Shown here: piece after piece, positions 1 through 64,000 of the stretch | How the letters are laid out: every line of letters begins with the position of its first letter | Position numbering within the stretch: position 1 is the stretch's first letter | Source of the DNA: Flaccisagitta enflata | Taxonomy: Eukaryota | Length of the DNA stretch: 64,000 nucleotides | Direction: 5' to 3' | Assembly: GCA_965153355.1 (NCBI GenBank) | Contig: OZ231126.1 | Coordinates: 49,290,001-49,354,000, forward strand | Notes under the pieces: generated by a model | Told to the model about the DNA's origin: nothing | The model's input: the letters and a program-made list of their open reading frames with translations, nothing else | The model's database searches: none | Position numbers and translations under genes: made by a program

Positions 1-42
1 CGGTCCCTTCGGGGCCGCTGCCCAGAAAACGAGGACTTACAC

Positions 43-246
43 AAACAAGGCCGGATACACGGCTACCGAAGTCGCGTGCGGGTGGGCAGGGGCCATATTT
101 GAGGTCACTAGACCATTAGGGCAGGGGCAGTGGGGTCAAAAAAATAAAATCATAAAAAACCACACGACCGACCAAATGACCGACCAACCAACCAATGGAC
201 GGACGGACGGACAAAGCGGGTTGTAGAGTCGCGTGCACGCGACTTA
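43..246 (+). mobile_element. Short non-autonomous HINE/DINE-1-like interspersed element (family A), representative copy
   Basis: Starts AAACAAGGCCGGATACACGG, has an internal (GGAC/GACC)n microsatellite, and ends in the palindrome AGTCGCGTGCACGCGACT followed by A/T. The 5' subterminal AGTCGCGTGC is inverted relative to the 3' end. Related copies at ~253-370, 2790-2958, 3398-3604, 5542-5697, 24045-24245 and on the minus strand ~44308-44508, 62262-62500, 62810-62990. Confidence 0.7.
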
Positions 247-464
247 ATATTAAACAAGGCCGGATACACGGCCATCAGTTGTGGACGGGTGGGCAGGGGC
301 GGAAATGTGTGTTTTCCCACTTTTCAACTCGAGCGTGACAGACCAACCGACCAACCGACCAACCAACCAACCGAAGGATTGATTGATTGATTTATATATT
401 TATGGATTGATTGATTGATTGGTTGATACACCAAAGGAGAGATTGATTTTTGGGTCAAATTTGA

Positions 465-550
465 GTGAATGAATGAATGAATGAATGAATGAATGAATGA
501 ATGAATGAATGAATGAATGAATGAATGAATGATTGAATGAATTATTGAAT
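465..550. repeat. (TGAA)n microsatellite
   Basis: Direct inspection. Confidence 0.95.
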
Positions 551-1934
551 GAAAATGTACTGCCTTATCTATGAAAAAGAATGAACCCCGCCGAGATCGC
601 GAGAATTAAGCCCTAAATTTCCCCGATATTCTCCAGCGCACCTTAAAAATTCTGAGTATTCCGGTGTTGGTTTCCCTGTCTGTGTCCATTCTGAAATAGT
701 TGGTTCCCTCTGGACCGACGAGGGAATAAGTGAGCAATGCGTTCCCGCCAATGCACATTCGCGGATTCCTATATGATACCTCAGCCATAACTTCAAAATA
801 ATCATGGTTCAAACTCCGATTTTTTTCCTTGTCATAGTGATATGCGTATGTTAAAAGGTCCAAATCCATATTTTGGAAGGTTTCTTGCCGAATCTCGTGT
901 CAGTATTTACCCTGGTTACCATGGTAACCAGGAGCTCTCAGATTTCGGTGAAAAATGTGCATCGACATAGAGCATCCATGTGGCGTCAAAATGACTCGAA
1001 TCGAACTGTTTTATCGTTCGGGCAGCAAGTTCATACCTTCATTGTGTCGCAACTCAAAAATCTAGCCTCCCGATTAAATTTTGTGTCTGTGGTGCATCTT
1101 AGAATAATATAAGTAAATCAAGAAAAAAAAACGCCGAAATAACGCGTGTATCTTCCAAGACCCAGTTAGGCCCAGTATGAGACCACATCTGTAAGGTAAA
1201 TGATCAATTTCCGAGTAATATTGATGAGGTTTGGTCTGCGCCCGCTTGCGCCGGAGGTTGAATATAGAGGGATTTTCTATTTTTCGAATATGCAAATTAG
1301 GCTAAGATGAATTCTGAATTAGATGAAATCCTTTGGGTGGGCCAAGCGCTGCGGCTAAGAAACGCGTGTCACTGTCGAGTATGTCATATTGTGATATATT
1401 TTTATGTTCAGTGATATCAAAGTGTCTTCTGTGATAGAGTTGTTTATCATACGACCTAATGGAATTTTTTGTTGTTTGACCTTATGCTCTACAATGATAA
1501 TAGAGTTCATGAATTTTAACGGAAAACTTTGATTTCTCGATTTCTCCGCACTGTGGGTAGCAACCAAGCAATAAAAAGCCAAAAATAACTTAATCTTTAA
1601 TGTATAGTTTTTAATCAATAAAGATAAATAAAGTCATTAAATCATTATGCATTAGAAATAAATAAGGTCATTAAACCAATGTGCATCAGTTCTTCTAGAA
1701 ATAAGTTTGGCAGACATTAAAAGATAGTTCCAATTATAGCTAAATATCATTCTAAGTCATAAAAGCTTCATTTAAAAAAAAAAATTGTGAAAAAATTGAA
1801 AACAGAGCAGATGTGCAAATAAAAATCATCTTGAAGAAGTCAATATTTGTCATTTTGCAAAAAATTATCATTTTGTAGTATATCTTTATACTAGCAATAA
1901 AGCAGGTTGACTTTGGTTCATTTCCTTTATCGCA

Positions 1935-2500
1935 CAGTGGGCTTTAATTCGATTTTAAATCAAAAAAATCTTCAGCAGTAGTAACCTAAAAAAACATTTC
2001 CCTTGAAAATCTTTCCAAAAATTACTCAAATATGTCTATTTTCTTATATACTTACATGTAAATCTTTAAATCTATCAATTTTGCAATTCTGATTCAAAAT
2101 TTACATTCCTGGTAAAATTTCCAATCATTTCATAAGTCACATTGTATACTTTCGCACAAAAAAAAACTCATGTTTTATGCTACCATTGCATTTTTATAAC
2201 AGTGGCATAGAATATGACAATTTTTTTTTCGCATGAAAGTATATATTGTGACCTATCAAATGATTTGAAATTTTATCAGTAGTATGATTCTTTAATCAGA
2301 ATTTCAAAATTAATAAATCATTGAGATTTTTATATAAATACATAAGAAAAAAAAACACATTTTGGTGATTTTTGTAAAAATTTTCAAGGAAATTTTTTTT
2401 CATAGATCAATATGGATTCTCCACCATAAAATATATTGATTTGTATAAGTTAATACTGCTGAGTATTTTTTTGAACCCATATCCAATTAAGGCCTACTTT
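1935..2500. mobile_element. Degenerate fold-back/MITE-like palindromic element
   Basis: Imperfect inverted arms around a centre near 2195, e.g. AAAAAAATCTTCAGCAGTAGTAAC (~1962) vs GTTAATACTGCTGAGTATTTTTTT (~2450). Ends not precisely defined. Confidence 0.55.
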
Positions 2501-5344
2501 GTACTATTGGTGAATAATGGTAGCACGCTGAAACTTACAAATTTTTATCTAAACTTGAAATTTTTCCAAAATATATGAAAAAAATGCTTATTTATAATAT
2601 TTCATAATGTTTTCAATGATAAAAAACTATTAAGAGGTTTTGGCTGAAGATGACACCATTTCAGACCATAGTGCAATGTCTGCGTCTTCCGCTACCACAG
2701 AAGTGATGGGCGAGAGAGAGATAAAGTTTCTCTGCTTATCATTCGTTTCACTTCAAGTCGTATCTATATCTAAGACCTCGTTTACATTAAAACAAGGCCG
2801 GATACACGGCCAATTCCAGTTGCGGACAGGTGGGCAGGGGCGGAAATGCGCGTTTTCACACTTTTCGACTCATGTTCACGGACCGACCAACCGACCAACC
2901 AACAGACGGACGGACGGACAAAGCCTCTTATAGAGTTGCGTGTCCGCAACTAAAAAAACAATTGGGTCCACAGTCTATACCTCAACCGATAAGGCTAATT
3001 CATAGGTTGAGCGAATTTACATATTGATGTAAACGGTCTCTCTCATGAAAATATTAAAATCGATTATAATGACACACGATTAGGGAGTCAAAAAAATCAA
3101 CGAAACACAGCATCTCCCTCATCATAATTTGTATATCGTCACCAGTATCTTTGTCTAAATAATCGCTTTTCCTTTGGCCTTTTCAGTTGTGTCTGTATTG
3201 ATCTATTCGATAAATAGAGCCACATAATGGCGCTGTTGCTATACCGAAAGGCATTACAACCCAAATGTAACATACCATTAACATTACCAAAGGTTCTGGT
3301 GAATTACCTAAGAGTATATTTTGATGGGGATCTCGGTTGGGTACTTCTGACCGTGAAGAGATCCCCGGGAATCGACAGTCGTGAGCGTAAAGCTACGAAA
3401 ACAAGGCCGGATACACGGCTACCCCAGTCACGCGCGAGTGGGCATGGCATGGGCCGCATTTGAGGTCTCTTGATCATTTGGGCATGAGCGGTGCGGCCAA
3501 AGACCTCAAAAACCCAAAAAGGGTAAAGTGTGACGGACCGATGAATGGACGGACGGACTGACTGACGAAGTGGGGTGTAAAGTCGCGTAGAACGCGACTA
3601 AAAAGCTATGAACATCTAAATCGGAGGATAATCTATCGAATTTTCTCTCCATCAGTTTTCTGACTTGATAGCTCCTTTGAGTTTACTTGTTAGCTATACT
3701 TTATAGTTTATATCATTGTTATTTTCGGTTTGTTCATTGTAGAATGCTGTGAATATGATCGAGACCATGATCAGATATCGATGAAAACAAATCAAATGAT
3801 GTCAAACGTTTCGATTCCAGCGGAATCTCGCGATAAGATTTGAGGATGTGACTTCAAAAGTGACGCAATGAATCGGAAGTCAATTTGAGAAAAAAAGAAA
3901 TTGGTTTCCCCGACAGGAAATGAATAAATTCCCGATGTGATTGAAAGACATATTTGAGGCAATCATGGATCAATGATTGAAGTTACAGTCGAGCTTCACT
4001 AGAGCGTATGCCAAGGGACAGGATAAAATCATGCTTTTTAGTGAAGCTGCCTTATCGCCAATAGAAACAACTACAACCCCGCAATAACAGCCTTGCTTTT
4101 AAAGGTTCCCCATCAATAAAGGTCAACATTTTGATTTCCCAAATGGTATTTCTTAATGTGATTTCACCTCTCTTTAAAGGTTATCCTGAGATAAAGGTGA
4201 AAAATCTTCAGTCCCAATGAGGCGGGGTCCCACTGTATGTTACTTTATAAGACAGCTTCCCTCCGAAGGCAACATTTGTGTTTCAAAGAGGGTAAAAATG
4301 GAAATTGTAAATGAATGGAAATAGAAAAACAGGTGGATGAAAGTGATTCAGATGGCTCAGACATAATATTTAAAAGAAAAATTTGCATTCATTTAGAAAA
4401 AAAGACCAAGTTTAGCCAATGTTTCTTAAAAAAATTTATTGAAAATTTCTACTTTTTTCATTTTTGGTCACTTACAGGGGGTCGGTCTAAATTCTAAATT
4501 TGTATAAAAAAAGAAAAAATGAAAAAACAAAGAACATAGTTCTCTTACTAAATCGATTGCAGAGAGAACTATGTTTTTCAAAATGCAAAATTTCCCCGTG
4601 TTTGGCTTTCTTAGAATTTAGACCACAGAAAATGAAAAAAATTGTAAGCAGAAATTTGCTAAAAACTGTCATTTTTCTGTTTGTTTTCATTAGAATCGCA
4701 TTGTTAAAATCACTTTTTAGGTCAGAACATGATAAAATGGTATATACCAAGTGTCTTTAGAGACAATTTGTCCACTAAAAGCATTCCAGCTTTATTATTG
4801 TCCTGAAAATAATGCAAATAGTCGCAAAAGCGTTAGCTGGTCAGCGGTACCCGTTGCCCCTGTGTCAGTGTATGTTGGTGTGTGGTGGTTAGAGGGGCAG
4901 CGGCCCCGAAGGGGCCGATGACCTATGCTGTTTCGTTCTTTTCAGATAGCACATCATAGTTTTTTTTTCAAAAAATCAATCGTTGAAGAAACACATGTTT
5001 TTTTAATCAAATTGTGGCGATGATGTCGATAACAAGGATATCAGCAGCTTCACAACTGAATAACAAGAACATCAACAATAACAATGGTAACAACTAAAAC
5101 GATGTTGACAGCATTGTTAACAATGACAATCAATATCATAATCATAATAATGACAATTAACGTAATGTCAGAGCCAAGGAAAAAATGCACCATAGAAGTC
5201 AGCTCCTACAAAAACTCTGTACTTGGTTCGGACGAGCTAAGTACAGTCGCGTGTGAAAAGATTCTAGCAACCAAAAAAAAGAAAAAATAAGAATCAAATT
5301 GGGCAAGACAGCGATGTAACAAGGTTAGTTCATTTTCGTAGACA

Positions 5345-5757
5345 GAGACAGTATGTATGTCCGTGTGTGTTTACGCGCGTGCATGGGCACGTGCATGGGC
5401 ACGTGCGTGCGCGCGCACGTGCATGTGTGTGTTTGTTTGTGTGTGAATTTGAGTGTGTGCCTGCGTGTGCATTTGTGTATACATGTGTTTGCGTTTGTTT
5501 GTGTGTGTGTATTTGTGTATGCATGCGTGTAAATCTTATGGAAACAAAGCTGGATACATGCCAATCTAGTCGCGGACTGTTGGGCAGGAGCAAAAATGTG
5601 AAAACCGATCGCAAATCAGAAAAATTACGTATTGAAAGATGGACTGACCAATGGACTGACTTGTCAAGGTATAGTGTCGCGTGTCCGTGACTATAAAAGG
5701 CAGAGAGAGAGAGAGATAAGAGAGAGAGAGAGAGGGAGAAAGAGAGAGAGAGCGAGA

Positions 5758-5828
<71 letters not shown>

Positions 5829-5974
5829 ACGCACATGTGTGAGAGTATGGTGGACTTGTGTGTGCGTACTTGTTTGTGTGCATATGTGTGTATGCATGTG
5901 CGTTTGTATGCATGCTTGAGTATGCATGACTGCGAGTAAGAGAGAGAGATAAAGAGAGAGAGAGAGCGAGAGAG

Positions 5975-6021
<47 letters not shown>

Positions 6022-6230
6022 ACGCACATGTGTGAGAGTATGGTGGACTTGTGTGTGCGTACTTGTTTGTGTGCATATGTGTGTATGCATGTGCGTTTGT
6101 ATGCATGCTTGAGTATGCATGACTGCGAGTAAAACAAAAAAAGGCCACAAGTGAGAGCTAGCGATGGATCAAAACACGGAATTTGTGAGACAGAGAGAGA
6201 GAGCGAGAGAGCGAGAGCGAGAGCGAGTAA
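5345..6230. repeat. Compound (TG/CA)-rich and (GA)n microsatellite region with a ~115-bp direct duplication (5820-5938 / 6015-6131)
   Basis: Direct inspection; the overlapping ORFs here are simple-repeat translations. Confidence 0.9.
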
Positions 6231-6489
6231 ATATGACTAAAAAAAGCTCAGGAAGATAAGCTGAAAAAAATGCTCAGAAAGACAGACAGAAATACTTACA
6301 GACTTCCAGACAGGCTGAATGACAGCCAGATAGTTACTTATCTCTCTTTTTGTTTGTGTGTGGATCTACCATTTCAGATCATGTGATGTGGTTATCGTGA
6401 AGATTCATGAGATTGGCGGTACCAAAGCTTCCTTCATAAAGAAAATCAGGTCATGTTAATTGTCTGATGATTAGTGACTTGATTGAAAA

Positions 6490-9400
6490 ATGAAGACTAT
6501 CGGATTGCTTTTAGCAGATAGTCTCATGAGAGGATGCTCCATTGCGGCAAGGCGGCTCTTGATGAAGAATTATGGTTTGAGTGAGTTGCATGTCCGGTGT
6601 TTTCCAGGTAAAACCACCGATCAACTGTTAGGCGGTAATGGAGAGGTTCACACACTCATGCAGGAAAAGTCTTATGACTATGTCTTTTTGGTTGCTGGTG
6701 CGAATGATTTCAATCGTAATGAGGATGACTGCCACGTGATGAAATGCAAAATGATTGCAAGGGTGCGCAGTGATCTTGTTCATGGGTTTTGTACACAATA
6801 TCCCATAACAAAGCTGATTTTGGCTCCCATCCCGATGCGCCGACTGTCCAAAAACCCAAGCATGATTCACGATCATCCAGAGTGCGGATCGCAAACCTGG
6901 ATAGACACCACAAACAATGCCATTTCACTCTATCAGAGTTGTTTTACCGTTTGTCCATGTCACAGCAATCAAGTGAGGTCTGTTATCTCACCTCCCCTTC
7001 ACAAGTGGCTTCCCTATCTAACATCTGATGGGTTGCATTTGACAGATGGTTCTAAAGGCCAGACAGATGGTAAACTCAAAATGGTACAGTATCTCCTCAA
7101 ACCCAAATCAAAGTTTTCACTTTCACAGGATGACTTCCCTCCTTTACCAGAAGCTTCCGGTAAATTTTCGTTTGAACCGCAGGTTGCTGTACCAAAAATG
7201 ACACGCAAAGAAAAACCTAATCGAAACCACTTCATTTTGCAGTGTTGCCTTGCTCAAGATGTTTCTTTCAGAGGCCCAATCAAACAGGCTGCCAAGCAAG
7301 TGTCTAAATCACCTGTTTGTCTTCCAAAATATGCTCCTGTTCTCCGCAAAAAGCAGAAGAAGCCAAAAAAAGCAGATCTGTGGTTTCCTCCTGTTTCCGA
7401 TTGTTGTTTTTCTCAGCCTAATCATCTTCCACGTGCAAAACCGAGAGTGGAACGAGTGAAAAAAGTCAGCAACAAAGACCAACACCGAGAAGAACAGCCA
7501 AAGAAACAGGCGAAACGCAATATTCCTTGGTATGAGCGACCAGAATTTTCTTGCAACCAATCAGAGGTTTCAAGGGGACGAGGTTTGTTGAAACTTAAAT
7601 CAAGGACAGATCCATCCCCTTCAATAAAACGAACACCTCCTCAATTGCAAAAAAAATTTGAAAGGGACCCAAATCTGCTCATCAAATTGCAGCAAAAATT
7701 AACCTCTTTCAAAAATCAAAGACGACCTCAGCTGAAAAAGACCTATGCTGTAAAAGAAGAACATCCCTGCCCGCATAAGGATAATAGCAATGATGTGGCT
7801 GGTGATGATGCCAATGGTATTGATTCTGGTTTGGTTGATGATGGTGTTTGTGATGAATTGAGTGATGAACATCCAAAAATGAAAATCCCTCAACCAAGAA
7901 ATTTTTCTAGGGGACATTTAAAGAAAGTGATGAAAAAAATCAAAGGATTCCTCAATCCTATGGTTAAAAGTCTATCAAAAGATTCAAAAGATATAGAGGA
8001 TAAAATATCTCTGACATACAACTCAAAACGTGGGTGTCTCATACAATGGGAGAAAAAAGATGGCAAAATAGAAACATTAGTAGATTACTTTACTAGTCAA
8101 AATGATGATGAAGCTAACTCAAGCTCTGGGTTTTCTCAAAGAGAAGAAATATCGTTATTGTTGGGTGGAAAGGGAAAAAGGTCTAAGAGTGAAGAGGCAA
8201 GAAGGCAAAAAAAAAGACGTGAAATAAGGGCAAAAAAATTATCTGAAGCAGAAAATCAGGAATTACTATCTAAGGCCAGAGAACGGATGAAAGAAAATTA
8301 TGAAAAGAACAAAGAAAAAATTTTGGAAGACAGGAAATTGCACTATGATCAGAGCAAAGATACAATTTTGACAGATAGGCATTTGCATTATGATCAGAAC
8401 AAAGATCAAATTTTGACTGACAAACAAATGCATTATTATCAGAACAAAGATCAAATTTTGACAGATAGGCATTTGCATTATGATCAGAACAAAGATAAAA
8501 TTTTGACTGACAAACAAATGCATTATGATCAGAACAAAGATAAAATTTTGACTGACAAACAAATGCATTATGATCAGAACAAAGATCAAATTTTGACAGA
8601 TAGGCATTTGCATTATGATCAGAACAAAGATAAAATTTTGACAGACAAGCAATTGCATTATGATCAGAACAAAGATAAAATTTTGACAAACAGGCAAAGT
8701 CACTATAAAGAAAATCAAAATGATATATTGACCAGAAAACGTGCCTCATACAAGGAAAAATCTGTAACAACTGCAAAAAGATACAAAGGTGCAAAAGCAC
8801 ATCAAAGAAATTTGAGACTCGCGAGAAACCTTAAGTTAACAACAATAAGAATGCACGATGAGAGCTACAGGGTAAACAGAAAGGAAATAATCTCTCAGTT
8901 CCAGAACTTTTATGAGCTCATCAAGTACGGACCGGACTTCATCTGCACTATCTGTAACCGAAGTTTATTTGAAAATCAAGTGGTGAAAATCAATAAAAAA
9001 TTGGATACTGCAGTCAAAATTGGGGGTAACCAATATAATTGCAGGACAAATAAATTAAGTTTTGATGGATACGAATATATTTGCAATAGCTGTCATGCAA
9101 ATTTGAAAAGTGAAAAAATGCCTAAGTACGCGGTTGTAAATGGTAATGAGTTGCCATTTGTTCCTCCTGAGGTAAAGTCATTGAATGAAGGAGAGGAGAG
9201 ATGCGTCGCCCCACGTGTTCAGTTTATGAGGGTGCAAAAATTGGGCTGCGATAGGCAGAGGGGCATTAAGAGTAATGTTGTGAATGTCCCAATAGACCTT
9301 GGAAAACTTAATTTGCAACTTCCATGCCCCAGACTTGATAATCAAATAATGCAATTGCATTTCAAACGTAAGATGGAATATAATCATGACTACCTAGCTC

Positions 9401-11664
9401 AGAACATTGATCTCAACAAGGTCAAACAAGCTCTTAGCATTCTGGCTAAATCGGAACTGTATAAAGAAGCTGGTGTAGAGATTGTCACAAACAATTTTGA
9501 AAAGCTCGAGAAAATCAATGAGGCCAGTTTGCAAGAGAGCATGAAAGGAATGGAGCTTAGTGGGGAGACCTCATCTTGTAATAAAGGTGAATATGTTGAC
9601 ATTCAAGTGGATGAAGATGATGATGACGATGATTGGGATGAGCTGGGTGACGATTACCCAACCAACATTGGAAATGATGACACGATGATCATTAATGAAA
9701 TAGATGAGCTGCAAGACATGGTGTACGCCAGGAATGATATTTCGGTGGCTCCTGGTGAAGGGGAAACACCTTTGCCCATGACTCTAGATGAACACTGTGA
9801 GGATTTGGCTTACCCAACTCTCAATGCTGGAGAGAAGCCAAAAGAACACCTTGTTCCCATGTCATTCAAGGATAAATGTAAACTCCAGCTCATGCATGAA
9901 GACAACAGATATAGAACGCATCCAACATATCCGTTTTCCATTTTTCGAAAGGCAGAAACGATTCTGCACAAAAACAATATAAACATCAACATGAAGAAAG
10001 GAAAAAAAGTGGATGGAGCGTCTGTAACTGCCAAAGATGTATTGGGTAACGATTTCCAAAACATACTCAAACATGATGGCGGTTACAAGGTACTAGCTTC
10101 TAATCGATGTAGTCCCGCTTACTGGCAAAAGGTAAAGGGAGAAGTGTTTGCAATGGTCCGTCAACTTGGAATGCCGACGTGGTTTCTTACTTTCACTGCG
10201 TGTGAAACTTGGTGGCCCGAGTTGATTCAGTCGTTACAAAGAGATTTAGATGGCAAAATATTATCGGAAGAAGAAATCTACAACATGAGTTGGGAAAAGA
10301 AGGTGGAGTTGATTAGAGGGAATGCCGTTCTGTGCGCGCGTCATTTCAATCATCGCTTTGAAGCATTCCTGAAGACAATTTTGAAAGAAAAACTGCACTA
10401 TGATGGTAATTTAGATGATTACTTCTTCCGCATTGAATTTCAGCAACGCGGCTCTCCACATGTTCACATGATCATGTGGAAGCACGATGCTCCAAAGTAT
10501 GGAATTCAAAGCAACGAAGAGATATCTGAATACATTGACAAGTATGTCAAATGCTCTATCTCCTCTGATGATAAAGAAAATGTCCCAATTCATCTTCGTT
10601 GCCAAATTCATAAGCATACGGAATGCTGTAAAAAGAAAGGGAGAAAAAAATGCAGGTTTAGATTTCCGCGACATCCCATGGACAGAACCAGGATCATAGA
10701 ACCTCTTGATTGGACTGTGTATATCAAGAAAAGATTTCCTGACATTGATGAGGATGTTCAAGAACGTCTCAAAATGCAATTCATTCAGGAGAACAAAGAT
10801 CGCACAGCTCGTATCAAAAAATTTCTTGATGAGATGGATCTTAATGATCCTAAATTTTTCACCATGACATTTCAAGATTACCTCACTGCTCTAGAAATGG
10901 ACTTTGAGCAATACTATATTGCGATTTCCTCAACCTTGAAAAGAGCAGAGGTGTTTATGAAGAGGGATCTCAAAGACGTAAGGGTGAACAATTACAATGA
11001 TGATCTTTTAAAAGCTTGGATTGGGAATATGGATATCCAATACATATTGGATCCATATTCCGTTTGTATGTACGTCATCAATTACATTGGGAAGTCGTAC
11101 CGAGGGATGAGTCGACTCTTACGACAGGTTGTGGCAGATTGTAAGAAGAAAAACTCTTCCCTCAAAACAAAAATGACTCGAATTTGCAAAGAATTTCAGG
11201 GTGCTAGCGAGGTATCTGCTCAAGAAGTAGCCTATGACCTTTGTCAAATGCACAAAACTCAGTCCACTAGGACAAAGGTCTTTATTAACACTTATCCAAA
11301 GAATGAACGGGTTAAAATGCTGAAAAGTAAAGATCAATTGCACATGAAAGACATGAAGGACTACGAAGACATTTTTATAGAAAATCTTCATAGTAGATAC
11401 AGCAAAAGATCAGTAGATGATGAAAAATTGTCCTTGGCGGACTTTGCCTTGGGTGTATCTGGTAAGAAAAGAATTCTTCAATATCACCAATATTCTCCAG
11501 AGATGGACATGGAGAATTATGCAAGAGTTCTTTTGATGTTATTTGTACCATGGCGAAATGAAGATAAGCTGTATGGTGACTTTGATACCTACACTGATCG
11601 TTATCTGTCTTTGAAAGAGTATTTGGAGGGCAAAAAATCTGTGTTGCATGAAATTGACAAATAG
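6490..11664 (+). CDS. Helentron RepHel N-terminal part: SGNH/GDSL hydrolase-like domain, 15-aa repeats, Zn finger, HUH Rep endonuclease
   Basis: SGNH blocks ADS / FPG / GAND / DGLH; Zn ligands CTIC...CNSC; Rep motifs WFLTF, EFQQRGSPHVH (HUH) and YVINYIGK (two catalytic Tyr). Ends at TAG 11662-11664, in frame with the next ORF. Confidence 0.9.
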   Translation: MKTIGLLLADSLMRGCSIAARRLLMKNYGLSELHVRCFPGKTTDQLLGGNGEVHTLMQEKSYDYVFLVAGANDFNRNEDDCHVMKCKMIARVRSDLVHGFCTQYPITKLILAPIPMRRLSKNPSMIHDHPECGSQTWIDTTNNAISLYQSCFTVCPCHSNQVRSVISPPLHKWLPYLTSDGLHLTDGSKGQTDGKLKMVQYLLKPKSKFSLSQDDFPPLPEASGKFSFEPQVAVPKMTRKEKPNRNHFILQCCLAQDVSFRGPIKQAAKQVSKSPVCLPKYAPVLRKKQKKPKKADLWFPPVSDCCFSQPNHLPRAKPRVERVKKVSNKDQHREEQPKKQAKRNIPWYERPEFSCNQSEVSRGRGLLKLKSRTDPSPSIKRTPPQLQKKFERDPNLLIKLQQKLTSFKNQRRPQLKKTYAVKEEHPCPHKDNSNDVAGDDANGIDSGLVDDGVCDELSDEHPKMKIPQPRNFSRGHLKKVMKKIKGFLNPMVKSLSKDSKDIEDKISLTYNSKRGCLIQWEKKDGKIETLVDYFTSQNDDEANSSSGFSQREEISLLLGGKGKRSKSEEARRQKKRREIRAKKLSEAENQELLSKARERMKENYEKNKEKILEDRKLHYDQSKDTILTDRHLHYDQNKDQILTDKQMHYYQNKDQILTDRHLHYDQNKDKILTDKQMHYDQNKDKILTDKQMHYDQNKDQILTDRHLHYDQNKDKILTDKQLHYDQNKDKILTNRQSHYKENQNDILTRKRASYKEKSVTTAKRYKGAKAHQRNLRLARNLKLTTIRMHDESYRVNRKEIISQFQNFYELIKYGPDFICTICNRSLFENQVVKINKKLDTAVKIGGNQYNCRTNKLSFDGYEYICNSCHANLKSEKMPKYAVVNGNELPFVPPEVKSLNEGEERCVAPRVQFMRVQKLGCDRQRGIKSNVVNVPIDLGKLNLQLPCPRLDNQIMQLHFKRKMEYNHDYLAQNIDLNKVKQALSILAKSELYKEAGVEIVTNNFEKLEKINEASLQESMKGMELSGETSSCNKGEYVDIQVDEDDDDDDWDELGDDYPTNIGNDDTMIINEIDELQDMVYARNDISVAPGEGETPLPMTLDEHCEDLAYPTLNAGEKPKEHLVPMSFKDKCKLQLMHEDNRYRTHPTYPFSIFRKAETILHKNNININMKKGKKVDGASVTAKDVLGNDFQNILKHDGGYKVLASNRCSPAYWQKVKGEVFAMVRQLGMPTWFLTFTACETWWPELIQSLQRDLDGKILSEEEIYNMSWEKKVELIRGNAVLCARHFNHRFEAFLKTILKEKLHYDGNLDDYFFRIEFQQRGSPHVHMIMWKHDAPKYGIQSNEEISEYIDKYVKCSISSDDKENVPIHLRCQIHKHTECCKKKGRKKCRFRFPRHPMDRTRIIEPLDWTVYIKKRFPDIDEDVQERLKMQFIQENKDRTARIKKFLDEMDLNDPKFFTMTFQDYLTALEMDFEQYYIAISSTLKRAEVFMKRDLKDVRVNNYNDDLLKAWIGNMDIQYILDPYSVCMYVINYIGKSYRGMSRLLRQVVADCKKKNSSLKTKMTRICKEFQGASEVSAQEVAYDLCQMHKTQSTRTKVFINTYPKNERVKMLKSKDQLHMKDMKDYEDIFIENLHSRYSKRSVDDEKLSLADFALGVSGKKRILQYHQYSPEMDMENYARVLLMLFVPWRNEDKLYGDFDTYTDRYLSLKEYLEGKKSVLHEIDK
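8320..8720 (+). repeat. Coding 45-bp tandem repeat (~9 units, HYDQNKDKILTDKQM-like)
   Basis: Unit CATTATGATCAGAACAAAGATAAAATTTTGACTGACAAACAAATG repeated in frame with two alternating variants. Confidence 0.95.
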
Positions 11665-14600
11665 ACTTTGGAATCTTTATCAAAAGACCCTGAAATTGAT
11701 GACTTTCAGGATAACATTGTACCATCATTAGACAATGATGAAAGTGCAGCTGCGATGGTGAATGAGTTGCAAAATGATGGAGTCATTGATAAGGAACATG
11801 TTGACCTTGATTTGAAACATAAACTAGGGGAGGATTACTTTAGAAATGAAGATGTAAAAATTAAGAAATGTACTGCCCTTGCGGAAGAACAGAATGCTGT
11901 TTACAGAAGAAGACAGAGAGAAATTTTCTATGACATAATCAGAAGAGTGCAGTTGAGTATTCCTATTCAGATCATGATAATGGGTCCAGCAGGAACTGGC
12001 AAATCAAGATTGTTACAAGCCATAAACATGTGGGTTGACAATTTTTACTCAAATCTAAGGAGTAATGACCCAAACTCTGCCTATTCCATAATATGCGCGT
12101 TTACCGGAAATGCCGCTTTCAACTGTGGCGGTTTGACATTCCACAGCGCTTTAGGCATGAAAATTAACCAAAATCTTTCTGATGATTCTGTTTTTGGATT
12201 GATAAGCGACAAACGATTGCAGCAGTTGATTGATGCTTTTGCCAACATCAAATTTTTATGTGCGGATGAATTTACATATGTAGGGGCTCATATGAATACA
12301 AAAATCAACAAACATTTAAAAACAATAAAACAGACTACGAGTGATTATGGTGGACTTGACGCAGTTTTCTTTGGAGATCCTCGTCAGCTGGGCCCTATGT
12401 TCGATGACTGGATCTTTGAACCTGACAAGAAACATCCTTGTGGCCCTATTGTAGGGGACTTCTTGTTTAAAAGCTTTCAAAGTTTTACTTTGAGTGAGAT
12501 CATGAGACAGGATGATTTGGCTTACATTCAGGCACTAAACGATCTTTCTGATCCATCTTCTCCCATGAAGGCTGAGAGTGTGAAACTCTTTAAGACCCGG
12601 GAAATAAAAGAGGAAGCTATTAGTTATCTACCTAATTGCAGGGTTGATTATTTTCAAGAAAACAAAGATGTTGATCAACACAATCTTGAAACACTTGAAA
12701 AATTAGAAACTGCTAAGTATGACATTGACGCCATAGTCACACTGTTGGGTGATGCAACAAAAGATGTAAAGCAAACTCTTTTGACTAAGATAAAGACTGA
12801 TAATAATCCAAAAGCAACAATGGGTTTGCTTTTGCATCTATCGTTAAAGATTGGTGGCAGATACTTTATCCCCACAAACATTTGCATCAACGATGGTCTT
12901 GTCAATGGAGCGATTGGTACTCTTATGGACATTGACTTCAGCTCTAAAAATCACCCTTTGACATTGTGGGTTAAATTTGACAATGAAAAGGTAGGTGTTG
13001 ATGCCAGATCAAGAATTAGAAATAGCAGTAAGTATGCAAAGAGATGCAACGATGGTTGGACCCCCATTACTAAAGTAACAAAGCAATTTCCAACATCCCG
13101 AATAAAGATATTTGGAATGATAAAGCAATTCCCATTGAGTTATGGGTATGCCTTCACTATCGCTAAATGTCAAGGAAACAACAACATTGGCATACATACA
13201 GTGGTTCATTTGGATAAAAAGGCGTTGTCAAGGAGGGAACAATATGTGGCATTCTCAAGAAGTGATGAATTAGAGAATCTACACATTGTTGGTGCTTTCA
13301 CAGACCCTTACTACAAGGAAGCTGAACGGAGAAAGAAGAAATTTCCATTATTGATCACAGAGGACAAAGTTTGTAATGCGTTTAAAGAACTTGAAGAGAG
13401 AGGGGTTGAATTGGTGTGGAAACCATTGTACAAATTTCCGGGAACAGCATTAAAGCTTGTTTTTCATAATGTGAATAGCATTTTGCCGCATCTTGAAGAC
13501 ATTCTAATGGACTTAAGCACAATGGCGGCAGATGTTTGTTTTTTCTTAGACAGTCGGTTAAAGTCCTCAGATAATTTATCCTTAGATGGTTTTATTTTGA
13601 AAGATCAAATCACCATGGATAACTATTTAAGGATCCCTGGTGGAATTGTGATAATGGCTAAGCCAGATGTCAATGTAGAGATTCTTCAGAAAATACATGA
13701 GAAAACTGATGGATATCATGGAACTGCTATAACCTGCAAGATAGATGGTACAATAATTGTTGCTGTTTATTTCAGTCCAAAGTGCCCTTTAAGCTTTGTA
13801 CACACTTGCATGAAAAAAGCTTTAAACAAATGTAATGATTTTCCAAAGATATTGATAGGGGGTGACTTCAACCACAAGGATGACATAGCATGTTTGTTGG
13901 AAAAAGGATTTAGCAATTGTATAGCCCTCCCAACGACTAAATGGATGACCCGTATTGACCATTTGTATGCCAATTTTGATACAGAGATTTTAGCATGGGT
14001 TAATCCTAGTTACTTTTCTGACCACCATAGTATTGTCGCCATCTTGAATTTGGATGATGACACTATCATGACCGACACTGGAGACAAGCCTCAATTCAAA
14101 GGACAATATGACAGTTTGAAAGACCTTGGTGAAAGTAAGTTGTCTGAAAGATGCGATCATCAACCCATCGATTCTTTTATTGAAGAAAATAGTACTGCAA
14201 CTGGACAAACTAGTTGCATTTCTTCAGCAAAATTCTTTCAGGGATTACAAAACCAACACAATACTTGTTGGTTGAATTCTATTTTTCAGGCGTTGTGGGC
14301 AATTTTTTCAGTTGACATCAAGTTTACAGCTACTGATAGTACTGATATTTGTAGCGCTATATTTAATTGGATATTAAGTAAGGGCAATGTACATTTTGAA
14401 AAACTTGATTTATACACTGAGAAATTATTTGATGTTTCTATCAAACAAGCTTTCTTGATGTCAATCGGAAAATTTGAGGAATGGCGATTGAAGAGTCAAG
14501 AAGATGCTGTTGAGGCGTTTCAAGAGTTAATCAATAATTGTGATAGTTTGTCTCCTTTAGGTCATTTTCAGATTGAAACTTATCATTGTCCAAATTGTGA

Positions 14601-15108
14601 ATCTGAACAATCAATCAGATTGAGAGAAACAATTGTGTCAGTTTTTTTTCATCAAAAATTCATTAAACAAGGTAAATTTGATTTAAATGATGCTTTGAGG
14701 AACTTATTTAATCAGTTTGAAAATTCAGAAAAAGTTTGCAATGAAACAGAATGTAAATTTCAGTGTCTAAGAAAATTAGTGATAGATGGGAAACCAAGAT
14801 TTCTTATGGTGAATTTGAATCGAGCAGGACCAAACAACGCAAAAATCAATACTGCTTGCATAGTTGCTGAAAATTTAGTGATCAACACTACAGAGGGTCC
14901 AACTAGTTTTGAACTTATCTCTGTTATTAAACATATTGGATCTCATGCAAATGCTGGACATTATGTATGTTACAGGAAATCAAGGGATGTGTGGTTTGAA
15001 ATTAATGATGCATCCATTACCTCAACTAGTGTTTTGGCGTTGGAGAAAGCAAATCTCTTCATTTACAAACAGAAGGTATCACATCAGCATCCTGACGCCC
15101 AACAGTGA
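11665..15108 (+). CDS. Helentron RepHel C-terminal part: PIF1 (SF1B) helicase + AP/EEP endonuclease + USP-like (C19) cysteine protease
   Basis: Helicase motifs GPAGTGKS, ADEF, GDPRQLGP, IMRQ, TIAKCQG, YVAFSR. EEP motifs HNVN, AVYFSP, GDFN, IDH, SDH (~13450-14045). USP Cys box GLQNQHNTCWLNSIFQAL, QEDA, His box HIGSHANAGHYVCY...WFEIND (~14240-15070). Confidence 0.92.
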   Translation, partial: TLESLSKDPEIDDFQDNIVPSLDNDESAAAMVNELQNDGVIDKEHVDLDLKHKLGEDYFRNEDVKIKKCTALAEEQNAVYRRRQREIFYDIIRRVQLSIPIQIMIMGPAGTGKSRLLQAINMWVDNFYSNLRSNDPNSAYSIICAFTGNAAFNCGGLTFHSALGMKINQNLSDDSVFGLISDKRLQQLIDAFANIKFLCADEFTYVGAHMNTKINKHLKTIKQTTSDYGGLDAVFFGDPRQLGPMFDDWIFEPDKKHPCGPIVGDFLFKSFQSFTLSEIMRQDDLAYIQALNDLSDPSSPMKAESVKLFKTREIKEEAISYLPNCRVDYFQENKDVDQHNLETLEKLETAKYDIDAIVTLLGDATKDVKQTLLTKIKTDNNPKATMGLLLHLSLKIGGRYFIPTNICINDGLVNGAIGTLMDIDFSSKNHPLTLWVKFDNEKVGVDARSRIRNSSKYAKRCNDGWTPITKVTKQFPTSRIKIFGMIKQFPLSYGYAFTIAKCQGNNNIGIHTVVHLDKKALSRREQYVAFSRSDELENLHIVGAFTDPYYKEAERRKKKFPLLITEDKVCNAFKELEERGVELVWKPLYKFPGTALKLVFHNVNSILPHLEDILMDLSTMAADVCFFLDSRLKSSDNLSLDGFILKDQITMDNYLRIPGGIVIMAKPDVNVEILQKIHEKTDGYHGTAITCKIDGTIIVAVYFSPKCPLSFVHTCMKKALNKCNDFPKILIGGDFNHKDDIACLLEKGFSNCIALPTTKWMTRIDHLYANFDTEILAWVNPSYFSDHHSIVAILNLDDDTIMTDTGDKPQFKGQYDSLKDLGESKLSERCDHQPIDSFIEENSTATGQTSCISSAKFFQGLQNQHNTCWLNSIFQALWAIFSVDIKFTATDSTDICSAIFNWILSKGNVHFEKLDLYTEKLFDVSIKQAFLMSIGKFEEWRLKSQEDAVEAFQELINNCDSLSPLGHFQIETYHCPNCESEQSIRLRETIVSVFFHQKFIKQGKFDLNDALRNLFNQFENSEKVCNETECKFQCLRKLVIDGKPRFLMVNLNRAGPNNAKINTACIVAENLVINTTEGPTSFELISVIKHIGSHANAGHYVCYRKSRDVWFEINDASITSTSVLALEKANLFIYKQKVSHQHPDAQQ

Positions 15109-15186
15109 AAGAAGGTATGACGCTGGAGAAAGAACGATTCAACAATTCATTGTTGAATAGATGAATTAGTTATCTTTGGATAACTA

Positions 15187-15743
15187 CAGGGTGTTTCACA
15201 TCAAATGATAAATAAGAAAATGATGTCATTCTGCTTCTGAAAATGAGGAAACAATTTTGTAAAAAGATTCATAAAGCTCTTAAACACCAATTTTTCTTGT
15301 AAAAATTTCATTTATTTAAGTTGAGTAGTTTAGCCACAATATAGATTTGAAGTAAAATAAATATTTACAGTCAATGTGTTTTTCATCCTGGAAGCTTTTC
15401 TTTAAATCATTCTCACGTCTAAACGGTTTGAGCTATAGATGCCAGATTGGACTGAAATGAAAGAAAATTAGAATATCTTTTATTTGAGACCAATCTGGCA
15501 TCTGTAGCTCAAACCGTTTAGATGTGAGAATAATTTGAAGAAAAACTTCCAGGATGAAAAACACATTGACTGTAAATATTCATTTTACTTCAAATCTATA
15601 TTGTGGTTAAACTACTCAACTTAAACCAAAGAAATTTTTACATAAAAAAAAGAGTTCAATGTATCTATTTTCAGAATAGTTGTTTTTTTTTAAAAGCAGA
15701 ACAACATTGTTTTCTTATATATCATTTGATGTGAAACACCCTG
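15187..15743. mobile_element. Tc1/mariner-type MITE (near-complete palindrome, TA target duplication)
   Basis: TA|CAGGGTGTTTCACATCAAATGAT ... ATCATTTGATGTGAAACACCCTG|TA; internal arms ~15300-15450 vs ~15490-15640 also inverted. Confidence 0.88.
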
Positions 15744-16057
15744 TACAGTGGTTAAGGGGTAACTTTCTAGTAACCCAATCAGGTGAATATCCATAATCTG
15801 TTTGTTTGTGTACTTCAAGCTGTTTGACCTTTTAAGGAAAACAAAAGCCACAGGGAACCAAGGGCAACCCAAGGGGCGGGGGTTACCCTAACAGGTGAAT
15901 GTCCACTATTTTGTCTGTTTATGTATCTCTGAATGCTTGTCCAAAAGTAAAGTGGTTGAGGGGACAACTTTCGAGTTACCCAATCAGGTGAATGTCCATT
16001 TTGCAACTGATGGCCTTCTGTAACGAATGGCTAACTCGGGAGTCACGCCCTTTCTTA

Positions 16058-16671
16058 CCGGGTCATCCACCTGAGTTGTCGGATTATGTTAAGCTTTTAC
16101 TAAAAAATGGTAGCAGTCATGTATTTGAAATTGATCTAGTCTTAAAGAGAATACTTTGACGTTTTTTGTATCAAAATTTCATCCATTTTGGTCAAGTAGT
16201 TTGTCTATTGCATAGATTTGAAGTAAAAGCTGATGTTCTCCCCGTGCACCAATTTTTCCTGAAAATCAAGAATCTTGCTTGCCTTGATTTTCAATATTTT
16301 TTTCACAAAATCACTCCAAAGAGACCAGATTAGTCTTGAATTAAGGATAAATTGAAAAACAGATATTTGATTTGTTTGAATCGTCCATTACTCAAGGCTT
16401 ATCTGGAATAATGGCTCAGATTACTCAAAAAAGAAATGCAATGTTATCATGAAAAACTTTGGATTTTGATGGAAAATCTGCTCAGTGGGAAAACATGAAG
16501 TTTTACTTCAAACCCTTGTAAAACACAAACTACTTGACCAAAATGGATGAGATTTTGATAGAAAAAACGTCAAAGTATACTCTTTAAGACTAGATCAATT
16601 TCAAATACATGACTGCTACCATTTTTGAGTAAAAGCTTAACATAATCCGACAACTCAGGTGGATGACTCGG
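16058..16671. mobile_element. Second TA-flanked MITE with ~145-bp terminal inverted repeats
   Basis: TA|CCGGGTCATCCACCTGAGTTGTCGG ... CCGACAACTCAGGTGGATGACTCGG|TA. Confidence 0.88.
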
Positions 16672-18277
16672 TAGCTGAGGAAGGTAGGAGGAAATGTCTT
16701 AGCATTTTTAACCATTTTAGAGTGTTGAGTATGTTCAGATATATCTTACCCTTTAGAAAATTGGGTGAGATACATCTAGATGTATTCAGTACCCTAGAAC
16801 AGGTAACAATGTCAATGCATTTTTTCCTATCTTCCATGGCTAGAAAAGGGCGTGGAGTTACCTGACCAGCTGAATGTCCATCAAGTCACGAAGCAAATCC
16901 ACTAATGGTTCCTGAAATTGTTCTTGCATAAATGACTGCTGTACATGACTCAGACGCCACGAAGAGAAGAGATGAAATCCATTCATTCATTCAATCATTC
17001 ATCCTTTCATTTACAGATTTGTTTTTTTAGGCAGACTAGCTTTAAACATCTAGATACCTTGAATACACGCCTAACGTGGTTTTAAGGTTAATGCAAGGTA
17101 GGTAGGTGGAACTCCAACAGTCTCCGCCTTAATGAATGGACCTCAAAGCTTGACTAGTAAATCAGTTTCTTTATAAATAAGTCTTGCAGTTAACTAATTG
17201 TTTTATCAACTTTAAAGGTGGAAATTCTTGCTAGTTTAGAAATTTCATCAATCCTTTAGTCAGTTTACCATCTAAAAAGTTACTAGTTAAGTGACGTTTA
17301 AAGAAAGTAGAAAAACAGCAGTTAATAGTGAAGTAATATCTAAAGACAGTAGAAAACTTGTCCAATCATTAAGGTTGCCTCCACGTGGAGAGTTCTGGCG
17401 CGGAGGAAGGACGTACCAATGTGTCCCTCCTTCCTCTTACAAAAGAGACTATTTCAGATACATTCAAATCAAACATTAAGATCATCAAGAACAGAACAGG
17501 AAACAGACATTGGGCATGGGCTCAAGAGGTGTTTGGCGTATGTTGGACGTTAAAACTATGGAAGAGGACGTCAAACCATTGGCAGCTTCAGGTGGTTGGC
17601 AATAATGTCTATTGTGATAGTAAGAGTGTGGCTGGTTTTGAATGATGATAACAATGAAGCAGACAAGGGTTAACTTTGCTTTAGGAGATAATATGATTCT
17701 GTTCTATCCTTGAGCTATTCTTATTTCTGAATAATCAGGAGAGCAGTTCTGTTGAAAAGAGTGCAAACAGCTCGGAGAAAAAAGCAAGGGAAGGAGAAAA
17801 GATATGGAACTGGCCTCTTGATTGGAATGTCGGCTTCAAGGTTTGGATTTTGTTGTTGTATTGTTGTGGTTTGCAGGTGAATCTTAACGGGAAAGTTTAA
17901 AATTGAGTTGGACTGAACTTATAGTCAGTAAATATTGCATTTAACAGGAATGGGAACATTGCCCTTATTAGATGGATAATGAGGAAACTTGGTGTTGGAA
18001 GCATGGAGAAAGAGTGCAGATCATCTTCAGATGAATCCGATTGTGACACAAAGACAATGAACCGGACAAAGCTGGTTAAAGGGGAAATGCTTCATATACT
18101 TTATAAGATTAATGATACTGAATGACATCCTATATTACCTTCTTTTAGCTCCCTATCAAGCTCTTTGCCCTAGAATATAGATGGTTGATACTATCTGACA
18201 ATCATAGCTCTTGAGTCTGGGGGTATGAAATATGGGTTTCAAGGCTTGTCATTAGGCTGGAAGTGAAATTTGGACAT

Positions 18278-19105
18278 GGTCAGCAGGCCCCGAAGGACCA
18301 GATGACCTACGCTTGGCATGGGATTTGAGACTTGGGACTAGGATTTGGGCCTACAAAAAAGGATTTGAGCCTTGATGATTGAATCTGGGCCTTGAGGCTG
18401 AGGTCTGAGTCTAGAGGCTGGGTTATGCGTTTGAAGTCTTGGGGAGGAGGGAGTATTAAGAAGAGGGCTAAAAATTGGGTCTCCAGGTTGAAAGTAGGGC
18501 TTCAAGGCTTGGTAGGACTAGGATTTGGGACTAGGGAGCAGGATTTGAGCCTTGAGGCTGGAATCTGGGCTCTTGGAGCTCTTGGAGAGAGGGAGTATTA
18601 AGAAGAAGGCTAGATATTGGGTCTCCAGGCTAAAAATTTGGGTTATAAGGCCAGGATATAGGCCTTGAGGCAAAGATTTGGATGGAGTTAGGGTCTTTGG
18701 GCTGGGCCAGGTTTTGGGCTTCTGGGCCAGGTTTTGGGTCTGTAGGCTGAGATTTGAGTCCTGAGACTGGGAATTTGAGCCTCAAGGCTGAATTTGAGCC
18801 TCAGCTGGGATCTGGGCAACAGAGATTGGGATTTTTCGCCTCGGGTTGGGATCTGAGCCACAAGGTGGGAGGGTGATGGGAGTTATGGTCTTGGGGCAGA
18901 TGTGAGCTTTGGGCTGAAATATGGGAAGCAAATTTTTTACATGGTCAGCAGGCCCAGAAGGACCCGTTTACCTACCCTTGACATGGGATTTGAGACTTGG
19001 GACTAGGATTTGGGACTAGGGAGTCGGATTTGAGCCTTGAGGCTGGAATCTGGGCTCTTGGAGCTCTTGGAGAGAGGGAGTATTAGGAAGAAGGCTAGAA
19101 ATTGG
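18278..19105. repeat. Dispersed element (family B) with ~20-bp minisatellite (GCTGGGATTTGAGCCTTGAG-like)
   Basis: Begins with a GGCCCCGAAGG hairpin-like motif also seen at 1-25, ~4895, ~43960 and ~59872. The same minisatellite recurs at 23460-23880, 24400-24490, 44060-44150 and 44680-45095. Confidence 0.7.
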
Positions 19106-20789
19106 CAGGTTCGTTCACATTTAGATCAAGATCTATGGTAATGCCATCTTTGTAACATTTGGTAAGTGTTTCAGATGGCACTTTGTTCATTCCGATTAAT
19201 TCTGATAATCTCATCGGTTCTTCATCCACAGGTAACGCAGGTGGTATTTGGGTATTTTGATCATTGCGTTCCTGTTCCTCGAGGTTTTTACTGTATTCAC
19301 TAATGCTTTCCTTTATAGGTTCTTCGCGGGCTACGAGACCGTCTGTTTGACCTTCGGAAGCATTTTTATATATAGATATATCTGGTGGGCGCCCTTTCTT
19401 CAGCCTTTTGGGTCGACCCGGCGGGCGCCTGTCGTTGTCATTTTTTTTTTTGACTTAACATTGCTTGCTCAAGTTCGCTGATAGGCGATGATCACTGTAC
19501 TCTGTCCAATTGACTTTATCAGGAGTTTTCTTATTTACAGGCATGCCTGATTGTTCGGTACCTGCGAGTGGAATATTTTCATCTCAGTTTTCACTTCTTA
19601 TTGAATATTTGTGCGCGATATTCTCGATTATTTGGTCTTCCACGTGGTCGCACGCCCGAAACGCTTTAAGCGCGTGGGAATCATTGGAGCCGGAGGCGTC
19701 AATCCTACCTCCTTTGGCTTTTTCGGCGCTGCTTTGGCTGCCGACTTCAATCGCTGCGCTATTCATTAACCTACAGGTAGGATCATTTTCCGAATGCATT
19801 CTTTTTGTGTATGAATGTTTGTCGACTAGTGATTTGATAGTGCACTCATTCACGTAGTATGTTTTTGATTTGGCGCCTTTTTCAACTTTAGAAGCATTAT
19901 TTATTTTGGCCTTTTCATTTCTTATTTGTCTGAATGCTTCTTGTATGTCATGATAATCAAATGCCATGACCGATCTGTGATTTATGGTGTCAGTACATGG
20001 TTTCAATTCACCAAGTGGTGTACCATTTTTCATTAACAGCTTTTGGTCTGTTTTTTTCTCGATTGTTATAACAATTTCTTTTTCTGGTGACCATACTATC
20101 ATCGATGGAATGTATATGTCATCGTTGTCATTGTCGTATAGTGATAACAATGATTGCTTTTCATGTTTTGTTGGTTTCAGATCACATCTGCTTATGATAT
20201 CTGTTGTGCTGTTTGGTTTCAATATGCAATCTTGCTTTGACCTTATCCAATTTATCCGCGTGTTATCACTGCGGATTTCATTGTTAGATTTTGCTTGGTC
20301 AATTCTGTTATGCAAGAACTCATCTGATGTGCTTTCATTGTTTGCAGTTTTCATTGATCTTTGATCAACATAGAATTTTTCATTTTTGGTATTAATTGAT
20401 AAATTCAATTTTGGGTCCCTTAATAGGTCTACGCCTATTATAGGTGCCTTAGTTTTGCATAGGTAGAATTTCAAGTTCACTGCAACGTTACCAACATTAA
20501 TTTTCAATGATACAGTCTTTCTTAAAATCTGTATTGACTTGCCATCAAATGATCTTATTTTGATATTCTTTCTTAGATTGGTGGTTTTACCATATCTTTT
20601 CCATGAGTGTGAGATAAGGCTTAAGTCTGCCGCTGTATCAATGAAAGCACATAGTATTCTTCCTTCCACATATCCACTCACATAATATTTCCCTGATAAA
20701 TCATCTATTGTATTGATTGTTACCGTTTTCCGTTTCGTGTCCGTTTCTGTTTTCTTTTTGATCTGTCCTGAATCTTTGCTTGCAGCTAG
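19106..20789 (-). pseudogene. pol: Truncated, frameshifted copy of Gypsy pol 5' part (aspartic protease + spacer)
   Basis: Near-identical to 47740-49411; motif FIDTAADLS; frame broken at ~19584 and truncated at ~19106. Confidence 0.9.
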
Positions 20790-22154
20790 TCATCTTTTGC
20801 TAGCATGCTCGCTGAGAATTTGCAAGCATTCTCGCCTCTCTTCCGGGCGTTTGTTACAGTTGAATGCATAGTGCCTATTTTCATTTTCATCAAACTCTTT
20901 CTCACAGAACGGACATGACCTGTCATAACTCGCCGCAGATTAAATCTGTCAAGGCGTGCTCTCTGGAAAGGCAACCTGTGCAACCATTGAGCCCAAATTC
21001 TTTCATTTTCTTTCTTGTGGATTCCTCTTTAGATGGGCCGTAATTTCCATTTGATCTGCCATTATTCGCAGCGGCAACTCCTCTGCCTCTGCCACGACCT
21101 CTGTTTTGGAATCTCACTGTTTTTCCTGATCTGTGGCTTGAGTTGCTTCTTGATCTAGATGAGTAGCGTGATCCAGAGCTGGGTCTCGATCTCGAGCTAC
21201 CCCGTGATCTCGAGCTGAATCTTGAGCTTGACCGTGACCCTGCCCTAGATCCACTTCTTGATCTCGAGAATCTTTTTGATCCATAGCTGGATGATCTGTT
21301 TCGGCTCATTGATCTCGATCTGCCGAATTGAGTCCTATCGGCCGAGGCTACAGACCTTTGGCCTTGGCCTCTAAATATCAGGCCTCTGCCTCTTGCGCGG
21401 CCTCGGAAATTTCCCGATTGACCTCTACCGAATGATCCGTTATTTCTTGCGTTATTCATTGATCTGCTCTGGAAGTTATTTCTGTTGTATCTTCCAAAGC
21501 CCCGTCTGTTGTTGTTGTTGTTAAATTGCTGGTTGCCACGGCCTCTACTTGCAATTTCTTTTCTTCTTGCTGCTTCCATTTTCAGATTTTTAGCCATTTT
21601 GCTTGCATATTCTCTTACGTCTGCAAGTGATCTCTCTTCGCCGTAATCATGGTATCTTACTTTTTCTCTCAGTTCATCGCTGTGGATACCATCTACGAAA
21701 GCTTCGACGGACTCGTCGATCGGTCTGTCCAATTCGGAATGGACTGCAACATGTTTCTCATAGTATGTCTCTATCGAGTCGGACGGGAGTTGACAGTGCC
21801 ACCGGGCCACCAACAAGGTATGTTGGTAAATATTAGGCCACTGTGTGGTGATGAAGATTTCACTGAAGTGTCTGAATGAGCGAAATGTGCAAGTGAGTTT
21901 TAGCATGCCTTCAAGTGTATGGTTGTAGCCCTCTGCCATGGTGTTGAAGACTGCTATGATTGTATACATTCTGATCTTGTCATTGCCTGCTAATTTCATA
22001 GTGTGGATGAATTCTCTTATCATCCTTTTGAAGTGTAGAATCTCATCTTTTCCTTTTGGAGTTTTGAAAGTGATTTTCTCACAAGCTTTCATTAAATAAC
22101 GGTATTGTGGCATATCTGTTGACCCACCACAGATGTCACCATCAGTTTTATGCA
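20790..22154 (-). pseudogene. gag: Gypsy gag core (capsid + RS-rich + Zn knuckles), inverted copy with a frameshift near 20950
   Basis: Near-identical to 46423-47739; the C-terminus diverges after LSREH owing to an indel. Confidence 0.88.
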
Positions 22155-25100
22155 AAATGCCGATTTTGCTTTGATCATGCCACTCTGAAGTTTGGGGGCG
22201 GTATTTACGTGTGTACAATGGGAAAAAAGCCTCAGAAGGCTTAGGGGAGTTGCCCAGAGACTACAAAAACTCAACAAAGTTGACATATTCAGCCTCAAAA
22301 TGAGCAAAATTGAATTACCACCCTCATACTCAAAAATTTCAAATTTCCTTCTTAATTTCAACATTAAGCACATTTTTTGGGCTTGTTGGATAGAAAAAAA
22401 ATATATGGAGGTGACCATGGAGGTGGGTGGGAGCGGTGCCCCATGGGAGTACCGTAGCGGCACCAAATTGGACAAATTGCAGGGCCAGCTAATGGAGGTG
22501 GTCTCAAAAAATGACGAAAATGGCCACCATTGATTTTGGGGCAAGAATGTATCCCAACATGACATATTCTGCCCAAAAAATGGTATTTTTCATCAATTTT
22601 GGGCAAAAAAATGCCAAATAACAGTCCTACCGATTGTTGTGAGTTTAGGTCCCTGACACCATCAACTTCAATTGCTTATAGCTTCTTAACAAAAAAGGTT
22701 GGAAAAACGCGATTGGCGGCATTTGAAAGAGCTGAAAAAATCCTTTCCAAACGGCACAAATTTTGTCTAAATTGTTTCATAAACAGCGGTACAGTGATCT
22801 CTCAAAGTACAGCAAATTCTATTTTTTAAGCTGTTTCACAACCATCAACTTTGAATGCTTATAGCTTCTAAAGGAAAGAAGTGGGAAAAACGTGGTTTGC
22901 GGCATTTGAAAGAGCTGAAAAAATCCTTTCAGAACAGCACAAATTTTGTCCAAATTGGTCAATAAACAGCAGTACAGTGATCTCTCAAAGTACAGTGAAT
23001 TTTGAATATACAGTTCTCTCACCACCATCAACTCTGATTGCTTATAGCTCCTATACAAAAGAAGTTAGAAAAACGTGGTTGGCAGCATTTGAAAGAGATG
23101 GAAAATCCTTTCAGAATAGCATGAATTTTGTCCAAATTGATTGATAAACAACTGTACAGTGATCTCTCAAAGTACAGCTTTTTTTTTCTTTCGCCACCAA
23201 CAACTTTGATTGCTTATGGCTTCTGAGCTAGACAAGTGACGCGTGGTCACAATATTGTTGCGGACGGATGGGCAGGGGCATCCATCCCCCAGCCTTACCA
23301 CAATCCCACCCCCAACCACCCTCCAACACACTCAGACCACTGCTCTGTATCTCCACCGTGTACTTCAAACTAGGAGAACTGCCACTTTTATGACGGTTTC
23401 ACATATGCAGAAATTTCTCCTCCTCCTTCTTCTCCTTCTCTGTACCCACCCCCCCTTGAAGTCCAAATCCTAGCCTTGAGGCTCAAATCCAAGCCTCAGG
23501 GCTCAAATCCCAGCCTCAAGGCTCAAATCCCAGCTCTGAAGCTCAAATCCCAGCCTCAAAGCTTAAATCCCAGCCTCTAAGCCCCATTCCCACCATCAAG
23601 GCTCAAATCCCAGCCAGGAAGCTGTAATCCTAGTCTTGAGGCCCAAATCCTAGTCTGGAGGCCTGAATCCTAGTCTCGAGGCCCAAATCCCAGTCCCAAG
23701 GCCTGAATCATAGTCTCGAGGCCTGAATCCCAGCCTCAAAGCTCAAATCCTAGCATTGAGGCCCAAATCCCAACCATGAAGCTCAAATCCCAGCCTCAAA
23801 GCTCAAATCCCAGCCTCCAGGCTCAAATTCCAGCCTCCAGGCTCAAATCCCAGCCTACAGGATCAAATTCCAGCCTCCGGGTACCGCTAACCATCTAACG
23901 CTTTCGCTACTATTCATTTTTAAACTCAAGCGTGACAACTCGAGCGTGACCAACAGACCGATGGACCAACGGACGGACAAAGCCTCTTGTGTGTCCGCAA
24001 CTAAAAAGTTACAAGATCGCAGTTGGCGGCACTTGAAAGAGCTGAAACAAGGCCGGATACACGGCTACCTCCCTCGCTTGCGGGAGCTGTATTTGAGGTC
24101 ACTTGATCGCTTGGGCAGGAGCAGTGAGGCCAAAGACCACAAGAACCCCAAAAAAGTAAATTGTGATGGACCAACGGATAGATGGACCGACGGACCGACG
24201 GACGGACCAACAAAGCGGGGTGGAGTCACGTAGCATGCGACTTAAAATATTTTTTTAGAGTAGCATGGATTTTATCAAAATCGGTCATAAATGGTGGTAC
24301 AAGTCCGCGACTTAAAATAGAGACTTCTTCAGAGGGATCTGACCAATTGCAAATATCCAATCAATTCTGACAAAAATAATGTCCATCAATCACTTTTTTG
24401 GCTGGGATTTGAGCTTCAGAACCGGGATTTGAGCCTTGAGGCTAGGATTTGAGCCTTGAGGCTTCAATTTGAGCCTCAAGGCTAGGATTTTGACCCTAAG
24501 GGGGGGGGGGGGTACAGAGAAGGAGATGAAGAGGAGGAGGGGAAATTTCTGCATATGTGAAAGCATGGGTCATCAAACCTTGCCGGGGCAAAACGCATAT
24601 TCATGATACTGCAATTGGGTGGCTGTGTCTGAGTGTGACAGAGAAAAAAGAAAAATGAGATGGGGCCTATGGCTGGGGGATGGATGCCCCTGCCCATCCG
24701 TCGGCTATAATACTGTGACCTCGCATCACTTGTTTAGCTCAGAATCCATAAGCAATCAAAGTTGTTGGTGGCGAAAGAAAAAAAAAAGCTGTACTTTGAG
24801 AGATCACTGTACGGCTGTTTATCAATCAATTTGGACAAAATTCATGCTATTCTGAAAGGATTTTTCCATCTCCCTCAAATGCTGCCAACCGCGTTTTTCA
24901 AACTTTTTTTGTATAGAGGCTATAAGCAATCAAAGTTGATGGTGGTGAGAGAACTGAATGTTCAAAATTCACTGTACTTTGAGAGATCACTGTACCGCTG
25001 TTTATTAACCAAATTGGACTGTTCTGAAAGGATTTTCAGCTTCCTCTTTCAAACCTGCCGCCAACATATACTTTTCGTTTTAGAAGCTATAAGCAATCAA

Positions 25101-25534
25101 AGAGATGATGGCTGTGGCTGGCCCAAAAATAGAATTTGCTGTACTGAAGATCACTATGCCGCTGAGCAATTTAGACCAAATTTATGCTGTTCTGAAAGGA
25201 TTTTCAGCTGCGCCAGATGCCGCCAACATGCGTTTCCCCTTTGTTTAAACTATAAGCAATTGAGTTGATGAGAATGTCAGAGACATAAACTCACAACAAT
25301 GACAGAAGTTTTCCATTTTGGCATTTTGCCCAAAAGGTATGTGAAAGTACCATTTTTTAGACAGGGAGTATGTAAATGTTTGGGGATGTACATTCTTGCC
25401 CCAAAATATCAATATTGAAACCATTTAAAATATCATTTTGAGATGACCACCTGTTAGGCCTGGCTGGCAATTTGGGTGCCGCTGCACACGGCCACCCTCA
25501 TGAAGCACCTCCCCACCCACCCATGGTCACCTCC
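22155..25534. mobile_element. ~3.4-kb non-coding composite fold-back insertion interrupting gag (mirror copy ~43101-46393)
   Basis: ~1.1-kb inverted arms (22408-23530 vs 24400-25534) with internal ~180-bp sub-repeats, a 20-bp minisatellite and a nested HINE. The gag peptide HKTDGDICGGS occurs on both sides. Confidence 0.8.
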
Positions 25535-28500
25535 GACCCACCACAGATGTCACCATCTGTTTTATGCACTAATACTTTGCCTTCTAGAGGTTCTTCTAAT
25601 CTTGGAAAAACTTCGTCTGCTTTCATCTCTGTTTCATTGTTTCTTACTATTATGGTTTCTGGATTTGGCTTTCTACCCCTTCTTTTGGGTAATTTTGGGT
25701 CTGGTGCTTTGTTAGTTGGGTCTAAATCCTCATGTTCACTGGAATCCACTAACCCATTGTCCTTATCTTTGTCTTTATCTTTGTCTTTATCCTTGTCCTC
25801 TGGGTTGCGAAGTGACCTTTTTGGTTTTATTGACTTTTTACTTTTACTAGTGGATTTGTGTTTATCCTTTGTAGCAGGTGCACAAGTGATTTGTCTCACA
25901 TTAACCTCACGGGTTGATGGTGCTGCTGTGTATCGTTTGTGTTTGTTTTTCTTGTCTGATGTTACATTGGTATGTGATATAGATTTGATGGATTGATTTT
26001 TGATGAGTGGTCTGTTGTCTTTGCTTTCCATTTCGTCTGAATCACTACTGCCGGTGTCACTTGTACTCTCGCTGCTCGTTTCACTATCTTCAGATTCACT
26101 ACTTGAATCTTCGCTTTCCTCTGTTTTGCTACTGCCGGTTTCGCTTGTGGTACTTCCGGTTTCGCTACTTGTTTCACTGCTATCATTTGTGTCTGATGTT
26201 GTATTGGAGTCATCCGAGTCTGATGATGTGTTGCTGTCTGATGATATGGATGGGTTTGATAAATCAAACTCTTGATAATCAGTTTCTTCTCTTTGAGGAT
26301 GTACTTCAGCTTTTACTCTCCTTGTGTTCTGTCTCTGATCATCAGATTTGGATGTTTGCTCCTTTTTTCCTGTATTGTCTGTTTTTGGTTCCTGTTGCGT
26401 TCCCATTTTCTCATGTTTGCCTTTTTGATCTTTTCTTTTTGCCTTATCATTCTCGGGAGAATCATCTCTGCCTTTCGGCTGCTTTGATTCTTCCTTGCAT
26501 GAGCTTTTTGATTTGTGTTTTGATTTAGATTTTGTGTCATTTTTCTCATGCTTGTTTTCCACTATTTTTAATCCTTTTAGGCTCAAGGACCGGCTATTCG
26601 GTGCGTCACCGCCATGTTCTTCGTGCTGTTTTGGCGGGATTGTGGATTTTGAACTGACAGCGTCAGCCGTTTTACTTCCGGCTGCGCAGCTGTCTTCATT
26701 ATCTGTCGCGGCGGGATTATTTACTTCCGCGGCGCTATCATAAGTGTTTTTCCTTGAACGGATGGAACCTTCGCGTCTAATTGTCGTGCTCAGCTGAGTA
26801 TTACTGTATCGTGAATCTTTTGATGTGTCTCTTGAGCTAGACGGCATGTTTGTGTTATGGCTGCGCGAGCTCATTCGGCTCTGTCTTCCTGACATTTCAT
26901 GATTGTAATTTTGATAATTTGGATTCATGCCCGAATTATGTGGCATTTGCCATCCGAATGGGATTTGCGGGCCACCTTGCCAATTTTGTCCCATATTCAT
27001 ACTATGCATCATTGGGTTGTGATTAGATGGATGATTCATGGCTTGATTTATGTTTGGCATGTATGGACTGAACATCGGATATGAGACCATGTTGCGTGAC
27101 ATTTATAGATTCATGTTTCTTAAACTGTTTTGTGAATCATGTGCTGATGATTTTCTGTCATTCATGCTCCTTTTCCCTTCTTTTGCTCTCCTTTTACTAT
27201 GTTTGGTGTGATCAGTCCTTTCTTTCCTGGTCATTCTAGATGAATCAGGTGGTAGTGGATCATTCGCATCGCTTTCATTTTCATTCTTAGATTCACTTGC
27301 TAATTTTAATAATGCGGTGTGTTGTTTTACCTTTCATGACAGGCTGATTCGGTACCGAGCTGTCTGCGGGTTTAACTTCATTACTCTTTGCGTCTCTATC
27401 GTCGCCTGGGGATTGTCTACGGCGGCGATCGGATTTAGCAGACGCTCGCTCATTTTCATCATTCTTCTGCTTGGAACGACTGGATCTACGCTCACTTCGT
27501 TCGTCTTCGTTTTTGGATCTTACGGAACGCTCACTTCGTTCGTCCTCGTATTTGGATCGATCGGACCGCTCACTTCGTCCGGAATGTTTCTTGGATCTCT
27601 CGGACTCATGCTCACTTCGCTTCGCTCCGCCCTTAGACGGATTTGAGGTAAGCGACAGATCATTCAGCTTCTCAGACTTTTTACTAATGTCTTTTGAACT
27701 TTTCTTAGATTTCTTTGAATGTTTCTTTTTGCTGTTTTTCCCACTCTCATCGTTGCTAGATGAATTTGAGTTTATAGTCCTCTCTTCAGAAACACTTTCC
27801 CTGGTCTCCTCGGCTCTATCTTTTAATTTTCTCTTCATTTTAAGTGTTTCTTTGTTTTCATTGTCATTGTGAGTGATCTCTTGCATAAGATCATCATTGT
27901 CATCTACGTGATATGACAATTTATCATCGGGTATCGTGTGAGTGTGTGTGGGAATGTTGGAGGAATGAGCTTGGTTTTCGCCCTTGTTTTTGTTTCTCTC
28001 ACTCATGGTGTTATGTTTTTGCAAGCTCATTTCTCTGATTGGACATTCATCTTCACTATTCAATTTTAACCCATAAGGATCTTGTGCACTTTCACCTTTG
28101 GATTCATTATACTCAGTGGGATGTGTTTGGCCTTGATCAACTGTATCGTCATCAATATCGCTCACAAACCTGTCAGTGCCATCATCATTGCTACTGACGT
28201 TTGTTTCATTTTGTTCAGTTGTGTTGCTTGGTTCATTCGTATGTGGCTTTGCTTTTTCAAGAGTTGCGTCATCGTCGTGGCGACTCGTGACGGCTACGGT
28301 ATCGCTCTTAGACGATTCAGCCTCCTCATTTGAATCTTCTGATTCTTCCAGCGGACTGATTTCATCCGGATAATTAATAGCTCGTGACTCGCACATGACC
28401 GTGACCTCCTTTATGAGCTTTCTCAGGTCTTTCATTAGAAAGCATTCTCTATTGGTCATTTCTTCCATTGCTATTATTCTTTTGTGAATGTGGTGTATCA

Positions 28501-31500
28501 GCCTTTCCTTGATTCTAGTTTTGTCTTTTTCTTCTTCTTGGGCTGTTTCACCGTCTCGCAACTTTTGCCTTAATTTGGCTATGTCGCGTCTCAACTCCTT
28601 CAGTACTCTGACTGATTCACTCAACTCGTTGGCGCTGTTTTTGTTTTGATTATATTTATGCTCAGCTGCATCTTTCTCTAATTGTATGGCCTGTATTTGC
28701 ATTTTTAGAGACTCCATTGCCTCTTTTGCTGATGTGCATTCGGTTTTCTTATCTTCTAATTCTTTCTTTGCGTCATCATGGCGCTTTTGCAGTTTTTTCA
28801 GTTGCGTCTCGAGTTCTGTAACCATCTCTTCTGCGGCTTCTGTGGCGGATTTTTGCTCATCGAGTTCTTTTTCTTGTTACGCCCATCTGATGCGATATAC
28901 TTTCAATCTGTCATTCTCTTCTGATGTTTCAGATGTGGTTTTGCTACATCAGTTAATCGTGATTTTACAGCGGCTATTTCAGCTGTCTGTGCAGCATATT
29001 GAGCTTTGTAAAATTTATGTTGGCTCTCTTCAAGGACCACTTTGGCTTGCGCTTCATCCCGTTCATTTTTCAGCTCTGTGACCAGCTTTTTCAGCCCTTC
29101 ATTCATGTCTATGTTACCTTGGCTTGTCGCCATTAGGGCGTTGATACTTTGTTGCAGCTGGTCTGCGTTGTTTTTGGCTGTGTTTAATTCTTTTCTAGAT
29201 GCGTCTAGCTCTCTTTTAGCTGTGTCTCTCTCTCTTTTTGTGTTTTCTAACTTCTGATTCTTGTCCGCGCGTTCATTACTCCAATTTTTCAATTGGGTCT
29301 CATAGCTCTCTTTGGTTTTCTCATGTCTTTTCTTGAACATTTCTGTATCAGCTTTAGCCTTTTCCAGCTCTTTCTTGTTTAAAGCTAAATCATTGTTAGC
29401 TGCTTTCAGATTTTTGATGGCTTCTTCTTTTTCTTTATCGAGAATCTTGAACTTTTCTTTCATTTCTGTTATAATTTTTTCATTCTCTTTCATCATTCTG
29501 TCATGGGTTTTTGATTGCTTTTGGCATTCTAATAGTTTAGCTGCTTGTTCTGTCTGTAAATCAGCAAGCATTTTGGCTTGCTCTGTCTGTAAATCAGCAA
29601 GCATTTTGGCTTGTTCGGTCAACTCTACTGTATGTTTTTCGCGTTCTAGCTCAAGTGAGTCTTTAAGAATTTTATTCTCATTTTCATTTTTCAAGAGATT
29701 TGTCCTGAGTAGATCGACTTTCTCTTGACTTGTTTTCTCATTCGTCTTAATTTGCTCTTGCAGGGTTTTTAATTGTTTGTCCAGCTCTGCTAGTGCTTTA
29801 ACATTTCCTTCTTTCTCTGTTTTCAGTTTGTGTTCATAGTCTGTGATTGCTGCATTTGTTTCATTTGTGTTCATTAGAATTGTCATTTCTTTTTCTTTGA
29901 TCAATCTCTTGTCATTCTCTGCTTGCTCTTTGAGCTTGCTTATCTCTGCTTGCGCTGCTGTGATGGATGCTTCCACTTCTTTTCCTTCTCCTTCTCCTTC
30001 CCGCCTTGTTTGGGATGTTCTCAACTTGCTGGACAATTCCTGCAACTTTTCTTCTTTCTGTTTTACTACCGAGTTGATTTTGTCCAATTTTTCATTCAAT
30101 GCTTGCTCGGATAATTCTTTCTCTTTCATGATAGCAGCACTTACTCCATGTGCTTGCATATTAGTCTCCATATCCTTATTGAGAGACTCTATTTTCTCTT
30201 TGAGCACTGCTGCTTGTTCCTCTTTCTCTTTGGCAATATTTGCCTTTGTGGAATTTAACGCATCAATTTCTGATTTCAGACTGTTGATGTGTGTCTCATG
30301 TGAGTCTTTTATGCTTTCCAGATGGAATATTTGTTCATTCAGACCCTGTCTTTCTGTTAGCATTTCCTCTTTGTTTTTGACCAATGCGAAATAATCAGAA
30401 TTGGCTAATGATAAACCATTCTTTAGGTCATTATTGGATTCTTCCAATATTTCGATTTGTCTTTGCCAATTTTCTTCTGCTTCTGCTCTGCTTGCTTCCA
30501 AGCATTCTACTTTGTCTAGCAAGCTTTTGATTTCCTCTTGCAGATCCTTGATTACATCCTGATAATCAAGGTTTGATTCCGCCATGAATTGCGAGAACTC
30601 TGTTTTATTTTTATTTTCTTCTCGCAATCGGTCTTGTTCGTCCAGCTCATTTAATCTTCTCATATAGCAGTTCATCTCTAAGCAGAGAGAGAACTTATAG
30701 CGCGCTTCCGACGTGCGTGCGTTCGTTCGCGTGCATAAACTCTCAATGTCGTGCTTGTGCGATTTGCCATAGCAGACATAGCACCTGGACTCAAATAATG
30801 AATTGCCTTCTTCGCTCACCGGTTTTCTTAATTTCCACACCACTTTTTCGAGTGTGATAACCGAGAGCTTTGTCACATCGCCTTTTAGGAACTGATCTTG
30901 TATAGACAACAACGTCACAAGTGTTGGTTCCCCTTTTAGCCAGTCATCGTAGTCAGGAGCTGATTTCTCCTGTTCAGCCAGATCAGTATATGATGGCGAT
31001 CTGCCAGATACTGCAATTTGGTCAGGCGATGGTTCATCAGAATTCCATGTTTCTAATTCTGTTTCTAGTGCCAGTTCGATTCTAGTTCTACGTTTATCTG
31101 GGAACTCTTGGACATCCATGGCTTTTCTCATTTTTGTCAGGTCAAGGCTTCCTAAGATTGCTTGGATGTCGTTTGGATTGCTAATTTTTAATGGGATTTG
31201 TTCCTCAACCGTCAGTATGCCGTCATCTGATCTCTTATTTAACGGTTTACAATGTTTTGATACCCATTTTCTATGGTGGATATTCTGTGGGGAACCATAC
31301 CTTTTGAAGTCTTGGTTTTGGGATAAGCTGGCGTGTTTATGGCTGGCGAATGTCGCACCTTTGAGGATGAGCCCGTTGCCCGTGTTTTGTGCTTTGGTGC
31401 TTTTTCGCCTTTTGCATTGGAGGGCGGTTGTTTTGGCTGAGGCGCTTTATTTTCCCGTGTTGTTGTCGTCTTTGTTGACTCTGTTGATGACGCTGAAATC

Positions 31501-32374
31501 TGGTTTGGATTTGGCGGTGCTCCGCCGGATAGCAACGCTGCTGTGAGCGGTGTCATCGGGAATTTCGGCGACCCTGCCTTGGCCGCCTTTCTAGCGGCTC
31601 CGTGGGATTGCGTATCTGCTGACTGGGATAAGGTGGTAGAAATGTTAGATGGTTTTGATTTCATTGATGACTTTTTAGGGACATATGGCTCTGATCCGGG
31701 TTTGCAAGTCATCAATTTCTTTGCGTGAGGCGGCAATCTTTCCATCACGGCTTCTATTGGTACGCCTTCAAAAGTCTCGGTCATATTTCTTGTTTTACCG
31801 TTTATGTCAATCGTGCTCATTTGTACTGTCAATGAGTCGTCTTCAAATTGTGTCATTGAAAATGATTGGACTTGTTGTAATTGATCGTCTATGTCTAACT
31901 TACTCTGTTGCCTAGCGCTTGATGTTGTGCTCGCTTGAGCGTACGTTTCGCTTCCTTCCACCTGTTTTGGAATGGTCTCGTCAGCGTCAAGGTCTAATTT
32001 TGGAACGCGAATTTGGTCGTCACAGTCCGTTATGTTCGCCTGAACGATCGCTGGCGATTCTGTAGTTGAATCTCGATCCGGTATGTTCGCCGGACCAGAT
32101 GTCGGCGTTCCGTCTACGCCTGAACGATCGCTGGCGATTCTGTTGTTGAGTCTCGATCCGGTATGGTCGCCGGACCGGATGTCGGCGTTCCGTCTACATT
32201 AGCGCGATCTGGTATGGTCACCGGACCGGATGTTGGCGCAACGGATGGTTCACGCAGTTGCGTCTCGTTGTCGGTGTTGGTATCGTGTTGTTCATTCAAC
32301 TCGTTACTGACTGACGGACATTCATTGCCGTCATTTGCATTGCCGTCATTTGTGTCCATTTTCTCGTCATCCAT
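25535..32374 (-). pseudogene. Long N-terminal extension of Gag (~2280 codons; low-complexity plus ~900-aa coiled coil), broken by a few indels and a stop
   Basis: ORFs of 86, 240, 742, 510 and 534 aa are collinear on the same strand. Frames overlap at the breaks (4-nt loss in a tandem repeat at ~32117, shifts at ~31300, ~28900 and ~27300, TAA at 27103-27105). The last ORF ends in LVHKTDGDICGGS, which continues into the gag core. Confidence 0.7.
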
Positions 32375-32816
32375 GATTGTCTATTGTGAAATTGTCATTC
32401 AAATAGTCGTGGTCGTTTCACCTGTGTTTTGGTTAACAAATAACGATTAATATTGTAAATTGAGCAAATTTTGATAACGAGAGGCAAGCGAGGCAATTTT
32501 GATTGATTGTTCTGTAACGAGTAACAGAATGTGAAGAAATTGAAGGCAATCATGGCATTTTAACAAAGTTATGAAATATAATATTTGTAACGAAATGTGT
32601 TTTAATAAGTGCTATTTGTAACAAATGCGAATGAAATATAGCGATTGCGGTAAAACATGTAATCATATGGCGTAATAAAATGCGATTGTTCAATGGAATA
32701 CGCGCGTCCCGAATATGTGAAATTTATATGTCTCTTTTGCGCGTAACGCGCGGAATGCTGATTTGTGCCAGACGTCTTTTTGCCTATTGCGCAAAAGTCT
32801 TACTTCTTCGCAAAAC

Positions 32817-35630
32817 TCATGCTTCGTCGGAGCGCCCTTTGTTTCCGTCGCTCTCCACTTCCTCATCCTCCTCGGATGCATTATCCGGATCTATTTGAAG
32901 GATCTCGCTCGCGCGCTCTTTTCCACTTTCTTTACATATTTGCAGCCATTCGGGGTCCCATTTTTTCCATTCTTCAGGATCTTTCAACTTTTCTGCTCGG
33001 CTTTTTATTTTCTTTTCCATTTCTCTGTATCTTTGATATTCAGCTTTTGCGTCTTCACACACTTCATGCATTATGTCATTCATATCTCTGTCTGTCATCA
33101 GATCTTTTATTTCCTCGATGAGCTCTTTTTCTATCTTTTTTCTGTAATTTGCCAATCCGTCTGGGCCTAGGCGGAAGGCTGCGTCCCAATACGATTCCAT
33201 CTGCAATCTGACAGATCTAGTATGTGTGTTATTTGTTGCAAGTGAATCGTTCACATCGCTTAATAGCCTTGTTCGGCCCCCCAAAGCGGATGGATGGACG
33301 CCGATGAACTCTTCATGATAATCTGAAATATCATTTCTCTTCTTCTTGACGAATAATCTAGGGGCATTTATTGTTGCACTCACCGCATGAGTGTTTTTCA
33401 CCCCGCATTGGCATGTGGCTTCAGAGTGCTGCTGCAGCTCTTTGTTTACTTTTCTCAATGTTTTTCTTATTTTGCATGCCATTTCGTGTTTTGATGGTAA
33501 TTCGTCAGTCATTTCTAATTCTGTCATTTTGTCTTCTTGTGATAGTTCACATTCACTACATTCCTTCCCCTTTTTGTGCTCATCTTGTCTCTTTATTTCC
33601 TGCAATATGCCCATGAGATAATTTGTGATTCCTTCTTCAGGTGGGGGTGCTTCCTCTAGTTGTTTTGTGATCGAGAAAAGCAATTCTACCCCTGGTTTTG
33701 GTCTTTGTATGGATGGGTTGTTGTCAAAATCTTGTTTTTTTGTTTTGACAAATTGCTTCATTGAATTGTCCTCTCTTATGCGTGCCAGCTTTTCTCTTTC
33801 TGCTTGAGCTTGCGGTTTATTCATGGATCTGTTTTGTTGCTCAAGAGATTTTTCTCTAGCCTTCTTTGATTTTCTGTCAAGCTTGAACAATGTCATGATA
33901 AATTTCATGATTTGTTTTTCTGCTGATTTTGTGTATTCTTCATTGACAGATATATCATCTGGCATTGCAGGATTAGCACATGCGTGTGTTGTGCTTAAAT
34001 CTTCATTTTCATGTTCATGGGAAGAGGGCGTTGACCCCTCATCGGCTGAATTGGTTGTTGTCTCAGTGTCTGAGTCATCACTTGCTATGGTTATGGCACT
34101 GATTGTACCTGGCTGCCAATTATCGTTTTCATCATCACTGGACTCTGAACACGTTGTGACCAAGTCAGGTGGATTATCTGAATCATCGTCATCGTCATAT
34201 GAACGAGAGCCTATTTTCAGCTTTTTGCTAGCATCAGCCTTCCTCCATTCGCCATTTATATTTTCCCAGGTGCCATCAGTTAGTTTTTCACCCAGTTTAT
34301 GTTTCCGGCCGATGTCTTTATCTGGTTTCTTGACTCTGAATTTCTCAATTGCTTTTCTGTCTGTTATTTCGAATTTGGACGACAGAAAGTTTGGTCTATG
34401 TAATTTTGCAATTGCTTCGCTGTTGCATCGTCTTTGGTGCGTCCAGTTGCACCTTTTTTCACTCTCGTTATCGGATGGTGAGGAGTTATCTGGTGTTGGC
34501 TCATCTTCCCATTCCATGATTTGTGTTCTTTCACGCTTTTCTGCCGATTGGCGTAAGCGTTTCTCATTCTCTCTTATTTTCCTTAAGCATTTTGATTTTT
34601 CCTTATTAGGAATGGAAGGATCATTAAGAACATTATCTCGTCTTATGGTTGTCAAATTGCTGATGATTTCTAGACGGTTTTTATGGACTTCTGCTCTTTA
34701 GTCTAGTAATTTCTGATGCTCAGTTTTGGTATTGTTATTCATTTCAGTGTTCATGAGCTTAATCTGCTCTAACTGAATTTCACGGTAATTTTGTTTTGTG
34801 TGAGCATGTTGAAGTGACTCATTAAGGGCCTGGTCGTGAATTCTCATTCGCTTTACTATCTCCTCTTGGGGCAGATTTTGCTCTTTTGCTTCCTCCTCTG
34901 CCTTTTTCGCTTCCTCTACCTTTTTGTCCATAATTTTGGATTCACGGTCACTGCTTTCAATGACCTGTTCAAGCATGTCAAGGTCTCTTGTGCGTTTGTA
35001 ATTTTCTAGTTTCTTCTTTACATCTATATGATTTTTGATGCATTTTTGCTCTTTCTCGATTGCATCTGCAGATTCCTCTTTCTGTCTCCTTTTCTTTTGT
35101 GCAATCGTTGCTGGTTCAAGGCCCTTTGAGGTCTCTTCTATGAATTTGATACTTTGTGTACATTCGTCCTTTTTCCTCCTGATTGTTTCTATGCATTGCT
35201 TAATTTGCATATCTTTATCATCAATCTTTTTTTGAATGGAGTCGAGAATATTTTCTCTTTGATATTTGCAATGTAGCTCTCTGTATTGCTTTAAAGTTGA
35301 CTCCATTTTGGCAAGTGACTCTTTGCCCACTGCATAATTTTCATCCCGCAGTTCTTTCAATCTGTTAAGGGTTTTGACCTGCTCTCTTCTCCATGCTGGG
35401 TCATCATCTCTTGGGTTGATTGTCCTTAACAATTCTTCTGCGGCCTTGTATTCATTTTCAGCTTCTCTGTAGCCTTGGTCTAATTTTTCTCTGTTATCTT
35501 CTACCTCCTTCTTGCATACTTCAATCAATGCTTCTGTTTGATTTACTTTTTCATTCAAATATTGAATGATTTGCTTTCTTCTTTTGTATTTTGTTGTTTC
35601 ATCCTTATTTGGAACCTGGTGGTTGGCCAC
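32817..35630 (-). CDS. Additional ORF upstream of gag (>930 aa, one in-frame TAA at 34698-34700); charged/coiled-coil, unknown function; 5' end cut by the fold-back apex
   Basis: The 333-aa and 612-aa ORFs are in the same frame. Separated from the gag-extension ATG by a ~440-bp non-coding spacer. Confidence 0.65.
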
Positions 35631-35639
35631 AGCGTGCGC

Positions 35640-38600
35640 CCAGCCACCAGGAAATTCCAAATAGGATGAACAACAAAATACAAAAAAAGAAGAATGCAAA
35701 TATTTGAATCAAACAGCGATGATTGGGTAATGCAGAAAGAGAGGTAAAAGATTGCTGAAGAAAAAGATGAACCAAGAAGCTCCCGGCGCTGGGTAATCTG
35801 GGGCCTGCGTGGGGCAGTCAGCAGGTGGCCATTGGCGGGTGGAGCCACTTGGCTGCAGGACTGCGCCAGCTGTGAGCAGAGGAGTCGCTTGCAAAATGGA
35901 GTCAGCTGCAAAGCAGAAATTTGTGCAAATATCAACCTGTGGGAGAATTGATGACAAAAGATTACAAGTGCAATGCATGAAGCTGAAAAGGGTGAATGTA
36001 CAAATATCAAATTAGAGACTCAAGGAAGCCTTGAACCAACAGCATTGCAGCACTAATCAGCTAAAAATATCAAATGCGCAAGAAAAAGGCTAAGCCTAGG
36101 CCTATGACATGCGAACCGTCGTGGGCGACCTTAATTCCATGAACAAACGCGTGAAAAAGCAAGAAGCAATCTGCCCAAATAATAAAAAGCGAGTGGGTGA
36201 GCCAGGCATGAGTCATGCTCACCTGCGCCATGCTGGCTAAAAGGCAGTAGTCAGAATTACTAGGTGAAAAAGAGCAGAAGTCCATAAAAAAACTAGTCAC
36301 CAAAATCATCAGCAGTGGCTGATATAGGCGAGATAATAATATTCCTAATGAGAAAAAATGTAAGAAATAAGATGAATGCGTGAGCACAAATCATGGGTGG
36401 AAGGTGAGCCCAACTAGTACTCCTCACCATCGGTGGCAGGAGCCGCAGCTGGGCACCTGGCTGATGCAACAGCAGTAATTATAGACTCTAATATCAGAAG
36501 ATAATCAGTAACTGTGCTCAGAGTAAAAACAGAATAAGTCAAACCACATGTTCTAAACTGGGTGCCTTTGTGGCACCTGGGAAAAATATAAATGGCCGAA
36601 TGAAGAAGACTGATATAAACAAACTCTGTCTATGGCGATGGCGATAATTCGATAATCACGGCTGATATTCATCAGTGATGTTTGAAAATGATAATTAACG
36701 GCGCCAAGCTAATCAATGCCATAACAGTATTTTGAACAACATTAATGTGAACTACATGAACATGAAATAGTTGAGTGATATCAGTGAATACAAAATCAGC
36801 ACAAGCAAATCATGAGGAAATCGACGATGTTAAATGGCGTGGCTAACATCAGTCATAGCTGAAGCGCATAGAAGAAGGACAATTCAATAAGTGAACTGTC
36901 AAGGCAAAAGCAGACGACAACAACCACATCTATAAAACTGAGGTAGAAAGGCATGCTTTCTCTACTTTCTTAAGTACTGAAATATGGAGGGCACATATTA
37001 AGGAACAGATGGCACAAGAGGCAGTGAGTATGAACCATCACAGAAGATTTAGGCTTGCAGGGTGAAATGACAATTCATCAAAGCTTGAAATGGCCATGCA
37101 AGGCACAAGTGGAAAAGCAAACAAGAGCTGCAGCTTCTGTGCTTAATGCGGGTGGCACGCCTTCATGCGGCGAGCTTAATCCCTGCCGTCAGAAATATTT
37201 CAGATTATCATGAAAAGTGTAGCCACGAGGCAGGCTGATGTGGCGACACAACAAAGCTGTACACATATCAGATTGCAGATGTCTGGGCATAACCGCTAGG
37301 CTAGGTAGTGGCGATGGCTGAGATAAGAAAAACTCATCGAAATAAGATCTGATGACAGTTTTAAACATAATGCATAGTGAAGAGCAGCAGTATCAAAGGA
37401 GAAATGGAAAACAAAAAAAAGCGAGCAAGAAAAGATTTGAAATAAATGGACTCAGCAGCCTAATGTGAAAGTGGAGAGAGCGCAGCAGCAGCTCCTTGAC
37501 CTAGATCCAGTCCGGAAAGGTGAGTGGAAGCAAAAAGAAGCGCTTCCGCAGCATGGTTTTCTTGAAGCGAACTGCTGCAATAGAAACTGCGTCTGGCGCA
37601 AATCCATTCACGCGTGCGCGCTGCGACGCATAAATTTCGTGAGACAGCGGCGTTATTCCCGTGAAACAATAAAAATATATTATGTTTTCGCAATCGCGTC
37701 CATATTACAAATAGCACTATTAAAACATTTCGTTACAAATATTATATTTTCTGCTATCAAAATACCATGATTGGTAAAATCACATTCGTTACTGTTCTGG
37801 CAGATCAATCATCGACTGCCTAAACACGATAAGAATTGCTTTCAATTTAACATCGTTAACCAGAAGGTGCTGACTGCGACTCTTTTAATGACGAATTTCA
37901 CCAATAGTGTGGATGGCTTTGAAAAATGGGCGCCAAACTGGCGGCGATAACATCGTCAGTCAGCAGCGAGTTGAATGGTAACGCGACCTACCCAACAACC
38001 CGACTAACCGAGCGCCTTTGTGAGCCATTCGTTATGTATCGATGACCTGTCCCGGATCGTGCTGACCGATTCGCCGGAAGCATATCGATCGGCGACTATA
38101 CGGATCCGCGCCGATAGGCGAGGAGCGCCCATCGACTCGGCGAGCGGCACCGTCCATACAAGCCAGCGATAAATTCAAGCCATCTGTTTATGGCGACAAA
38201 TCAGCATTCAAAACCAGATTTCTTGGCATTCGCTTTAGTGGAAGCAGCTTGCTGCTCAGCTCTGCCAGCGCTGATCAGGCTATGGGCACTGTCAGCCTGA
38301 CAGTCCAGTGACTGGGCCCAATTGGCAGCTAAATGAGCGTGGCATAAGCTTGTAGTGAGTATGACGTTTGAAGGCGTACCAGCAAAGCTGATGGGTGCCT
38401 CTGCACAAAACTATTGACTTGCAAACCCAGTCAAACATATTCCCTAAAAGAATGTCAATGAGGCCATCTAGCGCGCTCCCGATCGGCAGATGCCTGTGGA
38501 GCATGAAAAGCGACGCGCTAGCGAAATTCGATGACACTTCTGCTAGCGTACGCTAAAGCGACCTGCCAGTCCCAGGCCAGATTTCAACGTGTAAGGCGAC

Positions 38601-41600
38601 AGCTAGCTCTGTCGCGCCTCAGCCAAAGCCGCCTCCCAACTGCAAAAAAACGAGAAAAAACAAGGCAGGGAGGCAGCGAGATCTCCAGATTGCGAGCCAC
38701 TCGCCGCCGAGCAAGTAAGACCAAGGCATGGTTTACAGGCTATCACCATAGAAAAATAATTATCCGCCATTAGCTATAGAGATCCAGACAGTTGAAGAAA
38801 CAAATCTCCCATTAAATTAACTTGGTAGCTTTAGCATCAGCGACCAAAGCAAGGGAAAAGCATGGATCTTGGAAGTTCCCAGACCGACCAGAGGCAACCT
38901 GAGAGCATGGGGCTGATGGTGCCATCGCCTGACAGATTGTGTGTTAAGCACTGTCTGTGGCTGGGAAAAGAATCAGCTTCCCCCGATGTTTTAATAAAAA
39001 GGAACCCTTTAAGCTCGATTCTCAAGCGATGTGTGCTCGATTTATCACACCGAGTGTGTGAAACATTGAAGCAGTCGGGGTCCCCATATGCTGCTTTATG
39101 GCAAATAAACTGAAAGCTGGCCCAGTAGCTATGTGACAGCACATTAAGCCTGTTTACTATATATGCTAAGTGAACTGCTGCTAAGAAGATTAAATGAGCT
39201 GGGCAGCTAAGGCAGGCGCGGAAAGAAATAAATAAAACAGAGTTTCTGCCAGTGAGAGTCGGCCTTGATTATCGGGGATGGGTCAAAGCGCTGAACAAAG
39301 GCAAAAAATCTTGGAAGCAGCAGAGAAAAGAAAAGTGGCAAAAGACAAATCGAAGGCTATTATCAATAGAGACCTAATGGTTTATGTGTAATTCTGTTAT
39401 TTAAAATTGTCAAAAACAAAAAAAGAGAATATAACAGAGGGTGCACAGTGAGAGCAGATATTTCCGTCTGGAAAGCTGAAATACGTAGACATCAACACAG
39501 TCTGAGTCTGCGTTAGGCCACAAAGTATTGCAAAAGGAACCAGCAGTGCTCAAAAAACCAAGAACTCTCAATAAGAATATGGAAGAACTATTTTTGCGGA
39601 AAAGTAAAGCTATCATGAAAGAAAAGAAAAGCCATCATTTCTTGGACAAGATCAACTTCGATAATAAACAGAAAAGTTGCAGAAGTCTACCAGCAGGGGC
39701 CATGTGGAAAAGAAGAAGAGAAAAGAGCTGGAAGCATCATCACAGCACTCAGCAAATAAGCAAGCTCAAAAAAACAGAAAAACCCAAGAGATGATATGAA
39801 CAAATGAAACAAATGCAGCATCCTGCTGAGGGCTGGCACAGAAAAGAAGAATGTTAAAGCGGCTGGAGCAAATTAAAGCCCTGCAAGAAACAGGCGAATG
39901 GAAGTAAAATCAGAAAATGCAAATGTAACGAAAAATGAATGAGGCTAACTAAGGAACTCACTTAGTAAGCAGCAATGCTGCCAAACGAACAAAAAACAAA
40001 TACTCGATTTAGACAGGCTGCGGTGTGGGACAAACAGCCAAATATTAGAATACCAAAAGCTAATCAAACAGAAGAAGAAGAATAAAAATTACAACAAAGA
40101 AATGAAAAGAAAAGTAAAATTCTCGATAAAAAAGCCATCAAATCTGAAGCATATATGGGGCCCAGCTCTAAACAAGAAAATGAAAAAAATTAAAAATGAC
40201 CTACAAAAATATTCAGAAAAGACATGAAACAGAACAATTGGGAAGCACAGATAATGGCAGCATGTTATGGGATTAAACCTGAAAAGGAAGACATAAGCTG
40301 GTGCCCAAGGTGGGCACAGCCACTGCGCGAACCAGCACCACGGCAAAGTATCCACGCCCTAATGTAAGCATAGCTATAGGCATGGAAGAAGAAGGCTGCA
40401 AATGAGCGGATAGTGTCCTTGAAGATTAACATAAATTTACAAAGCTTCAATATTTATGCTTGCTATATGTCACGATGCTGCTCACTACATCTGGAAAACA
40501 TCAGAAAAATGACAGATTGAAAAGGCGTGCTGCCTCGCATCAGGTGGGGGCGGGGCTGCTCGATGGTGGTTACACAAGAGGCTCGAGGCGCCCAAAAATA
40601 CACAACCATGATAACGCAGATAAATAAGAAAAGAGCAATGCATGGTAAAAGACGTAAATGAAATACAGGCACTGTTGGAAGAAGATGCAGCTGAAGCTAA
40701 TATAATCAAAATTACAAGCTGCCTCACTGTGTGGGATCAGTATCAAGTACTGAAAAAGAGGCAGCGATGCGGGTGCGTAAAGTTACCCAGGCGACCAAAC
40801 TATCCAGAAAGAGCGCAGCCACACCATTCCTCAAAGAACTAACAGCAATGGAAAAATGTTTCCAATGAAGATGCTTTCTAATGAAGACCTGAATACAAGG
40901 AAGTCGTTATGCGAATCCGTATCGGATGAAAATCGATCGCAAATCGGATTAGCTGAGAGGCCAGGTCTGGGGCTGGGCCTCTGCCAGCGTCACGGCGCCC
41001 ACGGCGTGGCACAGCTCATCTTCAAAAGCCTATGCAGTGGCACAACGAAGTAAGCAAGTCAGTAACAACACTGTGGAAATATGTGGCAGGTGAAATATTT
41101 ATACAGTGATCAGAGCAATACTCTCACTGATATATTAGATCCAAAAGGTGAAAGTATGGAGTTAAAATTCTGAATAATTAATGAATATTATCAAGTGAAA
41201 CTGCGCTATAACACCATAAAGGCGACAAAAAACTAATGAAATCCTCCAGCATTACCTCACACAATACAAACATGATATTGTCATCACGATGACTAATGAC
41301 AGTCTTATGCACAGATCCTTTCACAATATTTAATAACTGAAGAAACACTTAAAATGAAGAAAGAACAAAGATGGCGTGAGTGAAGTGTTCATCTAGCAAA
41401 GCAGCAAGACATTCAAAGAAATACAAGAAAAGTTCAGTGTCCTGAGAGCAGGCGATCGCTATTACGCCAATCGTCTAAGCGAGCGGCAGCGCATTCGACT
41501 AATCCTGGCAGCAGTAATCGTCAGATCAAAAAGCGAGCAACGCGGCAGCAGTTCCAAGGCGATAATCCGATAAGCGCCGTGAACCTCGAAGCGGCGTGCG

Positions 41601-42760
41601 TGAAGTTGTCCCGCGGTTTCGCACCGGCGATCAGCCATGGTAAAATAACACACCACTCATAAAATTAACTTAGTAATCTAAGAATGAAAATGGCGATCTT
41701 AATCTAGGGTGACACCAGGAAAAGAAAGGACTGATAAGGAAGGCAAATGAATGACAGAAAATCATCAGCACATGATTCACACAAAACTAAGCTGAATCTA
41801 GAAATATCCGCTGCTGCCATATCAATGTTCAATCAAACGTAATCAAGCCATGAATCATCAATCACAGCAATGATGCATAGATATAGGACAATAATAAAAT
41901 GTTCCCGCAAAAAATCCCATTCAGATGACAAAATACATATTAAACTATTCAAGTTATCAAAATTTTGTCATGTCAGGAAGACATATTATTTAAACATGCC
42001 GTTATCAAGACATCAAGATTCACGACCTGTAATACTCAGCTGAGCACGGCTAGTTAAACTGCGAGATCAGCTATGATACGCAGGAAGTAAAATAATCATA
42101 TGAATTTAGCTCTGCGCAACCAAAAATGCTGTCACATTAAAAAATCACGCCAAAACAGCAGCTAACAGCGATGGCTTGCAACCTAGGGGTAAAAATGTGA
42201 AGCTAGCTATGAAAAATGACACAAAATCTGTCAGCACAAATCAAAAACTAATGCAGAAAAATGAAAACGCTGACCGAAATGGAAAAAGATCAAAGAACAC
42301 AAACGTAATAAAGAACGCAACGAAGGTAAAACGAACAATACAAAAAAGTAAACATCAAATCGTGATCAGGCAACACAGAAATGCTTTATCACAAACGTTA
42401 TCAGGCGCGACACCAGCATCGCATCGGGCAACAACTTTATCAGACCGGTGGCAGCATCGGAGCACAAGTAGCGGTGAGCTGAAATAGCCTTGAGTACAAA
42501 AATAGCATTGGAAAGAAGCGAGATTCAGTGAAGATGTGAACTAGCCGACTGTTCAGCGGAAACGAATAGAAAGCAAGACAACAGACCATTTATAAATAAA
42601 ATGAATCCATATCACACTCTTAATGTAACATCAGAGCAAGAGCACAAACGATACAGCAGCACCTCCGACAAATCACTGCACCACTGCTACAAAGGGTAAA
42701 CACAAATCACGAGTAAAAGTAAAGATCAATAAAACTGGAACCATAACAGAAAGGAGTGGG
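35640..42760 (+). other. Highly corrupted reverse-complement copy of 25790-35630 (probable low-accuracy long-read sequence)
   Basis: Collinear homology throughout, but ~7.1 kb versus ~9.8 kb, with dense small deletions and no surviving long ORF. Confidence 0.85.
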
Positions 42761-45700
42761 CAGACAAAGATAAAGACAAAGATAAGGACAATGGGTTAGT
42801 GGATTCCAGTGAACATGAGGATTTAGACACAACTAACAAAGCACCAGACCCAAAATTACCCAAAAGAAGGGGTAGAAAGCCAAATCCAGAAACCATAATA
42901 GTAAGAAACAATGAAACAGAGATGAAAGCAGACGAAGTTTTTCCAAGATTGGAAGAACCTCTAGAAGGCAAAGTATTAGTGCATAAAACAGATGGTGACA
43001 AAACTGTGGTGGGTCGACAGATATGCCACAGTACCGTTAGTTAATGAAAGCCGGCGAGACAATCAATTTCAAAACTCCAAAAGGAAAGGATGAGATTCTA
43101 CAAAAAAAATGACGAAAATGGCCACCATTGATTTTGGGGCAAGAGTGTATCCCAACATGACATATTCTGCCCAAAAAATGGTATTTTCATCAATTTTGGG
43201 CAAAAAAATGCCAAATAACAGTCCTACCGATTGTTGTGAGTTTAGGTCCCTGACACCATCAACTTCAATTGCTTATAGCTTCTAAACAAAAAAGGTTGGA
43301 AAAACGCGGTTGGCAGCATTTGAGGGAGAAACTGAAAAATCCTTTCAGGTAGCACAAATTTGACTAAATTGGTTCATAAACAGCGGTACAGTGTATCTCA
43401 AAGTACAGCAAATAGCAAATTCTATTTTTTAAGCTCTTTCACAGCCATAACTTTGATTGCTTATAGCTTCTAAACGAAAAAAGTTGGAAAACCGCGGTTG
43501 GCGGCATTTGAAAGAGCTGAAAAAATCCTTTCAGAACAGTCCAATTTGGTTAATAAACAGCGGTACAGTGATCTCTCAAAGTACAGTGAATTTTGAATAT
43601 TCAGTTCTCTCACCACCATCAACATTGATTGCTTATAGCTTCTATACAAAAAAGTTTGAAAAACGCGGTTGGCAGCATTTGAAGGAGATGGAAAAATCCT
43701 TTCAGAATAGCATGAATTTTGTCCAAATTGATTGATAAACAGCCGTACAGTGATCTCTCAAAGTACAGCTTTTTTTTTTCTTTCGCCACCAACAACTTTG
43801 ATTGCTTATGGCTTCTGAGCTAAACAAGTGACGCGAGGTCACAATATTGTTGCGGACGGATGGGCAGGGGCATCCATCCCCCTTACCCCAATCCCACACC
43901 CACCCTCCAACACACTCAGACACAAACAATTCCAATTGCAGCATCATGAATATGCGTTTTTGGGCAGCGGCCAGAGGACCTATGCTTTCACATATGCAGA
44001 AATTTCTCCTCCTCCTTCTTCTTCTCCTTCTCTGTACCCACCCCCCTACCCCCTTGAGGTCCAAATCCTAGCCTTGAGGCTCAAATTGAAGCCTCAAGGC
44101 TCAAATCCTAGCCTCAAGGCTCAAATCCCAGTTCTGAAGCTCAAATCCCAGCCAAAAAAGTGATTGATGGACATTATTTTTGTCAGAATTGATTGGATAT
44201 TTGCAATTGGTCAGATCCCTCTGAAGAAGTCTCTATTTTAAGTCGCGGACTTGTACCACCATTTATGACCGATTTTGATAAAATCCATGCTACTCTAAAA
44301 AAATATTTTAAGTCGCATGCTACGTGACTCCACCCCGCTTTGTTGGTCCGTCCGTCGGTCCGTCGGTCCATCTATCCGTTGGTCCATCACAATTTACTTT
44401 TTTGGGGTTCTTGTGGTCTTTGGCCTCACTGCTCCTGCCCAAGCGATCAAGTGACCTCAAATACAGCTCCCGCAAGCGAGGGAGGTAGCCGTGTATCCGG
44501 CCTTGTTTCAGCTCTTTCAAGTGCCGCCAACTGCGATCTTGTAACTTTTTAGTTGCGGACACACAAGAGGCTTTGTCCGTCCGTTGGTCCATCGGTCTGT
44601 TGGTCACGCTCGAGTTGTCACGCTTGAGTTTAAAAATGAATAGTAGCGAAAGCGTTAGATGGTTAGCGGTACCCGGAGGCTGGAATTTGATCCTGTAGGC
44701 TGGGATTTGAGCCTGGAGGCTGGAATTTGAGCCTGGAGGCTGGGATTTGAGCTTTGAGGCTGGGATTTGAGCTTCATGGTTGGGATTTTGGCTTCAATGC
44801 TGGGATTTGAGCTTTGAGGCTGGGATTTGAGCCTCGAGACTATGATTCAGGCCTTGGGACTAGGATTTGGGCCTCGTCGAGACTAGGATTCAGGCCTCAA
44901 GACTAGGATTTGGGCCTCAAGACTAGGATTACAGCTTCCTGGCTGGGATTTGAGCCTTGATGGTGGGAATGGGGCTTAGAGGCTGGGATTTAAGCTGGGG
45001 CTGGGATTTGAAGGCTTCAGGCTGGGATTTTGAGCTTGTGAGGGCTGGGATTTGAGCTTGAGGCTTGGATTTGAGCCTCAAGGCTAGGATTTGGACTTCA
45101 AGGGGGGGTGGGTACAGAGAAGGAGAAGAAGAAGGAGGAGAAATTTCTGCATATGTGAAAGCAATTGTGCAATTGTGCTGCAAGTGGAATTGTTTGTGTC
45201 TGAGTGTGTTGGAGGGTGGTTGGGGGTGGGATTGGGGTAAGGCTGGGGGATGGATGCCCCTGCCCATCCGTCCGCAACAATATTGTGACCACGCGTCACT
45301 TGTCTAGCTCAGAAGCCATAAGCAATCAAAGTTGTTGGTGGCGAAAGAAAAAAAAAAAGCTGTACTTTGAGAGATCACTGTACAGCTGTTTATCAAGCAA
45401 TTTGGACAAAATTCATGCTATTCTAAAAGGATTTTCCATCTCTTTCAAATGCTGCCAACCGCGTTTTTCTAACTTTTTTTGTATAGAAGCTATAAGCAAT
45501 CAGAGTTGATGGTGGTGAGAGAACTGTATATTCAAAATTCACTGTACTTTGAGAGATCACTGTACCGCTGTTTATTGACCAATTTGGACAAAATTTGTGC
45601 TGTTCTAACTGAAAGGATTTTTTCAGCTCTTTCAAATGCCGCCAACCGCGGTTTTCCAACTTTTTTCGTTTAGAAGCTATAAGCAATCAAAGTTGATGGT

Positions 45701-46422
45701 TGTGAAACAGCTTAAAAAATAGAATTTGCTGTACTTTGAGAGATCACTGTACCGCTGTTTATGAAACAATTTAGACAAAATTTGTGCCGTTTGGAAAGGA
45801 TTTTTTCAGCTCTTTCAAATGCCGCCAACCGCGTTTTTCCAACCTTTTTTGTTAAGAAGCTATAAGCAATTGAAGTTGATGGTGTCAGGGACCTTAACTC
45901 ACAACAATCGGTAGGACTGTTATTTGGCATTTTTTTGCCCAAAATTGATGAAAATACCATTTTTTGGGCAGAATATGTCATGTTAGGATACATTCTTGCC
46001 CCAAAATCAATGGTGGCCATTTTCGTCATTTTTTGAGACCACCTCCATTAGGCCCTGCAATTTGTCCAATTTGGTGCCGCTGCCGTACCCTCATGAGGCA
46101 TCCCTCCCACCCACCCACATGGTCACCTCCATACGTGTTTTTTCTATCCAACAAGCCCAAAAAATGTGCTTAATGTTGAAATTAAGAAGGAAATTTGAAT
46201 TTTTTAAGTATGAGGGTGGTAATTCAATTTTGCTCATTTTGAGGCTGAATATGTCAACTTTGTTGAGTTTTTGTAGTCTCTGGGCAACTCCCCTAAGCCT
46301 TCTGAGGCTTTTTTCCCATTGTACACACGTAATACCGCCCCCAAACTTCCGAGTGGCATGATCAAAGCAAAATCGGCATTTTTTGTACACCTCATGGTGA
46401 CATCTGTGGTGGGTCAACAGAT

Positions 46423-47739
46423 ATGCCACAATACCGTTATTTAATGAAAGCTGGTGAGAAAATCAATTTCAAAACTCCAAAAGGAAAAGATGAGATTCTA
46501 CACTTCAAAAAGATGATAAGAGAATTCATCCACACTATGAAATTAGCAGGCAATGACAAGATCAGAATGTATACAATCATAGCAGTCTTCAACACCATGG
46601 CAGAGGGCTACAACCATACACTCGAAGGCATGCTAAAACTCACTTGCACATTTCGCTCATTCCGGCACTTCAGTGAAATCTTCATCACCACACAGTGGCC
46701 TAATATTTACCAACATACCTTGTTGGTGGCCCGGTGGCTCTGTCAACTCCCGTCCGACTCGATAGAGACATACTATGAGAAACATGTTGCAGTCCATTCC
46801 GAATTGGACAGACCGATCGACGAGTCCGTCGAAGCTTTCGTAGATGGTATCCACAGCGATGAACTGAGAGAAAAAGTAAGATACCATGATTACGGCGAAG
46901 AAAGATCACTTGCAGACGTAAGAGAATATGCGAGCAAAATGGCTCAAAATCTGAAAATGGAAGCAGCAAGAAGAAAAGAAATTGCAAGTAGAGGCCGTGG
47001 CAACCAGCAATTTAACAACAACAACAACAGACGGGGCTTTGGAAGATACAACAGAAATAACTTCCAGAGCAGATCAATGAATAACGCAAGAAATAACGGA
47101 TCATTCGGTAGAGGTCAATCGGGAAATTTCCGAGGCCGCACAAGAGGCAGAGGCCGGATATTTAGAGGCCAAGGCCAAAGGTCTGTAGCCTCGGCCGACA
47201 GGACTCAATGCGGCAGATCGAGATCAATGAGCCGAAACAGAACATCCAGCTATGGATCAAAAAGATTCTCGAGATCAAGAAGTGGATCTAGGGCAGGGTC
47301 ACGGTCAAGCTCAAGATTCAGCTCGAGATCACGGGGTAGCTCGAGATCGAGACCCAGCTCTGGATCACGCTACTCATCTAGATCAAGAAGCAACTCAAGC
47401 CACAGATCAGGAAAAACAGTGAGATTCCAAAACAGAGGTCGTGGCAGAGGCAGAGGAGGTGCCGCTGTGAATAATGGCAGATCAAATGGAAATTACAGCC
47501 CATCTAAAGAGGAATCAACAAGAAAGAAAATGAAAGAATTTGGGCTCAATGGTTGCACAGGTTGCCTTTCCAGAGAGCACGTCTTTGACAGATTTAAATC
47601 GTGCGACAGGTCATGTCCGTTCTGTGAGAAAGAGTTTGATGAAAATGAAAATAGGCACTATGCATTCAACTGTAACAAGCGCCCGGAAGAGAGGCGAGAA
47701 TGCTTGCAAATTCTCAGCGAGCATGCTAGCAAAAGATGA
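46423..47739 (+). CDS. gag: Ty3/Gypsy Gag core: capsid-like region, RG/RS-rich basic tract, two Cys/His knuckles
   Basis: MHR-like QLPSDSIETYY...FVDGI; C-terminal CTGC-x4-H-x7-C and CPFC-x10-H-x4-C; directly upstream of the protease. Confidence 0.85.
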   Translation: MPQYRYLMKAGEKINFKTPKGKDEILHFKKMIREFIHTMKLAGNDKIRMYTIIAVFNTMAEGYNHTLEGMLKLTCTFRSFRHFSEIFITTQWPNIYQHTLLVARWLCQLPSDSIETYYEKHVAVHSELDRPIDESVEAFVDGIHSDELREKVRYHDYGEERSLADVREYASKMAQNLKMEAARRKEIASRGRGNQQFNNNNNRRGFGRYNRNNFQSRSMNNARNNGSFGRGQSGNFRGRTRGRGRIFRGQGQRSVASADRTQCGRSRSMSRNRTSSYGSKRFSRSRSGSRAGSRSSSRFSSRSRGSSRSRPSSGSRYSSRSRSNSSHRSGKTVRFQNRGRGRGRGGAAVNNGRSNGNYSPSKEESTRKKMKEFGLNGCTGCLSREHVFDRFKSCDRSCPFCEKEFDENENRHYAFNCNKRPEERRECLQILSEHASKR

Positions 47740-47743
47740 CTAG
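47737..47743 (+). promoter_or_regulatory. Putative stop-codon readthrough signal UGA-CUAG between gag and pol
   Basis: TGA 47737-47739 is followed by CTAG and the frame stays open into the protease (47848 is +108 nt, same frame). Identical in the inverted copy (20786-20792). Confidence 0.75.
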
Positions 47744-50700
47744 CTGCAAGCAAAGATTCAGGACAGATCAAAAAGAAAACAGAAACGGACACGAAACGGA
47801 AAACGGTAACAATCAATACAATAGATGATTTATCAGGGAAATATTATGTGAGTGGATATGTGGAAGGAAGAATACTATGTGCTTTCATTGATACAGCGGC
47901 AGACTTAAGCCTTATCTCACACTCATGGAAAAGATATGGTAAAACCACCAATCTAAGAAAGAATATCAAAATAAGATCATTTGATGGCAAATCAAAACAG
48001 ATTTTAAGAAAGACTGTATCATTGAAAATTAATTTTGGTAACGTTGCAGTGAACTTGAAATTCTACCTATGCAAAACTAAGGCACCTATAATAGGCGTAG
48101 ACCTATTAAGGGACCCAAAATTGAATTTATCAATTAATACCAAAAATGAAAAATTCTATATTGATCAAAGATCAATGAAAACTGCAAACAATGAAATCAC
48201 ATCAGATGAGTTCTTGCATAACAGAATTGACCAAGCAAAAACTAACAATGAAATCCGCAGAGATAACACACGGATAAATTGGATAAGGTCAAAGCAAGAT
48301 TGCATATTGAAACCAAACAGCACAACAGACATCATAAGCAAATGTGATCAGAAACCAACAAAACATGAAAAGCAATCATTGTTATCACTATACGACAATG
48401 ACAACGATGACATATACATTCCATCGATGATAGTGTGGTCACCAGAAAAAGAAATTGTTATAACAATCGAGAACAAAACAGACCAAAAGCTGTTAATGAA
48501 AAATGGTACACCACTTGGTGAATTGAAACCATGTACTGACACCATAAATCACAGATCGGTCATGGCATTTGATTATCATGACATACAAGAAGCATTCAAA
48601 CAAATAAGAAATGAAAAGGCCGAAATAAATAATGCTTCTAAAGTTGAAAAAGGCGCCAAATCAAAAACATACTACGTGAATGAGTGCACTATCAAATCAC
48701 TAGTCGACAAACATTCATACACAAAAAGAGTGCATTCAGAAAATAATCCTACCTGTAGGTTAATGAATAGCGCAGCGATTGAAGTCGGCAGCCAAAGTAG
48801 CGCCGAAAAAGCCAAAGGAGGTAGGATTGACGCCTCCGGCTCCAATGAGTCCCACGCGCTTAAAGCGTTTCGGGCGTGCGACCGCGTGGAAGACCAAATA
48901 ATCGAGAATACCGCGCACAAATATTCACTAAGAAGTGAACGCGGAGATGAAAATATTCCAATCGCAGGTACCGAACAATCAGGCATGCCTGTAAATAAGA
49001 AAATTCCGGATAAAGTCAATCAATACAGTGATCATCGCCTATCAGGGGGCGAACTTGCAAGCAATGTTGTCAAAAATGACAACGACAGGCGCCGCCGGGG
49101 TCGACCTGAAAGGCTGAAGAAAGGACGTCCACCAGATATATCTATATATAAAAATGCTTCCGAAGGTCAAACAGACGGTCTAGTAGCCCGCGAAGAACCT
49201 ATAAAGGAAAGCATTAGTGAATACAGTAAAAACCTCGAGGAACAGGAACGCAATGATCAAAATACCCAAATACCACCTGCGTTACCTGCAGATGAAGAAC
49301 CGATGAGATTATCAGAATTAATCGGAATGAATAAAGTGCCATCTGAAACACTTACCAAATGTTACAAAGATGGCATTACCATAGATCTTGATCTAAATGT
49401 GAACGAACCTGACATTGATATAGATGAATCACCAATCAATGTCGATTATGAAAGAACAAGAGGTCAAGATTTCAAATACTGGCCAAACAAACATGAATAT
49501 TTGAAACAATTTGACCTAACGTCAGTTGAAGGCAAGGATAGGGAAAAACTGATCAAGATTTTACTAGATTTCAATCACATTTTCTTCAATGAGGACAGAC
49601 CTGACCAATTCTTTAAAGGCGTGGAGATGAAGCCAATAAAAATCAAATTGAAAGAAGACGCTCCTCCATAAAAGAAAGAAGGACCAAGACGCATCAGCTC
49701 CTCCAAACTCCCATACTTAAAGGCTCACCTGAAGCAGATGTTGGAAAGGGGAATCATTGAGGAGATGTCTGATGACGTTGACTGTCACATGTCGCCAATC
49801 CATGTCGTTCTAGAATCCAGATTCTACAGCAGCCTTAAAAGAAATGTAATAAAATCTAGATTCTGTCTTGACAATCGCGTTTTGAACAATTCCCTAGCTG
49901 ATGTGCAATTTCCCTTGCCTCTGGCAGAGGAGTTCAGGAGAGAAGTGGCCAAGGATGGCTACACTACGTTCAGCAACTTTGACGCTTCCCAAATGTTCTA
50001 CCAATTCAAAATAGACCCAGAAAGCGTCAGGAAATACTTTGGATTTTACGCCCTAGGTAGAGTATACCTACTAAAAAGATTGGCTATGGGCCTAAAAACA
50101 AGTATCAGCTATGTGCAGAAATTTATGGACAAATGTTTCAGATCACACAAAAACTGTATTCCATTTGTTGATGACCTCAGCATCCGGTCAAAAACCATAA
50201 ATACACACTTAAACATTGATCTCCCACTAGCGCTCGCTATCTGTAGTAAGTTTAATATACTTCTTAATCCTAAGAAGTCAGATTTACTCAAAAATGAAGT
50301 GCGCGTGCTGGGATTCCAGCTGGGTAGATCAAGTGAATCAATAGCTGACGAAAAAAAGACAAAAATTAAGGAAATGACATTTCCTGAGACCAAGAAAGAT
50401 GCAATCTCAAAGGCAGCATTCTTTTCATATTTTCTGCCTGTAGCGCCTAAATTGTCACACCTCATGGCACCACTCAGAAGACTGGCACACCCAAAGACAA
50501 GATTCAAACCAACAGAGTCGGACAAGAAATCATTCACAGACCTTAAAGAATACTTGTTGGACGATGAAGTGGGTGCAGTGAGAATGCCATCAAATGACAA
50601 AGAGGCCACAATCCTCATATGGACAGACAGCAGTAGCACATCAATCGGATGCATCATAACTCAATTACTGCCACCACTACCAGATTCCAAATTGGACCCG

Positions 50701-52914
50701 ACCAAGAGATATTTATCCATAGTGGGATGTTACAGCAGAAAGATTGAAGACAGTTGGTCGGTTTATCCAATTTGGATTCTTGAACTGACAGCCTTGGAGG
50801 AGTGTACGAGGAAGTTTTTTTGGCTGTTGGCAGGCAGATCTTTCTATGCTATTACTGATAATACTACAGTGACAGCATGGGCCTCACTGGATCACGTCCC
50901 CAAGGACGTGGCCAGGATGGTCCTGAGGCTCCAAAGATTTGATTACAGAATCCTATGGATAAAATCAGAACTAAACCTGAGCGACTGGATTACAAGGGTA
51001 CCAGTCGACAGCCCACCAGAGGCGAGGTTTCCAAGATTTTTGGCAGGCAGTATCTACGATGGTAAAGGCAAAAACATTCCATGGCAAAAATTATTTTGCA
51101 AAGCTACAGCTCAAGAAACTAAAGATTTCTTTACCAGGAAACGGCGACAGGAGCTGGCCCACGCAGTGGAGCCTGAGAACTTCATTATTCCAGACGAATG
51201 TGAAGCGGAACAAGAGGTGAAGGAAATCATTAACGCCTTGAAGTCGCCGCCGGAAGTCCACGGCGACAGCAGCGACTCAGCGACAAAATCCGCGAAGGAT
51301 GAATATGCGAAAGTCATAGCCGCATACTCCTTGACTGATGATCAGGTAGAGGGCGGCGAGAATGAACTGGAAGAAGATACAGAAATAGACAATGATATTA
51401 CAGCAAAAATTAAATTGCACAGATTCAAAGGTAATAGACTTGAAGGCGTAAAAAGTCTGCAAGAGAATGATGATGCAATTATGGATATCATTAGTCGAAT
51501 AAAATCAAACCAAAAAGATCCACCTAAAACAGAAAGTTTGATTCTAACCCCAGCATTGAAACATTACCTGAAAAACAAATCATTATTCAGGGTGAGTGAG
51601 GATGGTATTTTGCTGAGATTATGGCACAACAAAAACGGCAAAATTGACCAATTAATAGTAGTGGGTGAAAAGAAATTTCATCAAGTTGCGACAGAAGCAC
51701 ACCAACGTATTGAATCAGCACACCGTCACGCCGGTCAAAGAAGGACATTCCTAGCACTGAGCAGACGCTACTTTGCAATTAATATGCGCGCAATTATAAA
51801 TAAGGTAGTCAATAATTGCGCGACATGCAAATTAAACAAATACCCACGCACAAATGCTATTAAGACAGGTAACAAAATCGCCACAGGTTGCAATGAAAAA
51901 GGAGAGATAGACATCTTAGGACCTGTAGGCGGCTTTGGGTCATCCACCACTGGTCAACCACGCTACGTCTATTTTTATATAGACTTGCACAGTCGTTACA
52001 CAATCACAAAAATAATCCCCAGTTGTGCAGATAACCATATACTAGACAGTCTAATCTACACAAGAGACACACTCTGTGGACTGCCAAAAATATTGCAAAT
52101 GGACAACGCACTTTGCTCATCAAACAGTAATTCAGCAAAATTCCTTAGAGAGAGAGGCGTTGAAATCAATCATGGCATGGCAAACATTTCACGCTGTCAG
52201 TCAGCAGTCGAAAGGTCCATAGGCACATTAACAAGACTAATCTGTAGCCTAAGGACGGACAATCCAAAATGGTCATTTACCAGAATTGTAGCCGAAGCCA
52301 CATATATTGCCAATTCAACACCACACACAAGCCTTCCAAACTCACTCTCACCTAAAGAGATCCATTTCAATGTCGCTCCATCAGATTTCCTAATCCACCA
52401 ACATGAGAAGGATGAAATGAGCGACGACGCAGCGGGCGCCGCGCGAGCTGCGAGCCGTGCCACGCTGTTAAACGATGTGAAAAGATCCCTAAAAAGAAAT
52501 GGAAATACAGGTGTGACTGATTATACTAATAAAATCAGACCAGGAATGATATGCTTGAGGAAAAGAACATCTTTTCCCACTTCAAGCCCAAGAAAATTAT
52601 GTTACAAGATAACTTTTGAAGGCTACATGGTCACATCAAAGGTAGCAACAAATTCATTCCGCTGCAGGAACATAAAAACCAATCAAGAATCAATCATTCC
52701 AGGTGATCTATTAGTCAAAATGAAAGGTCTCACCGAAAATGAAGCCATCGAGCTGATAAATGAGATGGAAAAAGTAGCCGCAAAAGAAGCAGAGGCGACG
52801 ACTACCCCAGCCAAACAAGGGGTAAGACGCTCAACAAGAATAGCCGCCAAAAAGGATAAAGCGGCGCCAATAACAGATCCAGACTTGAGCGCATTCTTTA
52901 CAGTCCATCTCTGA
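47740..52914 (+). CDS. pol: Ty3/Gypsy Pol: protease - spacer - reverse transcriptase - RNase H - integrase (one in-frame TAA at 49669-49671)
   Basis: PR FIDTAADLS; RT RFCLDNR, NFDASQMFYQ, LAMGL, PFVDDL; RH WTDSS...ELTAL...ITDN...SDWITR; IN H..H..CATC and DILG / QMDN / VERS (DDE). Order RT-RH-IN indicates Gypsy. The 607-aa and 1058-aa ORFs are in the same frame. Confidence 0.95.
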
Positions 52915-53026
52915 TTTCTTGTTATTATAGTTTTCTTGTTATTATAGTTGGCTACTTTTAAGGAAAAAGAAATAGACGGGGCCTAAAAGGATAATGAATT
53001 GAATAAAATCAAGAATTAAACTGCCC

Positions 53027-54840
53027 CTAGACATAAGAAGTGCCAACTCGAGAGCGTTGCTCGAGTATCTCATTATCCGTCAGATTGCGCCCTTCGCCAA
53101 CTGGCGGCTGACGAGCGTTCACGCCATCGTCCATGGGGACGCCATCAACGCCGCCACCGAACCGCCGATCACGGAAATCCTTCAAACGGGCCCAGAGGCC
53201 ACTGAACCAGTTGACCATATGGGTGACCTTTTCCAGATGTCCGGTCACGGCAGCCACGGTGACGACAATCAAGGCCGCCCCCAGGATCGGATAAGCGATC
53301 CAGCTACGCCAACCACCAGATGACTCGGAGGCGGCCACCAATACAGTGGGACCGGGCGCCACTGTACAGGGGACTTAGTGAACAAGTCCAAACTGGACTG
53401 GAGCTTTTAGAAAGCTTCCAAAAACAAAGTATCATGTTTTTTATTTTAATAAATTTCAAGAAATTAAGAAATGTGCACTCAGACTGGAAAATGAGGCTGA
53501 CTCCACTCCAAATAAAAGACCAGTCACAAAGGAAAATCTCCAAAAAAGACTGAAGAGGAAATGAAGGCCTAAACCACATTGGCCATGGAGCATAACATAA
53601 AAGGACCGGCCTCCCCTGAGGTAAAAAGACAAGTCTGAAATTAAAAAGCCGAAAGAGAAATATTTAAACCTATATTAAACCCGCCGGAGCTAACATGAAA
53701 AATTGACCTGTAATGCCAAAACATATGAGATTAATAAATTATTAGCACAAGAGACACAACTGAAATGGCATTAATAAGAATAAGATCATCAGGTCAATAC
53801 GAGAGGACATAAAAACCAATTGTCTATGCGGGTGCCACAGAATCACCATCGGCGACAGACACAGATTCATACGGTATTTCTCTATCAGACTCATTTCCAA
53901 GAGCGGCACGAGCAAGGCCAGGACCGAAGCCTTGAGAGGCAACCACGTTTTCAAGTGCTGACTTAATGCAGGCCTCCAATCTGTAAATACAAATGATTAA
54001 GTTTCAAAACCAGAAAATCATGCCCTGCAAAGTGAATAATTATGCCGAATGCATGAACCTGTAAATAAAGGATTAGACAGAATAGAAGCAAAAACTTACT
54101 CCAATCTAGCCGCAAAAACGTCGCGAGGGTCGCGAGTATGCATCCCGTCGCAAGGCAAACGCAGTCCATCATGATGCGTCGAGTCCGCGTTGGACCGACT
54201 TTTGAAACAAGCGATTTCCGAATGATACTCAGGTAGGGCACTGCATTGGCGACAGCGACGGTAGCTGATACCATATTCTTCAGTCTGATTGACATCGTCC
54301 GATATTATTTCTTGAACTGTGTTACGAAGGAAATTAGCGTTCATAGGAACGCAGCGCGAAAGTCCAGCGCTATGATAATAGGCCATGCGATAAACGACGA
54401 GCATACACGGCCCATTTTCCTCGCTGAAAATAAAATGGCCGCATTATGACGACAATACTGAACGAACCGCATGCGAAAGAAAAAAAAGCGTGGCCGAAAA
54501 ATTGCAAACTTACTCGTATCCTATCTCTTGGAGAAAAGCCTCTTTTCCACCATCTAACAAAGTCTTAATAGAGACTTGATTGCGAGAGGCCCATTCACGA
54601 ACTGCATATTTCAACTTGGCCTGTGTAAATATACGCAATCAGTATTAAAGACCGACGACGTGAAACGAAATATTCGTGACCGACGATCGAAACCGAAGAT
54701 AAAAAGAGACACACCGTCGGTGATTCATCCTCAGAGGAACGTGAAAATGACACGTAATGCGTAGAGTTGGCCGATCGCGAGCGTCGCATAGAGGCGCTTT
54801 GCGCAGAAGCGACGAGTAGAAACAATAAACAGAAGAGCAT
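53027..54840 (-). CDS. Antisense five-exon gene encoding a predicted 341-aa type I membrane glycoprotein
   Basis: Exons 54840-54715, 54620-54514, 54423-54100, 53980-53847, 53361-53027. All four introns are GT..AG with pyrimidine tracts, and phases 0,2,2,1 join into one open frame. N-terminal signal peptide; TM segment WIAYPILGAALIVVTVAAVTG. Confidence 0.72.
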
Positions 54841-55374
54841 CTTCGATGGATGTAATTCGAAAAAGAGAAGACGTCGATATGAAGACTTTGGACTGATCGT
54901 CCCGAATTATTCGTACGTTATATTTCACTTGTGTAAAGAGTGACCAAGAATTGAAATGAAAACTTATGAAAAAGAAAAGCAAAAATATTAATTCAGAAAA
55001 TAAATTTATTTTAAGAAATGTAAAAAGAAACACAATTCTTGGGAACTCAAATTGAATGATATTATGTTTATTATAATTCTCACATAGAAAGTGTCAAATG
55101 ACCACCCGAAATGTTCTTTAAAAACTCTTGAAGGTCAAACCAAAAGTATTTCGCCGACGAAAAAAATTTTACACTTTAAAACCTTAAAATGTTATGAATA
55201 CCGAAAATACTCAAATTGTTACAATATTTGCCGATACGACTCTCAAGACCATTTTAGTCATACGTATTGTTATTACTACAATTGTTACTTGAAATTAATT
55301 CTCTATTTGACCGTTAAGATATTATTGTTATATAAAAGACTCCGCTCAACTGAATCAAGCAGACTCTTTTTGTC

Positions 55375-55596
55375 GGGGGGGAGAGTCATAAAGGGTACCG
55401 CTCGACCAGAGAATAGAAATGCCAGACTCCGGAAATCATTTCTTATGATTATCGGATCAAATTCCAAGAATCAAGGAATATAAAAAGCTTGATTCGGTTT
55501 GAGAAGGACCTCTTCTATCGGAAAAATTCCTCTTATTATTTCCTCTAACAGTCCAACAGTCCTTCAGTTGCTTATCGAGATAGCTAATTCTCAACT
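55375..55596 (+). mobile_element. Putative polypurine tract (55375-55383) and short 3' LTR (~55384-55596, AGT...ACT)
   Basis: GGGGGGGAG immediately followed by AGTCATAAAG; TATAAAA at ~55479; unique sequence ends ...CTCAACT exactly where the satellite begins. No 5' LTR is in the window for comparison. Confidence 0.5.
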
Positions 55597-56550
55597 CACC
55601 TCTAGACTATCATGCTGACCATCATTTGCTCTTACATCATCTCACCTCTAGACTATCATTCTGACCATTATTCGCTCTTACATCATCTCACCTCTAGACT
55701 ATCATGCTGACCATCATTTGCTCTTACATCATCTCACCTCTAGACTATCATTCTGACCATTATTCGCTCTTACATCTTCTCACCTCTAGACTATAGATCA
55801 TCGACACTGGCTAAAAACCAATTGGTTATCAAAAGTTTCGTTTCCCTTAAATGTCTTCCTATAAGTTTCGACATCGTCACTGCTAAATGTCATTGCCGTC
55901 ATGCCATTTCCGTTTCGTTTCTACATTATGCAACTGACTGTAAGATGTGCTCTTTGAAAATTGGTTCCCTCCCAGTCTCAGTCTACACATGTCACTGATA
56001 TATGCTTTGTATATGCTTTGAGTATTAACAAAGGATGTATGAGTGAATTGATTAATGAATGAATGAATGAATAAGTGAATCAGTGAATGAGTGAATGAAT
56101 GAAAAATGATATGCTCGTACCATTTTTCCTTTTGGTAAGAAACAATTTGGTAATTCATCCTCTTTTTAGTCAAGAAATTTCTATGCATCACTGCCCCTGC
56201 CTAGCCACATCACAGCCCCTGCTTTACCATGTTTCTGTCCACCCTCATAATTGCCCCTGCCCACACTCAAGCGAGTATCCTGCCTTGTAAAAAGCCTCAT
56301 AAAAGGATTATGTCCAACAAAAGAAAACAAGGCAAAGTAGGCTATTATAGGCGCCATTCACATAGTAGAATGAAAGTGTTTTCAACTGACCAACCAACCA
56401 ACTAAACAACCAACAGACACAACCTTACAAAGATTTGCTATTGCACGCGGAAAAAAACATTGTTTGGACTCCTTGTAAACAAGGACAGAAACAAACGGAC
56501 TAGGAGAGAATCTTGTCAGTGAGCGAGGAAAAAAAATCGTAGGTGATCCA

Positions 56551-56588
<38 letters not shown>

Positions 56589-56896
56589 AAACGAATGAAA
56601 TATGAAAAGTCTGTCTCTCTCTCTTTTTCTTCACCTTTTCCTTTGTCTGTCAGTCAGTAGGTCGTGACGGTTTTTGACCATGATGTCGATTGACCGACAC
56701 CATGGGGTGTGACTGTCGATTCCGACAGTCACGACATAAGTTCTCCCAACTCTACTCTAGACTACTATGCTGACCATTATTTGCTCTTACATCATCTCAC
56801 CTCTAGACTATCAAACTGACCATTATTCGCTCTTACATCATCTCACCTCTAGACTATCATGTGCATGCTGACCATTATTCGCTCTTACATCATCTG

Positions 56897-58576
56897 CAGG
56901 CCTTTTTTTAGTGATTTTTTTTGCAGAGCCAACCGGGCTCTCTACTCGCAATTTTACAGAGCCCGACAAAAAAACAGTGAGCCCGGCAAAAAAACAATAC
57001 TGGATAAAAGGCTTCCCAAGTCGTGTGTGGGTGGGCAGGGGTAGTGACAAAATTGGCTAAAAAACATTTGGGCAGGCGTAGTGACATAGAAATCACTTAC
57101 AGGGAATACCCTGCCTACCGGGACGAAAGAAAACGACATATCTCTGCTTCTAAAAATGACGGATCAACTGTTTCAGAGAGAGTTTTTGCTCCAATTTCAT
57201 TATCTATAAACTTTATTATGGTGCGATCAATACTTTGGCCGCAGTATTGCATCCAAATTGTAAAATCTGGAATCATAAAAATTCGAGGTTTTGATGTTTG
57301 AACAACACATCTTCTTTCTCTTGCCAAATCTAGACAAATTGAGCTAGTATGCTCGGGTTGGTCTTGAATGATAGATAATTTGATGTAGTTTTACACTCCA
57401 CCAGTCAATTTGCCTACTTGTCATAATTTTTGGTAATCTAACCAAAATACATGTAAAAAAGTTGATAGATAGTTGATAGATAGTTGATAGATAGTTGATA
57501 GATAGTTGATAGATAGTTGATAGATAGTTGATAGATAGTTGATAGATAGTTGATAGATAGTTGAATGATAGATAATTTGATGTAGTTTTACACTCCACCA
57601 GTCAATTTGCCTACTTGTCATAATTTTTGGTAATCTAACCAAAATACATGTAAAAAAGTTTAATTTTTATCTCTTTCTTCTTTCAATGAATAACAAATTT
57701 TAATGGTAGAACCTTCGGTATCAATTCTTAAAGCTTTTTCATGTAACTACATAAATTCCGTTTCAATTTGAGTATTTTTACCCAATTTCTGTTGCAATGG
57801 TTAACAATTAAGACAATATTCACAGAATTTTCAGATAAATCATCAAAATTAGTCATATTTGGGATTTTTTTTCAGTCTGTTCGTGTACCTTTGGTATGCA
57901 ATCTAGTGGCAATTTTTTTTTAATGACATAAAATTGGTTTTAAAAAAAGGATCTGTTTTCAGATTATTTTTTTCATTTCTAGAGGAGAAAATACATCGTT
58001 TTCTTATGTCCCAGTTGGCATGGTACTCCCTGTATAAACGAAAAAAAAACCAGTGTTACTGACCAACAAATGGACTAATTAATGGACGGATCAATGGACA
58101 TACAGACCTACAGATGGACAGGCCGCCCAACATAGTGGGTTATAGAGTCGCTTGCACACAACTTGAAAAAAACTGAACATTTTACCTAATTCTTTTAAAA
58201 TGTGTGGGCCTCATGACAATGCCATCTTACAATAGCAATTTTTCCCCTGTCTGATCTCATGGTAGAAATAGAATTGTTTCAAAGAAGGCAAAAATCATCA
58301 CATGCTAACTTTTTATACCATCAGTATTAGACACATTTACACGAAAACAATGAGCTTTACTTGTTGATCAATTTATATTTGACGAGTTGACTTTGGAAGA
58401 AATTCATTTTAGTCATTCTTAACTTTGCAAGAATCATCCGATCCATTTGAGTTCAATACATGGCGTCAAATCTGAGATAGCCAGCCGGGCTCAGAGCCAG
58501 CAAAACATGAGTCATGAGAGCCCGACAACAAAATAGAGAGCCACGGGCTCGCGGGCTCGCTCTAAAAAAAGGCCTG
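56897..58576. mobile_element. Non-autonomous TIR DNA transposon (hAT-like) inserted in the satellite
   Basis: TIR CAGGCCTTTTTTTAG ... CTAAAAAAAGGCCTG and subterminal GAGCCCG/CGGGCTC motifs at both ends; no clean TSD seen. Confidence 0.65.
57365..57660. repeat. 11-bp tandem repeat (AGTTGATAGAT)n between two ~100-bp direct repeats
   Basis: Array ~57460-57563; flanking duplication 57365-57463 / 57562-57660. Confidence 0.9.
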
Positions 58577-58828
58577 ATTATTCATCTCACCTCTAGACTA
58601 CCATGCTGACCATTATTCACTCTTACATCATCTCAACTCTAGACTACCAAGCTGACCATAATTCGCTCTTAAATCATCTCACCTCTAGACTATCAATCTG
58701 ACCAATATTCGCTCTTACATCAACTCACCTCTAGACTATCATTCTGACCATTATTCGCTCTTACATCATCTCACCTCTAGACTATCAATCTGACCATTAT
58801 TCGCTCTTACATCATCTCACCTCAAGAC

Positions 58829-59140
58829 TAGGGCGGCTACCTGGATGGTCAAATGTGGTCAAATTTCAGAACGCCTCAGCCAATGTCATATTTAAAAAGG
58901 AAATGAGGCAAGCGGAGATCAGTATCTGGAAAGAAAGCCCGCAAGGCAACACTATAGAGTGTCAATGGGCTTAAAATTGCTCTCCTATACTTTACCATTG
59001 TGTTGCTGTGTGGATTTCCTGATCAAATACCGACCTCTGCTTGTCTGATTTACTGCCCAAATGCCGCTTAGCATGTATGGTTTATATGGCGGAGGAATTT
59101 TAAATTTTGAGCCAAATCTACCCTTCAGGTAACCAGCCTA
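58829..59140. mobile_element. hAT-like MITE with 8-bp target duplication; 5' fragment repeated at ~59473-59582
   Basis: CTCAAGAC|TAGGGCGGCTACCTG ... CAGGTAACCAGCCTA|CTCTTGAC; both flanks are one mismatch from the satellite's CTCTAGAC. Confidence 0.75.
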
Positions 59141-61134
59141 CTCTTGACTATCATTCTGACCATTATTCGCTCTTACATCATCTCACCTCTAGACTACCAT
59201 TCTGACCATTATTTGCTCTTACATCATCTCACCTTTAGACTATCATTCTGACCATTATTCGCTCTTACATCATCTCACCTCTAGAGTATCACGCTGACCA
59301 TCATTCACTCTTAAACATCATCTCACCTCTAGACTATCATTCTGACCATCATTTGCTCTTACATCATCTCACCTCTAGACTGCCATGCTGACCATTATTC
59401 GCTCTTACATCATCTCACCTCTAGACTATGAATCTGACCATTATTCGCTCTTACATCATCTCACCTCAAGACTAGGGCGGCTACCTGGATGGTCAAATGT
59501 GGTCAAATTTCAGAACGCCTCAGCCAATGTCATATTTAAAAAGGAAATGAGGCAAGCGGAGATCAGTATCTGGAAAGAAAGCATCATCTCACCTCTAGAC
59601 TATCATTCTGACCATTATTCGCTCTTACATCATCACACCTCTAGACTACTATGCTGACCATTATTCGCTCTTACATCATCTCGCCTCTAGACTATCATGC
59701 TGACCATCATTCGCTCTTACATCATCTCACCTCTAGACTACCAAGCTGACCATCATTCATTCTTACATCATCTCACCTCTACTTGCACCATTTTGGTTTC
59801 CACTCGTCGGCATCTCCTGTTAATCCCTCTATCTCTTCCTGAATCATCATTCTGACTATCATCTCAGCTTTTGGGCAACGGCCTCGAAGGGGACAAAGTC
59901 CTGTAGAACACAGGGGGACTTTTGGTCATCCTTCCGTCCATCCCTCCGTCTGCCCTTCCATCTGTCTCCGTCTGTTTGTCCATCCTATCAGACCTGTCAG
60001 GCCTGAAATCTGCCCTCTCAGGTCTAAAGCTCAGACCTGAGATCTAGCCTCTCAGGCTTGAAATCTGCACTCTCGAACCTAAATTTGCCCACTCAGGCTT
60101 GAAAATCTCATTAAATTTAATCCAATCGTGATTATTTAGTCAATAAGTTGATTGACTCGATTGAGAAAATCATCAGTCAATTTAGGCGCACACGACTTCA
60201 GTGTGTTAGCCTTGTATTGAAGATGTTTGTGACAGGCAGACTTAACTTTTAAACTTGTCATCATTATATCTTATTTAGTTTCGACTAAGCAGTTTGGCAG
60301 TACAACTGACATTAGCTGATTCATTTTTTCTGGCATGGATACTATGACTACGAGGAGCCATCCAAGGAAAGTGGTCTCCCCATACGCCCCCTCTTGGGCC
60401 CCCTTCCCCCTTCGTCTTCCCGCCCGCCCCCTCATCTCTGTAACATTTTTTACCTCGGGGGAATACTAACAACCACCGACAAACAAACTACCATTTTCAG
60501 GCCCTCACCTCTCCTCTCATTCGCAGTAAATATTCCGTGTCATATTCCTCATCCTCATCCTCATCCTCATTCTCTTCCTCATCCTTCTCCTCATCGTCAT
60601 CGTCCTCCTGTTTCGTCTTTATCGTTGCCCCTGGGCGTGTTCATAGTGACAACATTGATCCCTATTTTTCCTATCAATGAGTTGACAGCGTGAACACGTT
60701 TTCAGAAATTTCAGCTGCGCCACTTGAAAGTGAGCAAAGTGAGTAGCCTAGAGAACAGAATAAACATTGAAGCGAGCTTACTAAGGAGAGTATTGCTTAG
60801 CGAGTGAGCGGGGTGAGCAGTGGGAGCGAACAAACTGAGCGAGCGACCGGGTGGCTGGTTTAAAACGCGGTTTTCTCCGTGTAGAAACAAGCTCTCTTTG
60901 GCATTTTTTCCGTCTCCCGGTAGCCTCATTTTTCATCTTTTGCGGTCGTCCTCCTTCCTCCTTTCCTCCTCCTTCTTTCCTCCTTTCCTCCTTTCCTCCT
61001 TTTCTCCTTCCTCCTCTTGGTTTCATCTTAAAGATATTGAATTCTCGGTTCTATCGGTTAAGTCAGAGTGCCCCAGACCCATTCTACAAGTTTTCCCCCC
61101 TCTTTCTTCCTCTCTACTTTCTGTTTTCTTTTTT

Positions 61135-61137
<3 letters not shown>

Positions 61138-61174
<37 letters not shown>

Positions 61175-61182
61175 CGCTCTCA

Positions 61183-61254
<72 letters not shown>

Positions 61255-61255
61255 C
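61138..61255. repeat. (CT)n microsatellite
   Basis: Direct inspection. Confidence 0.95.
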
Positions 61256-61737
61256 TTAAGAATTGTGAGTTTCATGACAGCGACTCGCGTATGAAGTAAA
61301 TTATAATGTCATGTGCTAGTTTTTGCAGTCTAGTATCGGGATAGGTTTCCCATTAGTGTGACTTTTGTTGTCCAACTAACGTCAAGTCCTAATGTCATTA
61401 TGCCCTTATGTCAGCTTGCGTTGAGCAGAGTTTATCCAAAACAAGCCCAACAAGGCAACAGTCGCCTGCTTTGTTTCACAATTACTAACACAACTACAGT
61501 CGAGAACCGCTAGAGCGCACCCGCTGTAAAACATACAGTCGAGCTTCGCTAGAGCGCACCCGCTAATAAGGCATCTCTCGCTAAATGGCATATTTTCTTA
61601 AATCCAAACTTTTTTTCTTTGGTTTTATTGTTGAGAAAACCCGTCTATAGCGCACCCGCCTATAAGGCAAATTTCACTACAAGGCATGAAATAGGTGTGA
61701 GATAAGGTTTTTCATGCTCGCTTAGAAGGCATGTAGA

Positions 61738-61895
61738 GGAAAAAGAAAAAGAAAAAGAAAGAGAAACAAAAAAGAAAAAGAAAAAGAAAAAGAAAAAGAA
61801 AAAGGCATGAAGGCATGAAGAGGAAAAAGAAAAAGAAAAAAAAAGAGAAAAAACAAAAAAGAAAAAGAAAAAGAAAAAGAAAAAGATAAAGAAAA
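61738..61895. repeat. (GAAAAA)n purine-rich repeat, locally duplicated
   Basis: Direct inspection. Confidence 0.9.
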
Positions 61896-63017
61896 ATACA
61901 TCGGTGACTCCCAAGTTTGAATGGCGATCCCAAATTCTCGATGATCTCGATTCCGATGCACCGCTATCGATGATGATAAAGATGAAAACAAGGGTGCAGA
62001 AATCATCGATTTATGAGACTGCAAATAACGATGAGGACAATGAAGACGATAAAATCGGGAGAAAGAATGCCGCCAACAGCCACGAGTTACCTGTCACTAT
62101 GTAAACTCAATTTTTTTTAATGAAGTAAGAAACAGGCCTTGACGCAAAATAGGTAAAATTCTTGGCCTTGATTTCACACAAAAACTTGTCAACATTTGTC
62201 ATGTGTTACATCCATCTACCCTCGTTTTGTCTAATTGTCTGTCACTTGCCATCTCTTTAATTGTGGACACGCAACTCTATAAGAGGCTTATATCCATTGG
62301 TCCGTTGGTCCGTTGTTCCATTGGTCCGTCAGTCCATTGGTTTGTGAGTATGAGTCAAAAAGTGGAAAAACGCGCGTTTTAAATTTTTTTGGGTGTGTCT
62401 GTGTTAGAAAGGGTGTTGGGTGGGGTGTTGGGTGTGGATGGGGGTTGGATACCCCTGCCCACCCATCCGCAACAATAATGTGACCCCGCATCACTTGTTA
62501 ATTTGCAGGTTGCACTTAATAATGTCAGTCTGTTTCTTTCATCTCTTTGTTTCTAAGTATCTATATCAGTATCTATACGTCATTTCTCCTTCCACATGGC
62601 ATGGCTAGATCAATCTGACAAGAACTACCTATAAGAAAGAAACAATTGTCATGGTAAACCATACAGAAAGTCGTGCTCGGCAATAAGGCATCCCGCCTTG
62701 AAGGCATAGAATGAGTCGGTCCCTTCAAATGCCTTCTAGTGAAGCTTAACTGTACCCGCCTATAAGATCCAATAGGGTACTAATGAACGATCATCTGTGA
62801 TCTTTTTTTTTAGTTACGGACACGCAGCTCTATAAAGAGGCTTTGTCCGTCCCGTCCGTCAGCCCATCGAATCCCGTCCGTCCGTTGGTCAAATCGCGTC
62901 GTGGTGATCGAGTTGGAAAGTGTGAAAAACGCGCATTTTCGCCCCTGCCCACCGTCTGCAACTGGTACTGGCCGTGTATCCGGCCTTGTTAAGACTTTTT
63001 AAGCGGTCTTTTAAATC

Positions 63018-63098
63018 AGGGTTAGGGGCGGGTTTAGGGTTAGGGTTAGGGTTGGGGATAGTTTTAGGGTTAGGGACAGGGTTAGTGCTAAGGGTTAG
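63018..63098 (+). repeat. Degenerate interstitial (TTAGGG)n-like repeat
   Basis: GGGTTAGGG...TTTAGGGTTAGGGTTAGGGTTGGG...; short and interrupted. Confidence 0.7.
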
Positions 63099-63489
63099 CT
63101 GAGTTTTATGTATTACGGCCCGAAGCTTTTCGATTAAAGCTTTGCTCTGGCGGAGGATTCGGAAAGAAAAACAAAATCGTGCAGAGAATCATTCATTTTG
63201 TCCTTTGATAGTTGTTTGTATACTGGCAATAAGGCAACTTCATTATAAGACATAATTTTACCCTGCTCCTAGTTATGCTTAACTGAACATAAATAAATGA
63301 AGAGACATTTACAACATTGTGTGTGTTTCTAACTTCATCCTTGATAGGCTGCCAGACCATGTGAGACAGCTTTCCAAAGCGCGTTTTTAACATTCTCAGT
63401 AAACGGTCCATCGTCAGTGATACTAATGGTAATTCTAGTATTGTGATTGTAATAAAGAAATTCTAGTTTAACACTGCCATCTGGGGTGC

Positions 63490-63620
63490 CGGAAATTATA
63501 GCGCCTCCAAAATAGCAGCCTCTAAAATAGCAAGCTCGGAAATAGCATGGCCGATTATAGCACACCGAGATTATAGCAGCTCTATTATAGCACAACGAGA
63601 TTATAGCAGCCCTATTTTCA
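63490..63620. repeat. ~15-bp tandem repeat with ATAGCA core
   Basis: Direct inspection. Confidence 0.75.
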
Positions 63621-64000
63621 CGAAAAAGAAGACAAGATAAAGCTGATATCATGCGAAGCTAAAGATATTACAGTAGTACTGATAATGATGTAAATGAAGA
63701 TGATGATGAAGAAATTATTGATCTTTATTCTTTAACGCGCTTTGGAATCAGCGCATTATGGCGCCACCCAAGTTCAGTCAACTACATATACATTATCAAT
63801 CATACTTCACCAAATGTCCTCGTTTACAAAAATAGATGAGGAGACATTTCCGACATTTGGACATTTAGAGTCAATCCAGCGATTCCCCGCTTTTGCCGCT
63901 TTGCCTTGCCTATAAATTGAATTAACCAAAACATCAATGAACCCCTATCATTCATTTCTACAAAAACTGCGCGCGAAATCCAAATCATTTCATTCAAATA

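Follow-up and report, generated by a model that had tools for sequence, protein, structure and literature searches.

The window, a 64,000-nucleotide stretch of the Flaccisagitta enflata genome, carries a damaged Ty3/gypsy LTR retrotransposon. The element, recently mobile and 26.4 kb long when intact, is about three times the usual size and comes from an animal of the marine plankton. Three copies with both LTRs lie elsewhere in the genome (G000:C5:45661216-45687609, C4:5849735-5876144 and C1:106602075-106643840); the C1 copy holds insertions, and the C5 and C4 copies are natural, uninterrupted and 26.4 kb long, with 213-bp LTRs and 4-bp target duplications. LTR pairs in the three copies match at 210/213, 212/213 and 212/213 positions, and the target-site duplications (TSDs) are CCCT, AAAC and ATGG. 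The order is LTR, two short ORFs (ORF-A and ORF-B), a 2,178-aa ORF-C, a 2,696-aa Gag, UGA-CUAG, a 1,724-aa Pol, two antisense membrane-protein genes, a polypurine tract (PPT) and LTR, an anatomy we regard as close to certain. These copies and their relatives, five further families of which also have direct LTRs and TSDs, establish the boundaries, the gene order, selection on every ORF and conservation of the antisense cassette across the clade. The primer-binding site (PBS) pairs with an abundant tRNA-like 3′ end (-25.7 kcal/mol, bulged), which may be that of tRNA-Leu; ARAGORN called no tRNA at any of seven loci holding this putative primer end, and no exact tRNA complement of the 26.4-kb family's PBS was found.

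The preliminary description had linked the upstream ORFs to gag and proposed a search for full-length copies. Paired LTRs enclose ORF-C and Gag in three copies, which upholds the link; in both uninterrupted copies the 5′ LTR and PBS lie ~10.3 kb upstream of the Gag start, with ORF-C enclosed, not directly upstream of the gag core, and none of the copies fetched has an LTR adjoining that core. One could suppose instead that nesting or misassembly has fused an ordinary Gypsy element to upstream ORFs that come from a host gene or another element, given that the window copy is rearranged, that artefact-like sequence lies beside it in the assembly and that ORF-C of the 26.4-kb family has no Pfam match. 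The full-length copies refute this supposition, which retains virtually no weight: at each of three independent loci all ORFs lie between paired LTRs and TSDs, the Gag frame stays open from the extension into the capsid domain, and families sharing only ~48-60% RT identity have this layout too.

Mapping onto a natural full-length copy assigned the parts of the window (Table 1), in which the element is 5′-truncated, folded back and broken by an insertion. The fold-back and ~3.4-kb insertion were correctly recognized in the preliminary description: arms 19103-26032 and 42565-49414, centered near 35630, are 92% identical, and both hold the insertion, a very high-copy repeat by read depth. A giant Gypsy element of at least 19 kb with its 5′ end absent was likewise well judged, as intact copies measure 26.4 kb and ~7.3 kb of 5′ sequence is gone from the window; the predicted Gag (~2700 aa) and Pol (~1720 aa) correspond to single open frames of 2,696 and 1,724 aa in the C5 copy, and the PPT and LTR form the 3′ end as described. 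Its ORF0 (>930 aa) is a real upstream ORF, of which the full length is 2,178 aa with two further ORFs upstream; its antisense membrane-protein gene is present but is one of two; and 'four-gene' undercounts a layout with six to seven ORFs under selection. The window's ORF-C fragment, which maps to 35636-32823, has one internal stop and is ended by the fold-back, its Gag core terminates at TGA-CTAG (position 47737), Pol has a single internal stop at 49669, and the TM exon of antisense gene 2 is frameshifted.

Table 1 Features of the element in the window.
Feature	Position	Strand	Remarks
Left-arm Gag core, UGA and Pol start	19103..22158	-	cut off at 19103
Secondary insertion, left arm, 3.4 kb	22155..25534	.	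~1.04-kb terminal inverted repeats
Gag N-terminal part, residues 1-2256	25535..32374	-	several frameshifts and stops here
ORF-C 3′ 43%, residues 1240-2177 of 2,178 aa	32817..35636	-	tblastn 93% to C5 copy
Degenerate inner fold-back arm	35631..42565	+	deletion and substitution profile
Secondary insertion, right arm, same repeat	43113..46393	.	~1.04-kb terminal inverted repeats
Gag core: capsid domain, RG/RS-rich stretch, two C-terminal Cys/His knuckles	46396..47739	+	
Pol, PR-RT(FVDD)-RNase H-IN, in frame past UGA	47740..52914	+	Pfam
Antisense gene 1, 133-aa single-pass membrane protein	53027..53428	-	frameshift near 5′ end here
Antisense gene 2, predicted spliced type I glycoprotein	53824..54840	-	
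Exons predicted for gene 2: signal-peptide; second; TM; tail	54718-54840; 54516-54620; ~54096-54425; 53824-53979	-	
Polypurine tract	55374..55383	+	
3′ LTR, 213 bp, AGT...ACT	55384..55596	+	99% to 5′ LTR of C5 copy

The inner right arm of the fold-back is probably not real sequence but an inverted duplication miscalled in nanopore reads. It lacks 32% of left-arm bases, evenly spread (27-38% per kb), with 872 deletions versus 239 insertions, 187 A>G versus 106 G>A substitutions and a ts/tv of 1.24 versus 2.2 in natural copies. Even loss, A>G excess and low ts/tv fit the shortened, miscalled second arm of inverted duplications reported for nanopore reads in the available excerpt of PMC7229812. 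For the fold-back only, it is unlikely, though by an appreciable margin short of negligible, that this arm is real DNA worn by palindrome-stabilizing deletions: degenerate arms 99.9-100% identical to it occur also at G000:C3 and C4, and the outer arms differ by alleles common to other loci, but an assembler could place one consensus at several loci. In one organism run the inner arm had a read depth of 3-42, versus ~2,400-6,600 for the element body; in a metagenome the figures were 0-3 and 59-120. These runs share only half of the window's words and thus come from other individuals, and the low depth is not counted as evidence.

The genome holds at least 11 related families, an isolated clade of 10.5-27.6 kb, and related families also occur in other genomes. 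Recently mobile relatives in this one genome measure 10.5, 11.9, 12.0, 15.1, 19.2, 22.3, 26.0, 26.4 and 27.6 kb, with LTRs of 213-365 bp across families. In an RT-RNase H tree from a quick IQ-TREE search of 64 of 65 rows without bootstrap (P0003 was too short), with unnamed outgroups (of ten looked up, nine were nameless and one a 'hypothetical protein'), the clade has SH-aLRT 99, and a branch at 99 sets the four giants apart. Compact families branch first and families with a RING ORF (15-19 kb) next, with the 22-28-kb giants nested. In-clade rows scored 435-726 bits, versus 185 for the best outside row. Judged by its sequence, the element is a member of Ty3/gypsy (Metaviridae): the best PDB match of its RT is Ty3 RT (117 bits), nearly tied with 8r0s 'Enzymatic polyprotein' (114), ahead of foamy virus (81) and MLV (47-52), and its top Atlas clusters combine RVT_1 with RT_RNaseH.

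All ORFs are under purifying selection, with dN/dS against the C5 copy of 0.02-0.30: 0.13-0.25 for ORF-A, 0.22-0.30 for ORF-B, 0.13-0.16 for ORF-C, 0.20-0.25 for the Gag extension, 0.04-0.12 for the Gag core and 0.05-0.08 for Pol. Read off-frame, an ORF-C stretch gives 1.5-2.0 and many stops, as an off-frame control would. ORF-C is a coiled-coil-rich accessory ORF that starts with a RING finger in four of six families and has a C-terminal block conserved in five; 31 of 44 matches to its C-terminal domain, paired by hand, have an RT match on the same strand 9.4-18.2 kb downstream. An ORF-C domain search returned eight unnamed proteins only, and AlphaFold modeled the conserved block at the N-terminus of ORF-C poorly (pLDDT 56, pTM 0.22), chiefly as long helices. 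The N-terminal part of Gag contains a CxxC-H-C motif, a long coiled coil and charged low-complexity linkers, and the capsid domain is at the C-terminal end. The model of that domain (pLDDT 78) shows a retroviral-type capsid fold: the top 38 structural matches in VIA-align are all retroelement capsids, the best aligning at Z 11.1 with an rmsd of 2.2 over 86 residues, and Foldseek gave no match at E<=0.001 in PDB or BFVD.

Pol runs PR-RT-RNase H-IN by Pfam (PR weak, E 0.002), and an open frame of 1,723-1,724 codons occurs in seven of 21 close copies; in the G000:C4 copy the Gag and Pol frames have 2,709 and 1,723 codons. Between them, the UGA proposed in the preliminary description is present as an in-frame TGA-CTAG at all 13 junctions read, several being copies of one duplicated locus, and TGA-C is in frame in 10 of 11 families (the F198 junction was not readable). 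Its readthrough to make Pol, which we infer, is very likely: in eight families the UGA stands in a CUA, CGG or CAR-YYA context, the readthrough contexts of PMC3159437.

Antisense ORF1 is present in all 11 families as a single-pass protein of 124-143 aa, with dN/dS 0.11-0.17 and 57 database homologs. One TM, called by hydropathy, follows a 33-46-aa ectodomain with an N-terminal sequon in every family, the topology being deduced from sequons and charges; beyond it come an amphipathic helix, a cytosolic NxTD/S motif (10/11; NxTD in the 26.4-kb layout) and a C-terminal Val (9/11) or Val, Ile or Leu (11/11). All 11 proteins fall within FAST-like size and topology (60-210 aa, one TM, 10-50-aa ectodomain, tail <150 aa), the hydrophobic moment, measured without a null model, is >=0.54 in 10, a polybasic patch (>=3 K/R <=15 aa from the TM) occurs in five, and the N-myristoylation motif MGxxxS/T in none.

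Antisense gene 2 is, with good confidence, predicted to be a spliced type I glycoprotein gene. Its membrane exon is clear in nine of 11 families and weak in two, exon pN/pS is 0.04-0.20, in 10 of the 11 an AG in the same phase precedes the TM exon, and all six splice sites are intact in 8/8 copies. In the 26.4-kb family the first exon encodes a signal peptide, an RxxR-type basic site and a sequon; a conserved Cys pair and TM complete a protein with a predicted ectodomain of ~135 aa. Because the supposed intron between exons 1 and 2 has a pN/pS of 0.19 (on 8 changes), the exon structure there is uncertain. None of the predicted splices appeared among 15 of 310 RNA joints in sparse, short, shallow contigs from two metatranscriptome runs; one contig extends into a predicted gene 2 intron and, because contigs carry no strand, may be sense RNA or DNA. 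Pfam matched neither antisense gene, and an Atlas search with the TM exon gave only sub-0.9 leads. The label 'virus-like' is not borne out, as an Env homolog (F-type or gB-type) was sought by Pfam in the ORFs scanned and none was found; the C5 copy has no ORF >160 aa from pol to LTR.

We propose that a ~26-kb transcript from the 5′ LTR would be packaged and copied into DNA with a tRNA and the PPT as primers, with integrase leaving the 4-bp duplication. Gag, lying behind ORF-C, would require a subgenomic mRNA, spliced or internally started. Transcription of the antisense cassette would start close to the 3′ LTR; since the sense genomic RNA is not spliced there, the cassette's introns would persist from one cycle to the next. 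Size may have grown by gain of the RING-finger ORF upstream of gag and lengthening of the Gag coiled coil and linkers. Tentatively, the antisense membrane proteins could help particles pass between cells in place of an envelope, a role with precedent in a small TM protein standing in for Env (bioRxiv 10.1101/2025.03.14.642691, excerpt). Equally tentative is the reading as a whole, namely that a deep, hitherto undescribed branch of animal LTR retrotransposons spreads from cell to cell by a two-protein, intron-bearing antisense cassette and grew stepwise from 10 kb to 26-27 kb of internal sequence.

Antisense expression would not depend on genomic RNA, the C-terminal residue and NxTD/S motif are conserved, and FAST-like features are only partly present, all of which suit host-modulating accessories (surface down-regulation, exclusion of related elements or signaling through a PDZ-type tail) in an element that moves only within cells; a regulatory role has been proposed for the antisense ORFs of plant Retand (PMC11963269, excerpt). 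We give this reading somewhat less than even weight: in each of the 11 families the cassette sits where env would be, and its TM plus amphipathic-helix layout resembles sORF2 and FAST proteins in size and topology. The signal peptide, RxxR-type site, sequon, Cys pair and TM of gene 2, and the relatives in other genomes, could also point to an endogenous virus with extracellular particles, its spliced glycoprotein serving as a minimal envelope or receptor-binder and antisense ORF1 as fusion partner. That is improbable, as the predicted ectodomain is far smaller than known class I-III fusogens and has no Pfam homology to F-type or gB-type Env.

As in Ogre, an extra ORF lies upstream of gag, and as in Retand, antisense ORFs lie between pol and the 3′ LTR. 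Ogre/Tat elements, however, owe their size mainly to 1.9-6.5-kb LTRs around internal regions of 11-13 kb (PMC6431247, excerpt), and the Retand ORFs encode a predicted DNA-binding TRP28 domain, not membrane proteins (PMC11963269, excerpt). Of similar internal size is planarian Burro/GYPSM1, an animal Ty3/gypsy element with long LTRs, >30 kb in total and ~25 kb internally, with Smc-like coiled-coil and zinc-binding accessory domains and, in one species, an upstream accessory ORF; Burro differs in having an N-terminal Gag in a ~5,000-aa polyprotein, an in-frame Env-like region and BIR/BCL2/MATH domains (PMC6431247, excerpt), versus LTRs of 213-365 bp, a C-terminal capsid in a ~2,700-aa Gag, Pol past a UGA and small antisense membrane genes here. 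In layout, a single Burro-type polyprotein is absent, ORF-C being separate and a stop preceding Pol. Drosophila MDG1-group elements are also Env-less Ty3/gypsy elements with a small N-out single-pass protein and cytosolic amphipathic helix, but their sORF2 is 63-107 aa and mostly myristoylated (10.1101/2025.03.14.642691, excerpt), whereas ours is 124-143 aa, antisense, downstream of pol, has a sequon instead of MGxxxS/T and is accompanied by a second, spliced gene. A Gag coiled coil and a large accessory protein recall C. elegans Cer1, in which an N-terminal coiled coil takes the place of matrix and the accessory protein CERV is required to export genomic RNA (PMC10309623, excerpt); ORF-C differs in starting with a RING finger in four of six families, and Pfam finds no G-like domain in it. 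Errantiviruses and Oikopleura Tor are likewise animal Ty3/gypsy elements; they have a membrane glycoprotein gene beyond pol, a tRNA-Leu PBS in some clades and, in Tor, internal promoters, but their Env is large (F-type or gB-type), and the errantivirus survey left out LTR pairs >14 kb apart and so had no means of detecting the giants (PMC13524379, PMC4402516, excerpts). The supplements of PMC13524379 could list compact relatives. We found no print description of this giant antisense-membrane Ty3/gypsy layout; Repbase, Dfam and GyDB, outside our search, may hold it unnamed.

More broadly, transcription, RT processivity and capsid volume have been thought to hold retrotransposon size to about 10 kb, with Burro, at 25 kb internally, the cited record (PMC6431247, excerpt). 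Internal regions of 26.0 and 27.1 kb flanked by LTRs 98.6-99.6% identical equal or surpass that record with a different layout, and surveys limiting LTR distance to 14 kb overlook such elements. With nine sizes from 10.5 to 27.6 kb in one genome, scaling of Gag length and capsid size with genome length becomes testable. The clade-wide antisense membrane cassette provides new candidates for envelope-independent spread and, with its predicted introns, would show how an LTR element can retain an intron-containing gene. If our full proposal is true, these elements would add a third route to infectivity, and their graded sizes would form a natural series in which to test the limits on retroelement genome size.

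The 26.4-kb Ty3/gypsy family represented in the window (f1) is a real, recently mobile giant. An RT search of the host assembly (G000; 794 Mb, nine contigs) scored 150 places, 21 of which match at ≥91% identity, and seven of these 21 have open frames of 1,723–1,724 codons. Among the copies analysed (five fetched and a later sixth, each 10-kb stretch treated separately), those on C5, C4 and C1 have paired LTRs and 4-bp target-site duplications. In the C5 copy, ORF-A (242 aa), ORF-B (238 aa) and ORF-C (2,178 aa), which overlaps ORF-B, are followed by a ~430-bp spacer, Gag (2,696 aa), a TGA codon and Pol (1,724 aa). The C2 copy extends to ORF-A and has no 5′ LTR, and the match ends inside Gag in a second C4 copy and a C9 copy. 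Paired LTRs differ at three, one and one of 213 positions, and insertion was therefore recent. Comparison of copies shows purifying selection on every f1 ORF, with dN/dS of 0.13–0.30 for ORFs A–C and the Gag extension and 0.04–0.12 for the Gag core and Pol. Marine metagenome runs contain as many as half of the words that make up the element, which makes a marine planktonic animal the probable host. A preliminary description had reconstructed a Gypsy element of at least 19 kb with a Gag of ~2700 aa and a Pol of ~1720 aa and had suggested searching for copies with two LTRs, a PBS and duplicated target sites; copies with two LTRs and duplicated target sites exist, have a putative PBS, and agree with the reconstruction in Gag and Pol size. 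Its upstream ORFs do belong to the element, since the C5 and C4 copies enclose ORF-A, ORF-B and ORF-C between the 5′ LTR and Gag. Its ORF0 of more than 930 aa is present, but as part of the 2,178-aa ORF-C, with ORF-A and ORF-B further 5′.

The window copy itself is damaged. We conclude that it lacks ~7.3 kb of 5′ sequence because full-length copies extend further upstream, and its ORF-C, Gag, Pol and both antisense genes contain stops and frameshifts. In the right arm of the fold-back, Pfam recognizes RT, RNase H and integrase clearly and Gag and protease weakly; the 3′ end has a PPT followed by an AGT...ACT LTR ending at 55596. The fold-back, a 3.4-kb insertion, the missing 5′ end and the PPT–LTR terminus had all been proposed from the window and were all recovered here. 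The insertion lies in each arm and has long terminal inverted repeats, which consist of tandem units of ~185 bp and 20 bp. Its core of 20-bp repeats is extremely abundant (read depth ~1e6), and gag-sequence duplications of 34 bp and ~121 bp flank it. The element's own insertion site is the start of one 46-bp tandem repeat array. The window also holds a large Helitron-type element with GDSL-like, DUF6570, Rep, PIF1 helicase, endonuclease-like and UCH cysteine-protease domains.

The inner right arm of the fold-back is shorter than the left (6,935 versus 9,599 bp) and differs from it by 872 deletions and 239 insertions, evenly spread, with an A>G excess and a ts/tv of 1.24, compared with a ts/tv of 2.2 and about a dozen deletions among natural f1 copies. 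This degenerate arm is probably a nanopore artefact, because its pattern fits what excerpts of PMC7229812 describe for nanopore reads of inverted duplications, in which the second arm comes out shortened and miscalled. Near-identical copies of the folded unit, degenerate arm included, also occur on C3 and C4; seven other loci share the flank past the LTR, over >17 kb at one. The spread of the window copy is therefore not due to its own retrotransposition: either it was carried along in a larger duplication or the assembler multiplied it. The recurrent unit is 97–100% identical at loci on five contigs, and its ends vary on either side; segmental duplication, assembly reuse and a carrier of unknown kind are all candidates. 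No transposase ORF was seen in the one 10-kb flank examined.

Features of the window and of the host assembly (G000, contigs C1–C9; L-numbers, stretches fetched from it)
Feature	Location	Strand	Description
Inverted duplication	window 19103-26032 and 42565-49414		92% identity; centre near 35630
Secondary insertion	window 22155-25534 and 43113-46393; fragments 18259-19105		non-coding, ~1.04-kb terminal inverted repeats
46-bp tandem repeat arrays	window 55591-55794, 56755-56895, 58582-59781		
Helitron-type element, large	window 6487-15108	+	1,725 + 1,147 codons, one stop between
Palindromes	window 15185-15745 and 16056-16673		3′ of Helitron-type element
f1 full-length copy	C5:45661216-45687609		26,394 bp; 213-bp LTRs, CCCT duplication, putative PBS, PPT
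f1 full-length copy	C4:5849735-5876144		26,410 bp; AAAC duplication; layout identical to C5 copy
f1 copy with both LTRs	C1:106602075-106643840		ATGG duplication; several insertions
Recurrent unit	window 19103-64000, L052; loci in C1, C2, C3, C4, C8		at least 50 kb; broken element + 3′ flank
Recurrent-unit loci	C1:80.60-80.63M, C1:85.48M, C2:80.43M, C3:5.10-5.16M, C3:90.89M, C4:38.64-38.69M, C8:9.84M		
tRNA-like 3′ end cluster	C4:75.73-76.07M		dense; about 50 among the matches listed
ORF-C, 26.0-kb family	L058:7151-10000	+	two CCHC zinc knuckles
Extra ORFs, 27.6-kb family	L111:1366-7666	-	upstream of ORF-C
Conserved stretch	L011:5130-5190	+	between the two antisense membrane genes; AG before

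Ten further families were sampled from the RT match list. LTR-to-LTR sizes are 10.5, 11.9, 12.0, 15.1, 19.2, 22.3, 26.0 and 27.6 kb, with LTR pairs 99.3–100% identical; one further sampled copy carries an internal deletion (11.7 kb), and another lacks a 5′ LTR within the stretch fetched. LTRs start with AGT and finish with ACT or ATT in nine of ten two-LTR families and read TGT...ACA in one. Four of the ten two-LTR families sampled (L063/L064, L067/L068, L118/L119, L124/L125) lie inside (AC)n/(GT)n microsatellites, a hint of target preference. A quick-search RT–RNase H tree unites the sampled families with 27 unnamed proteins from the database in one group (SH-aLRT 99, stem 0.77), in which compact families diverge first and the 15–19-kb and giant families share a branch (99). 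Row scores are 435–726 bits within this clade versus 185 for the best row outside it, and the closest solved RT structure is that of Ty3. The best G000 match to one database homolog of antisense ORF1 is ≤63%, and the lineage therefore extends to other genomes. The internal regions of f1 (26.0 kb) and a sister family (27.1 kb) equal or exceed the 25 kb cited for Burro in excerpts of PMC6431247. As the preliminary description suspected, the combination of features is unfamiliar: the layout is unlike those of Burro, Ogre and Retand, and we found no published description of f1 in the literature searched, a scope outside Repbase, Dfam and GyDB.

The giant Gag is an unchanged architecture lengthened from ~730 to 2,700 aa. 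A CxxC-H-C motif is present in all nine Gag N-termini examined, at residue 43–75 in four Gags of elements ≤15 kb and at residue 294–650 in five of larger elements. It is followed by a coiled-coil-like stretch with linkers, a capsid domain (modelled by AlphaFold at pLDDT 78, its 38 best structural matches all being capsids, Z 11.1), an RG/RS-rich stretch and Cys/His knuckles, and this common order identifies the giant Gag as a stretched version. The anticipated in-frame UGA between Gag and Pol occurs in the C5 copy and reads TGA-CTAG at 13 of 13 f1 junctions, several being copies of one duplicated locus. Ten of 11 families have an in-frame TGA followed by C (the eleventh junction is unreadable), in the context CUA (four), CGG (one), CAA-UYA (three) or other C-starting codons (two); UGA-CUA, UGA-CGG and CAR-YYA are stimulatory readthrough contexts according to excerpts of PMC3159437. 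Judged from stop context, Pol is likely made by UGA readthrough.

ORF-C is found in none of three compact families and is present from 15 kb upward, at 638, 1,114, 1,531, 1,861 and 2,178 aa. In the 15-kb (E 2.8e-6) and 19-kb (E 0.001) families it starts with a RING finger, and two giant families have homologous Cys/His starts; no such start was seen in f1 or the 27.6-kb family. Two further blocks are common to five families, and the 638-aa ORF has the RING only. Among 44 genomic matches to the C-terminal block, 31 lie 9.4–18.2 kb upstream of a same-strand RT match (paired by hand). Our best guess, by analogy with the ubiquitin-related domains of Burro elements (excerpts of PMC6431247) and with Cer1, whose accessory protein CERV serves export of its genomic RNA (excerpts of PMC10309623), is that ORF-C could be a ubiquitin-ligase-derived counter-defence or RNA-export factor. 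The zinc knuckles in ORF-C of the 26.0-kb family (Pfam E 9e-5) are a possible RNA-binding module outside Gag. The two extra ORFs of the 27.6-kb family (700 and 1,303 aa, Gln/Pro-rich with coiled-coil) have no Pfam hit and match neither ORF-A nor ORF-B.

The preliminary description placed one antisense membrane-protein gene past pol; such a gene is present in all 11 families, but it is not single, as a second lies upstream of it. Antisense ORF1 (124–143 aa) lies directly past pol and has a single hydrophobic segment after 33–46 residues, an N-terminal sequon (11/11), an NxTD/S motif (10/11) and a last residue that is Val in nine families and Ile or Leu in the others. It has zero Pfam matches, and a profile search found 57 unnamed homologs. 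Antisense gene 2 is likely a spliced membrane gene, as predicted from exon-like constraint. In f1, pN/pS across seven copies is 0.07, 0.04, 0.08 and 0.20 for the predicted signal-peptide, short second, Cys-containing TM and tail exons, compared with an ambiguous 0.19 for the first predicted intron and 0.83 and 0.46 for the other two; all six predicted splice sites are intact in eight of eight copies. Among 502 ORFs searched, the TM exon was matched at E<1e-12 in nine families and weakly in two (0.04, 0.56), with a same-phase AG ahead of it in ten of 11. The introns would survive replication because they are antisense to genomic RNA. A short stretch between the two genes, conserved between f1 and the 19-kb family, is possibly a further exon or cis-element. 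In size and layout, antisense ORF1 resembles the sORF2/FAST fusogens described in excerpts of bioRxiv 2025.03.14.642691, from which it differs in having no myristoylation motif. By this analogy, the membrane proteins might serve in cell-to-cell transfer, a tentative reading that we rank just behind an accessory role in the broad sense, and which is the single most specific hypothesis for their role.

Follow-up and report, generated by a model that had tools for sequence, protein, structure and literature searches.

The window (the 64,000-nt stretch of Flaccisagitta enflata DNA analysed here) carries a set of coding blocks on the minus strand, right after the pol gene of a Gypsy-like element. 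With a probability of about 0.6, these blocks are read here as a decayed accessory module of the element, consisting of two genes that would have their own promoter and would encode membrane proteins serving the element. The first, gene A, is probably a spliced gene for a type I membrane protein, and the second, gene B, probably encodes a small membrane protein of 133 aa. Judged from the sequence, both antisense genes are broken in the window, and pol carries one nonsense codon.

The plus-strand element and its surroundings

Gag-like, protease and RT-RNaseH-integrase open reading frames (ORFs) are present on the plus strand, the last one ending at position 52914 (Table 1). Pol displays the Pfam domains RVT_1 (67–217), RT_RNaseH (310–423), Integrase_H2C2 (670–724) and rve (756–834), and the order RT, RNase H, integrase is that of Ty3/Gypsy elements. 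The pol sequence has 40 relatives with identities from 99% to 22%, 36 of them from ENA assemblies. The TAA at 49669–49671 is a nonsense change in the window copy; relatives show Leu (4/6) or Thr (2/6). The gag-like and protease ORFs give no Pfam family. By eye, Cys/His-rich and D-T-A-A stretches are seen in the translations of these upstream ORFs.

Table 1. Features on both strands of the window, in order of position
Feature	Position (nt)	Strand	Basis or remark
Second, inverted partial element copy	19103–26032	-	92% identical to 42565–49414
gag-like ORF; TGA end in frame with next ORF	46333–47739	+	ORF list, translation
Protease-containing ORF	47740–49671	+	Translation
pol, RT-RNaseH-integrase ORF	49672–52914	+	Pfam
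Gene B remnant	53027–53435	-	10 relatives, tblastn, frameshift-aware alignment; exon 5 of the original prediction is 53027–53361
Exon 4, gene A	53824–53980	-	Open frame to TAG 53824–53826; original prediction ends at donor 53847
Exon 3, gene A; conserved Cys..Cys ectodomain block	54100–54423	-	Relatives P0053–P0058, alignments, hydropathy
Exon 2, gene A; ORF without Met	54514–54620	-	3 variants in marine contigs
Exon 1, gene A; ATG and hydrophobic N-terminus (signal-peptide-like)	54715–54840	-	5 variants in marine contigs
Leader or promoter side of gene A	54841–55004		RNA-library contig, palindrome
46-bp tandem repeat arrays	55543–59800		Repeat search; past the antisense genes

The exon chain had been placed inside the element, between integrase and a putative polypurine tract. 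That placement finds no support in the window, where neither a repeat search nor low-stringency blastn over the 64 kb reveals an LTR pair bracketing 46333–55000, where 54841–55545 has no second copy, and where neither a PBS nor a PPT could be placed. Possibly the LTRs are located beyond the window, or rearrangement has removed them. The 46-bp arrays may represent the long region between pol and the element's 3′ end, or they may be flank. The inverted element copy takes in the region upstream, gag and a portion of the protease ORF; it ends before pol and so does not include the antisense genes. No second copy of the predicted antisense protein is found in the window by tblastn. Scanning the window for Rfam families and tRNAs gave no hits, and a 16-nt palindrome is situated at 54997–55012.

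Coding evidence in the antisense exons

The original prediction joined five minus-strand exons into a 341-aa type I membrane glycoprotein. The arithmetic of this chain is confirmed: exons of 126, 107, 324, 134 and 335 nt are found at the coordinates claimed, separated by introns of 94, 90, 119 and 485 nt with the GT..AG ends claimed; they join in frame to give 341 aa and a stop, and retention of intron 4 does end the frame, at TAG 53824–53826. Every exon sits within its own stop-to-stop ORF. The exon 2 ORF contains no Met and is therefore readable only when spliced. A control for chance looked for ATG-to-stop models of at least 1023 nt with at most four GT..AG introns, and such models are present in 6/40 shuffles and in 29/66 other segments of the window, each of 1814 nt. 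Taken alone, then, the arithmetic of the exon chain is no better than chance, and it is because of conservation, not the arithmetic, that the locus is called real.

Marine contigs differ from the window at 12 exonic sites, and in the predicted minus frame nine of these differences are synonymous. When the differences are placed at random, 3.9 are synonymous on average and nine or more in 0.2% of trials (P about 0.002), and of the six frames the predicted one shows the strongest synonymous bias. By exon, the synonymous share is 2/5 in exon 1 (three nonsynonymous), 3/3 in exon 2, 3/3 in exon 3 and 1/1 in exon 5, so that all seven variants in exons 2, 3 and 5 together are synonymous. Variant density was dropped as evidence, introns (6 sites in 207 nt) and exons (12 in 492 nt) being much alike.

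A search for exon 3 among 1.84 billion representatives shows six relatives with an E-value of 1e-3 or better, and exon 5 has 10 relatives at 0.01 or better with 51–98% identity; all are in marine assemblies. Conserved residues of exon 3 extend upstream of its sole Met. At its 3′ end the exon carries a conserved DPRD..RLE at the GTAAGT donor, and in three of the six relatives the ORF ends exactly at the ..RLE/RLR codon, with the stop inside the donor; in two of the six (P0057, P0058) it reaches its own stop past a hydrophobic helix, which speaks for two genes. Directly before the conserved block, all six display [Y/C/F/]-[S/R], which fits a kept ..AG acceptor. Thus the donor and acceptor flanking exon 3 appear conserved in relatives down to about 40% identity. 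Synonymous bias, relatives and the splice borders of exon 3 together support the central claim of an intron-bearing protein-coding locus, antisense and directly behind pol.

In the collection of proteins searched, the window's own exon 1 and exon 3 ORFs have no exact match. Nor does a search there find a protein of at least 189 aa related to exon 3, so that a full-length spliced product is not on record; this is weak evidence. Scans of viral contigs and of metagenome contigs with the P0001 and A1 queries gave no related loci.

At the RNA level the predicted junctions are not borne out. Three marine RNA-library runs show no spliced joints at the locus; one contig (X2, record 6, 54497–54889) is unspliced through intron 1 and other RNA-library contigs extend into introns 2 and 4. 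Such unspliced contigs may stem from plus-strand RNA of the element, from pre-mRNA or from DNA. The RNA-library contigs cover the antisense gene and do not cover pol 51500–52914. One marine contig runs on the plus strand to 55004 and continues with 18 A, possibly a poly(A) tail, possibly a plain run of A. It was rejected as proof of an element poly(A) site because it lies within the 16-nt palindrome and in a single contig. The poly(A) RNA run X5 gave 0 reads from the locus, with about 6% of the run sampled.

The frequency of equally long chance models, the lack of spliced RNA in these runs and the lack of a Pfam family could be taken to mean that there is no gene and that the exon chain is a product of chance open frames and GT/AG dinucleotides. 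However, the synonymous bias falls in exactly the predicted frame, and 16 relatives over two exons share conserved Cys residues, helices, sequons and exon ends. A chance origin is hardly credible.

Damage in the window copy and the two-gene reading

Alignments and hydropathy show that a stretch of exon 3 at about 54216–54266 is out of the ancestral frame in the window; in all six exon 3 relatives this same stretch forms a hydrophobic membrane helix. Residues of about 133–149 of the 341-aa model (approximately 17), including two Cys, come from the out-of-frame stretch. Thus the seven ectodomain Cys of the predicted type I protein are in part an artefact of damage, these two not being in the ancestral frame.

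The last coding block is damaged as well. In nine of nine full-length relatives it starts about 24 codons upstream of the acceptor at 53361, with a conserved Met, and in 8/9 an N-x-S/T sequon adjoins this Met. The window retains an ATG at 53433–53435, followed by a TAA at 53407–53409 and by frame changes near 53392 and 53366. Downstream of the damage the remnant shows an intact membrane helix, a basic amphipathic stretch and a tail ending in S-Y-V. Given the shifted frame of the helix and the damage where the last block begins, the exon 4/5 junction, which the original prediction had named as its least certain part, is therefore not ancestral. As the window copy is damaged and this join is not ancestral, the 341-aa type I product is unsupported, and the fusion of exons 1–5 is probably not a natural product.

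The converse, that the window copy does express one five-exon gene for a 341-aa glycoprotein through the acceptor at 53361, the 24 upstream codons having turned into intron, is improbable. The exons do join in frame; exon 4 ends in phase 1, and both the acceptor at 53361 and one upstream of the conserved Met would suit the last block's frame. Relatives seemingly have the letters of the ..ACAG acceptor too, to go by their translation ..G-T-V-A-P, and a broken-start form of the last ORF is common, with nine variants of this 81-aa form in cluster 3 (11 members). Yet some 17 residues of exon 3 would be read out of the ancestral frame with loss of the helix found in every relative, the skipped codons are conserved as protein down to 51% identity, the exon 4 donor GTGATT is weak, and neither the RNA-library runs nor the chance control favours the model.

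Under the preferred two-gene reading, exons 1–4 of the window would make up gene A, which would likely end at TAG 53824–53826. In intact relatives the spliced gene A product would be a type I membrane protein: its N-terminus would be hydrophobic, its ectodomain about 100 aa long, and a single membrane helix would lead to a cytoplasmic side that is basic. The predicted ectodomain contains two conserved Cys, and an N-x-T sequon adjoins the membrane. Gene B would be a single ORF of 133 aa with its own conserved Met and an N-x-T/S sequon at the start. Its product would have about 43 aa on the outside, followed by one membrane helix and an amphipathic basic stretch, and its tail would end in S-x-V. 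Both genes would be transcribed from a minus-strand promoter near 54900–55100.

Gene B relatives are 132–134 aa long with a helix at residues of about 44–62 (Kyte-Doolittle 1.95–2.34), and about 20 residues after the helix they carry the basic stretch R-L-K-D-F-R-D-R-R. They begin with M-D-N, M-A-N, M-V-N, M-T-T or M-N-M, and none has Gly at position 2. The tail contains an invariant N-[ML]-[TS] sequon (9/9). One cluster consists of 30 variants of the 133-aa ORF, and close variants of the gene family are found on contigs of up to 9597 nt.

The same blocks could instead form, in intact copies, one five-exon gene for a membrane protein with two helices, exon 4 being spliced to a site a little way upstream of the conserved Met. 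The ORF of two relatives is open upstream of this Met, both times with L-L-V-N-M, a sequence that could conceal a pyrimidine tract together with a correctly phased AG, but a phase match has a one-in-three chance. The exon 3 relatives that end at the donor (3/6) argue for a longer chain, since more exons must follow there; the conserved Met with its adjoining sequon, on the other hand, suits a start codon and an outward N-terminus. Topology also points both ways. The invariant tail sequon would face outward in a two-helix protein, and within 15 residues of the gene B helix the charge bias is weak; against this, the exon 3 helix is clearly N-out/C-in, its N-flank being acidic and its C-flank basic in 6/6 relatives, and the C-terminal S-x-V would face outward too. 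If this tail is a PDZ-type motif, its partner could not reach an outward-facing end. On balance a single two-helix gene is somewhat unlikely.

Indirect evidence of linkage to the element family, and known systems

The antisense gene set seems to travel with the pol family across lineages in marine organisms. The evidence is indirect and consists of equal contig sizes in nt: of 19 sizes of gene-family contigs of at least 3000 nt, three are identical to one of 87 pol contig sizes. At 5703 nt a pol with 99% identity pairs with a gene B with 98%, at 5707 nt the values are 75% and 51%, and at 12132 nt gene A exon 3 with 41% identity pairs with a pol at 50%. In a jitter control the mean number of matches is 0.18, and three or more occur in 0.06% of trials. 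The size 5703 nt is common to three proteins, including two different gene B types, which the single gene B copy of the window leaves unexplained. The shared sizes 5703 and 3089 nt suggested that the window might contain a second gene B paralogue, but none was found.

This linkage bears on whether the antisense blocks are ordinary host genes beside a truncated retroelement, not borne by it. The window fits such an origin in that no LTRs bound the element and the second partial copy is without the region; RNA-library contigs cover the gene and not pol, and the S-x-V tail and a Pfam match below the cut-off (PF14654) look cellular. The matching sizes with pol of three lineages, in which the long ORFs are intact, argue against it, as an old fixed insertion would not keep long pol ORFs intact. 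Dozens of close variants are found on long contigs, and the pol and gene B stops are only 112 nt apart, tail to tail. Searches for relatives of exons 3 and 5 and for longer proteins related to exon 3 gave no named cellular homologue. A host origin is accordingly improbable.

Similarity searches leave the idea of an envelope or fusogen without a match in Pfam, PDB profiles or the ESM Atlas, and no similarity to a known envelope protein was found for the gene A and B sequences. With four window exons and 10 relatives, Pfam gave nothing above the cut-off, TRP28 and PMD being absent; the PF14654 match (mucin-like juxtamembrane, E-value = 1.8e-4) lies over a helix. PDB profile searches with A1 and A2 gave E-values above 0.2 only, and P0053 in the ESM Atlas found generic small membrane proteins (best score 0.88). 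The AlphaFold2 model of A2 has a mean pLDDT of 60 and is confident for one helix only.

Sections of PMC7264820 and PMC11963269 describe antisense ORFs between pol and the 3′ LTR in the plant Ty3/Gypsy elements Grande (gene23), RIRE2, Retand and PvRetro13, which are kept across copies and lineages. As given there, gene23 is driven by a promoter of its own, a long region with tandem repeat arrays separates pol from the 3′ LTR in Retand, and the products (TRP28, PMD, SMC) are nuclear or bind DNA. In the text of both papers the word "intron" is absent. The coding blocks of genes A and B likewise lie after pol and antisense to gag-pol, as in the aORF-3R arrangement, and the 46-bp arrays resemble those of Retand. 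In contrast to the plant ORFs, the predicted products are membrane proteins, one gene would have three or four introns and the host is marine.

The env genes of errantiviruses and of further Gypsy elements that carry env, and ORF3 of the rotifer elements Vesta and Juno are also third coding regions after pol that encode membrane proteins. Vesta4 ORF3 is short (220–230 aa), with two hydrophobic regions and Cys residues, and all of these genes are in sense and expressed from the element's own RNA, according to parts of PMC5408684 and PMC13524379. Unlike this env-type sense expression, genes A and B have all their coding blocks on the minus strand. Large fusogens of recognisable families are what canonical env genes encode, whereas the genes behind pol here are antisense, have introns and fit no family.

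Gene B resembles in layout the sORF2 of the Drosophila MDG1 group and the reovirus FAST proteins, which are small and single-pass with a short outside part, a helix and a basic amphipathic cytoplasmic stretch. Relatives of gene B agree in layout and fall within the size range of such proteins (about 70–200 aa), to the extent that their predicted topology is correct. An N-terminal myristoylation motif or an ectodomain hydrophobic patch, as in FAST and sORF2, is not found in them. The likeness would be one of layout, with no sequence similarity found or expected. In excerpts of PMC11952523, sORF2 is about 70 aa, in sense, upstream of gag and unspliced, often with an MGxxxS/T myristoylation motif, whereas gene B is 133 aa, antisense and after pol, starting with M-[DA]-N and having an N-x-T sequon and an S-x-V end.

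Retroviral antisense genes are similar in that the minus strand codes for them close to the 3′ end, their promoter sits at or within the 3′ terminal region, and one is spliced. HBZ is a spliced nuclear bZIP factor, and the ASP of HIV-1 is membrane-associated. HTLV has an antisense promoter in its 3′ LTR, as mentioned in part of PMC7264820. These genes show no sequence relation to those of the window, where the promoter is a predicted one.

That the antisense gene set seems to travel with this Gypsy-like family suggests an unusual accessory function. The membrane proteins would serve the element most plausibly in trafficking or in the passage of particles from cell to cell, a proposal to which the homology searches lend no support. 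Introns in gene A would persist in new copies because they are antisense to the element RNA and hence would not be removed from it before reverse transcription; the survival of antisense introns through retrotransposition, as the original prediction argued, fits the conserved intron-bearing locus. That a widespread marine Gypsy-like family has in this module an envelope-independent device for cell-to-cell passage, made up of a spliced glycoprotein and a FAST/sORF2-like protein with introns kept in one gene, is a speculative and rather unlikely extension.

The membrane-protein products and at least one intron-split gene set the locus apart from the antisense ORFs of plant Gypsy elements. If borne by the element, the locus would clearly exemplify, in nature, introns that come through round after round of reverse transcription because they are on the strand that is not the transcript. 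Under the same condition it would be a further type of accessory membrane module, next to env and the recently described sORF2, among the means by which retroelements may get to other cells. Members of the family occur in marine assemblies only, and the family marks an undescribed group of active-looking elements.

Exon structure and coding evidence

The original prediction placed five minus-strand exons of 126, 107, 324, 134 and 335 nt next to pol, joined by GT..AG introns of 94, 90, 119 and 485 nt. These coordinates hold, the exons join in frame to give 341 codons and a stop, and with intron 4 retained the exon 4 frame stops at TAG 53824–53826, as was also claimed. Each of the five exons has a separate stop-to-stop open reading frame on the minus strand. 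A chance control scored the longest ATG..stop chain allowing up to four GT..AG introns; of 40 shuffled versions of the region, 6 gave a chain of at least 1023 nt, as did 29 of 66 other window segments of 1814 nt. The exon arithmetic by itself is no evidence for a gene.

Sequence variants were taken from contigs of three marine metatranscriptome runs, 90–99% identical to parts of the region. Nine of the 12 single-base differences between window and marine contigs within model exons are synonymous in the predicted frame (7/7 in exons 2, 3 and 5; 2/5 in exon 1). The same changes placed at random give a mean of 3.9 synonymous, with nine or more in 0.2% of trials, and no other frame beats the predicted one for synonymous count. 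The exon-3 open reading frame has six relatives among 1.84 billion representatives (23–67% identical) and the last exon has 10 (51–98% identical), all from ENA or Logan assemblies. Exon 2 lacks any Met, and in exon 3 conserved residues precede the sole Met, so both need splicing. Three of the six exon-3 relatives share a common ..RLE/RLR end codon, the stop falling inside the GTAAGT donor, and all six show Tyr, Cys or Phe and then Ser or Arg directly ahead of the conserved block, which matches expectation for a kept ..AG acceptor. With donor and acceptor signatures kept, the exon-3 relatives are therefore unspliced, DNA-like sequences that share exon boundaries.

No splice joints were found in contigs of the three marine metatranscriptome runs. 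A contig of one marine RNA-library run (X2 record 6, 54497–54889) crosses intron 1 unspliced and other RNA-library contigs reach into introns 2 and 4. The unspliced contigs may represent plus-strand element RNA, which would retain antisense introns, pre-mRNA or DNA. One contig tracks the plus strand up to 55004 and then runs on as 18 A; a poly(A) site here is not taken as proven, as a 16-nt palindrome is centred on this position.

Open reading frames and model exons in the window
Feature	Positions	Strand	Basis or remark
Gag-like ORF	46333–47739	+	ORF translation; same frame as the next two ORFs
Protease region ORF	47740–49671	+	ORF translation
RT-RNaseH-integrase ORF (pol)	49672–52914	+	Pfam
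Model exons 1–5	54840–54715, 54620–54514, 54423–54100, 53980–53847, 53361–53027	-	
Helitron-type ORF pair, one frame	6487–15108	+	Pfam; single in-frame stop 11662–11664 between them
Long ORF series, 154 to 847 aa	25498–36019	-	some split by single in-frame stops

Linkage to the Gypsy-like element

The pol stop and the minus-strand stop are 112 nt apart. Within the 64-kb window there is no LTR pair and no second copy of 54841–55545, and a second, inverted partial copy (19103–26032, 92% identical to 42565–49414) ends ahead of pol. The window alone cannot say whether the antisense locus belongs to the element. The gag-like ORF stops at TGA 47737–47739, in frame with protease-pol, as might be expected if pol is expressed by stop-codon read-through.

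In what follows, gene A denotes exons 1–4 and gene B a 133-aa block covering exon 5. In the protein collection, contigs of 5703 nt yield the pol P0003 (99% identical), the gene B form P0073 and the gene B relative P0137; contigs of 5707 nt yield the pol P0005 (75% identical) and the gene B relative P0138 (51% to the window); and contigs of 12132 nt yield the pol P0173 (50% identical) and the exon-3 relative P0117. Of 19 gene-family contig sizes from 3000 nt upward, three coincide with one of the 87 sizes of pol contigs; random jitter of contig sizes gives a mean of 0.18 matches, and three or more in 0.06% of trials. Because the pol ORFs are long and intact, the pol lineages evolve as elements and not as an old fixed insertion. 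The antisense locus is probably element-borne (probability about 0.8), with linkage that is indirect, via equal contig sizes. Two different gene B types occur at both 5703 nt and 3089 nt, for which the single gene B copy of the window does not account.

Decay of the window copy and number of genes

In 6/6 relatives a 19-residue hydrophobic segment (Kyte-Doolittle 2.19–2.76) stands right after ..V-N-Q-T-E-E-Y; a hydropathy scan showed the segment to be absent there from the window model. By frameshift-aware alignment the window is out of the ancestral frame from near 54260–54266 until near 54216–54223. An alternative frame across 54216–54266 still reads a helix-like stretch, and marine contigs part from the window exactly at 54268, their loose ends encoding a hydrophobic stretch. 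Two of the "seven ectodomain Cys" originally predicted arise from the out-of-frame stretch. The last-block ORF starts at a Met about 24 codons upstream of the predicted acceptor in all nine full-length relatives, followed by an N-x-S/T sequon (8/9) and a conserved ..L-D-L-F-T-K-S-P.. peptide. In the window counterpart of these 24 codons the frame shifts near 53392 and near 53366, and a TAA lies at 53407–53409. At pol TAA 49669–49671, relatives read Leu (4/6) or Thr (2/6). The evidence does not support a 341-aa type I "env-like" product.

Closely related versions of the 133-aa ORF (P0059–P0082) show few differing sites in mosaic combinations, and for every one of four 81-aa forms there is a 133-aa counterpart with identical last 81 residues. 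The pattern suggests many recombining copies, or differing gene calls on like sequences.

Two genes, a reading about as likely as not, are favoured over one, which is less likely. Gene A would then encode a type I membrane protein and stop at TAG 53824–53826, and gene B would be a single-pass protein of 133 aa. The conserved Met with which the 133-aa block opens counts for two genes. The first helix, with an acidic N-side and a basic C-side in 6/6 relatives, is clearly oriented N-out/C-in, and the exon-3 ORF ends shortly past it in two distant relatives. Gene B ends in S-x-V in 9/9 relatives, which is meaningful on the cytoplasmic side only and which may be a PDZ-type ligand. Against two genes, the charges flanking the second helix show little bias when only 15 residues are considered, the frame is open upstream of the Met in two relatives, and exon 3 ends at a donor in three, so that at least one further exon follows.

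Surrounding sequence and known systems

The inverted similarity of 19103–26032 with 42565–49414 spans 7 kb and goes on to ~35000 versus ~36200, with weak collinear inverted similarity running inward to ~36000; the element therefore occupies one arm of a palindrome-like arrangement. Upstream of gag is a foldback-like structure (43104–44153/44999–46034) with inverted 1-kb arms of 88% identity, which have 185-bp repeats and enclose a core of 20-bp tandem repeats; beside it a 99-nt 5′ piece of gag is duplicated (43004–43102 versus 46404–46502). A dispersed ~200-nt repeat, possibly a small non-autonomous element, has four copies 70–73% identical (43–250, 3399–3604, 24045–24248, 44305–44508). Near similar sequence lies a separate repeat pair, ~80% identical (2791–2958 versus 62805–62990). 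The minus-strand ORF series displays no Pfam family, only Lys/Glu-rich coiled-coil-like and Ser-rich sequence, and a G-D-I-C-G-G-S stretch at the end of its last ORF recurs at the gag-like N-terminus; these ORFs may belong to an upstream portion of the element or to a host gene. The Helitron-type pair shows Helitron_like_N, DUF6570, PIF1 helicase and ubiquitin C-terminal hydrolase, and weakly GDSL lipase and endonuclease (Pfam).

Searches of Pfam, PDB profiles and the ESM Atlas gave no matching family, structure or cluster for the antisense proteins, and the AlphaFold2 model is confident for the helix only. The closest layout is that of plant Retand, Grande and RIRE2, in which antisense extra ORFs, with tandem arrays, occupy the interval from pol to the 3′ LTR (PMC7264820, PMC11963269); unlike those ORFs, the window locus encodes membrane proteins and has introns. 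Downstream, beyond the antisense genes, a 46-bp tandem repeat forms several arrays (55543–55900, 56744–56907, 58534–59800), which recall the Retand arrays. Gene B resembles small membrane proteins of FAST/sORF2 type in layout (PMC11952523) but differs in having no N-terminal myristoylation motif and in lying antisense after pol. No description of an antisense membrane-protein gene with introns in a Gypsy-like element turned up in the literature searched. What the antisense locus does is a matter of inference; the locus itself is a real, unusual accessory locus, seen in the window as a decayed copy.
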